The translations under genes and the position numbers were made by a program. A model generated the notes under the pieces. It was given only the letters and a program-made list of their open reading frames with translations, made no database searches and had not been told where the DNA came from. 64,000 nt of DNA from Chiloscyllium plagiosum (taxonomy: Eukaryota): contig NC_057719.1 in NCBI RefSeq assembly GCF_004010195.1, forward strand, positions 14,444,364 through 14,508,363. The letters run 5' to 3'. Of this stretch, positions 1-64,000 are shown piece after piece; positions within the stretch are counted from its first letter, which is position 1; each line of letters opens with the position of its first letter.

Positions 1-393
1 GATTAAACAGTAAGCACGCCTAAATGGGGAAAGAAAAGTGAAAAATGGGACTGTACCTTTTCTCCACTTGTTGCTGATTAGCATTTAAATCCCAAAACGA
101 TTTGAAGCAGATCAGTGGATGCTTACCTTGCATTAAAAATCTCAGTGAAGGGATTATTTGTGAGAAATCACCAGTCATGGGATATTACAAAGGACTTTCC
201 CTTCTGAGGTAATGAGAATAACGATGAATGTGATGATTTAAATGAGTGAGAGTTCACTGATCAGAAATTCACCATCAAGTTAAACAGCACAATTATGTTG
301 TCCCTCCCAAAATAGCGACACAAATTTTCACCATCATGGCAAGTAGTTTACTTTTCTATGTATTTACATTTCATTGATTATATTTTTGAAAAT

Positions 394-1055
394 TCATTTC
401 TGGGATGTGGGTGTTGCTGACGTGGCCAGCATTTATTTCCCATCCCTAGTTGCCCTTGAGAAGGTGGGGGTGAGCTGCCTTCTTGAACCCCTGCAATCCA
501 CCTGACCTGGGTCCACAATGCCATTAGGGAGGGAATTCCAGGATTTTGGCCCAGCGACAGTGAAGGAACTCGGATATGTTTCCAACTCAGGATGGTGAAT
601 GACTTTGAGGGGAGCTTGAAGGTGGTGGTGTTCCCATGTATCTGCTGCCCTTGTCCTTCTAGATGGAAGTGATTGTGGGTTTGGAAGGTGCTGTCTGAGA
701 ATTTCTGGTGAATTTCTGCAGTGCATCTTGGAGATAAAACACACTGCGGGTACTGAGCGCCAGTGGTGGAGGTAGTGGATGTTTGTGGGTATAGTGCCAA
801 TCATGTGGGTTGCTTTGTCCTGGATGGTATCAAGCTTCTTGAGTATTGTTGGAACTGTAGTCATCCATGCAAATGGGGAATATTCCATCACACACCTGAC
901 TTGTGCCTTGTAGGTGGAGGACAGGCTTTGAGGATTCAGGAGGTCAGTTAGTTGCCGCAGTATTCCTAGCCTCTGACCTCCTCTTGTAGCCAATATATTT
1001 ATGTGGTGGGTCCAGTTGAATTCCTGGTCAATGATAACCCCCAGGACACTGATAA
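394..1055 (-). mobile_element. Non-LTR retrotransposon 3' fragment (CR1/L2 group, not HER1)
   Basis: ORF 433-993 has a post-RT motif YKAQVRCVMEYSPFAW...LDTIQDKA. Its 3' tail recurs at 34650-34935 and in several SINE-like copies. Confidence 0.8.
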
Positions 1056-1264
1056 TATCTCACCGTATTAATTAATTTTCCCCTCAAACAAAAAACTGTT
1101 TCCAAAAATCAACAATATAAACTGAGCGGATATGTGTCACGTTGCGTATTCTGTCTTGTATCGGAGTGAGCTTATGGCTGTGCTAATCATTTTCCTTCTC
1201 TCTACTTGAAATGGAACCACTGCAACTGCATCAGGTGCCTCTACAATGTCAATGGGCACAGTAG

Positions 1265-1378
1265 TCATGATTTGGAGATGCCGGTGTTGGACTGGGGTGT
1301 GAGAAGCGGAGCTCCGAAAGCTAGTGTGCTTCCAATTAAACCTGTTGGACTATAACCTGGTGTTATGTGATTTTTAAC
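1265..1378. mobile_element. Short hammerhead-bearing repeat, family D fragment
   Basis: gctccgaaagctagtg...gttggactataacctggtg; homologous to 18433-18622 and 46740-46841. Confidence 0.7.
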
Positions 1379-2614
1379 AATAGACACAGTGACATTCTGA
1401 ACTCCCTATCCACACTGAGCAACGTCAATGCATCAGGCTATGTGTAACTTTGTCAGACTGGTTCTCTCACAACTAGGTTTGTGTGGGGCAAGCTCCAGCT
1501 CAGAGATAGTGTTTCAGTGCAGAAGGAAAGCCAGCATCCTCTGGCCAAGGAGGATGGCTTACATGTTGCTGTCTGGCCATGTGCTGCCTCAATGTCAGAT
1601 GGAACATGGCAAACAAATCACATGCTTAAAAACTGTGATAATGTGTGAAAGTCAAAGTGGACTTATTGGAGTTAGGTTGGGCTCCAATCAGTTGTGGTAC
1701 TTCCACAGTTAGTCCAGTGTTTGGGTTATTTCTAGTCTCAGGGCTTGGCTATGGTCAGTCAGGTGCCAAACCGGGAATCCACATCATTACAGTCTATGAG
1801 GTCGGGGCACAGTCAGATCCAGAATTTAAATGGAAGCAGCCAAGGCCTTCTTACAAGTCAGCCACCAGGATACTATTGTGAACTCAGTTTGGGGAATGGG
1901 CTGCAATTATTCAGAGCGGGGGGGGGGGGGGGGGATGGTGAAAGGTCAGTAGTGTCATACGAATCAAAAGGCATGAGGAGACATGTCAAACAGAGGGATA
2001 ATCTAGGGTTATGAATGCAAATAGAACCTTACCATATTGGTCCAAAATCAACTGCATGGAAATAACATTTCAATGTGGAGTAAAGAGCCTCTGGAGTGGG
2101 AGGGGTAAGTAACTGATTTTGGTTTGGGATGGTAGGGATGGGGTTTGGAGGTGGGGGAGGGCGAGTGCAGCACTAGAGTGTGAGGCCATCGCCACGGGGT
2201 AACTGACAGCAATCACCAAGCCTGCAGTGATTGAGCAATGCTATTCATCTGCATTCAATTCGCAGCTAATCTGGAAGTCATCATTCATCTGAACATCTGA
2301 TTCCAAAATGTAATCATGAACTAATCATTTGCAGTGCATTGATTGCCAGACTCAATGGAGCAAGGTACTCTCAACAACAACCTTGTCTTCCCAAAATGGC
2401 CAAGGGACAAAATCCCAAGGACTGCAAGCCAATGGATGAAAACTGCTATATCCGCATATCCCACAAGGAAAAACCAACAAAAATGGCAAGCGATACATCC
2501 TGAACTACCTTGTCTTATGCAATTGAAAATAGAGGATCAGGATGACCAATACATTCATATCTAAGTAGTACTGTCTGTTTTCTTTTTAAGCATTTCTCAT
2601 TTTTAAATACAATA

Positions 2615-3437
2615 GGTCAATGGGCTGAAAAATGGCAGATGAAGTTCAATCTGGATAAATATGAGGTATTGCAGTTTGGTACAACAAACAAGGGTGGGGC
2701 TTATACAATTAATGGTAGGGCCATGGGTAATGTTGTAGAACAGAGGGACTCAGGAGTTCAGGTGCGTAATTCTTTGAAGTTTGCGTCATATGGAGACAGG
2801 GTGGTTAAAAAGGTGCACTTACATTCATTGTTCAATTGTTTGAGTATAGGAGTTGGGAAGTCACGTTGTACAGGACATAGTGAGGCCCCTTCTGCAATAC
2901 TGTGTCCAGTTCTGGTCGCCCAATTATAGGAAGTATATCATTAATCTGGAGAGGATTCACAAGAGCTTTACCAGGAAGTTGCCAGGTATAGAAGGTTTGA
3001 GTTATAAAGAAAGAGTGGCTAGGTGGAGACGTTTTTTGCACTGGAGCGTAGAAGGTTGAGGGGTAACCTGATAGAAGTTTATAAGATAATGAGGTATAGA
3101 TATACTTAATGGTAATTGTCGTTTCCCTAGGATGGGGGGATTTCAAGATGAGAAGTCATATTTTTAAGGTGAGAGGAGAGAGATTTAAAAGAGACACGAG
3201 GGGCAAATTTTTACACAGAGGGTAGTTCACATGTGAAATGAACTTCCTGAGGAAGTGGTGGGTGTGGGTACAATTACAACATTTAAAGGACATTGGAATA
3301 AGTTTGTGTACAGGAAAGGTTTGGAGGGATATGGGCCAGGAGCAGGCTGGTGGGACTAGTTTAGTTTGGGATTATGTTCGGCATGGACTGGTTGGACCGA
3401 AGGGTCCGTTTCTGCGCTGTATGACTCTTTGACTCTA
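2615..3437 (+). mobile_element. CR1/HER1 LINE 3' fragment
   Basis: Peptides WQMKFNLDKYEVLQFG and VRPLLQYCVQFWSP; (ATGACTCT)-type tail. Confidence 0.92.
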
Positions 3438-3940
3438 AGACATTACTACCAAACAGAATGGAGAGGACTATTGGAATTTGACTGCATGGTAGCTTTGTTG
3501 AGTCACTTTACATGAGGTTAGGATATATCATTCGAATCTCTGGGAGCACAATAGGTTTAATTCCTTGTTTTGGCAACACACTGAATCTGTAACATTCAGC
3601 TTCATTACAAAGCAAACAGAGGGGTTTCAGGGCTCCGACATACCTTCAACGGCATTTGTTTAATCTCTCTTACCTTTTCTCATTGGGCATTTCAACTTAG
3701 GAATGAATGGCCAGAGTATCTGGCTGTGCTTCCAAAGGTGCTACTAATCCAATGAAACTGATGCAGAATACGGGAGAGTGAACATGTTCTGCGGGTCGCA
3801 CGTGAACAGAAGCCACGACTGGGTACTGTGCTGCAGCCAGAGGGAAAAGTGGCAGGACAAGTTCTACTGAGGAAATCAAAAGCTCCAACAGGCAATCGCA
3901 TCTACAGACTTTGGTGCAGCTTTCTGAAAATGACTTGTCG

Positions 3941-4090
3941 AGGAGAAAGTGAGGGCTGCAGATCAGAATCAAAGAGAATGGTGCTGGTAAAGTCCTGATG
4001 AAGGGCTTCTGTCCGAAACATCAACTCTCCTGCTCTTCAGATGCTGCCTGATCAGCTGTGCTTTTCTAGCACCACACTCTTCGACTCTGG
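3941..4090. mobile_element. Short inverted-repeat element, family A, with + strand hammerhead core at 3995-4022
   Basis: agtc CTGATGA agggc ttct gtcc GAAA ca tc aact. Confidence 0.75.
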
Positions 4091-4237
4091 AAATGACTGT
4101 CACCCAGTGCAGAAGGAAAGAGATGTTCCCAACCATCAGGTCATGTGGATGCCAGATACTGACCTGATATGGACCTGGTGGCAATCACATCCTGGTAACT
4201 CTCACCATTAATGCGGTTTTGTGTTTTTTTTTTAAAT

Positions 4238-4475
4238 AGGAGAAAGTGAGGACTGCAGATGCTGGAGATCAGAGCTGAAAAATGTGTTGCTGGAAAAGCA
4301 CAGCAGGTCAGGCAGCATCCAAGGAGCAAGAGAATTGATGTTTCGGGCATAAGCCCTTCTTCAGGAATGACCTTCCTCATTCCTGAAGAAGGGCTTATGC
4401 CCAAAACGGCGATTCTCCTGCTCCTTGGATGCTGCCTGACCTGCTGCGCTTTTCCAGCAACACATTTTTCAGCTT
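4238..4475. mobile_element. Fold-back element, family A, with two opposed hammerhead cores
   Basis: Arms 4272-4369 and 4378-4474 are near-perfect reverse complements. Cores at 4336-4364 (-) and 4383-4411 (+; GAAA mutated). Confidence 0.85.
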
Positions 4476-5135
4476 TTTTTTAAGTTGGCCATTTCAGAAA
4501 ACAATTGGATATCCTTGTGGTATTTCACATCCCTCAACCCACAAATGCATCTGGGGTGGACAGTGAGAACCTTGAGATACACCAAGACCAACATGGAAGA
4601 GAAGACAACACACCAAGTGGTTTAGAAATCTATAACGGCAGATTGAGCTTTATAGCTCTGTGCCACTAGGACATCTGTGCTAAATGAAGACCTTTTATTT
4701 ATAATTTTGTCATTTGAGCAATTGCAGACCGTCCTCTGCTTGGTGGAGCACAAATTTCGAAGGAGTTATCTTGCTGTTGCTGTTCATTATACTAGTTAGT
4801 AAAATGTTCAGTTCTTCATTTCAATGTGCATGTCACATACTCACTTGTATGAAAGCTAAGGTGCCTTGCTTGAGTCTAGAATTAGCAATACAAAGGGACT
4901 TCCATTACACTGTGCTCCAAGGTGTTTTTCCTAAAATTACCCTCGTGCCAAAGACATATGGATCCCATCTCGGAATGCATTTCTTCATGAGGATTGCCAA
5001 GGTGTCACTCATTCAGAGTTTGCTTCTTCAGAGCATTCCTTCAACATTATGCCTTCAAAACTCTGGTGCTCTAAGCCTTCACTAGACCCTTGCTAAGTCC
5101 AAGCATCCTCTATAACAGTGTTACAACTACAATGA

Positions 5136-5330
5136 TAGACAAGCAGGAGGCTGGAAGAACACAGCAAGCCAGGCAGCATCAGGAGGTGGAGAAGTCAACG
5201 TTTCTCCTGAAGAAGGGTTACACCCAAAACATTGACTTCTCCACCTCCTGATGCTGCCTGGCTTGCTGTGTTCTTCGAACCTCCTGCTTGTCTACCTTGG
5301 ATTCCAGCATCTGCTGTTTTTTTGTCTTTT
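5136..5330. mobile_element. Fold-back element (family A-related) with decayed hammerhead core
   Basis: Inverted arms tagacaagcaggagg... and ...cctcctgcttgtcta; central ctgaagaagggttacacccaaaac. Confidence 0.75.
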
Positions 5331-5344
5331 ACAAATACAAAGAA

Positions 5345-6182
5345 CTGGGTGTAGGTTTGCTCGCTGAGCTGGAAGGTTAGTTTTCAGACATTTCATCACT
5401 ACTAGGTAACATCATCAGGGAGACTCGAGATGAAGCACTTGTGGCATGGCCCGTTTTCTATTTTTGTGTTTAGGTTTCCTTGGGTTGGTGATGTTATTTC
5501 CTGTGGTGACATTACTTCCTGTTCTTTTTCTCAGGGGGTGGTAAATGGGATCCAGGTCAATGTGTTTGTTGATAGAGGTCAGGTTGGTAAACCATGTTTC
5601 TAGGGATTCTCGTGTGTGTCTCTGTTTGACTTGTCCTAGGATGGATGTGTTGTCCCAAAGTAGTGTCCTTCATCATCTGTATGTAAGGATATTAGTGAGA
5701 AAGGGTCATTTTTTTTGTGGTTAGTTAATGTTCTTGTATCCTGGTGGCTAGTTTTCTGCCTGTTTGTCCAATGTAGTGTTTGTTACAGTTCTTACAAGGT
5801 ACTTTGTGAAGGACATTAGTTTTGCTTGTCGTCTGTATAGGGCCTTTCAAGTTCATTAGCTGTTGTTTTAATGTGTTGGTGGGTTTGTGGGCTACCATGA
5901 TACCAAGAGGTCTAAGTAGTCCGGCAGTCATTTCTGAGATGTAGGGGAGAGTGGCTAGGATTTCTGGACGTGTTTGTCTGCTTGTTGGGGTTTATTGTTG
6001 ACAAATTGGTGGACTGTATTCATTTAATACACTGTATCGGTGATTTTCCTCTGCTCTACTTAGTTCCTCTGTGCTGCAGTGTGTGGTGGCAATAATGTTC
6101 TAATGCAGCTTCGTCACCACAGGAAATGACATCACAAACCCAAGGAAACCTAAACACATAAATAGAAAGCAGGCCATGCCAA
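5345..6182 (-). mobile_element. Penelope-like element 3' part with short inverted 5' piece
   Basis: GIY-YIG-like peptide NVLHKVPCKNCNKHYIGQTGRKLATRIQEH; hammerhead core at 5387-5418 (-); inverted segment 6113-6182. Confidence 0.9.
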
Positions 6183-6629
6183 ACCTCACCTCTGAACAGC
6201 TTGATTAGAAAATACCTAAGAACTGTGCTTTGGTCTACTGTGGAGTATTGGTACAGTTCCTATCCTTGGACTGAGAATCATTAAGGCTCTTACAACACGG
6301 AACAGTGAATTGATGTTAATTATTCCTTCCCCTCCATAAATGCTTGAAATTTGGCTCTTCAAATGAACACAAAATCTAAGGAATTTGCTTAAATGTTTTA
6401 AAAAGAACCACAGATTTATCGAAAATGTTGAGCTAATGACCTCTCACATTCATACTTATCTTTGTGACATTGCATTGAATAATCTTTACATAAGTAGCAA
6501 ACACAGGTGCAAGCTGTCAAAAACATAACATTTTTGAAAAACAACATGTATAAAACAGCCCCTTGAAACTCAACTGTGCCAATAAATAAACCATCAGCAA
6601 CAGTTGTACAACATTATACATAAATTTCA

Positions 6630-8135
6630 CCTCATCGTGCTGGCACGGTCAATAAACATCCAGGCAATCTAATCCCATTTCCAGCACTTGGCTTGTAGCC
6701 TTGTATGCTATGGAGATTTAAGGATTCATCAAAAAAGTTCATGAGTCTTGAGGGTTTCCACCTCGAACATCCTTTTAGATAGGGAGTTCCAGATAGTCAC
6801 AACTCTCCGGGTGAAAAAAAATCTCACATCCTCTATAAACCGCCTGCTCCTTACCTTAAAACTGGTCCCATGGTTGTTGACCCATCTACGAAGGGAAAAA
6901 GTTCCTGCTTATCTACCTTGTCTGTGGCCCCAGAACACTGTACCCCTCAATCAGATCCTTCCTTGCCTTCTCTGCTTGAAAAAAACAATCCCAGTCTCTC
7001 TGTAGAGCTGAATCGTTTCAGTGCACGCTACATCCTGGTGAATTTCCTCTGCACTTTCTATTTGGGGCAGCATAGTGGTTAGCACTGCTACCTCACAGTG
7101 CCAGAGATGTGGGTTTGAAGCCACCCTCAGGCAAACTGTCTTTGTGGAATTTGCCCATTCTCCACATGTCTGTGTGGGTTTCCTCTGGGCACTTCATTTT
7201 GGGTTGGTTAGCCATGCTGACATTGTCCATAGTATCCTGGAGTGTGCAGGTTGGGGAGACTGGTCATGGGGAGGTGCAGCGTTACTGGGATAAGGTTGGA
7301 GGGCTGGGTTGGATGCTCTTCCCAGGGTCAGTGTGAACTTGATGGGCCAAGTGTTCTGCTTCTAAACTGTAGGGATTCTATGATTCTACTGTAAATCATA
7401 TCTTTCCATTAGTATGGATCGAGAACTGGAAGCAGTTCTCCAGCTATGACCTTACTAGTGATTTCTACAGCTCCATCATAACCTTCTTGCTCTTGTATAC
7501 AATGCCTCAACTAATTGAGCCACTTACCATGCTGTTTCCAGGGATGGCGGGACTGACATACGAGAGGAGATTGACTGAGTTAGGATTGTTTTCACTGGAG
7601 TTCAGACAAATGAGGGGAGATCGCAGAGACTTTTAACATTCTAACAGAACTAGACAGGTAGATGCAGAGAAGATGCTCCCAATGGAGGGTGTATCCAGAA
7701 CCAGGCGCCACAGTCTGAAGATTTGGGGTGGACCATTTAGGATGGAGATGAGGAAATATTTCTTCACCCAGACAGTGGTGAGCCTGTGGAATTCATTCCA
7801 CAGAAAGTAGTTGATGCCAAAACATTGAATTTATTCAAGAGACGGCTAGATATAGCACTTAGTGCAAGTGGGATCAAAGATTAGGCTATTCAGTTGGATG
7901 ATCAGCCATGATGATGATGAATGGTGGAGCAGGCTCAAAGGGTCGAATGGCCTCCTCCTGCTCCTTACTTCTATGTTTCCATATCTTCTTAACTACTTTA
8001 TCAACTTGACTTACTGTCTTCAAGGATCTATGGAAATGCACACCAAGGTCCCTCTGTACTTCCAAGGTTTTAACATTTAACGTGTATTTCATTAATTTGT
8101 TCATTCTCCCAAAATGCATCACCTCACACTTCCAC
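6630..8135. mobile_element. Cluster of CR1 fragments (both strands) with a nested HE1 SINE (~7063-7390, +)
   Basis: CR1 3' motifs (MMHFGR..., cttcacccagacagtggtgagcctgtggaattc); SINE tRNA head gtggttagcactgctacctcacag. Confidence 0.8.
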
Positions 8136-9509
8136 TTGCACGTAAGGGAAGATGACTGGTGCAGAACTCAGTGCTGAAGAGCCAACTCAACAGGTACCCA
8201 TTCAGTTTTTGGTCTCAAATTTTTCAAGCATCAAGTTTCTTGATTGTATAGAAGTTATTACAGAAGAGAATGTTAATTGTGTAATTAATGAGATGCTTAT
8301 GCTTGTTAATAGGCTACCTGTATATGATGTTGAAATGGTGATCTCACCCTCTAAGAATTAAATTTTGGACTGTTCTTTTGTGACAGCAAGAATCTGATAT
8401 TTGGAATCTCACCCAATTAATTCATCAGCCATTAATTAGCTGCCATTGTTCCCATGACCACAATAGAGGGGGAAGACTTGCCCTTAATTCTATAGAGTCT
8501 ATCTTTGAAGAAGTTCAACTCACAGGAACATCTTTGGTGCAACTGCATTTATATATTCAACTGCTGGGCTAATAAGGAATGAAGACTGACAAAGTTAATT
8601 ATTACATGACATTATATTGGACAATCTCTAAATAACTTGCAAAACCAGCTGCAAGTTGTGAAAAACAACATTTCTGAAAAACAAAATGCATAAAAAATGC
8701 CCCTTGGTACTCAACTGCGCCAATAAATTAAACCATCTGCAACTGTCATATAACATCATACAATAATTTTGTTTACATAATTTCTATACCAATCTGTTCG
8801 GAGATGCTATTCTACATCTCTGGAGCAGCTAGGACTTGAACCTAGGTCTCTAGTTTCAGAGGTAGGGTCGCAGTCATTATACCATGACCCCTAGTAAGTT
8901 TGTTTAAATTAGATTGTGTGACCCTGAGAGCCTGACCTCCAAATGAAATAGGAACAGAGTCAGACTATTTGTCACCTTGAACCTGTCCCATTATTAGACA
9001 TGCTTACAGCTGATCCAACATTCCCCACATCCACTTTCCTGCCTTTTCTCTGTAACCCTGTTATCCATTATCCATTATCCAGGAGAAACAAATTGAAAGG
9101 GGAAATAATAAAGTTCCTACTTTTATGTGAAGTAACACCAAAACATAGACATCACCTCATGGATTAGTGCAAAGTTTCCACATGCAATTCAGAAAAGCCT
9201 TTGTCAATGGGATGAATCGTGCCATATTTTGGGAAAGTACAAATTTTGTCAAGTTTCATGGAGGGATTTCTTTTTCCATGAGATCCAGAGAGTTACACTG
9301 TTATCCTAAATTTACCTTGTTAAATAGATACCACACCCTGAAAATGCCTCTCACACCAACTAAACCACTTGCTGTAGCCAGATGTTCTAACTCTAGCTGG
9401 GTCACCCCAGGATCCCTGGCACTGTTATCACCTTAAAAACCTGGTATGAACCTGGTCAATGTTGTCAACCCAGAACTGTCCTGCACGATTCGTGACATTT
9501 AACCTGGGC

Positions 9510-9732
9510 ATGACAGATAGGGATAAACTGGCAACTTGCTTTGCGGACAGAACCTGGAAGTCTTGTTGCATGGGTTGGTACATAGGAGGGATTTCCTCTT
9601 CCTCAGGATGACCAGAGGAAGCTTCAATACTAGAATGTGCCAGCCTGGGTCAGGGCAATCTCAACTGGCTGGCTGAAAGAACACCCAGCAGTGAAACATA
9701 AGGATCAACGACCTTGGTTGCTTTGCCAGTGA
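9510..9732 (+). pseudogene. Decayed Myb/SANT-like ORF, probably PIF/Harbinger-derived
   Basis: Reading across frameshifts gives MTDRDKLATCFADR/NLEVLLHGLVHRRGFPLPQDDQRK...PAWVR.../NTQQ*NIRINDL, resembling the F-x-D-x-x-LEVLL...AW...QCRKRxNDL trihelix pattern. Confidence 0.5.
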
Positions 9733-10359
9733 AATTGCCACTATCATTTCTCTGCCATTTCATCCATCTCCCACCAAGTTTCAGGCTCTACCACTCTCAC
9801 TATTGCATATGACATCTCCCTCGGTATGTCGTATCCACATAATTCTGCACAACCCCATCCTTGCATTCTCTCTACGCTGTCCACTCACTCACTCAGGACA
9901 TCTCACCTTCTTTCCCCTACCTGGCCCAGCACTAACAGCTGTGCCTCTTACTTTGATATCACTCAATCTCTCTTATATTCCAGGAGAAAACAGAGTGCAA
10001 TAGTACAGGAAGAGCCTCAGCGAGTGGATGGGTGCCCAGGTTTCGGCCTCTCACCCTCTACAAGGAGCTGATCCTGACCCTGACTGCCATGAAGACCCGC
10101 ACCCACATCTGTGGACTGATATCAGAGGCAGCCTTTCACTTTGTATTTTACAACTTCTTGACCAAAGAGTGTTTTCCTTAACTCGACTGAGGACCACTCC
10201 TCTTAGCCTTTTGGACGTAGCCATTAACTTGAACCACAGGCCATGTGTTTGCCACAACGTGCTGTTGTGAGATTGCCACAGCATGGTGTTATACTATAAC
10301 ATGTCCACTCCCTTGAGAGATTACTGCCTCCGGCCGTGGCAAGACTGCAGGTATTTTGT

Positions 10360-13240
10360 TTGATGCTAAAACCCCCTACAATTTTGAAGGAAGTACTGAA
10401 GCGGAGGGACCTCGGGGTTCATGTGCAGAATTCGCAGAAGGCGGCTAGTTGAAACAAATGTTAAGGCAGCTTTTTGGATCCTTGAGTTTATAAGTAGAGA
10501 GATAGAGTATAAAAGTAAGGAAGTGATGATACACCTGTACAAATCATTGGGCAGACCACAGTTGGACTATTGTGTTCAGTTCTGGCATCTTAAGACATAG
10601 AATATTACAATGCAGTACAGGTCCTCCAGCCTTTGAAGTTGCATCAACCTGTGGAACAAATCTGAAGCCCACCTAAACTATACTATTCCATTCTTGTCCA
10701 TATGTTTATCCAATGACCATTTAAATGCGCTTAGAGTTGGCGAGTCTACTATTGTTGCAGGCTGGGTATTCCACACCCCTGTTACTCTCTGAATAAAGAA
10801 ACTACCTCAGATATCTGTCCTATATCTATCACCCCTCAATTTAAAGCTATGTCTCTTTGTGCTAACCATCACCATCCGAGGAAAAAGGCTCTCACTATCC
10901 ACCCTATCTAACCCTCTGATTATCTTATATTAGTCAATATATATCTACTTATATATCAATACCAGGTTTATATCTATTAAGTCACTTCAAAACATTCTAC
11001 TTTCTAATGAAAACAGCCTCACATTCCTCAGGCTTTCCTCATAAGTCCTTCCCTCCTTACCAGGTAACATCCTGACCCCTTTTCAAAGCTTCCACATCCT
11101 TCCTAATATGCGGTGACCAGAACTGTACGCAATACTCCAGATGCAGCCTAACCAGAGTTTTAGTATAGCTCAAGCATGACCTCCTGGCTCCAAAACTCAA
11201 TCCCTCTACCAGTAAAAGCCACCACATTGTATGCCTTCTTAACAACCCTATCAACCTGGGTGGCAACTTTCAGGGATCTATGCACAAGGACACAGATCTC
11301 TTTGCCCATCGACACTACTAAGAATCTTACCATTAGCCCAGTACTCTTTATTCCTGTTACTTCTTCCAAAGTGAATCACCACACACTTTTCCACATCAAA
11401 CTCCATTTGCTACCTCTCAGCCCAGCTCTGCAGTTTATCTATGTCCCTCTGTAACCTGCAACAGCTTTGACACTATCCACAACTCCACTGACCTTAGTGT
11501 CATCTGTAAATTTACTAACCCATCCTTCTACACCCTCATCCAGGTCATTTATAAAAATGACAAACAGCAGTGGCCCCAAAACAGATCCTTGAGGTACAGC
11601 ACAAATAACTGAACTCCAGGATGAACATTTCCATTCAAGCACTACCCAGTGTCTTCTTTCAGCTTGTCAATTTCTGAACCTTATTTAAGGTAGGAAGTTA
11701 AAACCCTGGAGAGATCACAAAGGGGGGTTTACTAGAATGATAGCAGGAATGAGGGATTTTAAATACAAAGGAAAAAAAAATAGAGAAATTGGGCTAATTC
11801 TCCTTGGAGCAGAGAAGGTGAAGAAGTAACCTTATTGAGGTGTTCAAAATTATGAACAATTTTGACAGGAGACAGGAAGATATTCTGTAGATATTAATTC
11901 ATATGTTATTAATGTTATGGACCAGGTCAGACCTCCACAAAACATTTTAAGAAGGTAGCCTAGACCCTAACTTTTTCTTATTTTAAAGGTAGATGTGGAG
12001 CGGATATTCCAGGTGTGAAGCAGCTGGTCAAACCACTCAGCTTTAAGTAAAACAGAATTTATTTAAACACAATGGTTCAAACATCTGATGAACTGTGGGA
12101 CCTTGTTTTCACTGTAGCTGCTTCCCCGTGACGAGCAGTTTCTGACTGCCTGCTTAAAAAAAAACTAGAAAAAATCCTGAATTGACAGAGCTGGCTACTC
12201 CCCTGCGATTGTTGAAGTAGTCATTTCCAGACATATTGGCACTTCGGCCTTTGCGAACCCTCTTGAAACAAAACAAGGAGAAAACAACCTTGTGAAAGGG
12301 GCAGCATAATCACAGTAACTAGTGGTCACAATTTCAAGATTGTCAGCAAGAGAGCTAGGAGTGAGAGGAAGAAAAACTTTGTTTGGTATGCTTGCCTTTA
12401 TTGGTCATTGCATTGAGTATAGGGGTTAGGAGGTCATGTTGCAGCTGTACAGGACATTGGTTAGGCCACTATTGGAATATTGCATACAATCCTGGTCTCC
12501 CTGCTACAGGAAAGATGGTGTGAAACTTGAAAGTGTTCAGAAAAAAATTGCAAAAAATGTTGCCAGAGTTAGAGGGTTTGAGATATAGGGAGAGGCTGAA
12601 TGGACTGCGGCTATTTTCCCTGGAGCATCAGAGGCTGAGGGGTGACCTAATGCTCATTTATATAATCATGAGGGGCATGGTTGGGGAAGTAGACAAGCTC
12701 TTTTCCCAGGGTGTGGGAGTCCAAAACTAGAAGCCATATGTTTAAGGTGAGAGGGGAAAGATGTAAAAGGGACCTAAGGGACAGCTTTTTCACACAGAGG
12801 GTGGTACAGCGATGGAATGAGTTGCCTGAGGAAGTGGTGGAGGCTGGTACAATTACAACTTTTAAAAAGCATCTGGATGGGTATATGAATAGGAAGGATT
12901 TAGAGGGATATGGGCCAAATGCTGGCAAATGGAACTAGATTTATATAGGATATCTAGTCAGCGTGGATGAGTTGGGCTGAAGGGCCCGTTTCCGTGCTGG
13001 ATATCTCTATTACCCTATGACTTGACTGAGAGTTGTTAGGATTTGGAATATGCTGTCTGGGAGGGTGGTGGAGGTGGATGCCACAGGAACATGCATAAGA
13101 AATCTGGGTATATATTTGATAGTGATGAAGTTAGAGGTCTATGGAGATGGAGACGGGAGAATGGGACTAGTTGGGTAGCTCTTTTGGGAGCTGGTACAGA
13201 CATGATGGATCGAATAGCCTCCTGTTACATTGTAAAAATC
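10360..13240. mobile_element. Nested CR1 stack: old + copy interrupted by a - CR1 (~10596-11678), a solo LTR and a younger + CR1 (~12381-13022)
   Basis: RT motifs [22 protein letters not shown]...SKFTDDTK (11439-11642 -), LEYCVQFWSP and FFTQRVVQRWNELP. Confidence 0.88.
11913..12314. mobile_element. Probable solo LTR
   Basis: Begins TGTTA and ends TCACA, interrupts a CR1 3' end, and is flanked by ttaa/gtaa (4-bp TSD with one mismatch). Confidence 0.6.
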
Positions 13241-13812
13241 CATGCTTCTATTCGAATAATTCTAAAAGGCAAATTAAGATATCGTGCACCTGTTAACTCC
13301 AGTTGAGAAGGCAAGGCAAAGCAGGGAAACTGAACATCCAGGTCAGTACTGAATGAGTGAGCCACTATGAGAATAAGCAAGCAACCCTGGATGCAGCATG
13401 GACCAATTGGCAAAATGGGTGTCTGTCCAAGTGCACACAGCCTTCCAATAAGAATTATTGACACACCCCAAAGTGCACTCTGATAGCACCGTGGCATACT
13501 ATAAGTGTATTGGAGGTATATTGTCATTGACACGCTGGCACTATTGGATACCAACTTCTATAGTTGCGGATGCGGGCGGTTGCTGCCCTGGGCTGTGCCC
13601 TGAGGCCTTGGTACCAGGTGTGAAAGATGGAGCTCTGAAGGAGCAAGCAGTGATCTGGAGTCCTACTCGGTACTCTCAAGGAGAAAGTAAGGACTGCAGA
13701 TCAGAGTCAAGAGTGCGGTGCTGGAAGTTGTCTATTCATATCCCATTTGACTGCTCTTCTGTGGCAGTTTTCCGTTATAAATTCTTACCCAATGATAAGG
13801 CAGCATCTGAGG

Positions 13813-14080
13813 ATTAGATTAGATTCCCTACAGTGTGGAAACAGGTCCTTCGGCCCAACCAGTCTACCCTGACCCTCCGAAGAGTAACCCACCCAGACCC
13901 ATTTCCCTCTGACTAATGCGCCTAGCACTATGGGCAATTTAGCATGGTTAATTCACCTGACTTGCACATCTTTGGACTGTGGGCCAGGAGGAAACCCACA
14001 CAGACAGTCGCCTGAGGCTGGAATCGAACCCAGGACCCTGGTGCTGTGAGGCAGCAGTGCTAACCACTGAGCCACCGTGC
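13813..14080 (-). mobile_element. HE1-type SINE inserted into a family A element (13679-14130)
   Basis: Reverse complement of ggcacggtggctcagtggttagcactgctgcctcacag; (TCTAA)n tail. Confidence 0.9.
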
Positions 14081-16281
14081 CATGCAGGGATCAGGCGAAT
14101 CAACATTTTGGACATAAGCCCTTCATCTGACTTCCATGTTGGGAATTTTCAAAGTGTGTTTAATCCCTGACTTGATAAAATTGATGAGCTAAGGTTAGGT
14201 AATGATCCTAGTTACCAGGAATGAAAACCCTAGTTACTAGTGTCATTGAAGCACAGAATTGTCAGATCACAGAATGACGCCATTCAGCTCATCTTTCCTG
14301 CACTCGTTCGAATACTAGTGCCAATCTTCTTTTCCTCTATAACCCTGCGAACCATTTCTATCCAATGCTCTCTTGAACCTACCTTCACTATATTTCCAGG
14401 CAGTGCATTCCATACCCTAATTACTCGCTGTGTGAAAAAGTTTGTTTGTTTCTCATATCACTGTTCCTTCGATTACACATCATTTTAAATCAATGCCCTT
14501 TCATTTTGAATCCATTTCCAAGCAGGAACAGCATCTCCTTATCTACTCTATTCCCACCTGCTCATGATTTTGCAAACTTCTATTAAATCTCCTCTCAGCC
14601 TTCCACTCTCCAAAGAGAACAGTCCCAACCTCTTCAATCGATCCTCAAAATGGCAGTTTCTCATTCCTGCCTCAGGGTAGCAGCCACCCATGCCTCGTAT
14701 CTACAGATGTTGGTATCCAATAGGTATCCAGCCCGTCAATAACAATATGGTATACCTCCAATCCACTTATTGTGTGCTATGATACTATCATTCTGCACTT
14801 TGGGATGCATCAATAATTATATAATAGGATTATATAAATCCTCTTGCAGCTCAATAGTGGGAATCTCATCTCAATATGCAAAACTAGGTTGGAAAATGAG
14901 ACTTCTCACTACCAGCATCAGGTAGTGTAGGATTTCTCATGCAATTCTCCCAACTTTCTCACTATGGTCCACATCCTGATAAGATTCCACCTAATGTGCC
15001 TTGCAACACCTCACAGGCATTATGAAGTCTTCAACATTTGAAATTTAAGAATTATCCTCATGGTGCACACTGCATAGCCCATCAGATCATTTTATTCCAC
15101 TTAATCCAAAGAGGTCCTCAGCTGGAGTTGTCTATTCATATCCCATTTGACTGCTCTTCTGTGGCAGTTTTCCGCTATAAATTCTTACCCAATGATAATT
15201 GATGTCGTTGTCCTGGTCATGTTATGAGAATTCTCCCAAACCCCTGCACTTAACGATAGGGCACTCTTAGAATTACCAGGAACAATCATAAATAATGTTT
15301 ACAGCCACAGGATGGTGTACAGAGCAAATCAAACAGAAGGGACCAGAAGCTAAACTTGAAGAAGCAAATAATAATCAGTGAGAGAATTGGGAGTCCCTAT
15401 CTGAGGATGCTCAGGATCCAGATCTCTGGTTTAAAAATGAAAATGATGGATTGGGAAGAGTTTATGGCACAATGTAATGTTACTCAAGTAATCCAGACAC
15501 TCAGGTCAATGCTATGGGATCAATTGATGCAAGTCCTGCCAATGGCAACCAGTAAAGTTTAAACTGGTTGTTTATAAAAGCCCATCTGGTTCATTAACAT
15601 GCTTTAGTGAAGGATATTTTTCATCCTCACCTGGATTGCCTTCGACATGCAAGGTTATGTCATTAGCATTGTCATTGGCCAGATCCTACCTGCCCTCTGA
15701 AATGACCCAACAATCCACTCAGGTTTGGAATAAATGGGAAATGCTGGTCTTGTCAGTTATGCCTATAGCCCAAGGAGGAGTCAAATAATAAATATGTGGA
15801 GCCACTAAAAATGTTTCTAAAAACGTTATTTTATGTGAAAATACATGGGACTCTAAGTCTGTACTATAAGACCAGAAGAAATGGGAACAGGAGTAGGCCA
15901 TTCAGCCCCTCAATAGGATCATGGCTAATCTGCCATCCCCCATGTTCTCTTTCCTGCCCTTTTCCCAAAACACATGATTCCCTGACTGATCAAGGTTATG
16001 TCTACCAGAGTCTAAAAAATATCCTGCAACACTCTCTGAGGCAAAGGGTTCCAAAGACTCTCAGCCCTCAGAGAGAAGAAATCCTCATCTCAGTATTAAA
16101 CTGGTGCCCCTTTATTCTGAGACTATGCCCTCTGGTCCTAGACTCTCCCATGTGGGGAAGCATTTCCTTAGTATTTGCTCTGTCAAGTCCCTTGAGAATG
16201 CTGTGTATTTCAAAGAGAAATTATGATAATGTGCTTAAAGTAATCCAATCCATCCTGTGTGCCAGCTACAGGACAACTAAG

Positions 16282-16635
16282 TATGCAAGTTAACTCAGTG
16301 AGCTGGAAGGTTTGTTTTCAGACATTTCGTCACCACGCTAGGAAACATCAGTGAGAGTCTCCGGTGAAGCACTGGTGGTATGTCCTGCCTCGCTATTAAT
16401 AGGTCTTGGTTTCTTAAGGTGGGTGATGTCATTTCTGGTTGTTTTTTCAAGAGAAGGTATATTTCTTACCTTAAGAAACCAAGACCTATAAATAGAGAGG
16501 TGGGATATACCATCCGCGCTTCACTGGAGACTCACACTGATAATGTTACCTAGTATGGTGACGAAACATCTGAAAACAAACCTTCAAGCTTACTTACCAT
16601 CAACCTGAGCTACAAATCTTCTCAAAAATCACTAA
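16282..16635. mobile_element. Non-autonomous Penelope-like element made of two inverted pLTRs
   Basis: Inverted arms ~16300-16419 and ~16470-16590 with decayed hammerhead cores; flanked by the 13-bp duplication acaggacaactaa. Confidence 0.85.
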
Positions 16636-16867
16636 CAGGACAACTAACACAGAGGCCATAAAGACTGCCCTAGCTCCTGCAATGAAGGCTCTGATAACTT
16701 TATGATCGGAGAAGGCTCTCCATTTCCATTCTCAAAGTTTTAGAAAACTGAATAGTACTTATAATTACAGAGAGTGACTGAACTCCTTGATAATTTTCAG
16801 CTCACCAGAAAGACCAACCTGAGGGTTGTTACTATACGCTTGCTTAATCAATAACAGTAATCAGTAA

Positions 16868-18398
16868 TGAGTTTTGAGAAGATTTGTAACTCAGGTTGAG
16901 GTTATAGATGTAGATTTGCTCGCTGAGATGGAAGGGTCATTTTCAGGCATTTCGTCACCCTACTAGGTAACATCTCAGTGGGCTCAGGTGAAGCAATGCT
17001 GAAAATTCCTGCTTTCTATTCATAAGTTTGGGTTTCTTTGGGTTGGTGATGTCATTCCCTGGAGTGATGTTATTTCCCGTGGTGAAGTCACTTCCAGTTC
17101 CTTTTCTCAAGGTTTGGTAGACAGGGTCTAACACGATGTGTTTGTTGATAGAGTTCTGGTTGTGATGCCATACTTCTAGGAATTCTGGTGCGTATCTTTG
17201 TTTGGCTTGTCCTAGGATGGATGTATTGTTCCAGTTGAAGTGGTGTCCTTCCTTATCCGTATGTGAGGATACTAGTGAGAGAGGGTCATGTCTTTTTGTG
17301 GATAGTTGGTGTTCATGTATCCTAGTGGCTAGTTTTATACCTGTTTGTCCAATGTTGTGTTTGTTACAGTCCTTTTCACAGTATTTTGTAAATGACATTA
17401 GTTTTGCTTGTTGTCTGTGTAAGGTCTTTCAAGTTCATTAGCTGCTGTTTTAGTGTGTTGATGGGTTTGTGGGCTACAATGATGCCAAGAGGTCTGAGTA
17501 GTCTGGCAATCATTTCCAAGATGTCTTTGATGCAGGGGAGAGTGGCTAGGGTTTCTGGACGTGTTTTGTCTGCTTGTTTTGTCTGCAGCTGCATCAGAAC
17601 ATTAATTCAACGAGCCAGCAGAAAGGAACTACGCAGAGCAGAGGAAAATCACCTGTACAGTGTACTCAAAAATAAAGGTACCCAATGAACACAGTCTGCA
17701 GAGTTCTCAGCAACAAATCCAAACAAGCAGAAAAAACACGTCCAGAAACCCTAGCCACCCTCCCCTACTTCAAAGACATCTCGGAAATGACTGCCAGACT
17801 ACTCAGACCCCTTGGCATCATTGTAGCCCACAAATCCAGGAACACACTAACACAGCAGCTAATAACTTGAAAAACCGAACACAGACAACAAGCCAAACTA
17901 ATGTCATTTACAAAACACCGTGCAAGGACTGTAACAAGCACTACATTGGACAAACAGGCAGAAAACTAGCCACCAGGATACACGAACACCAACTAGCCAC
18001 AAAAAGATATGACCCTAATTTACTAGTACCCTCACATACAGATGAGGAAGGACACCACTTCAACTGGGACAACACATCCATCCTTGGACAAGTCAAACAA
18101 AGACATGCACAAGAATTCCTAGAATCATGGCATTCCAACCGGAACTCTATCAACAAGCACATCAAGTTAGACCCTGTCTACCACCCCCTGAGAAAAGGAA
18201 CAGGAAGTGACTTCACCACAGGAAATAACATCACCACAGGAAATGACATCACAAACCCAAAGAAACCCAAACATATAAATAGAAAGCAGGAATTTTCAGC
18301 ATTGCTTAACCTGAGGCCCACTGAAGATGTTATCCAGTAGGGTGACAAAATGTCTGGAAATGAAACTTCCAGCTCAGCGAGCAAACCTACATCCAAAC
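16868..18398. mobile_element. Penelope-like insertion with two inverted 3' halves
   Basis: GIY-YIG peptides on both strands (16955-17398 -, 17660-18340 +: NVIYKTPCKDCNKHYIGQTGRKLATRIHEH...FLESWH); 11-bp TSD gtaatcagtaa (16857-16867, 18399-18409). Confidence 0.93.
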
Positions 18399-18432
18399 GT
18401 AATCAGTAACAACCTTGCTGAATCAATGTAAG

Positions 18433-18622
18433 GAGGATGTGGAAGTGCCAGTGTTGGACTGGGTTGGATAAGGTCAAAAATTGCATGACACCAAGTTATA
18501 GTCCAACAGGTTTATTTGAAACCACTAGCTTTCAGAGTACCTGATAAAGGAGCAGTGTTTCAAAAGCTAGTGATTTCAAATAAACATGTTGGACTATAAC
18601 CTGGTGGCATGTGATTTTTGAC
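18433..18622. mobile_element. Fold-back element, family D, with decayed hammerhead core
   Basis: Inverted arms ttatagtccaaca/tgttggactataa; central cctgataaaggagcagtgtttcaaaagctagtg. Confidence 0.75.
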
Positions 18623-18624
18623 AA

Positions 18625-19700
18625 TGTAACAAAAGCAGTAGACATGGGATTGTAAATGGATGCTATTAATAGCAGCGATAATGCATTAAAGTAAGTCCCA
18701 CACAAGATACTATTCGCTGAAATTGAAGCTTATGGAATTGAGGACAAGCCATTAGCCTGTACGGGAGATAGTCTCAGTGGATAGAGGCATAAGTGTACAA
18801 ATTGACTGTGTGTGACTAGTAGAATCCCTCAAGGGCTTGCCAAAACCTCAATTATTTGCTATTTATTAATGACTTAAACCAAATCACACAGCAATCTGTC
18901 AATGATATAACGATGTGGCATTGCAATCAACTGCACATGGAATATATAAATTTACAATCCTGTTTAAAGAAATATAAGGTTTGGTAATGACAAACAGATT
19001 TCATCTGAGGCAGTTGCAACATCATCCACTTTTGGATGTAAACTGAATGATCAAAATACTGTCAGCTTGCACTCAGTTAGCTTCTACAGAGATGCCAAGA
19101 ACTTTCCAAGTGGTGAAAATTACAAGCAGTGGAGGCGCACAGAAACTAAAGAGTCCTTGTGTGTAGATTGATGAAATTTCACAGCTAGGTACAAAACATA
19201 TTCATAAACGGTAAATAGGATGGCCCTAGTTAGATTGCACCTTGAGTCCTGCAGGTTCTTGACAGCATACATTAGGAAAAGGACCTCTGGCTTGGAGGGA
19301 ATGCAACACAGCTCTATCAGAATAATAGGCTATTGCCAAAAACCAGATCAAAGACTATGAGTAAAGACGGCTAAGGGGTTTTGGTCTAGGTTTCTGAACA
19401 TTAAGAGGAACAGATAGGGACATAGATTGACAAAAACAATTTTTTCAAACAATTGAATCTGACTAAAATTTCAAAACATTTCTGGACTTAAAGAGTGGTG
19501 GAAGTTTGGGACTCTCATCCACAAGCAGGAGTTTTTCCTAGGTCAATTGTCAACTTCACACCCAAGACAGAAAGATTTCTGTTAAGAACATAGGAGATAT
19601 ATATGTGACAAACTGCAGTATATGGAGGCAAGCTATAGATCAATTCTGACATCGTTAACTGCAAAACAAAATGCAGAGAATAAATAACTTACTGTGATAC
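18625..19700 (+). mobile_element. Highly decayed CR1-like LINE
   Basis: Residual RT and 3' motifs (aagtcccacacaag, atttttattaatgactta, gttagattgcaccttgagt). Confidence 0.55.
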
Positions 19701-19778
19701 ATGATCAACGTTTTATGAGTTGACTTTCTTTATTCCTTATTTTTCTTTTCATTATGCGAGTTACAAATAATACCCTAC

Positions 19779-20083
19779 CTGACCATCAGCTGTTTCCTGA
19801 AAGCATCTTCCCACATTCAGAGTTCTGGTTGGTGGTTGTGGTTGTGACTGTGGTTGTGACTGAGGTTGTGACTGAGGTTTGGGCTGGCCGTTTACATTTC
19901 CATTAGCATTAAGCTGTGACCTTTGTTGAACTGAATGGGTTGGCTGTTGCTCCTGTGACAGTTTTATGCTGTTCTTGATTGGAGTGTCAGGTACGGTTTT
20001 AACTCTTGCCACTTGATGAATCTGCACAGTGGCCTCTGGTGGGTGGTTTACGTGGATATTAACCAAGGACGGAAGCATTACAA
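19779..20083 (-). CDS. LTBP2: LTBP2-like internal exon D (linker and start of hybrid domain)
   Basis: Acceptor ttccctacag| and donor CAG|gtaggg; 305 bp, phase 1 to 0. Translates [29 protein letters not shown]...[12 protein letters not shown], containing the LTBP1/2 HPPEAxVQIHQV motif. Confidence 0.95.
19840..19879 (-). repeat. Coding 12-bp tandem repeat giving (QSQP)n
   Basis: ggttgtgactgt/ggttgtgactga repeated about 3.3 times inside exon D. Confidence 0.9.
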
Positions 20084-20684
20084 CTGTAGGGAAAATGGAA
20101 TAACCATTCAAAATACTGGAAATTAACGATGCATGTTCTTTCAAACTGTATTATTTTCTTTGCCTTCACAACAATAAAGACAGTACTTCAATGCAGAACT
20201 TTTCAAAGATTACCTAATAGAAGAAGGACATCTAGCCACCATATTTGCAGCTCCTCTTCATCTAACAGACCAAAAAGTGGACAATTAAATATGTCAGGAG
20301 GTTGGAAAGGAGGTACACCGCAAATATTTTGGAAGACCACCTGGTCATCTATCTATTCATTTGAACAGAAAACAGCTGTGTTACAGGTGTCTTCAAGGGC
20401 TCAGTGGTTAGCACTGCTGCCTCACAGTGCCTGGGTGTGATTCCATCCTCGAGTGACTGTCAAACCATCTACAAAGACAAGAGGTGAATTCTGCTCAGGA
20501 AAAACAGGTCAGGGGCCTCTGAAATCATGGTGAACTTACGGTTCTATTTCCAACCTTGCTAAGACTGTGGTTACGTTGCCTGGGTTCTCAGTATAGATGG
20601 AAGGAAGTGAATAGCAAACTAATGTATTTCAAATATGTTTTTGCTTGAGGAGTGGGAAGCAGGGACTTAAACCTCCTCTCAATG

Positions 20685-20950
20685 CACGAAATGCTGGAGA
20701 TCACAGTGGGTTAGGTAGCATCCATGGAGAGAGAGCAAAGTAACATTGAGTCTAGATGACTTCATCAGAGCTCTGATAGGAGACAGTGAGGCCTGCAGAT
20801 GCTGGATATCAGAGTTGAGAGTGCGTTGCTGGAAAAGCAACCGAGGCCCGAAACGTCAATTTTCCTGCTCCTCGGATGCTGCCTGACCTGCTGTGCCTTG
20901 CCAGCAACACACTCTCAAATCAGAGCTCTGATGAAGAGTCATCTAGCCTC
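20685..20950. mobile_element. Family B element with a family A element nested in its hammerhead region
   Basis: atcagagctctgat is duplicated around the ~20779-20918 insert. Confidence 0.75.
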
Positions 20951-21347
20951 ATGTATAGGATGGGCTAAAGTTGATGATATTTAACAGCTGCATGACCTGG
21001 AACGGGCCCTGTGAACATTCCTGTATGTGCTGAAAACAGCACAATTAACTTGTTTTTCTGTACGTCCTGTTTGTTGCACTGTATAGGAGAGAAGGGGAGA
21101 ATTTCGTTCTGAGCTATTGGACTTCACCTCAGACCGGGATGGTGAAGGGTGCAAGGAATGAACCTAAGCCTCCAGACCAGCTATTGATTGAGCGGTACCC
21201 GATGGGCAGAAGGGCCTGAGACTTGTTGCTTTTATTTCCCTTTATTTTCTTTTTATTTTATTACTATAAGTGTTGGATTGGGCAGTAGCATTGTGGGGGT
21301 GGGGGCGAAGTTGGGAAGTTGGGAAGATGAATTCCTAGTGCGAATTC

Positions 21348-21800
21348 CTAGAATCATAGAATAGAGTCATAGAATCCTGACAAAGTGGAAACAGGCCCTT
21401 CGGCCCAACAACTCCACACCGACCCTCCGGAGAGTAACCCACCCAGACCCATTCCCCTACCCTATTATCCAATACTTACACCTGACTAATGCACCTCACC
21501 TCCACATCCCTGAACACTATGGTAAAAACAATGACTGCAGATGCTGGAAACCAGATTCTGGATTAGTGGTGCTGGAAGAGCACAGCAGGTCAGGCAGCAT
21601 CCGAGGAGCAGTAAAATCGACGTTTTGGGCAAAAGCCCTTCATCAGGAACACTATGGGCAATTTAGAATGGCCAATTCATCTAACCTGCACATTTTGGAT
21701 TGAGAGAGGAAACCAGAGCACCAGGAGGAAACCAACGCAGAAATGGGGAGAATGTGCAAACTTCACACTGACAGTCACTCTGGGGTGGAATCGAACCCGG
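21348..21800 (-). mobile_element. HE1 SINE with nested family A-like element (21523-21646)
   Basis: HE1 body; the nested piece is flanked by the 11-bp duplication gaacactatgg and carries a hammerhead core at 21618-21646 (-). Confidence 0.88.
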
Positions 21801-21859
21801 ATAGGAGAGGTACGGTTTAGATATCATAGTCGCACTTGCAAAAGAGAGAGAGAGAGAAA

Positions 21860-22008
21860 ATGGTGGTGTTTTAACCAGAGGGTCACCATGTCTCAGACAA
21901 GGGGACAGGCTGAGAAGAATCCTTCACGGTAATCTCAGCTGGTGAAGGAATTGAACACACACTGTTGGCATCACTCTGCTCTGCAAAGCAGCCAACTGAG
22001 CTAAACAA
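21860..22008 (-). mobile_element. tRNA-derived SINE, second family (another copy at ~51750-51905)
   Basis: Reverse complement begins gtttagctcagttggctg...gtgtgttcaattcc (A/B-box-like); two similar copies in the window. Confidence 0.65.
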
Positions 22009-22315
22009 AGTCCTTTAAAGAGAATCCAATACCATCTTCTCAAAGGTAAATGGACATTGAAATGTTGCCTTTGCATTTTGAAAATGATATCCCATTATTA
22101 TCCTGAAAAATAGCCAACAGTAATGTAGAAATATGAATGAAATTATATTCAATAGGGGCAAAATAATTCTATCGACTCAAATTAAATATCTATCTAAATA
22201 GCACAAATTAACAATTTTTTCCACTCAGTGGACCAACTTTGACACTGATTTTAAGGTAAAAACATTGTAACTTATAATGACAATTCAGTGTAAATCCAAG
22301 AATTTGTCACATTAC

Positions 22316-22507
22316 CTTGTTGGTTCGAAAGAGGCAGAGTATACACAGACTGCGAAGCTGATGAACGGGCAGGTACTGTCTTTGACACAGTTTGCTTTTC
22401 AGGAGGAACTGGAAGGTGGCAGAACTTCCCTGTTGAGTTTGATGGGCACCTGCACTTGTCTCTTCCAATGCAGTATCCTCCATTCAGGCAGGGGATCTGG
22501 CAGAAAT
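22316..22507 (-). CDS. LTBP2: LTBP2-like internal exon C (EGF-like domain); absent from ORF track
   Basis: Acceptor gtgttatag| and donor CAAG|gtaatg; 192 bp, phase 1 to 1. Hand translation (Y)[63 protein letters not shown], close to LTBP2 [33 protein letters not shown]...TLPLSNQ. Confidence 0.96.
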
Positions 22508-23459
22508 CTATAACACAATTATAAGGAAGTCAGTAATGAGAACAATTGCTAATTGAATTGATTTATGCACCATTTGAACAATTGATTTCCTACTTCTGAC
22601 AGCTCACTGGTGTTACTTAAGGGTCAAGAACAGGATGCTTCATGTGTGATTAAGAAACTCTCCTGAAAGATAATTAACAACTACTAATTGCCTTTGTTTG
22701 AATGTTGGCTCCTTAGGAGGTGACCTAAGAGACTCTGCCTGTTATTTAAAGGTAGTTAACACTATGATACTTAGCTTTTAAGCCCTTTTCCCCATATTTT
22801 TCAATTAAGATTGCTCTGTCAGTTACTTCCCCTTTCCATCTGACCATGAAATTAAAAATAATTAATATCTTACCAATAACCAGGACTGATGCTTTACTAC
22901 CAAATGTAAAAGGCTTTACAGAGAATCACGTATATATTCTTGGTTAAAAACTACCCCAGAGCACTGAGAATTTTTATATAGTGTCAATTGTGACAAAGAA
23001 GTTCAAATAACTACAAGTCGCAAATTACTTGAATGCGAGGCTTTTTCCATCCTGTTTATCTATTATTAATTTGGTTTTCCTGTTAAGATACTCACTTACT
23101 TGCTGCATGTCTTTAGAAAAACTGTCTTAAGGCAAAGATTGAGAGTTCACCTTGCAGGGAACTAACAACGCCAAATTACATGCAAGAGGTAAAATTACTT
23201 AAAGTGCTCATATTTAGCAGAAAATATTCCATGTTCTACAACGATTTCACCGTCGTTTTACAGACAGTTGTGTGGGAAAGAATTTGTGATAGGAAAGATA
23301 TAAATGGAAAACATATTCTTGAAGAACAAAGCAGAATTGATTGGAAACTGGGAAAACACACACCGACAGTTAGATGTGAATTTAAGTCAATTGAGTGTAA
23401 GAAGGGTTGCATTATTTGGTGCTGTAAGGCATCTGTTTCTAACAATGGGAAAGCATAGG

Positions 23460-23915
23460 GAGGCATAATTGAGGGATTTGCCTCACCATGTCCCTTAGCT
23501 CCTTTACTTTTCAAAAAAATTATCTTTGCCTTAAAAGCATTCAAGGAGGTAGCCTCAACTGCTTCACTGAGCAGGGAATTCCACACAGATTCACAACGCT
23601 TTGGGTGAAGGAGTTCCTCCTCAACTCAGTCCTGAATCTGTTCCCCCTTATTTTGAGGCAATGCCCCCTTGTTCTAGTTTCACCCACCAGTGGGAATAAC
23701 CTTCCTGCTTCTAAGTCTTCTATTCCCTTCATAACTTTATCTGTTTCTATAAGATCCCCCCTTATTCTTCTAAATTCCAAAGTGTATAGTCTCAGTCTAC
23801 TCAACCTTTCTCAACGCAATTCTCTGAATTCCAGAATCAATCCAGTGAACCTCCTCTGCACCCCCTCCAGTGCCAGTACATCCTTTCTCAAGTAAGGAGA
23901 CCAAAACTGTACATT
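23460..23915 (-). mobile_element. CR1 LINE 3' fragment
   Basis: LYTLEFRRIRGDLIETDKVMKG...FTQSVVNL. Confidence 0.9.
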
Positions 23916-24119
23916 GTAAATTCTGCTAGGAGGTCTGAAGTACTATGTTTAAACTGTACTTAAAGCAATGCTTTCTACAATCAGATGTTTCCAGTGAATA
24001 AAAACAGGCCATTAATATTAGCTTCACAAGTCGGGGGAAAAGGTCTACACTGTCTTAACATGTCAGGATTAATGTCAGTTGAAGAATGAAGAGATCTTCA
24101 GAAGACATGGATTACACTA

Positions 24120-24620
24120 GAAGACTGATTCAGTGTCAGTCAATTGGTCAACTTCATTGACTAGAATTTACGTCATTTAGACATATCTTATAGAACTCAT
24201 AGACCACTTCAAGATTGGGTAAAGAGCAAAGGATGCACAATATGATTTTACAATGGGGAGCCAGCAACTGGAATTGTTAAATTGATGATTTCATCAAGCC
24301 CCATCAAAATTTCCCAGAAAGATTTGCTAGACAGCTCAAAGATTTAGTGTTGATGACATACAGAAGATTAGGTGTAAGTACAAGGCAATCTTTGCAACTT
24401 GACAATTGACATAATCATAATATTGACATACCCAAATATAGCAAGACATTGGGAAAGTGTGGCCTCCTGCCTGCATCAAGGAAATACTCAAATTTCAATC
24501 AAGAAAACCTTTAGAAGCAGTTGACTAGATCAAAGGCTGAGGCGGCTACAGAGAGCTGATCCTAAAAGACCATTCGCAAGGAGTAGCTTCAAACTACAAT
24601 AAAGACAAGTGATATCTCAC
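24120..24620 (+). mobile_element. Possible very decayed Gypsy RT/RNase H remnant
   Basis: Scattered motif traces in plausible order (VNF, WGA, SKTL, IKE), heavily disrupted. Confidence 0.3.
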
Positions 24621-25522
24621 CACGAGAATTGATCAACAAACTATAACCTGAGAAGGAGTGAAACAAAGAGTGATGAACACATCTTCCACACAGTCAATAT
24701 CATGGAAAATGTCAAACGTTTCCAATTTTGTTCTAGAAAAACTGCTGACTATTCAAAATATACCCAAACACATGGGAAGGCATGACAAAAACTACAAATG
24801 TAGGCGCAGGATCAATAGTGTTAGATTGTAAGTGCAAACAATTTGCCATTATTATTTCCCCAGCCTCATTCTCTAAAAGACCTATATCCACTTTAGCCTT
24901 TCTCCTCCTTTATGTACACACATATTCTTATATAAGGAAGCTTGTGTTGTCCATCTTGATATTATTTGTGCATTTATGCACAAAGCTTATTTTCTCCCTC
25001 TTTTGGTCTTCTTCTGATGATTTTTAAAACCTTTTTAATCCTCTGGCTAACAACTAATCTTTGCCAGATTGTATTTTTTTTTTCAACTTGATGTAGATTC
25101 TCTTTGTTAGAAATGGTCACTGCTTGCTGCACTGGAGAATTTGTTTTTCGTGAAAACATAGAAAATACAACAAAGGAGTGGCAGTTATGGGCCAAATATT
25201 CAGAAATGAGACTGGACAGGTGGAAGGTATATCAGGAGGGGAACATGTTGAAAATAGTGACCATAACTCAGTTGGATTGAATATGGTCACACAAAAGGGA
25301 AAGATGGCTGCTGAATAAAGCTCTAAACTAAGGAAAGCCTGATTTTATGAAGATATGAATTGGTCCAAATGGACTGGGAACTATTTGCACTAATTTCTTT
25401 TCCAGAGCAGTGGGAGCATTCAAGAAATAACAAATATATTCATGAAATGACAAAGGGTAGGACCAAAACTGGAGAACCTTGGATGTCAAGAATTAAGAAT
25501 ACAAAACAAAGGCTTACGACTG

Positions 25523-26160
25523 TTACCGAGGTCTCAATACAGCCCTACCATTCACCATGAAACCCCTACTTTGATTTGACTTTCCAAAATGCAAGACCTC
25601 ACACTTATCTATATTAAACTCAATTTGCCATTTCTCAGTCCACTTCCCCAGCTGATCAAAGTCCTGCTGCAATTTCTGATAACCTTCCTCACTATTCACA
25701 ATACCACCTATTTTAGTGTCATCTGCAAACTTATTAATCATGCCTTGTACGTTCTCATCCAAATTATTGATATAGATAACACATAGTAATGGGTCCAGCA
25801 CCAACCACTGAGGCACTGCAATAGTCGCAGGCCTCCAGTCCAACAAGCATCCTTCCACTGTTACCCTCTGCTTCCTACTATCAAGCCAATTCTGTATCCA
25901 ATTTTCCAGCTCCCTCTGGATTCCATGCAATCTAACCTTCCAGAGTAGCCTACCATGTAGAACCTTTTCAAAAGCCTTAGCGAAATCCATTCAGACTAGG
26001 TCTGCCATCCTGCCTTCAACAACCTTCCTAGTCATGTCATCAAAGAACTCGAACAAATTTGTGAGGCATGATCTCCCACTCACAAAGCCATGCTGACTAA
26101 TCCTAATCAAACCAAATTCATGTATATCTTGTCTCTCAGAATCTTGTCAAGTAACTTATC
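25523..26160 (-). mobile_element. CR1 LINE reverse transcriptase fragment
   Basis: MDFAKAFEKVLHGRLL...VPQWLVL...INKFADDTKIGG...KCEVLHFG. Confidence 0.93.
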
Positions 26161-26724
26161 TCAAGTTCATACCAGAGCCCACAAGTCATGACAGAAAAAG
26201 TACTGATTCCATTTGCTCTGGGTGTGGTTGTAGCCAGTTTCCATTTGTTGTTCACACTTAGGAATTGATTGAATAGGGAAGGCAACATAGGTCAACGTTG
26301 GCACTGAGGGTCAGCCTGGTTATCACAGGGTCTTGTGCAACCTCAAGCAAGACTTGCAACCTGCTCCCCATTGCTCATATTGTTTCGGGGCTGTGAAGGT
26401 TTTGTAACTCAACAATATTGGAGCTCATTCTGTGGCACATGATCCATTAACATGGATAGTTGAAAAATATACAAGAAACAGAGTCAGGATAAATGGCTCA
26501 CTCTGAATCTACAAACTGTAACTAGTGGAAAGCCATAGGGATCAGAGCTGAGGGGGTTAACTATTTATTGGGGAGATGTTGGTCACTGAACTGGTAATTA
26601 AGAACAGGCTAATTTGTTCTGGGGATGTGTGTTCCGATCTCAGAATGGTAGGTGGTGAAATTTGAACTCATTAAAAATCTGGAATGAAAAACAGACTTGA
26701 TAGCAACTACATTGAAATAACTCT

Positions 26725-27385
26725 ACAGAGGTCAGTACCTCATCATTAAGTCATCCTTTATTTAAATGTGGACAGTCCTTGACACTGATCCAGCTCCCTC
26801 AGAGCCAGCTCTCAGAATAAACAGAATATCTGACACTCTTGATTATTTTTTGTTTTTTCACACACTGATCCGGTTCCCTCAGAGCCAGCTCTCAGAGTGA
26901 GCAAAACTCCTGGTTGACACTGTTGTTTTTTTTTTCTACTCCACAGAGACCAGTATCCTGTCACCAAGTCACCCTTTATTTACACATGGAGAGTCCTCGA
27001 AAATGATCCAGCTCCCTCAGAGCCAGCTCTCAGAGTGAACAGAACCTCTGACACTGTTTTTTTTTTAAACAGTGTCCCCAATTCACCAATCGCATTACAG
27101 CAAATTCGTGTTGACGAAACGTGTGTTATGACAGAGGACCTGTATGAATGCAGAGATACACAAGGCTTTACTGTTTAGCTCCACAGTCCTTCATCACTGT
27201 CATCTCCTTTCACTCAAACAGAGTCTGTGTCTGGGTTGGATCTGAGTGGAGCTCTGAACTTTCTGAGGACACTCTTGTTTATATCTGTCAGCCAGGGCTC
27301 CCTGATTGCGTCAGATTAACAGCCCCAGTCAGGGAACTTATATTCAGTGACATCCATTTGGCTGACCACATTACAATCACCAGAC
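26725..27385 (-). mobile_element. LTR-like sequence with tandem partial duplications
   Basis: The unit tgatccagctccctcagagccagctctcagagtgaacaga...gacact occurs three times plus a decayed fourth; poly(A) signal (tttatt on +) and TATA-like gtttatatc are present. Confidence 0.6.
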
Positions 27386-28227
27386 ATGTAACTACCATGG
27401 ATGGTTACAAAATCATATCTGGTTCACTTGAAGGAAGGAAATCGGGCCTACATGTGACTCCAGATCGACAGCAATATGGTTGACTTTTAATTGTCCTCTG
27501 GACATCTAAGCACAGACAAAAATGCCAACCCAGGGAGTGGCACCCAAATGCCATGAACATTTTTTAAAAATCTAAATGATTTGGATGAAGAGATAGAATG
27601 CACTGTAACCAAAATTTGATGATACAAAGATAGATAGGTTTGAAGAGAATAAGAAGAACAGGTCTACAATGGGATACGGTTAGGTTAAATGCATTGGGAA
27701 AAAAAAACATGAGCAGGTAGACTAGAATGAGAGAAAATAGGAGGTTGTCCACTTTTGTCGGAAAAACAAAAAATCCAACATTATTTAAATGTAGAGACAC
27801 CAGAGAATACTGCAATGCAGATGCGTCCTCGTCTGTTAATCACAGAAAGTTAGCATCTAGCTATAATAAGAAATTAGGATTCAATTACGCTCAAAGATAG
27901 GGATACCACCACAGTGTCAAAATAGCCCCTTGAAACCTTTTCTTGTCAATGACAAAAGAATTGAGGGGCTAAATTCGATACTCCTGCACATATTTGTTCT
28001 GCTCTTTAGAAACAATACAAGCTCCCAAATTGTAGTAAGGAAGTTAATGGAAGAGGCATTGGAAAGGGCATTTTCCTGCACAAAATATAATAATATTATA
28101 ACAGAAAGTGTCTTCTTTGGGAATTATTATTTTGTCTGGGAACCGAGGGTATCACATGCAAAGTCAGAATTTATGCACTATAAATTACTCAGGCATTAAG
28201 TAATTTAGATCACACGCAATTAAAAAA

Positions 28228-28462
28228 ATAAAACAAAGAACTACTGATGCTAGAAAGCAAAAGCAGAAATTGCTGGAGAAACTTAGCAGGTCTGGCCGCA
28301 TCTGTGGAGAGAAAGCAGAGTTAATGCTTCGGGTCCAGGGGCCCGTCTTTAGAACTGAACCGTTCTGAAGAAGGGTCCCTACACTCCAAAAGTTAGTGCT
28401 GCTTTCTCTCCACAGATGCTGCCAGACCTGCTGAGTTTCTCCAGCAATTTCTGCTTTTGTTC
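28228..28462. mobile_element. Fold-back element, family C (also ~31988-32192, and partial at ~42935-43062, ~47190-47300, ~55345-55450)
   Basis: Inverted arms gcagaaattgctggagaaact... and ...agtttctccagcaatttctgc; opposed decayed hammerhead cores (gttctgaagaagggtc...). Confidence 0.8.
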
Positions 28463-30299
28463 AACCGAGAAAACTGTTCGTCTGAGAAAACAGTTCCCTG
28501 TCATTCTCTAGCTTCGAATTACCTTATAACGTCCTTTGCATTTAGGTAGTGCATTTAAATGCAAATAGTTATTGTTTGCCTTTTATAAACAAACTTATAA
28601 TGTTAAAATGGGCAATGCAATATTGACCCATCTGGAAACGTGTTTGAGCATACAACTTGGAGAATACTATTCCAATGCAAGTTCTCCTGTGGTTAGTTGG
28701 AACAAGTCATAATTTATTTTTGGTTTCACACCATTTATGAATTGCTCTAACAAATAATATATTAAAATCAGTTACACTTGACTCAGCCCCAAAACTGATG
28801 GCAAAGTTACAATACTTACAAACATTAATAGCTCTCTATTACTCTTACTTTCAGATACAATGAAGTTCTTGTTGTCTGGCATTTCTAATTCTTAAAACAA
28901 CCTGGCAAACTAGAAGAAATGTTTGGAATTTCAACATGGATTTATTCAAGGAAATGAAAAGATGATGTTGTACCAAAAAAATAATATAGACTATGCTAGT
29001 CTGCCAAGTGACAAACTTATAGGGCTGTTGTTTCTCCTGCAATTACAGCAAGACAATCAATTTGGCACGGATTCTTTACAGAAGTGTTATGAATTTGAAA
29101 AGCAATACTCATAACAGGAAGAAAAATAGAATTAATTCTGGAACTTTAACAGCACAGAACAAAGAAATGTTATTCCAAAGTGCATATTTTCTGTTAAAAG
29201 TCCATCTCAAAGCTCTGGAATAATTTCACAGAATTTTATTCTTCGGTGAAATGTAACTTGTCACATTTCATCCCAGCTTGTTTCCTTGGTTCACATGGAA
29301 TGTGTAATTTTAATCTTCCATCAGTAACTTGTTGTTACAGCAGAACATTTCTAACCACCTGTTAGTAATTTTCTCTTCCTTATTTCTTCATAACATTAGA
29401 ACAGATTTTTTAAAATCAAGAATGAAAATAAAGACCATTTATTGTGATTTATTTTCTTTCTCAGCAGACTTTGTCAAAATATGAAACAGTGTGAGACTTC
29501 TTTCCTGACTTTTTTTCCTTGTGAACTATCATAATCTGGATTAAAAATATAAAGGTAAATCCAGGTCTCCATTTTCTGTACAGTATGAGCTCAATTCAAG
29601 CTGCTCCTCAGGGTAAGGGACAGAGTTCAGCAGTTGCTACAATAATTATCACCTTATGTGGCTGAAGGTCACTTTTCGTATGCTTGTAGACGTGGGGACA
29701 TCCGGATACAATTTTGAAAGTTAGGTGGAAATCTGATGGTAGGCAACCAAGCTGAGAGTACCCTTCAAGCTAACTGGGAACTTTAAACCAAACCTTGAGG
29801 ACTTTTGTAATCCTGGACATTTTTAAAAAGTTTGTCCTTAATTCCTTCTATTTCTAACCTTCTGGATTTGAGCCCCACTGGCCATTTTTACAGGTCCAGG
29901 GAGTCTTCCCAACTTGACAAAAACCTGGTCTTGAGTCTGAAACAGGTATTATTTGTAAATGTAAAAGACATGCTACAAGCCTGGGTAATATGTGCAATTC
30001 TCTTCTGTCGTTTTAGGTCCTTTATATACATCATGATTTTTGAGCTCAAAGCATTTTCTGAAAACTTGGATTAAGAACTGACTCAGGTCTGGTGGTATGT
30101 TGAGAACCTGGAATGCAGAATGAAAGAAAAATTGAGATTTTCTTCACCCATTCTGAGAAGATCAAGAAGTCTTTGACCAAAGAGGAACATTTCTCAGGCA
30201 GTTTATCATTAAAGTAGCAAGATAACAGGTTAACTTAAGACTAGTTGGTTTAACTAATGTCAAATAAGTGACATAATTATCTCCTCAGAGATCGTAGCT

Positions 30300-31660
30300 G
30301 GACCTATGTATTTTGTAGATGGTATGCACTGCTGCCACGGTGGGTCAGTAAAGGAAGGAATCAATGTTGGGAGTGGTGCATGGTGTGCTATTCATGTGGG
30401 TTGCTTTGTCTTGGATGTGGTCAACTTTGAGTTTTATCGAAATGCATCCATCTGGGCAACTGGACAGCATTCTATCACAGTCCTGAGTGTACCTTGCAGT
30501 TGGTGGACAGATATCGAACAGAGAGGAGAGAAGTTGCTTGCTGCAGAGTTCCTAGTCTTTGGCCTGTGCTTTTGTCTACAGTATTGATATGGCTGGCCCA
30601 GTTCAGATTTTACTCAAAGTTAACATTCTGGATATTGACAGAGGGGTGGATTCAACGGTGGTAAGGAACATCAAGGGGAAATGGTGAGATTCTCTCTTGT
30701 TGAAGATGTGCATTACCTGACACTTGTACAAAGCAAATATCACTTGCCACTATCCTTTCATGGGATATGGATTTTGCCGGCAAGGTGTATATTTGCTACT
30801 CATTCCTAATTGCACTTGAATAGAGTAACTGAATAGGCCATTTCAGAGGGTGACTAAGAGTCAATGTCATGACTGAGAGTCTGGAGTCACATGTAAACCT
30901 GAAAAAGGTAGGGAGAGCAGGTTTCCTTGCCTAAAGGCCATTAGTGAATTGGATGGATTTTTATGTGAGAATACAATGATAGTTCCATGGTCACCAATAC
31001 AAAAACTAGTTTCAATCCCAGGTTTATTAATGAACTTAAATTCCACCAGTTGCTACAATGGGATTTGAACCCGTACCCACAGATTAACCCGAGCCTCTGG
31101 ACTACTAATACAGGGATGTTATCATTATGCAACCATCTTGACATTACCTTTATGCCATACATCATTGCTGTTGTCTGATCTTGCTGCATTTGAATGAAGG
31201 CTACTTCAGTATCTGAATTGTAAACAGTGCTGGGCACTTTACAATCATCTGCAAACATTCCTGCTTCTGACTTTAAGGAGGGAAGGTCAGTTGATGGAGA
31301 AGCTGAAGATGTGCTGAGGACACTCTCCTGAGGAACTCTTCCTCTGAAGTTCTGGTACTGAGATGAGCCATGTTGATCTATCATAACCCTCTTCATTTGC
31401 GCTGAAAATGACTCAAACCAATGTAGAGTTTTACCCTGATTCCTACTGACATTAGTTTAGCTTGGACCATTGTCATCAAATGCTGCCTTGACAGCAAGAG
31501 CCACTCTGGAATTTAGTTCTTTTATTCAGCTTTGGAACAAAGTTGTAATAAAATCAGGAATGGTTCTAACATAACCCATATTGGAGATCAATATGTAAGT
31601 TATTGCTGAGCAAGTGCCTCTTATCAGTACTGTCAATGAGCTCTTTCATCACTTTGCTGA
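30300..31660 (-). mobile_element. Decayed LINE (same family as 394-1055) with a nested SINE (~30755-31150)
   Basis: RT motifs VPQESVL and MFADDC in ORF 30941-31396. Confidence 0.7.
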
Positions 31661-34177
31661 TACCTGCGATGATTAGATTAGATTACATGAGATTCCCTAC
31701 AGTGATAATTGGGACTGGCAGTGAAGTGTTCAAAAAATAAATGTTACAAAACGAAAAAAGTGCTAGTACTTCACATTCCTATTGGCACATACCATTATAG
31801 GATTTGTGCGTCATGACTGATTTCCCAAACTATCATTTTCACAAAGGCATGTCCTGCAGGTAAGCATTCTGATGGATGGCTTCAACCGTTTATAGAATGA
31901 AGTGTTTGTTTCTATAAAGGGATGAAGCTCTGTATAGGTTTGACTGAGTCATTTCGTCTGACATCAGCATGGATCAATTAAATAAATTAAAGAACTGCAG
32001 ACCCTGGAAATCTGAAACAAAAACAGAAATTGCTGGATAAACTCAGCAAGTCTGGCAGCATCTGTGGAGAAAAAGCAGAGTTAAAGTTTTGAGTCCATCT
32101 TTAGAGTGGTCACTGGACTCGAAATGTTAACTCCATTTTCTCTCCACAGATGCTGCCAGGCCTGCTGAGTTTCTCGAACAATTTCTATTTTTATTGCTAT
32201 TGAATTAAAGTCTAATCATGAGCCCCAGAGATCAATTAGCTCAGAAAGACTGGTCACAAGGACAGTTTTGGAGCAGTCAAAGTAGGAAACCAAGTTAAAA
32301 ACTCTCATGAATTGTCAGGAGTGAGACCATCAGTAACAGATGTTCCACGAGTAGGAGACTGACACTGTAGCAGCTACTGTATGTTATTAAAACAACTCTT
32401 TTAAGTTAGTCTTTATTTTAATCAAACTGTCAGATTTGTACTGAAATTGTCAGTTGTGATCCTCAATCTGACAGTCTTTTGCACAGGCTTTTCATGGAGA
32501 CTTTCCACCATCTGACAAACTGTCACTTACAGTCACACTCAGCCTCAATGTAAGGCAATGTGACACTGAACCCACACAATGGCCAGAGAATTTTACCCTC
32601 CTTGTGTACTCCCACAGCCCTCCGGTGTAACTGCCGATGGTAGGGGAGAAGAGGGTTTGGTGAGCTTGACTCACTCTCCTGGCCATTCGTGAGATTGAGG
32701 TGGTCCTGTTCAGCCTGTCTGGGGAGCAATTCCTAACACTTGGTGCTGCCAGCCACTTAAATGGTCCTGCTCCAAGCAATGCTACTGAGAGAAGAGGACC
32801 AATCCCTAATGAACAATGCCCCTGAGCCAGCTATGATTTACGTTGTGTGTGTGTGGGGTGAGGGGGGGGGAACAAGGGGCTTTAATGTGACCTGAAAGAG
32901 AGGGCAAGGGCATTGGGCTGTTTGGGGTGGAGAGGCCAGGAGAGAGGGGAATAACTTTGGGGGGGGGAGGGGGAAGGGAGAGAGGGAGGAAGGGTTGGAG
33001 TCTAGGGAGCCTCCAATTGGGTCCAGCAAGTCCTTAGAAGGAGATTCCACCTCCTTCTCCACTACTAATTTGCAATAAGCTGCTGGGCAGTGCATTTGGC
33101 ACTGCAGCAGGGGAAATTCCTTAGATGCCCATTATCTGGGCACTTACTAGGGCAAGAAAGCTGCTCAGTGCCTTCCCTACCACATGAACAATTCCAAAAA
33201 GGACAAGATATGCTGGTAGGCCACAGGAGCAGTGCCCATAGCTTTACATTCAATTTTATATCCCCAGCTTTCTAAAAACACCCTCTCAATGCATTCCATT
33301 TCACAAGAACATGAGTCAAGGATAGGAACACATCATATTAGTCTACTCAAAACAGGCTTCGACTCCACTCTCGCACCTAGTCCTCATATCCCTCAGTTCC
33401 CTGAGGTATGAAAAATGTGCCTATCTCAGAATGAAATTTGTCAACTATGAAGCATGCAGAAGCCTCTGGGAAGAGACTCTTCCAAAGGTCCATAACTGAC
33501 TGAAAGAACTTCTCTTCAGTCCGAAACAAGCAACCTCTTATTTAGAGGATGTTCCCTTAGTGCAGTCTAGATTCCTATCAAACTCAAACAGAATCTTAGT
33601 GTCATTGAAAGCATCTCATATTAACCTAAACTACAGAGAATGCAGGCCAAATGTATTCAGTCTCTCACCATAGGGAAATCCTCTCATCCTAATCTTCTAG
33701 CACATAGGTCTCTTTTGTCTCTTAAACAAAGATAGCACAGACTAGACATAGATTCCTTTTGGCTCCTAAGCAAAAGAGAGCACAGATTACTGGGAAGATA
33801 CATAGTTCTGCAGATGGTCCTCCAGTTAACTTCATGCATGCTCCAAGAAGCCATTCTCTGACTCTTTGTGAAGATGCAAAGTGCAATGGTATCTGTTTCT
33901 TGTGAATGATGATGGCACCTTCCAGGATAACTTGTATAAACATTCACAAGAAACTTTTAGTGCCAAGCTACCAGCTGGACATTGAGGGAGGGGTATCTCT
34001 ACCAACTGACAGACTGCTGGTTGCTACGAGTGCACCTTTGTTGTCACCAGCGTGCAGTCTATGACCAATTGCACCTGTAAGAATCTAGCCAGTGCAACAG
34101 ATGCAAGAGTCTTTGAGTTCTGAATGGACTCGTAAGTAACAAAGCAGTGGCCCAGGCAAAATCACTATCAATCACCT

Positions 34178-34263
34178 AGGGGTGGGTTTCGCTTCGGCGG
34201 GTCGGTGTGGACTTGTTGGGCCGAAGGGCCTGTTTCCACGCTGTAATCTAGTCTAATCTAATC
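34178..34263 (+). mobile_element. 5'-truncated HE1/HER1-type 3' end with 41-bp flanking duplication
   Basis: gtcggtgtggacttgttgggccgaagggcctgtttccac followed by (TCTAA)n. Confidence 0.9.
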
Positions 34264-34649
34264 TAACAAAGCAGTGGCCCAGGCAAAATCACTATCAATC
34301 ACCTGAGAGGTGCAGTTTTGGGCAATAGGTTAAGAAGTTCTTCAGGAGATTGCTGGAAAAAACGGAAAGTGAATTAATTCAGGATACGGTTTCTTTGTTC
34401 TATGCAGCAGACATGGCTGAGGTGGTGATAGCTGCTGATATAGTATTTTTGATGCAATGATTTCACATAGCCATCATCAATCCCAGTCACAGTCTCACCT
34501 TCTTGGCTCTGTTCATTTCATAAAGCACGAGAAACACATGTGCTGACATGAACCAGAATTCTGAGTTCAACATTCATTTAGTTGCTTCTCCAAATAACAA
34601 GCAACTCAGTCAACCCTTTCAAAATCCATAACCACTTCCACCTAGTGGT

Positions 34650-34935
34650 TAGATGGTTCCATCTACAAAGGCAGGAGATACACGGGAACATCACCACCTG
34701 CAAGTTGCCCTCCAAGCGACTCACCATCCTGACTTGGAAATATATCCTTGTTCCTTCTCTGTAGCTGGGGCAAAATCCTGGAATTCCCTCGCCAAGGGCA
34801 TTGTATGGCTACCTACAGCACATAGACTGCAGCGGTTCAAGAAAGCAGCTCATCACTACCTCCTCAAGGGCAATTAGAGACGGGTACTAAATGCTGCCCA
34901 GCCAGTGACACCCATGTCCCACAAGTGAATAAAAA
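34650..34935 (+). mobile_element. LINE 3' end (family of 394-1055)
   Basis: Reverse-complement similarity to 394-670. Confidence 0.85.
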
Positions 34936-36469
34936 ATACATGAACGATTTGCAAAAATGCATTCAATGGTAGAAATAATGCGATTATATCTGGTTCTGAC
35001 ACCCCAGCACCATTTCACCTCTGAGTTAAATTTTCACCCTATGACTGTCACAAAAAGCACGCAGAGGAAATCCTTCCAAATCTTTAAAAACTGACTTGCT
35101 AGTTTACTGTACGTTTGATGTATTTAAACTTATGGACAAGACATTCTCTCATTAAGCAAAAATGGCAAGACACAAGTAATGTGTGAATTGCCCCATAACA
35201 AGGCCATGGTATCATCATGAAATATTTTCCTTCCTCCTCTTTCTGAGTAAAGTTCATCATCTGATACAACAAACATTTTTGGCCAGTTGCACCTGTGCCA
35301 ACTCTAAAACAGCTACGAATTGGCCCCAATTGTCTACTCTTTTCTACCAGGTTTGCAAATTTTCTTCTTGTAAGTATATATCAAATTCCCTTTTTGAAGT
35401 TAGCATTGAAATTGCTTCCACCACTCTTTCAGGAAATGCATTCCAGATGAGAACAACACATCGAGTAAAAAAAAATCTTCATCTCACAAATGGCTTTTTT
35501 TGCCAAATATCTGTGCCCTCTGGTTACCACCCTCATTCATTGGAATTGGTTTTATCTTATTTACTATGTCAATCTTGAACACCACTTTTAACCATCCTCA
35601 TTCCAAGAAGAGCTACAATAACTTACGTTTCTGGAAACTTTTATCACCAACAAAGCTTCTCAAAACATTATAAAGGAAAACATATTTGATAGCGAGTCAA
35701 GGAAGGTCAGGTGGCAAACCTTTAGTCAATTAGGAGTTTTAAAGGACGATCTTAAAGGAAGAGGAGAAGGTTGAAATGGAGAGGTTGAGGGAGGGAATTC
35801 TAGAGTTTAGGATCCATTGAAAGTACCACTGACAGATCGATGGAATCCACGGAGGTGCAAAACAACTTAAAAAAAATATTTGGAGAAGTACTCCTAATAT
35901 CATAACATTCAAGGATATAAGACAAGTGCAGGAAATTGGGATTAGCGCACTTTCAGTGGTAGCTATGTTGGTGCAGATGCAATGAGCCGAAGGGCCTTTT
36001 CTGCAATGTATGAATCTATAAAACAGCTTTGGAGGAACATAGAGGACTTGGGGAAATGCATTGTAGATAGTGGTCACACAGTGTTGGAGAGGGGCAGTGC
36101 AATGGAGAGCATTGAAACCATGAGGATTTTAAAACTGAGGAATTGTCAAATTGGGAGCGAGTGCATGTCAGCAAGCGTGGGGTGCTGGGTGAGCAAGTCT
36201 TGAACCTAATTAATACTAAAGGTAGCAGAGTTTTGGAAGGTCACAAGGTAATATAGGGTCAAGGATAGTCAGCTGGAGGAGTATTGGATAAATTAAATCT
36301 AGAGGTGACAATTTAAATGCTCCACTCTATTTCTATCCTGCTACTATTTTCTCTCTTAAGCAAAAAAAGGACACAGAGACACAGAACTTCCTATAAACCC
36401 ACACAGCTTCACACTTCCCCAGTTCCTCTCCCATACGATCTGCAAGTGCCCATACTCACTGATGCTTTA

Positions 36470-37220
36470 CAGAAACCAGCAGCACGAGTAGGACATTCAG
36501 CCCTTCAAACCTGCTCTGCTATCCAATATCATCATGATGGATCCTTTTTCTTAACATCATATTCATGTTTTCTCTCCATAACGTTTGAGAAATTTTTCAA
36601 TCTCTTTCTTGAATATATGCAGTGAGCCCGGCCACCACAGCCTTCTGTGATAGTGAATTCCACAGACTGAATTTCCTCTGAGTGAAGAAATATTTCCTCA
36701 TCTCAGTGTTAAATGGCCTACCCTACATCCTACATCTGTACCTTCTGGGTTTAGACTCCTCATCAGGGAAACCAGCATCTAGTCTGTCCAGTCCTGTTGG
36801 AATATCACATGTTTCAATCAGATCCTCTCTCATTCTTCTAAGCTCTAGTGAGTTCAGGCTCCGTCCAACCAATCTCTCTTCACACAGTAGTCCTGCCATC
36901 CAGGTATACACCTAGTGAGCCTCTGCTGCCCTCCCTCCATGATATGTTTATCCTTTCATAGGTTGGGAGAGCAAAGCTGCACACAGCACTCCATGAGTGG
37001 CCTCACTAAGTCCCCCTTTTGGTCTGCTAACGATATCCTAACTTCTGAATTCAAATCCTCCTGTGATGAAATCCAATCAATAATTAACCTCCCTGATTGC
37101 TTGCTGTTCTTACTCCTTTCATTGACTGGAACATGCAGATCTGTTTGTTCGTCGACACTTGCCAAAACATCACCCTGTGAATAGTACTCCCCCACTGTTT
37201 CTCACAGCGAAGTATAGAAT
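36470..37220 (-). mobile_element. CR1 LINE 3' fragment
   Basis: LVRPLMECCVQLCSP; SLELRRMREDLIET. Confidence 0.8.
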
Positions 37221-38721
37221 TTCAAAGACTAAAGAGAGAGGATCTCACTGAAGTCCCGGAGGCAGCCATCATTCAGGTGGTCCCAGCACAGTAAGCCAAG
37301 GATACCCTCTGATATCAGTCCAGGGGTTTGGCCATGGTTAGGGGGTCCATGCTTCTGCAGTCTGGGCAGTGGGTCACGGTCAGCCTTATGGCTCTATAGT
37401 GGTTAGTTCCACCCATATCAACACATGAGATGGCCATACCAGGGATGGTCATTCACTGCACCCCACCCACATCTTGAAGTGAGGCAGCTCCTGAATAGGG
37501 ACAAAAGTGCCTCCTTAGCCCATGACTGCTTTTCACAGCAATGCTTTACTGTATCCCTCCCTTGCAGAGACTGCCGCTCCCCTCATCACAACTATGATCC
37601 TCCTACCCAGCATTCCCTGATGGCTGCACGACCTTCACTTCCAGTTCTGGTCATCGCTTCCCCACAGACAGACATTGAAGACCCACAAAGCGGGAAAAGA
37701 AAATTTTGGGAGGAAGCATATCTCCCATCCCCCATGCGCCCAGAGGTTGAAATGGAATAGCAGAGTCTCACTCCTGGATTCCCCAACCCCCCAGCATTTC
37801 CCTTCATTTCTGTGGGTGATGTGACTAAGGTTCCCCCTCATTGTGAATGTCACTGGACAGCCGCCAATGAGGACTGCCAAGACCCCTGACCAGTGGCTGT
37901 GCACCTACCCCACTGCATCCATCTTCCATAAGTTTGAAGGTTCTGTGTTGTCACTCACTATCCTGTTCACACATCACCCCTGAACTATATTGCCTCCTGG
38001 TTAAGTGCATCTGCCCGAGTACCTTCCCCGCCCCCTCTGATTGCTGCAATAGAGCGACAGTACAGACTGTGGCCCACTCTGCACAATGCAGAGACACAAC
38101 CCCCTCATTGTGAGCCATCGCCTTGAATGACATTGCAAGCTGCTCTTGACTGACTGTGCCAGGACTCCCTGACTGACAGGTGACTCTATGGGCTTTGCCA
38201 ATGGCTGCTCCCCTCAAACTTTGTCACGATAAGCTGCTGGCCACATGATGCAGTATGGGACTGATGTGGCACACTACCTGACAGCAAGACATCACCCCCC
38301 CCCCCCCGCAGACTGAGGGCTGCTGTCCAGCGAGGCAAGCCACCTGGCTGTGTGACTGTGTGAATGGGCACGGCAAGGTAAGGCATGGTATGGCTACTGT
38401 GAGTAGACAGTGGGCAAGTGCTGAGAAAGCAAGGTGCCGCCTGGTCCATTCCATGCCAGCCCATGTGTGTGGCCTTTCAAGGCCAAATGCCAGTGCGCCT
38501 ACCAATGTAAGTGTGTGCTTCCAGAGGGCACTGCTAGTGTTTCAGAGTGATGCCATGATGGTTAGGAGAGTTAGGAAAATATCGGGAGCCAATGTCTGTG
38601 AATGAGGGGCTGGTGCTCATAACTCCACCCTGAGCTGTGGCTTGCACATACACACGTGGAGCTTGAATGGAGTAAGCGGTGATAATAAAATGTGGAGCTG
38701 GTAAAAGCACAGCAGCATCAG

Positions 38722-39068
38722 AGGGCAGCACGGTGGCTCAGTGGTTAGCGCTGCTGCCTCACAGTGCCAGGGACCAGAGTTCGTTTCCAACTTTGGGCGA
38801 TTGTCTGTGTGGAGTTTGCACATTCTCCCCGTGTCTGTGTGGGTTTCCTCTGGGTGCTCTGGTTTCCTCCCACATTCCAAAAATGTGCAGGTTGGGTGAA
38901 TTGGCCATGCTAAATTGCCCATACTGCTCAGGGATGTGTAGGTTAGGTGCATTAGTCAGGAGTAAATATCGGAGAAGGGAACGGGTCTCGGTGGGTAACT
39001 CTTCACAGGGTCAGCGTGGATTTGTTGGGCTGAAGGGCCTGTTTCCACACTGTCGGGAGTTCTATGAT
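38722..39068 (+). mobile_element. Full-length HE1-type SINE (further copies ~40780-41118 +, ~46045-46255 -, ~55505-55760 +, ~57525-57785 +)
   Basis: tRNA head, V-domain-like core gtgtggagtttgcacattctccccgtgtctg, and a 3' end shared with the CR1 partner. Confidence 0.92.
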
Positions 39069-40129
39069 TAGAAGAGCAGGGCATCGACGTTTTAGGCAGG
39101 ACCCTTCATCTCCTTCTCCTCTGATGCTGCTTGACCTGCTGTGTTTTTCCAACTCCACATTTTATCCACCCTGACTTTCCAGCATCTGCAGTCCTCACTA
39201 TCTCCAAGTTGGTGTAAGCAGTGAGCTGCACCAATCAGGTGCCTGCTTGAGTTTCCTCCAGTTGTCTCAATTCTAGCTTGTTTAGCAAGTTTAGTACAAT
39301 ATGCAACTGCATATTAATAAGCAAATCTCCCTTGGTAGCTTTATGGAGGTGGAAGGTGGTTACACTGAGATAAGGAAGGAATGGAAACAGCCTTGAGGAT
39401 CTGAAAATGTGCACGGCATTACTTAACTAGGAGGCAGCATAGTCCAGGGGTGATGTGTGAATTGGATTGTGAGTGACAACACAGAACCTTCAAACATATG
39501 GAAGATGGAATAGGAAAGTATGTTTGATCAGCCCAGTCTATAGATAATGGGGTTACTGATGAGGTTTTCACCAGATCAATGGAAGCAAGGAAGATTCGAA
39601 CACCCCTAGCACATGAAAACCACATGTGGCCTACGTTCCCACCGTGCAGGAAACGATTGAGATTCAGCTCCATAATGGAACTGGTGAAATCCCCGGCCAG
39701 AGACCTGATTGGAGAACTGCCTTTGAACATTGCATCTGAGCTCATAACTTACTCGGGACAGGCAAGTGGGGCTGCTTTTCAAAGTGTATAGAACTCAAGG
39801 ATATCTTTGACTTTTGTCACCAGCTTGAAGTCTGCCCAAAGTTAAAATATTCCTTGAATTGCCCATACACAAGTCTAACAAAACAGTTCAAAGTGATTCC
39901 ATAAAACTGAACCTTCCAGCTCAGTAAGCAAATCTCCACCATGATTCCATTGTTTTACTGAGCTTTACATTAATTAGCCAATTGATCCATTTCCACATAT
40001 TACACCTTGTAACTTCCAAAATATTTAACATTTTGAAACTATAAATGTTTACAAAATAAAGCAACAGAGTGATTTAAAAATGGCTATTCTTGTGCAGAAC
40101 AGTAATCAGAAATAGATACATTTACTTAC

Positions 40130-40300
40130 AGATTCGAAAACCTGATTTGGACACAGGGCCGTAACCATTTTCGCTGTAAAGGGTGGTTGGGTCGCCTTTT
40201 TTACAATTGTTGTAACACTTTCCATTTATACACTGGCGTTTGCAAATAGTTGGCGTGAAGACTATTTTTATTGTTCCTATATTGGTGGTCAGGTTTGCCC
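40130..40300 (-). CDS. LTBP2: LTBP2-like internal exon B (4-Cys region)
   Basis: Acceptor tttcttacag| and donor ATCT|gtaagt; 171 bp, phase 1 to 1. Translates [57 protein letters not shown], matching the LTBP2 motifs [10 protein letters not shown]...TTLYS...KSGFRI. Confidence 0.95.
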
Positions 40301-40355
40301 CTGTAAGAAATAACAATTCAGCAAGTAAGCAAATAAGTACACAGTTGAAAATCAT
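40301..40355 (-). CDS. Putative alternative N-terminus (signal peptide) of a short LTBP2 isoform
   Basis: GCAACA-ATG (A at -3) in frame with exon B, encoding [23 protein letters not shown]. Architecture resembles LTBP1S. Confidence 0.5.
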
Positions 40356-42254
40356 TGTTGCTGAAGAGCTCTGGAGTTGTTGGAGCCAAGTAGAGAGAAT
40401 TAGATTTTGTGAAGGAACAGTTAAGCAACCATGCAGCTGACCTACAATTCTCCAAACCAGGAAGTGGACAGAGTACATTGAGTTTATGTTGGATTATGCT
40501 CCAAAGTCTGAGCGAGGATTGAAATAAAGGGCATGTGGAATGGTGAGTAAGAGGAACACAATGGCAAACTGTGCCAGATCAGTGGCTGTCAGTGGATTAG
40601 TTAAAGACCTCAGCAGAGATTCCAAGTTCAACATGGCTTGTATAATGCAAATTTAAAAAAAAAACGTTCCCCCAGAATATTTCAGTTACTCAGGAATTAG
40701 ATTTGAGTTCAGCAGAATGTGGGCTTTTAAACTGACCCTACCATAGTTAAGTCCTCAGAAATGGTATGTTCTATTCCACTGCATGGTAGTTCAGTGGTTA
40801 GCACTACTGTCTCACAGCACCAGGAATCTGGGTTCAATTCCAGCCTTGAGTGACCATCTGTGTGGAATTTCCACATTCTCCCTTTGTCTGCATTGATTTC
40901 CTCTGGGTGCTCCAGTTTCCTCCCATAGTCGAAAGACTGTGCAGGATAGGTGGATTGGCCATACTAAATTACCCATAGGGTCCAGGAATGTGCAGGGTTA
41001 GCCATGGGAAATGCAGGGTTATAGGGACAGGGTGGGGTCTGGCGGGATCTCTTCAGACAGTCAATATGCACTCGATGGGCTGAATAGCCTGCTTCCACAC
41101 TGGAGGGATTCTATGATTTCTGATCAACTGCTAGCAATGATACTTGATTTAATTCAACTCCTAAAAAAAAAGGTAAAAAGAAAAAAAAAGTCAAACTTAC
41201 TGTTTCTGGATAACTGAAGCATTATTTCTGTATTTTGCAAATAATTTGCATGAACAAAATATGTATTGTTCCTTTGCTGGTGGGCAGATTTCTTCCTCCA
41301 AGAAATTAACAATCCAGAAAAATAACTAAAAAAAAAGAACTCAAAAATCATCATTGCTCCAGAGCGCTGGCGATGTTGGAACTTAATTGAGAAAATTAGA
41401 TTTTGTGCAAATTAGTTGTTATGTAGAAAGTGGCTGCTGGCACCAAAGACTGGATGGAGTGCATGAGATCTACATCAGGTTTATAGTGGCCGATGTATTC
41501 AAACAATGTACTGTTGCAAAATTCTTTTTATTTCTTTGCCACAGCTATTTTAATTAAAAAAACTCAAACATTCTTCACCTCAATGGGTTTCTTGTTGTCA
41601 CCCCTATTTACAATAATGTGGTGCAAGGTCTGTGATGTATATGTTCTCCTCATCTGATTTATTTTAGAATTGGCAATTTGAACCAGTGACATGTAGTTTT
41701 TTGTCTGTGTGTGTGTGTGTGTGTATTTTTTGAGGAGGTTTAACGATTACATTGTCACTATTTCTGGAGCCATGATATTTTTAAACTATTTTCAGAGACA
41801 CAGGAACAGGACATAACCAGTGCATTCCTGTCCACTGTCAATTATAAGAAGATACAAATGTCAAAAGAAACATCTGTTTAAATGTGAAAATACAAATTCA
41901 AGCTTCCCAAAAATAAGTCCGTTTCAGCTTTCAGAATAGATATCATGGAACAAACAGCACAGCAACCCAGAAATGCTCATTTCAAAAAGCACAGGACTGA
42001 AGAACAAATTCAAAATCAACATGAAAACACATTGTGGTGTCTTATGAATATTCATTTAAATAATGTCCAGTTTGTAGCCCAATTATAGCTAGGTGGTTCA
42101 AATCATGTTATAAGAAACAGATATCAAAATATGTCACATAGCCAATCACAATATAACCACACAAATATTCAATACTCAAGACCATTATAGCAGACTCTTC
42201 TGCTCCTCGGACCCTGCCTGACTGGCTCTGCTATTCCAGCACCACACTTTCCAT

Positions 42255-43528
42255 CTATATTTTAAGGTCACATTGCAGCTGTTCAGGACATTGGTTAGGC
42301 CGCTTTTGGAATGTTGTGTGCAATTCTGATCTCCTTCCCATAGGAAGGATGTTGTGAAATTTGAAAACGTTCAGAAAAAATTTACAAGGATGTTGCCAGG
42401 GTTGGAAGGTTTGAGCTATAGGAAGAGGCTGAACAGGCTGGGGCTGTTTTCCCTGGAGCGTTGAAGACTGAGGGGTGACCTTATAGAGGGTTACAAAATC
42501 ATGAGGAGAATGGATAGGATGAATGGACAAGATCTTGTCCCTGGAGATGGGGGAGTCCAAAACTAGATAGCATAGGTTTAAGGGAAGAGGAGAAAGATTT
42601 AAAAGGGATCAAAGGCATGCTTTTTTTCACACAGAGGGTGGTGTGTGCATTGAATGAACTGCACGAGCAGGTGGTGGAGGATGGTTCAATTACAATATTT
42701 AAATGGCATCTGGATGGGTATATAAATAGGAATGGTTTAGGGGGATATGAACCAAATGCTGGCAAATAGGCGTTAATTTATATAGCATATCTGGTTGGCA
42801 TGGACGAGTTGGATCAAAGGGTGTTGTACATCTCTATGACTGTATGACTATAAAATAAAGAACAAAAACTACCAAGAGTTGAGAACAGTTCCACACATGA
42901 AACTAACAAGCAACCTGCTTGTCAATGAAACAGTGAAATACTTTGGATGCTAGAAATCTGAAACAAATGCAGAATGTGAGAGAAACTCAGTAGGTCTGGA
43001 AGCATCTGAGGAGAGAGAAACAGAGTTAATGTGTCAAGTCCGCTATGAATCTTCTTCAGAAGAAATTAATCAGGATGTTGCCGGGAATGAAGGATTTGAT
43101 AGACAACGAGAGGCTGGAGAGGATGGGACTTTCACTGGAGCATTGGAGATTGAGGGGTGACGGTATACAGGTTTATTAAATCGTGAGAGGTATATATAAG
43201 GTGAATGGTAGGTGTCTTTTCTCTGGGGTGGGGAATTTCAAGACTTGGGAACATATTTTTAAGGTGAGAGGATTAAAATTTTAAAAATACATGAAGGGCG
43301 ATTTTGTTTTACGTAGAGAGTGGTATTGTGGGAAATGAACTTCCAAAAGAGGTAGCAGGTATGGGTACAGTTACAATGTTTAAAAGGCATTTGGTTCAGT
43401 TCATGAATGAGAAAGGTTTTGAGGGATATGGGGCAGGAGCAGGCAGGTGGGACTAGTCTAGTTTGGGATTACAGTTGGCATGAACTGGTTGGACTGAAGG
43501 GTCTGTTTCTGTGCTGTATGACTATGAC
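42255..43528 (+). mobile_element. Two CR1/HER1 3' fragments (~42255-42850, ~43070-43528)
   Basis: ggttaggccgcttttggaatgttgtgtgcaattctg; tail ctatgactgtatgact. Confidence 0.88.
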
Positions 43529-44668
43529 TCCACAACCAGTTGAAACTACTGAAGAGTCATACACAGGATTCAAAACTTATTGTCAGTTTAGTCACCCGTT
43601 TTATTGATATCATTCCACTGACTGAAGTAGGCCAGATAGAGTTCATATTCCATTGTATAATAAAGTTCATCTAGTACTTAAGCTTGTATCGTACTCAGGA
43701 ATAACATGCTTGATTCTGGGAGATGACATGTAGACACCATGTGTAGCTGGTGAATGCTTAATGCTACCAAGTTTTAGACATGTAGATCTGAAATGTTCCA
43801 GAGCCAAGAAATGGGCTTTGCAAGTGGCAGTGAGGTATATTTGGAAGAATACATCTCGGAAAAAAAGCTTTGTTGCATTTCCATCCGTGAGCATTCTCTC
43901 CCAAAGGTGGACCAGCAAGTTCAACAGCAACCTGATCACCGGCATCACAATTAATGATGGCAACAAGACATCTCTCCAGAACATGAAGTGCTCTCTTCTT
44001 CACAATGCAGAGGACCACTATTGTGTCAGGAGCCTAACAATGGACTAAAGGCACTGGATGTCTGAGATGTGACGCATTCAGGGGCTGACATTTCCAAAAG
44101 GGTAGCATCCCTACCTTACAGCAACATCACAGAATCTGGATGTCTCTGATCTCAGTCCCCTCCCTCCCATAGAAGACAGCTCAATGCTGCTTCTCCTGTT
44201 GGGCCAAGGAAGTTCACTTAAAGGTCTCACTTAGTATTGGTCAACAAGGTCATTGTTGATCCTTCCACTTCAGAGTGAACCAAAGCAGATGAGGGAAGAT
44301 AGTATTGTACCCACGCCATACCCTTTAAAAATCCTTGTCCCCAAACCCATCCTGGGGGAGGACATTAAGTTCTGCACAATGTCTTGATTTACTCCAAGTA
44401 ACTAGATAGTTAGAGAGTAGAACCTTGAGAAGGAGAAATGACAAACTCAAAGAGCAGGATACATGCTTTAGTATTCCCTGCTCCAATAACTGGGGAGTTT
44501 CAGAAACAGTAGAATGCCCATCATCTCATGTCCATCATTTCAACTGATCAAGATTGTGAAGGAAGTAGAGATGAGACTTGGAAGGAAATAACTTTGGGCC
44601 ATTTACTAAATTACATCCTTAAAAAAAAAACAATTCTGAGATTTGAAACAAATGCTTTCGTCACTCAC

Positions 44669-44868
44669 CTCGTAACAACGGATGCTCATTTTCGACTAAT
44701 GTTTGCCCATTTGTTGTGAAACGATTCTGGACCCGTGCCTGCCCATTGCCATTAAATAACGCATTTGAGAGTAGCTGTCCATTTCCATTCGATAGATGTT
44801 TCACAGTACGTAATGTTCCAGGCACTTGCTGAGTATTAACAGGCTGTCCATATCTACTCAATGTACTG
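44669..44868 (-). CDS. LTBP2: LTBP2-like internal exon A (N-terminal linker)
   Basis: Acceptor ttttcaccatccag|CAG and donor CGAG|gtgagt; 200 bp, phase 2 to 1. Translates STLSRYGQPVNTQQVPGTLRTVKHLSNGNGQLLSNALFNG...ENEHPLLR and joins exon B in frame (G|GG). Resembles the LTBP2 segment 'SQLSSNAL...LEHP' as I recall it. Confidence 0.8.
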
Positions 44869-45049
44869 CTGGATGGTGAAAAACAAAATCAAATTCAGGC
44901 TATATCTCTAGCTTAAGAAATCAAACCACACAGTGCACTGTAATTAAAAACATTTGAGGCAGGTGACAACTTTACTCAGAAAAAAAGATTCAAAGTAAAA
45001 GGTTTGCAGTTATACATAAAGAACAAAGAACAGTCCAGCGTAGTAGCAA

Positions 45050-45255
45050 ATTATTGCAGATACTAGAATCTGTACTGGAAGCAGCAAATGCTGGCGATCA
45101 CAGCATGTCAGACAGCATTCACAGAGAGAGAGAGAGAGAGGACAAGCTAATGTTTCAAGTCTAGATCACTCTTCTTCAGAGCACAGCTTAGCTTGCTCTC
45201 TCTCCACGGATGCGGTCTGACATGCTGTGATCTCCAGCAGTTGTTGCTTTCGGTA
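45050..45255. mobile_element. Fold-back element, family B, with hammerhead core at 45146-45182 (-)
   Basis: Reverse complement reads gct CTGAAGA agagtg atcta gactt GAAA ca tt agc; inverted arms. Confidence 0.75.
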
Positions 45256-45257
45256 AA

Positions 45258-45775
45258 GAACAGTACAGCACTGGAACAGGGCCTTTGGCCCACCAGGCCT
45301 ATTGCAATACACGATGCCTTTCTAAACTAAAATGTTATTACTTCTAACGTTATTCATAACGCTCTATCCCCCTATTCATACATCTGTCAATGTTTCTCTT
45401 TAACATTTCTATCGTATCTGCTTTTACCACCTCCTCTAGCAGCACACACTAGGCACTTACCAGCCTCTTAAAACAAAAACTTGCTTCTCACATCTCCTGA
45501 AAACTTCTGCCCTTTTATCATAAATCTATGTTGCCTGGAAATTGCTATTCTACTCTGGAGAAAAAAAAGACTTTGACTATCCATGCTATCCACCACTCTC
45601 ATAATGTTGTAAACTTCTATCAGGTCACCCCTCAGCTTTCGAGATTCAAATGAAAGCAAACCATGGTTGTTCAATCTGTCCTCATAGCTAATACCCTTCA
45701 AACCAGGTAACTTCCCAGTAAACCTCTCCAAAGCTTCCACATCTTTCTAGTCTGGTGACCTGAACTGCACGCAGT
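45258..45775 (-). mobile_element. CR1 LINE 3' fragment
   Basis: LERFTGKLPGLKGISYEDRL...LRGDLIEVYNIMR. Confidence 0.88.
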
Positions 45776-46842
45776 AAGAATATCAGAAACACTTCACAAA
45801 GGCCTTTAACAAACCAAAGAATTGTGGAAACACTGATCATCGTCTGATTTGTTTTTGATCTGATTTATTGCAGTCACATGTACCTAGGTACAGTGAAAAG
45901 TTTTGTTTTGTGAGCAGTGCAGGCAGATCATAGCAAATAAGGACATATTGATCATAGGGTGCTTAGACAGAGCGAAGCATATGGGTTATAGCTAGACAAA
46001 GCAAGATCAACATTATTTGAAGTTAGAGAGGTCCAATCAGCAGTTTAGATTCCCTACAGACTGGAAACAGGCCCAACAAGTCCACACCGACCCTCCGAAG
46101 AGTAACCCACCCTGACCCAACCCCCTGATTAATGCACTTGAAACTATGGGCAGTTTAGCGTGGCCAATTCACCTGACCTGCACAACTTTGGATGGTCAGA
46201 GGAAACCGGAGTACCCAGAGGAAACCCATGCAGACACAGGGAGAATGTGCAAACTCTAGCTGTGGAGAGAGAATCAGAGTTAATATTTCAGATCCCTAAC
46301 TCTACATCTCTCGTCACATGCTTCTGCACCTGATCATTTTCAGTACTTTTTTTGTTATTATTTCACGTTTCCAGCATTTAGAGTATTTGGCTTTTGCTCT
46401 TCGTAAAATTTGCCACTGGTGAACTTTTCCGATTTTGATATGCTTACATTTTTATTGTGGGGGGATGGGATGGTTTCAAAAACATTCTTATTAAATTGTG
46501 GACCCCTGTAAATTTTAATCGCTCCATTTAAAATGGAGAGGGAATTAGAAATAGATATCAGGGCTAGATGATCAGGTGGATAAAACTAAAGAAAATCCAA
46601 AGGCATTTCAATACACATTAAATAAGTATTAAGCAAAAGAGGATAACTAGGTACAGAGTGACGCCCATTAGGCCCCTAAGTGGCAGACTGTGGGTACAGC
46701 CAGAAGATATAGGTGAGGGTACTTCACATTTGCATTCACTCGATGAAGGAACAGTGCACTGAAAGCTTGTGATTTTAAATAAACCCCATTGGACTATAAC
46801 GTGGTGTTGTATGACTTCTGACTTTGTCCACCCAGTCTAACA

Positions 46843-46945
46843 TTTCCTGATGAAGAGCTTATGCTCGAAACATCAATCCTCCTGCTCCTCAGATACTGCC
46901 TGACCAGTTGGGCTTTTCCAGCACCACATCCTTCGACTCTCCACA
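46843..46945 (+). ncRNA. Family A half-element with well-preserved minimal hammerhead core (46847-46874)
   Basis: CTGATGA a gagc ttat gctc GAAA ca tc: canonical core nucleotides and a perfect 4-bp stem II. Confidence 0.65.
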
Positions 46946-47309
46946 TCATAAGTTTGTATTCACAGCAGAGAAGGAAGATGTATTTATAGAAATCAAAGAG
47001 AACTCTGATATACTTGAGCAAATCACAGCTGAAGAGGAGGAGGAGGAATTAGTGGTTTTAACAGAATTAAAATTGGGTAAGTGTCCTCGCCCAAGATGAC
47101 ATGTATGCCAGGTCAAAAGGTAGAAATCGGAAACACGCGCTGAGAATGATCCTGGTTTCTTCAGAAGAGATAGCATTTTAAGACTGGTATGACTTTTCAG
47201 TTCAGAACCGAATATACCAGGCTCAAAATATTAACCCTGTATTTCTCTCTTTGCAGATGCTGCCAGACCTACTGAGTTTCTCCAGCATTTTCTGTCTGCT
47301 TGTATTCCT

Positions 47310-49368
47310 TGAATCCCAGATCACTGTGCGAGGCAAGGGAGGAGATTGCAGGGGCCCTGACATTAATGTTCAATTCTTGTCTGGATACAGGAGAGGTGGT
47401 AGAGAACTGGAGGACTGCTATTGTAGTATGAATATTCAAGAAGGATGATAGGGGCAAATCAGGGAGCTAAAGGCCAGTAAGTCTAACATCAGTTTCAGGA
47501 AAACTATTTTAGGAGACAGAATTAATCTGCAGATCAAGAGGGAAGGTATAGCTGTGTCAGAGGGAGATCACATGCAATTGGCTTGATTAAGTTTTTCTAG
47601 CAGTTTCCAAACTGTGGATCAGGGCAGTGTAGAGGATACAGTCTACATGGAGTTTCGTAAGATTTTTGACAAGGTCTTGCATGGCAGACTGTAAGAGAAG
47701 AGTCCATGGGATCCCGAATAATTTGGAAAATTGGATCCAAAATTATTTTGGCAGCAGGAAGCAGAGGGTGGTGATCGAAGGGTATTTTTGTGACTGGAAG
47801 CCTGTGAACAGTGGTGTACCACAGAGCTCAGTTCTCCATCTCTTGCTGTGTATTGCATTCGTTAATGATCTAGACAGGAATGTATGAGGTATGATCAGCA
47901 AGTTCACAAATGAAATGAAAATTGATTGTGTAAATAGCAAGGGGAAAGTCTTAGGCTACGAAACAATATAGACTTATAAAAGGGACCTACAAGGCAACTT
48001 TTTCACGTAGAGGGTGGTACGTGTATGGAATGAGCTGCCAGAGGAAGTGGTGGAGGCTGGTACAATTGCAACATTTAAGAGGCATTTGGATGGGTATATG
48101 AATAGGAAGGGTTTGGAGGGATATGGGTCGGATGCTGGCAGGTGATACTAGATTGGATTGGGATATCTGGTCGGCATGGACGGGTTGGACCAAAGGGTCT
48201 GTTTCCATGCTGTACATCTCTATGACTCTATGACTTGGCTGTTCGCAAATGAAATTTAATTGTGAAAAGCATGAAGGAGGATTAATAAGGCAAAGGAATA
48301 CATGTCAAATGGCAGGACCCAAGGAAATATGGAGGATCATAAGGACCTTGATGAGCAGGACTGTAGATCCGTGATGAGAGAAGGTCAGTCGGTATGTTGG
48401 TTAAGAATGCAATGGGCTACTTGTCATTATTAATTGAGGCATCAAATATAAGAGCAGGGTGGTCAGGATGGATCTGTACAAGACACAAGTGAATCCACAG
48501 CTGAAATCCTGAGGGACTACGTAAAAAGTAGGAAGACTTGAAAGCATATTTTTTGGCTGCCAGGTGAATATCCGACCATCTCCACCCCTGACTGAATCAC
48601 AAGAATCAGGAAGGCAATGGGGCCTCTGTTCCTCCATATTCTATGCCTCCCTTCAAGCACCCACTACCTGGCCTGCTCCTTCATACAGAATAACATTTTG
48701 CTGCCTCTAGAGTCAAGGAATCATTCAATGATTCAATTTTGTCTCCTTTGTTCATGGATGTGAGCATTACTGGCTAGACCAGCATTTATCGCCCATCCAA
48801 AATTGCTCAAGGGAAGTTAAAAGTCAACTACATTCCTGTGGGTCCGAAGTCACATCTTGGCCAATCTTAGCAGGACTTATAGACTTAATGGTAAGATCCT
48901 AAGGAGTGTTGCTGAACAAAGAGACCTTGGAGTGCAGGTTCATAGCTCATTGAAAGCAGAGTCGCAGGTAGATAGGGGATAGTGAAGAAGGTGTTTGGTA
49001 TGCTTTCCTTTATTGGTCAGAGTATTGAGTACAGGAGTTGGGAGGTTATGTTGTGGCTGTACAGGACATTGGTTAGGCCACTGTTGGAATATTGCGTGCA
49101 GTTCTGGTCTTCTTCCTATCGGAAAGATGTTGTGAAACTTAAAAGGGTTCAGAAAAGATTTACAAGGATGTTGCCAGGGTTGGAGGATTTGNNNNNNNNN
49201 NNNNNAACATTTAAGAGGCATTTGGATTGGTATATGAATAGGAAGGGTTTGGAAGGATATGGGCCGGGTGCTGGCAGGTGGGACTAGATTGGATTGGGAT
49301 ATCTGGTCGGCATGGATGGGTTGGACTAAAGGGTCTGTTTCCATGCTGTACATCTCTATGACTCTATA
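47310..49368 (+). mobile_element. Nested CR1 fragments (old RT-bearing copy; younger 3' ends ~47978-48235 and ~48872-49368)
   Basis: VNSGVPQSSVL...FVNDLD; LYRTLVRPLLEYCVQFWS. Confidence 0.88.
49192..49206. other. Assembly gap (15 N) inside a young CR1 copy
   Basis: Run of N characters. Confidence 1.
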
Positions 49369-52300
49369 ACGGCAGTGGCCTTCCCTAAAGGACATTAGTA
49401 AGCCAGATGTGATCATCATTATAATCTTAATTTCAGATTTTGTATTGAATTCAAATTCCACCAGCTGCCATGGTACAGAAACTCTGGATTAATAGTCATA
49501 AAGAACAGAAACAGGCCCTTCAGCTCACCATGCCTATGCCAACCAACAAAGTCGAGCAACAATGCGACCAGGCTATTGCTTCCCACATTGCTGCATGCTG
49601 TAGGCACTATCCTTAAATTGACTAATTTCTCACATGCACACCTTATTTTCAGAATTAAATAAGCTTGAGAAAAGTTACCAGCATTGTCTACATGAGTGAC
49701 AATGGATGACAATGGATGGCACTATCATTCTTGATACTATGCAGGTAAATTCTACAGAGTATTGGTTTTAATTTTCTAAAACTACTTCAATGTAGACGAT
49801 CCCATTAGTATGGAAGATCGCAAATTTGACTCCTTTATTCATTTAGGGAGAGAAAGAGACAGAAAGCAGGAAACTGTAGACAAGTCAGTTCATGGAGAAA
49901 ATGTGTGAAGGTATTAGTAAAGAAGTTATAGCAGGGGGCACTTGGATAAGTTCAATATAATTAGGCAGAAACAACGTTGTCATGTGTAAAGGGAAATCAC
50001 ATTTGACCAAAATCAAAATTGGACATAACTTATAAGATCACAGGAATTGACTGACAATTTAAAAGATAAGTTACACACTGTTGTTCAGAGCTCCCATGTT
50101 TATTAATCAAGAATTTAATCCAAGTATGAAATGTATCTCCAAAGCAACCACAGCTGTTTGAAGACGACAGCTATTTTTCCATCTTCCTCTTCAAATAAAT
50201 CTCATTAACAAGCGGCACTATTTGTATACAGGATCTTATGGCAGCATATTCGAGCCTAGATTTATGCAATTTGGGGCCTGTCCATTCTGTTTAATTACAC
50301 CAACAAGGATTTCACTGTACATTAATTCTTGCCAGAAATTTTACAACTTTTCTGTCACAGCAATGTGTTTTTCAGTAAAGGGCCAAATGCTGGCAAATAG
50401 GACTCGACTAATTTAAGATATCTGGTCGGTATGGACAAGTTGGACCAAAGGGTCAGTTTCCATGCTGTACATCGCTGACTCTAAAAACGGGTCCAGTTTA
50501 GTCTTTGAAAATCAAATATTTTGCCAGATATTCACCTTTAAACATTTATTTCAGGAAACAGTAAAATGTTATTTTCTGGAAAAAGAAAGTATCAGAACTT
50601 TAATGTGCACATTTTGAAGTTTTAGACTTTAACGATGCAGATTACAATGGTAATCAGGAAACGGTAGGTAAGGCATTTTTAGCAGCACACATTCATATCC
50701 ATGAGAGCCATGTCCTTGATAAGGAAAACACTTCAAAGTAAGTCTTTACTACAACTATGAAGACCATAGCCTAGGTCTTCTGAGGAGTGAGAACCGTCAG
50801 TGAATTTTCACCTGCATTCCCAGTCTCCTCAATGCTCCTCCCCATTTCTTGCCAGGTCTTTAGAAGCAAGGAAAGGTTTGAGGGCGAATGGTGGCAGGCA
50901 ACACAGGGTGATGTGTAGTGGTGATTGGGCAGGCAGGAACAACACCAGAAGCTGCAGGCAGTGGAGTTTGCAAATCAGTGACTGGTGTTCCTTGGCACAT
51001 AATCCGAACCACTGGAATCAAGGAGGAGTACTGATTCATTAGCCAGGGGTGGGGAGATAGGTGGTAATCAGCAGGACATTCCCCTGTCCATTTCAAGCTG
51101 ATGCCATTTGAATTCATGAGGTCCAGAGTCAATGGCAGAGGAACAGGAAGAGGGACTTGTTTTAAAATGCATTTACTTAGTATCAATGATTCTTCGATAT
51201 TTAGTAAGACTATTCGATATTTGATCATCTTTGAGATCCAGAGTTATCCTCCAAATTTCATCCAAGCTCATATAACATCACTAGATTGTGTGGAGTTCAA
51301 TAAAATCCCCTTTAAGAACCATTACCTAAAACAATAGCTTTCATTCTCTAAGACAACCAAGAAAAAGACTATTTAATCATGTATCTCATTTACTTTCTAG
51401 ATAAACTGTTATGAGGCTCGTACTCTGATCTTCTTCATTGGTCTCTAGTCTTCCATTTCTTTTCAAATCCTATATCAATCACCTGTTTGATTCCTTCTGA
51501 TTAATGGCCTAAAACCCAGATAGCCAGGGTATCACCTCCCTCCTTCAACTCCAGGTTATCTTTTACCTTATCCTATTCAGGGTACATTTTGTTATCGAGA
51601 TAAATATCTTACAGGAGTTAACAGGGTAAAAGACACTATCCTATCGGCTCAGGAATATCAACTGAGAAACCTCTTCCAGAAAACCTCAATGTGAGACACC
51701 ATTCCCCTTTGCCAAAAAGGTAGTCTCCATAGTTCCAAAGCGTAGCTCTCTCATGTGATGGTTCAACCTGAGGGTCATCACGTCTCAGGTGAAGGGAGAG
51801 GTTGGGACGGAGAATCCTTCATGAGAACCTCAGCTAGTGCAGAGATGTAACCCAAACTATTGGCATTACTCTATACGTAAATCAGCCATCCAGCCAACTA
51901 AACCATCTGATTCTTGGCTGTAACATTTATTTCAATACAGTCCCTGATGTCTAAGAAATGTTTATATGCTTTACCAGAGAGAAGGAACAGGCTTCAGCCA
52001 GATAGATTTTTAATAGGCACAGTATAATGTAAGTATTCTATTACATTAAAAATACCAGTATATAGAAGAGTGGGAATTGACGAGGTTGCTGCTTTTTTTT
52101 AATGAACAGATCACTAAGTAATTTTCCATATTGTTGGGTTGATACCAAATTTCTGGTTGGACCGGAACATCCTGAAAAGGGGTATGGCCAAGTCCCAGGC
52201 CCCAGTCTTAAAGGACTACAGCCAGGATGTTGTCAGGAAGAGTAACCCTTGTTGTCTCCAGTTTATCCAGTCATTTCGTGATATCACTTGGAGTAAAATA

Positions 52301-53415
52301 AATTGGCTGAAAGCTGGCACCTATAATGGTGGGGAATGTCAGGAGGACTCCTAACCAGAGATGATTGCAAACTCATCAAAATTGTCTTTTGCATGGGTAT
52401 ATTAGACTCCTCCATCATAAAGGATGTAGCTGTTGATGAAGCTTATCCTCCTGTTAGTTGTTTATCCTCCAGCTCCATTTGTGGGGATGTGACAGGACTG
52501 CAGAGCTTTAATTTGATCCTTTGGCTGCGGTATCACTTACCTCTTGACTGTCATAGGATATGTCTGCTGTTCAGAATGCATGTAGCCCTGTGTTCTGGTG
52601 CCATCACATTGGTACCTCATTTGCAGGGAAGACGGTTTCTGGCATGTTCTCCAACACTTATCCTTGAACTAAGGCTGGTCCTTCAGCTTGTTAGAATTAA
52701 CAGATGGAAGGATATTCTAAGCTTTGAGTTTACAGATAGTAACAGATAGTCTACAGATAGTAACTTCTGCTGCTGTCTGTCAAAACTGGGACAGTGGGTT
52801 TTCCCACAAAAATAGTAAAGCAACAATCTGATGGACATTAAAGTCCTAATGCAGAATATACTGTGTTACTTATTGTCCAAAATGCTACTTTCAAGTCATA
52901 TTGAGGAGCTCCAATACATCAGCACAGTTGGTGGTGGTTGGTGATGGAAATCACCAGGAAGAGTTCTTGCCCATGTTTTACTGAAGCCACGAGACTTAAA
53001 AAGATCTGTCTTGAGGAAGGAAAAGTTCCTCCAAATTTTCTAACCACTATGCTCCATCTCTGGTGAGTCTCTACTGACCCAGGGCATAGGACATGTCCAA
53101 GGGATGATGATGGGGGAGTTTGGGGTCTTGGTTGTGAAAGGTGTGACTTGGATTCATGTCATGGTATTAATCATGAGACAAAGGAGCAGAAATTAGGCCA
53201 TTCAGCACATCGAGTCTGCCCCACTACTAGTTCGACTAGTTTTAACTAACTGGTTTGTGGGACAGCTCTCCTAATTTTGACACAAGTGAGGAAGACATTG
53301 CAGAATTGACTAATGAGCAGTATTTTGGCATGCGTTTTTCTCATGTTTGTTACCTGAACCAGTGCTGAGTGACCCGTTCAGTTTTATCCTAATTCAATTT
53401 TGTTGTAGCAGTTTG

Positions 53416-53570
53416 AAAGTGAGGACTGCAGATGCTGGAGATCAGAGTCAAAGAGTGTGGTGCTAGAAAAGCACAGCCGGACAAAGGGCTTATGCTCAAA
53501 ACGTCGACCTTCCTGCTCCACAGATGCTGCCTGACCTGCTGTGCTTTTCCAGCTCCACACCCTTCGATTC
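53416..53570. mobile_element. Family A element with 12-bp TSD
   Basis: tgtagcagtttg at 53404-53415 and 53571-53582. Confidence 0.85.
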
Positions 53571-54204
53571 TGTAGCAGTTTGTACACATGAGTAGCTTTT
53601 GTTAGAAATGCATAGATTTATAGGTTTTCAGTAACTGGAATATGGAACCACTTGAACACACCAGGTGAAGAGAGATTTACAATGTGATTTACTGGAAACA
53701 AAAAAAAAGTTAAAAAAAGGTCAAAGAGAAGGTGGTTACCCACCGTTCGTAGAAGCCGACTCTGAGGAAAGAATGTCCAGCTAAGCTTTTAAAAAGGAAA
53801 GATGAAAGATGGATTTCGATAAGACTTGAAGGAACCCTTCGATATGTGCTGTAGTTTACCAGGCAACAGTCCCTGATCTAAAGGTACATTTTCAGCACAT
53901 ACCCAAGTGTGGTAGTTGAGGAAACTTTGCTGTGCTCTCTCTCTTTCTCTCTGTCAGTAAGAGAATAATGCTGAAAGCAAAAAAAAAGCTAAATAGACCT
54001 TTCCCTGGTGAAGTTGTGTGAAAAATCTGATAACATTTCATTAGTTAGATCTTGGTTTACCATCCACATCTGAAATCTAATCAGAGGACCCCTTCCAGAA
54101 TTCTACAACTGTCAGAAAGTGGATGTAATCAAAGGAACTGTGAAAAGTAATTCCAACTTCTGAACTCTTACCCTGGACTTAAAGGGCCATTGTTCTTTCT
54201 AGTG

Positions 54205-54660
54205 GATGTTTCTCAAAAAGATTTACAAGCATGTTGCCAGAGTTGGAGAGTTTGTGTTATTGGGAGAGGCTGAATAGGCTAGGGCTGTTTTTCCAGAGGC
54301 TGAGGGGTGAACTTATAGAGGTTTATAATATCATGAAGGGCATGGATAAGGTAATTAGTCAAGGTATTTTGCTCAGGTAGGGGAGCCCAAAACTAGAGGG
54401 CATAGGTTTAAGGTGAGAAAGGAAAGGTTTAAAAAGGGACCTAAGGGGCAATCTTTTGACGCAGAGGGTGGTGCGTGTATGGAATAAGCCGCCAGAGGAG
54501 ATGGTGGAGGCTGGTACAATTGCAACATTTAAAAGACATCTGGACGGATATATGAATAGGAAGGGCCAAGTGCTGGCAAATGTGACTGAATTAATTTAGG
54601 ATACTGGTCAGCATTGACGAGTTGGACAGAAACTGTGCTGTACATCTCCATGACTCTTGT
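54205..54660 (+). mobile_element. CR1/HER1 3' fragment
   Basis: gaggctgaggggtgaacttatagagg...gcagagggtggtgcgtgtatggaat. Confidence 0.88.
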
Positions 54661-56176
54661 GATAGCTCTGCAGAGCTGCCATGTTACATCTCCATACCAA
54701 TGAGTGCGTGAAATTAGGGAAATACAGTTGAATGGGGAGAAAGTGAGGTCTGCAGACGCTGGAGCCATGTTACATCTCCATACCAATGAGTGCGTGAAAT
54801 TAGGGAAATACAGTTGAATGCCACAGTATCTTAATCAATAACTGATTTTGCTACTTATTTTAAAAGGGCTTATTTCTTAACGAACTAATTAACTTTAAGT
54901 TTCTTGAAAAACAAGTCTCTTTTGTTCTAGATAATAGTAATGAACAAATTGACCATTCTTGGTGATTAAAAATAATCACTAATTGGAGCTTGATTGCTTG
55001 CACACTCCTCCCATTACGCTAAGTGTTTTCATAGGGTAGTTAAGGGTCAACTTAAAGGTCAATTGCTAAGAGTCTGGACTCAGCTGTAGGGAAAGACTGA
55101 ACAATTGCCTTCCATATAATACATTTATGAACTAAATGAGTTTTTAACAACAATTTGGTCCTCATTACTGAGGGAAGCAGTTTTAACCTAGCTTTATTTT
55201 AATAAATTCCTCCATCTGCCATGCTGAGATGTGAAATCATAGCTCCAGTGCATCTGAGTTACCAGCCCTGTAAAATAAATTCCTACTAAGCTACCATACT
55301 GGAAAAAAATAAACCAAATGGAAAGCAAAACTGATCCCAGCGGCACAAAAGTACTGTAGATGCTGGAAGTTTGAAATAAAAACAGAAAATGCTGAAAATA
55401 CTCCGCAGGTCAGACAGCAGTGTCTGACATCAGACAGAAACAGAGTTAGACACATGCAGGTATCATGGGCTGAATGGCCTCCTTTTACAGGCATAAGCAA
55501 GGCCTGACAGCAGGCTCAGTGATTAGAACTGCTACCTCACAGCAGCCGGTTCGATCCCAGTGTTGGGGGCACTCTGCATGCAGTTTGCACATTCTCTCTG
55601 TATCTGTGGGGATTTTCTCCCACAATCCAAAGAGGTACTGGTTAGGTGGATTAGCTGTGAGAAATGCAGGGTTTTGGGGTGGTTCTGGGTGGGGGTTGCT
55701 CTTCTGCAGGTCAGTGTTGACTCGCTGGGCTGAATGGCCTGCTTCCACACTGTAGAGATTTGAGAAATTCCTGCAATATTCCACCAGATGTGACCAATTA
55801 AAAACAGTGGACTGACTTGCAAGAAAAGAGTGACCCCTTGTGGAAGACATGCCAAATGGGCCAGTGAGGCATGTCTTGTTGTTACAGCCAATGAGGCAGG
55901 TCCAGGCAACTCGGGCAGTGAACACTGTTGTGGTGATGCAGGGCCACATGGGAGGCTATAACTACCGTTAGCTCCTCCTCCTTCCATGGAGCCTTCAGAA
56001 AAGAAAGGACCTTGAGAAACTGAGCAAGTGATTAAGTGATTGAGCAAGTAATGGGATGACAAGAGAAATTTAACATAAACATAAGGAGGCTTCAAATCAT
56101 ACAGGGCATCAGTGAGACCACATCTCAAATATGGTATACAGTTCTAGTCTCACTTAATTAAATGTTGACTAAATAG

Positions 56177-56911
56177 CGTGGATCCCCGGTACGCAAACAC
56201 CAAGTGTCACTACGTACTGAGGTTCTACTTGTCCCCGGTGTTGCGAAGGATGGGCCTGGCCTTGTTGCCGCGGAACGCTCCGAGTAGTTGGACCGTTCCG
56301 TATCACCTGTCCTTCGTGGAGAAGTTTATGAAGAAAAACACCTTTGACCACAAGTCCATTAGGAAGTGGTCAGCACGTAGTGTCCTTGAGACCCTTCGGG
56401 AAAAGGAGAGGGCGGATCCTATCGAGCGGTTCACTGAGCAGACTGTCAAAGCCATTTGGCAGAATGCCTCATCACCAGAACTTTCCAACAAGCACCAAGA
56501 CATGGCTTGGCTGGAGAAGGGCTCTGCCTGTGAGATCCTTTATGCACGCCCGGACTCTCAGCCACACCGCATGCTGCCCTCAAAGCGGCTGCAGGGGGGA
56601 CGAGACTGTCACACACCTCCTTCTAGAATGTGCCTACACAGAGGAAGTCTGGAGAGGAATGCAGTGGTGTCTGTCGAGGTTCGTCCCGAGCAGAGTCTGC
56701 CTGCCTAAAGAAGAACAGGGGGCCCAGGCAGTCATTTGGGCCCTGCTGACGCCTCAGCTAATTATATGGGCATATGATGGAAAAATGTACAGACCTGTAT
56801 AAAAATGATAAGTTTTGATCTCTGTATGTACATGATTACATATGTATGGCATGACCAATTGTACAGACCATCAAATTATTTTATGAATAAAGTATATTTT
56901 TGAAAAAAAAA
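56177..56911 (+). mobile_element. Young Tx1/L1-clade LINE 3' fragment with poly(A)
   Basis: C-terminal zinc knuckle CPQSGCRGDETVTHLLLEC preceded by WQNASSPELSNKHQDMAWL/RRALPVRS; AATAAA at 56886 then an A-tail; CpG-rich; possible aaatag TSD. Confidence 0.85.
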
Positions 56912-56917
56912 TAGGTA

Positions 56918-57128
56918 CAGGTATCCCCCGCTATGCGAATGTTTGCTTTACGCTATTTTGTTTTTACAAAAGACCTACATTAGTACCTGTTTTCACAAAT
57001 CCAGAGAGGATTTTTGCTTTTATGAAAAACGGTGATACTTCTTACCATATAAATTAAGCGTTCCACCATTTTTGGCTTACGATAGGTTTCCTGGGAATGC
57101 TGTACTTTCGGATAGCTGGAGCTACCTG
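56918..57128. mobile_element. pogo/Tigger-like MITE
   Basis: Imperfect 22-bp TIRs CAGGTATCCCCCGCTATGCGAA / TTCGGATAGCTGGAGCTACCTG, flanked by TA on both sides. Confidence 0.8.
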
Positions 57129-59091
57129 TATCTAGAATGAACAGTTGTCTTCTGAAAAAATATTGGACAGACCAGGCTGGTTTCTACTGGAGTTTCAAAA
57201 GATGAGAGGCGATTTGATTGAAACATAAAACATTCTGAATGGTCTTGAATGTGGAAAGGGTCATTCCTCCAATAGGTAAGTCTGAAACTAGTGGACGCTG
57301 TTATAAAAATTAACAGCTGTGCTTTAAGGATAGGAATGAGGGAAGTTTCCATTTCCCTCAGAGAGTTGAGAGATTTTGGAATGCTCTGCCTCAGAGGAGG
57401 TGAATGAATGGTCATTGAATATTTTACCGGCATAGGTAGAAAGATTCCTGATTGGTGAAGGATGAGGGGGTGGGAGGTGGCAAATGAGTATCTGGGCTTC
57501 AAGACACTGAATATATCATCCTTCCTCGGGCAACTGACTGTGTGGAGTTTGCATGGGTTTTCCTCGAGGTGGTCCAATATCCTCCCACAAGCCAAAGATG
57601 TGCAGGTTAGGTGGATTGGCCACACTAAATTGACAATAGCTTCCAGAGATGTGTAAGTTAGGTGCGTTAGCCATAGGAAATGCGGGGTTATGGGAGTTGG
57701 GTCTAGGTGGGATGCTGTTCAGGAGGGTCGGTGTGGTGCAATGGGCTGAATGGCCTGCTTCCACACTGTCAGGATTCTATTATTCTAATATCTATGATCT
57801 TACTGAATGATGGGAGTAGGATGAAAGGGTCAAGTGGCCTTCTGCTGCTCCCAATTTGAATGAAACCATTAGGGAACTAGAGGAGTCCCTATGTAGCACA
57901 GGGCCAGTCTGACTCTGCTAAAATGCCAGCGGCCTGATAGAATGGCCATCCAGAGGTTAATTAATGAAATAAATGAGTAACCTGGCTCCAGGTAGCAAGT
58001 AGCCAAACTGCAGAGTTCCCATCATGAGTGGGAGCTCTCCCTTGTGGCATAAAGAGGTTGGACTTTTCTCCCACATCACCATTTTACCAACTCCTCTGTC
58101 TTCCATCAGCTAATGAAATACCAGCCCACATTTCAGCAAGGTGACATTACTTCAAGATATTTCTGTGTCCAACATTGCAGAGATCCCAGCAGCACTGCAA
58201 AAACACAACCATTTGCCCTTCACATAATTTCTTGTCAATCTTTAAAGAAATAACCTTCTGTTTTTAGAGCAATGTCCACTGTCCATTTCATCTGTTGTAG
58301 TTAGTAAAGACATATGTCACTTTTATTACAGTCGCAGAATGATTTACTCTGCACAAATTGTACTTTGTTGTTATTAGCATCGACTGAGTAGCACAAAATA
58401 TCATCCAGAACAGTCACATTTTGAGTCGAGTTTTGATTCATTTTTGCTCAAAATACTTTTTGATTGGCTTTCCAGCTGTTATTAAAGCCAACTTGTTAAA
58501 AAAATTCAAATCATTGCTGCAATAAATAATACCATATGCTCTCTTTTATGACTTATTTTTTTACAAGAGCTGAAAACAGCCTCAATAAATTTACAGATAA
58601 ACAGACAACATTGCAACCCACAGAAAATTAAAGATTCTTTTCAGGTACAATGGGCTAGAATTTGCTTTCCCCCAAGTTTTGGGTTGGGGGCAGGGGTTAA
58701 TGATTCGCAACCCGCTTCTACTCACTGAAATAGAGATGGACTTATCTCTGTCTACCCACTTCATTGGGCTAATAGTAGCGTTGAACAAAGCAGCTCCTTC
58801 GCTGCCCTGTTGAACTTTACAGTTTCCGCACAGAACGAGGGAGCTTGCCAAAGCTTTTTGGCGCTCTCGCCTTTCAAGCAGTCTGGTCCGATCAAAATAA
58901 AAAGGCTCCTTGCCTCATTAAATTGAGAGATTCTGCACCTGAAGATCGTGGCAAAACGGGAATTCATTTTGAAGCGCTGGAAGGACATCAGGATGGTCGA
59001 GGGAAGGGGGAAGAACAAACAGGAGCACATTCTTTGGGAGGAAAATGCCCTGTGTTTGGTGCCAGTGTCCTGACAACCTGATTTAAGCAGG

Positions 59092-59194
59092 AAATGTAGG
59101 GGTATGGGTGGGTTGCGCTTCGGCGGGGCGGTGTGGACTTGCTGGGCTGAAGGGCCTGTTTCCACACTGTAAGTAATCTAATCTAATCTAAAAA
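59092..59194 (+). mobile_element. 5'-truncated HE1/HER1-type 3' end with 78-bp flanking duplication
   Basis: ggtgtggacttgctgggctgaagggcctgtttccacactgt followed by (TCTAA)n and an A run. Confidence 0.9.
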
Positions 59195-59414
59195 AACAAA
59201 CAGGAGCACATTCTTTGGGAGGAAAATACCCTGTGTTTGGTGCCAGGGTCCTGACAACCTGATTTAAGCAGGTGGATGAAGGCATTCCCACAATCCACTG
59301 TTGCTCATTATACCAATAAAGGTCTCACTCTGCTCAACGAATTACATTGGAATGATCCTGGTATGGAGGGATTGTTTTATGTAGAAAAGCTATATAAGTT
59401 GGAATCCTAATCAC

Positions 59415-59589
59415 AGTCAAAACGTGTGGTGCTGGAAAAGCACAGCCGGTCAGGCAGCATCCGAGGAGCAGGAGTGTCGATGTTTCGAGTGGAAGCTCTT
59501 CATCAGGAATGTGGAGCTAATGAATATGCTTTTCCAGCACCACACGTTTTAACTCTGATCTCCAGCATCTGCAGTCCTCACTTTCTCCT
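59415..59589. mobile_element. Family A element with hammerhead core at 59478-59506 (-), nested in CR1
   Basis: Reverse complement reads CTGATGA a gagc ttcc actc GAAA ca tc gac; terminus ctgcagtcctcactttctcct. Confidence 0.8.
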
Positions 59590-60487
59590 GGGATTCTACT
59601 CACTGCAGTTTAGAAGAATGAGAGGTGATCTCAAAAATATTAAGGATTTTTGAGGGTGAATACTGAAAAGATGTTTCTCCCTCATCGGCAGTAGAGGGCA
59701 CTGACACAGAATAAAGAGTCGCCAATTTAAGACTGAGATGAGGAGCAATTTCTTCTCTCAGAGAGTTGAGAGTCTTTGGAACTCCTTGCCACTGAGAGCA
59801 GTGGAGGAAATGTCCTTGTGTATATTTAAGGCAGAGATAACTTCTTGATCAGGAATGGGGAAAGGACAGGAAAGTGGATGTGTGAAGTGTTGGGTCTGCC
59901 ATGATCCTATTGACTGGTGGGGCAGGGCTCAAGGGGCCAAATGGCCTACTCCTATTCTTATTTTTACGGTATAACTATCATTCAGACAGCAGGTGTCCAT
60001 GGAATACAGGTCTCGCACCTCCCAATCACACACTCTACCTCACCCATAACTATCTAACAATTCATCCGGCCCGCACCTCTTACTTTCAGTCACAGAGTGA
60101 TCACAGGCACAGTACCATCCACCATCTCTAAAACTCTGCCCTCCCTTGCTGGAGAGGATTGACAATCATATCGGAGAGAGGGGAACATTAGCAACTTCAT
60201 TCCCTAAGCCCTTTGAAACAGATTGTGTTCCACATCATGAGGCTGGAGATACCACAGTCCACGTGGAGCAGAATCTATACCAGATGACAGTAAGCGTCAG
60301 TCCGTAGATCTTTCTTTTTAAACTTTTCTACTCACCCTCCATCCTGAATTATACCAGCAAGTTCAAGCTGACGATGTCGCAACCATCAATCTCCTGACTT
60401 GCACCCACTCTCCGTCCTTACTCTACTGCGTCCAGGAACAGAACGTCCCGCGTGACAACCACAACAGAGGCAGGAGGGAGAGGAAGA

Positions 60488-60920
60488 AAGATGTTGCCTG
60501 GATTGGAGAGTATTCTTTATAAGGAATGGTTGGACAAACCTGGATTGTTGCTACTAGAGCATCGGAGGCAGAAGGGTGACCTGAGAGAAAGCTGTATAAT
60601 TATTGGAGACACGGCTAAGATGTACAGTCTTTTTCCCCAGGGTGGAAATATCAAATTGGCTGAAAGTGAGAAAGGGAAAGCTTAAAGGAGATATACGAGG
60701 CAAGGATTTTTCCATAGAGAGTGGTAGGTGCCTGGAACGTGCTGCCACAGTAGACACAATAGTAACATTTAAGGGACACTTAGACAGACATATGACCAGG
60801 CAGGGAAGAGAGGGATACAGACCATGTACAGGCAGATGGGATTACCTTAAAATAGCATCACGGTCAGCACAGAAATGATTGGCCAAAAGGTCTACTCCTG
60901 CGCCGTACTGTTTTATGTTT
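60488..60920 (+). mobile_element. CR1 3' fragment
   Basis: MLPGLESILYKEWLDKPGLLLLEHRRQKGDL. Confidence 0.8.
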
Positions 60921-61521
60921 GAAGAAGAATGACAAGTGCCATTACTTCATTGTACAAACAATGTCACTGGCTCAAATACTTGCACTGTGGGGAGTTCAGA
61001 GACTCACATAGAACACAATGAGTCATGAAGAATGGGTTGCAACCAGGTCAGAGAGAGAAAGGGTAGCTTTTCTGCCAGCACCCTGGGTGCAAAGGAGTTC
61101 TTCTGCAGAACAATCAGACAAAGATTTGGATGGAGCAGCGTAGAAAGGAATGTAAATGAAAATCCATCCTGAGATGTTTGGAGCTTGGACAGGCCTGCTA
61201 CACAGGCAGTATTATTAGAACAGGATCACGCCATTCAGCCCCTTGAGCCTGTTCTACATTCAGTTCGATTATAAGATTCAGGTATGAACTCAGCTAATGT
61301 TAATTTTGGACAAGTCAGATCTCGGAGTTAAATCTAGCTTGTTAAATCCTAACTTAGTTTCATTTTAACCATGGAGATCAGTGACTAAATTCATTCTCAT
61401 GGACCCGATCATTTATAAACATTTTGTTCCTTTTTGTCTTTTAAAAAAAAACAAAGTGAAAATAGCATATTAGGAAATTAGCTGGAAAACATTTCATTAC
61501 TGGCTTTTATAGCAGCAAGCT

Positions 61522-62390
61522 GGTGGTGGTGATGGCCTAGCGGTATTATCACTAGACTATCAATGCAGTGACCCCAGGTAATGATCTGGGAGCCTGGGTT
61601 CAAATCCTGCTATGACCAATAGTAGAATTTGAATTCAATAAACATCTGGAATTAGGAATATAATGATAGCTGGTGATGACTGCCATCTGGTTTACTGATG
61701 TCCTTTAGGAGAGGAATCTGTTGGCCTTCATGTAACTCCAGACCCTCTGGCCGATTAGGGATGACCTCATCAGTGATACCCATAACTTGTGACTGGGTTA
61801 AAAAGACAGACACGAAGACTTGCCACTACCTCTGCATTAAAGTTGCCTTACAAAGACAGGCTAGGACAGCTGCAATCAGCTACCTCACTGCAAAGTTCTG
61901 GTAGTAACTGATGCTTTCTTTTAAAACCCTTTCATCTAGGTGTCTCAGCCCTAAGATATCTGAAACCTAAACTCATTGGGTAGACTCTTGGTCCATACAA
62001 GTCCACATTGACCCTAGTCTCCTCAGGTTTCTTTCATTCATTCAGAGGATGTGGGTGTGGCTGAATAGGCCAGTAGGAATTACACATCCCTAGTTGCCCT
62101 CAAAGAGAGTGCCTTCGTAGCTATTTCTGAGGGTCATTAAGAGGCAATCACATTGCTGTGGGTTTGGGGTCACATGTTAGGTTAGAATAGCTAAGAATGG
62201 GAGATTTGCTTCCCCAACAGATATTAATGAGCCAGATTTTTGTTTAGGACAATGGTTCCACAGTCACCATTAGCTTGTAATACCAGATTTTTAATTGCAG
62301 TTCATTCAAATTTCACCATACACCATGTTGGGATTCTAACCCAGGACCTTAGCCTCAGGTTCTGCATTACTAGACCTGTGACACAATCAC
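61522..62390. mobile_element. Two tRNA-derived SINEs of a third family (~61522-61800 +, ~62035-62390 -)
   Basis: gggttcaaatcc B-box, shared core gaatttgaattcaataaa...ctggaatt, and a tail shared with the 394-1055 LINE. Confidence 0.65.
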
Positions 62391-64000
62391 TTCCTTTAAG
62401 AGCAATACTGGGAAAGAACTGGTGTGCACAGCAAAGAACCCCCAAGCACTGTAGACAATGGAAGCATTGTACCTGAAGGTGACGTAGCTGTCACTATATG
62501 TCAAACGCTACTTCTATGATGGGATAGTACAAAGGTGCCCCTATCCTTGAGCAGCCAGTCTCTCGGTCTTCCTGAATGCCTGGAGATAAACGGTTTGTAG
62601 GATTGACTGACACATACGGCCAAACAAACTAGAAACAGGAGTAGACCATTCAGCCCTTTTAGCCTGTCCTCCACTCAATAAAACCATGACTGATTGGATT
62701 GCAACCATAAATCCATATTCCTGCCCATCCCTCTGACAGGGTTTTCTAGTCAATGGTGAAGGTTAAGACCATAAGGAACAGGAACAGAAGTTGGAAACAC
62801 TTCATCGCAGACATCAGAAAGTGATTCAAACTCACCTTGTTCCTTTTCTCTCAGCAAGATCCTGACAGATCATTGTGCCTGCTCCACCATTCAATAGTGT
62901 CATGGCTGATCGTTTAATAATAATCTACCTCTGCATTAAGGATCCCACTTTAATCACCTTTTCAGGAAAGAGAATTCAAAAAACTCATGGCCTTAAGAAA
63001 CATTTGCTTCTCATCTTGGTTTTAAATGGATAACATCAGATTTCTTAACAATGTTGCCTAGTTAGAAGTTCTCCCATAATAGGTAACATCATCTCCACAT
63101 CTACCATGACAAGACCACTCAGGAACTTGCTTTTCAATCAAGTCACCTCTTAGTCTAAACTACAGCCGATACAAGCCTGGCTTATCCAAAGCACTGATAA
63201 ATTAGCTGTACATTTTAATGTTGTCATATGACCATTGTCACAAATGTGACAATGGCATTGTCCTTTGCAAGTTAAATCACTGATTTCTGTTTAAAATTTG
63301 TAAAAGACTAAGCAGTCAGGAAAGAAATGAACACAAGTACAAAACATCTTTGTCATTCAGCAAGGCATAACGGACCATGAATTATGGTTTGTTACTCATG
63401 CATCACATTCTAGAGCTAACAGTTATGTTCTATAAATAATATATGTTGCATAGCCAAATATTTATATTACAATGGCACTTCATTACAAGGGCTTAACAAT
63501 GCACTTTAAGTTTTGGAAAATGGTTAAATTTGGCTTGAAGTTAATGGATCATTTCTCTATTATTTTTGTGGGCACATTATTTAACTGGGAACAATTGGTT
63601 GAAACAGAATGTTTTTGTCTAAATTAAGCTATTTACTAACATATCATTGGCTCAAATTTATGTCTTGTTTGCAACAAAAGCCAATCAGTAATAAATTTAC
63701 CATTAATGTTTGTGTTCGTTTTTGCTGAAGCATTCTGATGAAAGCAATATCAAACAATGAGAGTTAAAGTTTGTTTAAAAACTTTATACTGAGCTCTCCA
63801 ATTCCTCCTTCCCTAATTCCTCCATTGGAATAAAGAGTACCACACCATGGCTCTCAGACGTTTCTCAAACTGAATCCTCCATGCCAGTGAAACTTGTCTC
63901 TCTCTATGATACACCACAAGTGACTGCTCTTCAACAGAAAGTCCAATCTCTCTGAGCATAACAGCCTCTCAAACATAGTTTGCAAGTTTACTGACTAGAA

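What the first reader, a model, noticed from the sequence alone, without database searches (positions are those of the whole stretch)
1265..59589. At least five repeat families share a minimal hammerhead ribozyme core with different stems
Seen: more than 20 short repeats contain CTGANGA-stem II-GAAA-NN-TH or decayed versions. The core stays fixed while stem II differs by family: A GGGC/GCCC or GAGC/GCTC (3995, 4336, 4383, 21618, 46847, 59478); B GAGTC/GACTC-like (20930, 45146); C GGGTC/GACYC (28322-28395, 32085-32130); D GGAGC/GCTCC (1310, 18541); PLE-type GTTACC/GGTGAC (5387, 16537, 16950, 18322). Stem III collapses to a palindrome (ACGT or AGCT in the least-decayed copies). Known: PLE pLTRs carry minimal type I hammerheads thought to act as dimers. 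Inference: families A-D are non-autonomous PLE or retrozyme-like elements, so the shark genome may hold a very large, under-annotated ribozyme repertoire.
Basis: partly seen in the sequence, partly recalled or inferred. Interest (0 to 1): 0.72.

Follow-up and report, generated by a model that had tools for sequence, protein, structure and literature searches.

The report
Penelope transposon ends carrying mini hammerheads
These short repeats are mostly decayed end pieces of several Penelope-like jumping genes, each carrying an already described miniature hammerhead (predicted self-cutting RNA) motif; the kind is known, but the genome holds at least 86,000 intact-core copies, and their sharp left edge likely marks the capped start of an RNA that was copied uncut.

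Summary
The window has 36 repeat arms from six families; 21 span the whole hammerhead. None of 14 examined keeps both an intact core and a palindromic stem III.

The interpretation needs correcting. Families A-D are not separate non-autonomous or retrozyme elements. They are 5'-truncated pLTR ends of protein-coding Penelope-like elements: GIY-YIG or RT coding sequence lies upstream in longer genomic copies, and one D copy is pLTR-ORF-pLTR. Head-to-head pairs, one-sided tails and target duplications are the published PLE signature.

Stems I and II, the stem III palindrome and, in a seventh family, the core 3-8 pair all covary, so the fold was selected in the source lineages. Seven exact patterns give 86,726 genomic hits; sampling suggests about 200,000.

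Left ends cluster just before CUGA, not at the cut site, with an excess untemplated G. One family is polyadenylated about 30 nt past the cut site. No cleavage was shown.

The scan's earlier notes report this kind of finding many times (390 notes, 33+ genomes). Verdict: new members of a known kind.

The parts
1277..1378 (.). Family D insertion; + arm 1302-1391 starts inside stem II (no CUGANGA half), preceded by a short inverted piece
3991..4087 (+). Family A pLTR end, perfect core letters, stem III decayed (ACAT), short 3' end
4238..4474 (.). Family A head-to-head pair: - arm with tail (core at 4364), + arm without tail (core at 4383, G12 to A); T-rich target duplication
5128..5297 (.).
5338..6100 (-). 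Poseidon-type PLE 3' fragment: frameshifted GIY-YIG coding sequence, then hammerhead with core at 5418
14081..14127 (-). Short decayed family A piece
16279..16591 (.). Poseidon-type head-to-head pLTR ends (- arm 16279-16354, + arm with core at 16537)
16874..18400 (.). Poseidon-type inverted pair of 5'-truncated copies; the + arm encodes 159 aa of GIY-YIG C-terminus (17861-18337) ending at the hammerhead (core at 18321); about 11-bp target duplication
18442..18628 (.). Family D head-to-head pair; + arm core at 18541 has G8 and G12 changed to A
20666..20950 (.). Family B head-to-head pair split at its centre by a nested family A insertion (about 20776-20922)
21521..21649 (-). Solo family A (A2 subtype) end with tail, starting 2-3 nt before CUGA; G12 to A; flanked by a short duplication
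28227..28462 (.). Family C head-to-head pair, both cores decayed
31983..32208 (.). Family C head-to-head pair, both arms lacking the CUGANGA half
39111..39199 (+). Family A piece downstream of the ribozyme
42193..42261 (+). Family A piece starting near the cut site
42927..43060 (-). Decayed family C end
45038..45268 (.). Family B head-to-head pair; - arm core at 45179 has perfect core letters, stem III decayed
46737..46929 (+). Decayed family D end followed by a family A end (core at 46847, stem II GAGC/GCTC)
47226..47300 (+). Family C piece
53413..53571 (.). Family A head-to-head pair with about 10-bp target duplication
55346..55448 (-). Family C piece without ribozyme
59410..59590 (.). Family A pair; - arm core at 59506

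Best explanation
The repeats are 5'-truncated end pieces (pseudo-LTRs) of at least six families of protein-coding Penelope-like retrotransposons, each carrying a minimal type I hammerhead motif that is predicted to cut as a dimer, and most were likely made by target-primed copying of the first 85-130 nt of a capped, uncut transposon RNA. Shown here: upstream GIY-YIG/RT coding, a pLTR-ORF-pLTR copy, two discrete right ends about 40 nt apart, head-to-head pairs with one long and one short arm, target duplications, left ends piled just before CUGA. Taken from the literature: the PLE protein nicks both DNA strands and starts reverse transcription at two internal sites near the ORF start, and uncut RNA is the main substrate (PMC11167929). 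Inferred: each nicked strand primes from one of the two sites and runs to the RNA 5' end, which lies at the first base of hammerhead stem I; this gives solo stubs or palindromes centred on the ribozyme. The fold was under selection only in the active source lineages; inserted copies decay and are transcribed passively inside host RNAs.
For: Coding link: A (L011, L025; L122, L126; tail runs into an ORF with the DKG motif in L279), B (8 of 30 loci with endonuclease motifs 260-550 nt upstream; RT upstream in L139), C (L107, 1 of 30), D (L130 pLTR-ORF-pLTR; L085, L131, L133), E (about 5 of 20), PLE-type. Reverse test: 14 of 29 scorable endonuclease hits have a B- or A-type hammerhead 190-370 nt downstream, and many of the rest have the U3-A8 family F motif. 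Right ends bimodal at about +85-90 and +120-127; 48 of 50 inverted pairs join one long and one short arm; duplications of roughly 7-16 bp. These match the published tail, inverted copy and TSD (PMC8557442 and PMC3846280 passages). Covariation of stem I, stem II and the palindrome across families; U3-A8 swap in family F, 1,795 exact copies. Left ends: 34 of 65 A1, 18 of 28 A2 and 17 of 33 D arms start at -9..+8, but only 1 each within 3 nt of the cut site. Base before the left edge: G 2,990, A 1,014, T 815 genome-wide, where the element's own base is C (26 of 26) and background G is 0.20. TATA-like boxes at -32 to -39 in B, C, D and F. After insertion the core is no better kept than flanks (A p=0.054, D p=0.62; G12 already A in 26 of 136 A arms and 9 of 30 D arms).
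Against: No transcription start, cap or cleavage was measured. Family A has no clear TATA box. The C-to-coding link rests on one locus. [quoted passage not shown] No intact full-length ORF was recovered (many long copies run into N stretches). The G excess could partly come from palindrome centres or an unseen subfamily. Arms of one insertion were counted separately in the junction statistics. The slight core excess in A (p=0.054; p=0.001 in older copies before matching base type) is not zero.
Confidence: 0.85

Rival explanations
1. A-D are independent non-autonomous elements (SINE-like or retrozyme-like) that are transcribed on their own, processed by their hammerheads into monomers or circles, and mobilised in trans by PLE proteins.
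For: Most copies are short and start at one point; RNA reads are concentrated on the short region; animal retrozymes are reported to derive from PLE pLTRs (bioRxiv 10.64898/2026.07.22.740005, parts 1-3 read); short stubs could be re-copied in trans.
Against: Longer copies of the same families carry the ORF. No head-to-tail arrays of these units in the window. Copies keep the sequence 5' of the cut site and almost never start at it, which a cut-to-cut monomer would not do. A-family reads are on both strands and 92% run on into unrelated sequence, with no shared start or end.
Confidence: 0.07
2. The short pieces are PLE ends, but the left-edge pile-up comes from the integration chemistry (reverse transcriptase stalling or fold-back at the hammerhead or RNA dimer, or microhomology joining at the palindrome centre), not from a capped RNA start; long copies come from cleaved, circularised RNA as proposed by Cervera and De la Pena.
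For: Many hot-spot arms are in inverted pairs; published fold-back or self-priming explanations of PLE inversions exist (PMC3846280 passage); the circle model is published (PMC4209133); D junctions are spread over -9 to +22.
Against: A stall would be expected at the 3' side of the fold, not at its 5' base (inference). Solo copies with a target duplication and internal partial-tandem joints also start at the same base. The G excess remains with G excluded at the next base. TATA spacing fits in four families.
Confidence: 0.3
3. The inserted copies form a functional host ribozyme repertoire that cuts host pre-mRNAs.
For: About 60 strict-descriptor motifs per Mb in a spread sample (23 in 381,679 bases); copies are present in polyadenylated RNA reads on both strands.
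Against: No post-insertion protection of the core; window copies are decayed; no pile of read ends at the cut site (although such libraries are poor at showing this); published minimal hammerheads are inactive as monomers, weak as dimers (PMC4209133) or need the PLE protein (PMC11167929); the head-to-head pairs place the two motifs on opposite strands, so one transcript carries only one sense motif and forms a hairpin instead.
Confidence: 0.08

Closest known systems
[quoted passage not shown]
   Same: Type I core with no helix III beyond a palindrome, one unpaired base between positions 9 and 10.1, G10.1-C11.1, short helix I, several families per genome, mostly solo or opposite-strand copies from truncated PLEs, and a U3-A8 core variant.
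   Different: The parts read name fishes, coelacanth (about 4,000), Xenopus (about 9,000) and reptiles, not sharks. Here seven exact patterns give 86,726 hits. Helix II is 4-5 bp in A-F, shorter than the 7-8 bp in Schistosoma.
Neptune/Nematis-type and Penelope/Poseidon-type EN+ PLEs (Craig et al. 2021, PMC8557442, passages read)
   Same: C-terminal GIY-YIG, DKG motif, 5' truncation, inverted 5' copy, 30-40 bp tail on one end. B, F, D and A-type ORFs have the CX2-5CxxC linker; the PLE-type family lacks it.
   Different: Clade names are assigned here by motif only, not by phylogeny.
PAc, Poseidon element of Anolis (Frangieh et al. 2024, PMC11167929; parts 1-2 of 4 and passages read)
   Same: Hammerhead near the ORF start, two reverse-transcription start sites matching the tail, both strands nicked and extended, uncut RNA as substrate.
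   Different: In PAc the ORF starts inside the hammerhead; in D it starts at about +121 and in A later. A fixed 5' edge with an extra G and a poly(A) site are not described in the parts read.
Non-LTR retrozymes (Cervera and De la Pena 2020, PMC7229834, passages; Li et al. 2026, bioRxiv 10.64898/2026.07.22.740005, parts 1-3 of 5)
   Same: Type I hammerheads needing dimers, very high copy number (126,247 in axolotl), PLE pLTR origin; one chondrichthyan was sampled in the preprint.
   Different: Retrozymes are non-coding head-to-tail arrays; these are dispersed solo or head-to-head ends of coding elements.

Membership tests
Minimal type I hammerhead (PLE min-HHR) | CUGANGA and GAAA core with UH at the cut site | tested here: met
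   Met in genomic copies of all families; broken in most window copies
Minimal type I hammerhead (PLE min-HHR) | Helix II with G10.1-C11.1, one unpaired base at 9/10.1, covariation between families | tested here: met
Minimal type I hammerhead (PLE min-HHR) | Short helix I flanking the core | tested here: met
   3-4 pairs, different sequence in A, B, C, D, E, P
Minimal type I hammerhead (PLE min-HHR) | Palindromic 15.1-16.1 tetramer allowing a dimer | tested here: met
   ACGT in A, B, C, E, P, F and AGCT in D genomic copies; 2 of 14 window copies
Minimal type I hammerhead (PLE min-HHR) | Self-cleavage as dimer or with PLE protein | not testable with these tools
   No read-end peak at the cut site, but these libraries cannot settle it
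EN+ Penelope-like element | RT followed by C-terminal GIY-YIG in the element that bears the repeat | tested here: met
   A, B, D, P clearly; E by endonuclease motifs; C by one locus. Pfam hits weak.
EN+ Penelope-like element | pLTR-ORF-pLTR or partial tandem | tested here: met
   D in L130; A 5' pLTR running into ORF in L279, L254, L256
EN+ Penelope-like element | Inverted 5'-truncated copy, optional 30-40 bp tail on one end, target duplication | tested here: met
Neptune/Nematis clade | CX2-5CxxC linker before GIY-YIG | tested here: met
   B, F, D and an A-type copy; not seen for C and E because the loci were too short
Neptune/Nematis clade | Placement in an RT tree with named references | not tested
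   No reference PLE proteins were fetched
Non-LTR retrozyme | Head-to-tail tandem array of hammerhead units | tested here: not met
   No such array in the window; pairs are head-to-head. Genome-wide arrays were not searched.
Non-LTR retrozyme | No protein-coding parent sequence in the unit's family | tested here: not met
Non-LTR retrozyme | Abundant unit-length linear and circular RNA | tested here: inconclusive
   No shared starts or ends in one poly(A) single-cell run; that library type would miss circles

The most novel reading that the evidence does not exclude
The pLTR of these elements is laid out like a retroviral U3-R-U5: TATA box upstream, capped start at the first base of hammerhead stem I, and (in family D) a poly(A) site about 30 nt past the cut site. 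The tens of thousands of hammerhead stubs would then be integrated 'strong-stop' cDNAs, and full-length copies and pLTR regeneration would come from a template jump between the two R regions, with the hammerhead or its dimer bringing the RNA ends together or trimming the 3' end. This would answer the stated open question of how pseudo-LTRs are regenerated and what the PLE hammerhead is for.
Probability: 0.3. Interest if true: 0.65.

Novelty: new member of a known kind. Interest (0 to 1): 0.3.

Why it matters
The motif and its carrier are known since 2014, so the finding itself is ordinary. Two points are worth keeping. First, scale: at least 86,726 exact-core hits and an estimated 130,000-310,000 strict motifs, in the range of the 126,247 reported for the far larger axolotl genome; my literature searches found no count for cartilaginous fishes. 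Second, the copy number gives statistical power on an open problem, the role of the hammerhead and the origin of pLTRs in PLE transposition: the genomic ends predict a capped start at the ribozyme's first base, copying of uncut RNA, and paired priming from two sites, each testable by 5'-RACE, end sequencing or the existing in vitro PLE assay.

Tried and rejected
Rfam scan: no hammerhead family hit, only chance miRNA-like hairpin hits on the palindromes. One-mismatch motif count is not clearly above shuffles, so significance rests on perfect cores and family homology. First core-versus-flank tests were confounded or wrong: mixes subfamily variation with decay and favours alignment edges; one search's flank window was mis-set for A1 and one search's D core was off by one; one search is the corrected test. 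Pfam did not reach curated cut-offs on any ORF piece. Same-strand hammerhead pairs 2-4 kb apart were mostly unrelated neighbours, not full elements (L126 has a different repeat between the first motif and the RT piece). No RNA holder on record was listed for the A stretch; run X20 laid no reads; contig-type runs cannot show starts or ends. Family F is absent from the window. MITE/DNA-transposon reading of the palindromes was rejected: arms are unequal, centres vary, duplications are long and variable, and arms continue into a retroelement ORF. Literature searches for strong-stop or start-site models of PLEs found nothing relevant, and the library lacks many subscription papers; supplements of the papers were not read and may hold shark examples.
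Full report
Observation. Perfect cores with a stem II number 5 in the window against 0.2 in shuffles; the one-mismatch count (17 against 7.7, max 16) is not decisive alone. Profiles built from genomic copies find 36 arms in six families, 21 spanning the whole ribozyme. The window's copies are old: of 14 parsed, none has both an intact core and a palindromic stem III, and only one passes a strict descriptor. Several listed positions are half motifs (1310, 20930, 32085-32130). Rfam finds no hammerhead here.

Scale. Exact patterns in the own genome (3.56 Gb) give A 54,284, D 19,835, PLE-type 8,901, F 1,795, C 987, E 552 and B 372, 86,726 in all, each with 0 control hits. In 40 stretches spread over large contigs (381,679 non-N bases) a strict descriptor found 29 motifs, 23 with at least 3 of 4 stem I pairs; 10 shuffles gave 1 hit in total. 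That extrapolates to about 205,000 (130,000-307,000) for 3.4 Gb. The 200 kb next to the window had 9 and 5.

What the repeats are. The PLE-type family sits directly after GIY-YIG coding sequence in the window itself (17861-18337 and about 5500-5900 on the minus strand). For A-D I took 30 genomic loci each. Longer copies continue upstream through a shared 3' UTR into endonuclease coding sequence: A in L011, L025, L122, L126; B in 8 of 30; C in 1 of 30; D in L085, L131, L133. L130 is a D element with pLTR, an ORF with DKG and RT motifs (frameshifted, endonuclease deleted) and a second pLTR 2.5 kb on. The A end runs on into an ORF start with the DKG motif (L279). In the reverse test, 14 of 29 scorable endonuclease hits had a B- or A-type hammerhead 190-370 nt downstream; many others had a seventh family, F. 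B, F, D and an A-type ORF carry the CX2-5CxxC linker that marks Neptune/Nematis; the PLE-type family lacks it, as Poseidon does (definition from PMC8557442 passages). Pfam hits are weak, below cut-off. A, B, C and E share downstream sequence and are branches of one lineage; D and the PLE-type family are separate.

Insertion anatomy. Using copies that were not selected for their ribozyme, right ends fall at about +85-90 or +120-127 from the C of CUGA. 48 of 50 head-to-head pairs join one long and one short arm, and many are flanked by duplications of roughly 7-16 bp (the finder is crude and misses some). This is the published PLE signature of inverted copy, one-sided tail and TSD (PMC8557442, PMC3846280 passages) and fits the two reverse-transcription start sites and two-strand priming shown in vitro for an anole PLE (PMC11167929, parts 1-2 read).

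Is the fold real? Between families the core is fixed while stem I, stem II and the stem III palindrome change in a compensated way, and position 17 is never G. Family F has U3 and A8 in place of C3 and G8 (22 of 23 rows, 11 of them from loci found through the endonuclease rather than the motif), the same core covariation reported for Schistosoma (PMC4209133). So the catalytic fold was selected in the source lineages. After insertion the core is not clearly better kept than matched flank positions (A 11 of 544 against 42 of 1,088, p=0.054; D 4 of 120 against 17 of 360, p=0.62), and G12 is already A in 26 of 136 A arms and 9 of 30 D arms.

Left ends. 34 of 65 A1, 18 of 28 A2 and 17 of 33 D arms begin at -9 to +8, about ten times the per-base rate of most other zones (four times for D), and only one in each set begins within 3 nt of the cut site. 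Reads from a poly(A) single-cell run carrying the same species label as the best DNA holder show loose ends at the same base (99 reads at L126:1466). That base is the A of an initiator-like word, about 30 nt after a TATA-like box in B, C and F; D has a TATA box at -37 to -39; A has none that is clear. Following a lead from earlier scan notes I tested for a cap-derived G: genome-wide the base before the A1 edge is G 2,990, A 1,014, T 815 times, with G excluded at the next position to avoid most palindrome centres; the element's own base there is C in 26 of 26 longer copies. This supports, but does not show, a capped start and copying of uncut RNA. Penelope of D. virilis also starts inside its pLTR, but from a TATA-less internal promoter (PMC2377424 passages).

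RNA. For A, 2,209 reads lay on both strands, 92% ran on into unrelated sequence, and no shared start or end appeared: passive transcription of many copies. For D, 499 and 407 of 3,195 reads carry a poly(A) tail on the element's sense strand at +61 and +58, 12-15 nt after an ATTAAA at +41 and in sequence that is not A-rich. ORF coverage was at most 6 against 500-1,400 on the pLTR, in a 3'-biased library. These polyadenylated molecules run through an uncut hammerhead; cut products would be missed by this library, so this is no evidence against cleavage. Whether they come from the element's own promoter or host genes is not known.

Verdict. Known kind: minimal hammerheads in PLE pLTRs. Searches for a published cartilaginous-fish count or a strong-stop model found none, within a library that lacks many papers; supplements were not read. 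The scan's own index holds 390 similar notes from at least 33 genomes; these are unchecked and are not counted as support. The organism label 'shark' was not tested.

Noticed in passing
L159, L168, L171-L186, L301-L310 (not in the window): A seventh PLE family (F) with a compensated U3-A8 hammerhead core, a clear TATA box about 30 nt upstream and 1,795 exact copies; a natural control for whether the fold is needed.
   Followed up: partly
L130:5931-5934 (family D, +58 to +61): Family D ends supply a used polyadenylation site in sense orientation (about 900 reads in one run). With some 20,000 young copies this could end many host transcripts early.
   Followed up: partly
window 20666-20950; also L066/L067, L087, L107: PLE ends are often nested inside other PLE ends (A inside B, D or C), sometimes at the palindrome centre, hinting at targeting of pLTR sequence.
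   Followed up: no
L253, L257, L258, L261, L265, L280: Copies where the ORF start jumps back to the same left-edge base of a second pLTR, forming short partial tandems.
   Followed up: partly
window D1-D14 repeat families, e.g. 12380-13028, 34177-34246, 47977-48241: Abundant fragments that look like CR1-type LINE 3' ends and an associated SINE tail (names recalled, not tested).
   Followed up: no
L121, L125-L128, L136, L138: Long copies of family A usually run into N stretches, so full-length young elements are under-represented in what could be read.
   Followed up: no

Follow-up and report, generated by a model that had tools for sequence, protein, structure and literature searches.

The last 55 bases of intron 4 of the LTBP2 gene of Chiloscyllium plagiosum likely carry the start codon and the signal peptide of a short LTBP2 isoform (LTBP2S), transcribed from an internal promoter in the manner of LTBP1S. 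The gene lies on the minus strand of the window, i.e. the whole stretch of 64,000 nucleotides that was analysed (Table 1). A promoter upstream of position 40355 would give a first exon composed of 5' UTR, leader and exon 5, and signal peptidase is predicted to cut the product after Gly19 or Ala20 (the corresponding site in the paralog L002 is residue 20), which would place Asn21, part of a glycosylation sequon, at the new N-terminus. The secreted LTBP2S would have about 1,550 residues and would be devoid of the 342 residues that exons 1-4 encode, and with them of the first EGF-like domain. With somewhat less assurance, we also regard it as probable that LTBP2S is an expressed, ancestral isoform of jawed vertebrates which sharks, chimaeras and ray-finned fishes have retained and which mammals and most birds have lost. 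The long/short layout would then come from one switch gene, the common ancestor of the four LTBP genes, with LTBP3 having kept the short start only and mammalian LTBP2, its short start lost, being fixed in the long form.

Table 1. Features of the LTBP2 locus in the window (positions of the whole stretch)
Feature	Position	Strand	Remarks
LTBP2 exon 4, last long-form-only exon	44669..44868	-	spliced to 40300
Decayed tandem copy of flank, leader and first 62 nt of exon 5	41234..41503	-	67-77% identity
Putative 5' UTR and internal promoter region	40356..40780	-	assignment inferred; repeats begin near 40780
Candidate short-form leader, predicted signal peptide and intron 4 3' end	40301..40355	-	ATG, 18 codons; pyrimidine tract; AG 40302-40301
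LTBP2 exon 5 (exon B)	40130..40300	-	phase-1 acceptor, phase-1 donor at 40129; common to long and predicted short form
LTBP2 exon 6, EGF-like domain	22316..22507	-	match to P0001
LTBP2 exon 7	19779..20083	-	match to P0001

The LTBP2 locus and the open frame at the end of intron 4

The LTBP2-like protein P0001 of Chiloscyllium punctatum matches exons 4-7 at 92-99% identity, and the three exon-5 paralogs of the C. plagiosum genome (L002, L003 and L004) reach 45-59%. Named LTBP2 proteins match the locus better than the other paralogs, and by these comparisons the locus is the LTBP2 orthologue. When P0001 was mapped on the genome, its residues 1-342 fell to exons 1-4 and the exon called exon B in the preliminary description took the place of exon 5, so that the leader is the end of intron 4. 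The first EGF-like domain (EGF_2, residues 187-214 of P0001) is encoded by exon 3. In a contig of read run X1, an RNA run by guess, exon 4 and exon 5 are joined with the junction in frame, and in a contig of run X11 (RNA by guess as well) exon 5 continues into exon-4-like sequence. Since both contigs join exon 4 to exon 5, the long form uses the acceptor at 40300, and this splicing, as the contigs show, bypasses the leader.

Translation of the minus strand confirmed the features that had been read from the letters, namely the ATG at 40355-40353 with A at -3, the open frame upstream of the exon 5 acceptor, and the leader residues with their small-residue end (T-G-A). The open frame reaches back to 40493 and, in the other direction, runs through the acceptor AG and exon 5 to a stop in the next intron; from ATG 40355 to the acceptor it comprises 18 codons and one base, in frame with exon 5. 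The preliminary description proposed that the leader is a signal peptide. In favour of this are (i) a hydrophobic core with a Kyte-Doolittle 10-residue mean of 2.89, a value that falls among those of the long-form LTBP2 signal peptides (median 2.79 in 58 long-form N-termini), and (ii) small residues at -3/-1 for the predicted cut after residue 19 or 20. Against it stand the lack of a basic n-region in the shark leader and a Glu within its hydrophobic core. Asn21 of the ORF belongs to an N-x-T sequon. The AlphaFold model of the 77-residue ORF was uninformative (mean pLDDT 49.5).

Chance at real acceptors and conservation of the leader

The caveat had been raised that T-rich acceptor regions translate as hydrophobic residues by chance. 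As a control, 103 real phase-1 acceptors of EGF exons were collected from the same genome; 85 remained once near-duplicates had been removed, and 41 of these 85 come from one tandem EGF array. An open stretch of 18 codons was found at 21 of the 85 acceptors and an open in-frame ATG 15-30 codons upstream at three, while the combination of an ATG with a 10-residue mean of at least 2.0 was found at none (0/85). In Markov sequences trained on the last 120 nt of the locus itself, an ATG with a mean of at least 2.7 arose in 0.4%, and the Markov controls overall gave 0.4-2%. When ATG and stops were ignored, three of the 85 controls exceeded the leader in hydrophobicity over a 10-residue window. The leader thus exceeds acceptor chance, whereas its hydrophobicity alone is unexceptional, and the caveat applies to the latter but not to the joint presence of ATG and hydrophobic core. 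That the leader is a T-rich acceptor whose translation after an ATG is hydrophobic by accident is very improbable, all the more so as the same feature recurs in chimaera and ray-finned fishes.

The single-exon model P0035 of the chimaera Callorhinchus shares 10 identities with the shark in the 18-residue leader, and the differences are conservative replacements and a whole-codon gap. Its leader scores 41 (BLOSUM), compared with a maximum of 33, a mean of 14.3 and a standard deviation of 4.0 for the 85 control intron ends; upstream of the Met, 3 of 16 residues also match. In ray-finned fishes, salmonid models and a raw genomic ORF start with a Met 22 codons before the split Gly. The teleost-type genomic contig L063 has an ATG with A at -3 followed by 22 open codons with a hydrophobic mean of 2.57; L064 has no sequence upstream of the exon. 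The similarity between shark and teleost leaders is weak (scores of 15-28), and aligning shark and L063 DNA over the 400 nt upstream gave no meaningful match. At the level of sequence, these comparisons show a leader in frame with exon 5 that has persisted in the chimaera and in ray-finned fishes.

A profile search of 1.84 billion representatives, with the leader contained in the profile, matched 101 proteins. Only new identifiers were counted, giving 27 LTBP2-type rows of the 101 with two long models set aside; the ORF count leaves out the long P0004 and P0049 and rows without the motif. All 15 fish-type LTBP2 exon-5 ORFs not joined to exon 4 have a Met 18-29 codons upstream and a mean of at least 2.0, and most of these leaders start with MQ. 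Because the Met is kept over this range of lengths in 15/15, it moves with the frame. Fourteen of the 15 ORFs extend into the next intron and are, for this reason, genomic. Among amniote-type LTBP2 exon-5 ORFs, a Met with a hydrophobic core was found in 2/10, both marginal (2.0), and the contrast with the fish type is to be read as a pattern with no valid p-value, since the profile held the leader, the assignment to fish or amniote type was deduced from the exon motif, and kinship among the fishes means that they do not count as independent cases; ORF callers, moreover, need a start codon. Three mammal-type genomic ORFs are without a hydrophobic leader, and the positive control, LTBP1-type ORFs, gave a hydrophobic leader in 10/11.

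The survival of the short start in shark LTBP2, as it had been proposed, agrees with these results in that the leader is kept, but it is not a shark-only feature. The proposed check on other chondrichthyans had a partly favourable outcome: the chimaera model retains ATG and frame, as do ray-finned fishes, and this shark is the sole elasmobranch whose DNA upstream of exon 5 was compared.

The Ala-Glu codons of the leader overlap a branch-point-like CTGAA at -21, and the conservation of the leader may in part be that of a splice signal. The stretch could accordingly be read as a conserved intronic splicing element, made up of branch point, pyrimidine tract and regulator sites, perhaps the relic of an ancestral short-form leader that no longer serves as a first exon. 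Such a reading would agree with the branch-point-like word inside the leader, with a constraint that reaches upstream of the ATG, with the long-type joining of exon 4 to exon 5 in all 41 multi-exon models of cartilaginous fishes that contain exon 5 (41/41), and with the open, partly hydrophobic stretch of bird-type ORFs, mostly without a Met, which indicates that a relic can persist. We nevertheless consider it unlikely, since a non-coding element would not hold the Met in frame in 15/15 fish-type ORFs despite lengths of 18-29 codons, and since the differences between chimaera and shark take the form of conservative replacements and a whole-codon gap. A functional short-form leader remains the preferred explanation of these patterns.

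Two peculiarities of the leader region in other vertebrates were also recorded. Five bird-type LTBP2 ORFs (P0306, P0308, P0309, P0312 and P0318) have an open stretch of 22 codons before exon 5 that is partly hydrophobic, and the position of the fish Met is taken by one Met and three Leu; the stretch is possibly a relic or uses a non-ATG start. In teleosts, the QV.VC word of the leaders corresponds to a GT-rich tract, and its conservation, too, may owe something to splicing. L063 (716-782) has a donor-like CAG/GTGGGT 19 nt before the exon-5 acceptor, in a phase that would not join exon 6 in frame, and the QV.VC residues matching this word recur in many fish-type ORFs.

The upstream region, its decayed copy and the transcripts

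The decayed tandem copy sits 1 kb upstream of the intact leader, and a one-base insertion at 41307 breaks its exon-5 frame. Where the two copies differ, it is mostly the intact one that agrees with the chimaera residue, by 6:1 for the leader (one-sided p 0.06) and by 7:1 for exon 5, the leader of the decayed copy having drifted to a T run. As far as such small numbers allow, this suggests that the leader, like exon 5, is under constraint of one kind or another. The constraint is not confined to codons, because over the 56 nt upstream of the ATG the likeness of intact and decayed copy equals that of the exon. The duplication is probably old, given that the decayed copy keeps the Ser seen in other sharks at the position where this genus has Asn25.

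Within the decayed copy (41354-41161, minus strand), ATG ATG and a hydrophobic start are kept and 51 codons are open (to 41201), up to a GTAAGT donor (41200) whose phase matches that of the exon-5 acceptor. These features were noticed post hoc; the copy could represent a second alternative first exon.

Upstream of ATG 40355, further ATGs are present at 40478 (in frame, with T at -3) and at 40432 (a 3-codon uORF), and both would compete with it if the start site lay above them. A short protein might thus be made by another route, i.e. from a separate first exon farther upstream that is spliced into intron 4 above the ATG, from a start at 40478, or from 41354-41201 of the decayed copy as the first exon. 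The frame open to 40493 with its in-frame ATG and the donor in matching phase of the decayed copy are in favour of such a route. Several points make it unlikely: the T at -3 of ATG 40478, the concentration of the matches to the chimaera model from Met 40355 onward, and, for the decayed copy, an open frame that was picked post hoc and has left the frame of exon 5. A start at ATG 40355 therefore remains our preferred reading.

The preliminary description also pointed to an ETS-like motif upstream of the ATG. The word CAGGAAGT is indeed present at 40458-40465 on the plus strand, but it has no value as evidence, as the exact 8-mer occurs in 2.3% of the 300-nt windows of the 64,000-nt stretch and the looser ETS core in 19-28%. 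As promoter evidence the motif was rejected, being a post hoc pick and not above chance.

Among 24 read runs, those guessed to be RNA contain 0.13-0.32 of the sampled words, which is about what exon 5 alone would give, and four runs of unknown kind contain 0.79-0.87. Runs X1, X2, X6 and X19 have no cover at 40322-40495; X2 and X6 are blank over exon 5 too and X19 has a depth of 0.2 there, and this was not counted either way. From runs X8, X10, X11 and X14, a contig was obtained for X11 only. None of the RefSeq models examined, from any lineage, starts with the leader; a start at this point is seen in automatically annotated UniRef entries and in raw ORFs. The models P0142 and P0148 begin with short starts of another kind and were not taken as leaders. 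Annotation pipelines probably tend to drop a first exon that merely extends an internal exon in the 5' direction, and automatic annotation likely misses this class of isoform because it has no unique splice junction.

Paralogs, known promoter switches and the meaning of a predicted short LTBP2

All three exon-5 paralogs of the genome were compared with the LTBP2 locus. In L002 and L003 an ATG stands exactly 55 nt before a phase-1 AG, which is the same distance as in LTBP2, Asn is residue 21, the hydrophobic means are 2.76 and 2.71, respectively, and long-form exons lie upstream on the contigs of both. L003 is presumably LTBP4 and L004 is taken here to be LTBP3. A NumbF synteny search made for the naming of L003 gave one match, on contig C10, far from the window. 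L004 has a signal-like leader directly before the homologous exon, and a search of limited sensitivity for long-form exons on its contig found none. The start of L002 matches the published end of a mouse Ltbp1S primer and probe at 13 of 19 bases (sequences as given in PMC3978911), and from this match L002 is identified as the LTBP1S start.

The LTBP2 leader scores 13-14 against the LTBP1 and LTBP4-like leaders, which is the control level; as judged from these scores, the paralog leaders are alike in position and character, not in sequence. The exact agreement in the 55-nt distance is partly luck, because teleost leaders vary between 18 and 29 codons. A long/short switch that predates the LTBP1/LTBP2 duplication, as had been suggested, is in keeping with the layout shared by three paralogs of one genome. 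With regard to single paralogs, the LTBP3-like L004 (contig C45) appears to be short-only in this shark. The LTBP4-like L003 (contig C51) has an LTBP1-type layout with the AG at codon 19, and long fish LTBP4-type models include the exon.

In the mouse, the promoter, start site and signal peptide of Ltbp1S are placed in intron 4 of Ltbp1L, the first four exons being long-only (PMC3978911, legend of Fig. 1). The shark LTBP2 leader shares this arrangement: it abuts exon 5 in intron 4, in frame, with the acceptor downstream of the leader. The 346 extra N-terminal residues stated for LTBP1L (bioRxiv 10.1101/2021.12.16.473056) compare with 342 residues before exon 5 in shark LTBP2, and the LTBP1 of the shark itself has a leader at the same distance from its acceptor. 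Differences from LTBP1S relate to the paralog concerned, to the leaders, which are not significantly alike, and to the transcript, which is established for LTBP1S and predicted for LTBP2S.

For LTBP4, two N-terminal forms (LTBP4S and LTBP4L) with independent promoters and different fibulin binding are described in PMC4381339 and PMC12527114, and the LTBP4-like L003 has its ATG 55 nt before a candidate acceptor AG in the same phase as LTBP2. The first of these sources describes a 4-Cys repeat as unique to the short form in the mouse, so that, on that account, the mouse long form does not simply splice into the same exon. LTBP3 has a short-type start, with the signal peptide directly before the homologous exon in L004 and in LTBP3-type ORFs. 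Mammalian LTBP2 has the orthologous exon 5 but, in the three mammal-type genomic ORFs, not the hydrophobic leader; the available text on the FANTOM5 CAGE data assigns two start regions to human LTBP1 and LTBP4 alone (PMC4019825).

The leader sequence is already in databases, where some automatic salmonid models start with it, unrecognised as a short form. No report of a short LTBP2 was found in the literature covered. LTBP2S would be a further case of the known promoter switch, being well supported by comparative sequence, with its transcript predicted.

LTBP1L surpasses LTBP1S in matrix entry and fibrillin deposition according to bioRxiv 10.1101/2021.12.16.473056, and high-affinity heparin sites of human LTBP2 are located in its N-terminal region (PMC4532469). 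By analogy with these reports, LTBP2S would enter the matrix less efficiently than the long form and would likely be less tightly bound to it. The same preprint describes the biological meaning of long and short LTBP forms as unresolved, and LTBP2, a gene of glaucoma and the lens zonule, is treated as having one N-terminus. If fish LTBP2S is real, the switch would be a family-wide ancestral feature with lineage-specific losses, and the isoform would offer a natural N-terminal truncation for probing the FUN/EGF and heparin-binding N-terminal region. Fish ltbp2 knockouts aimed at exons 1-4 may, in that case, leave a secreted short form.

Some minor observations concern other exons. The QPQS repeat of LTBP2 exon 7 (19900-19800, minus strand) is six residues longer than in P0001, the closest named protein. 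The skate LTBP2 model P0024 has no exon-5 motif, a sign that a long form may skip this exon. Elsewhere in the genome, near-identical calcium-binding EGF exons (L035-L042) form a very long tandem array on contig C19 at about 5.67-5.99 Mb, and these 320 kb account for about 90 of the genome's 150 best EGF_CA matches.
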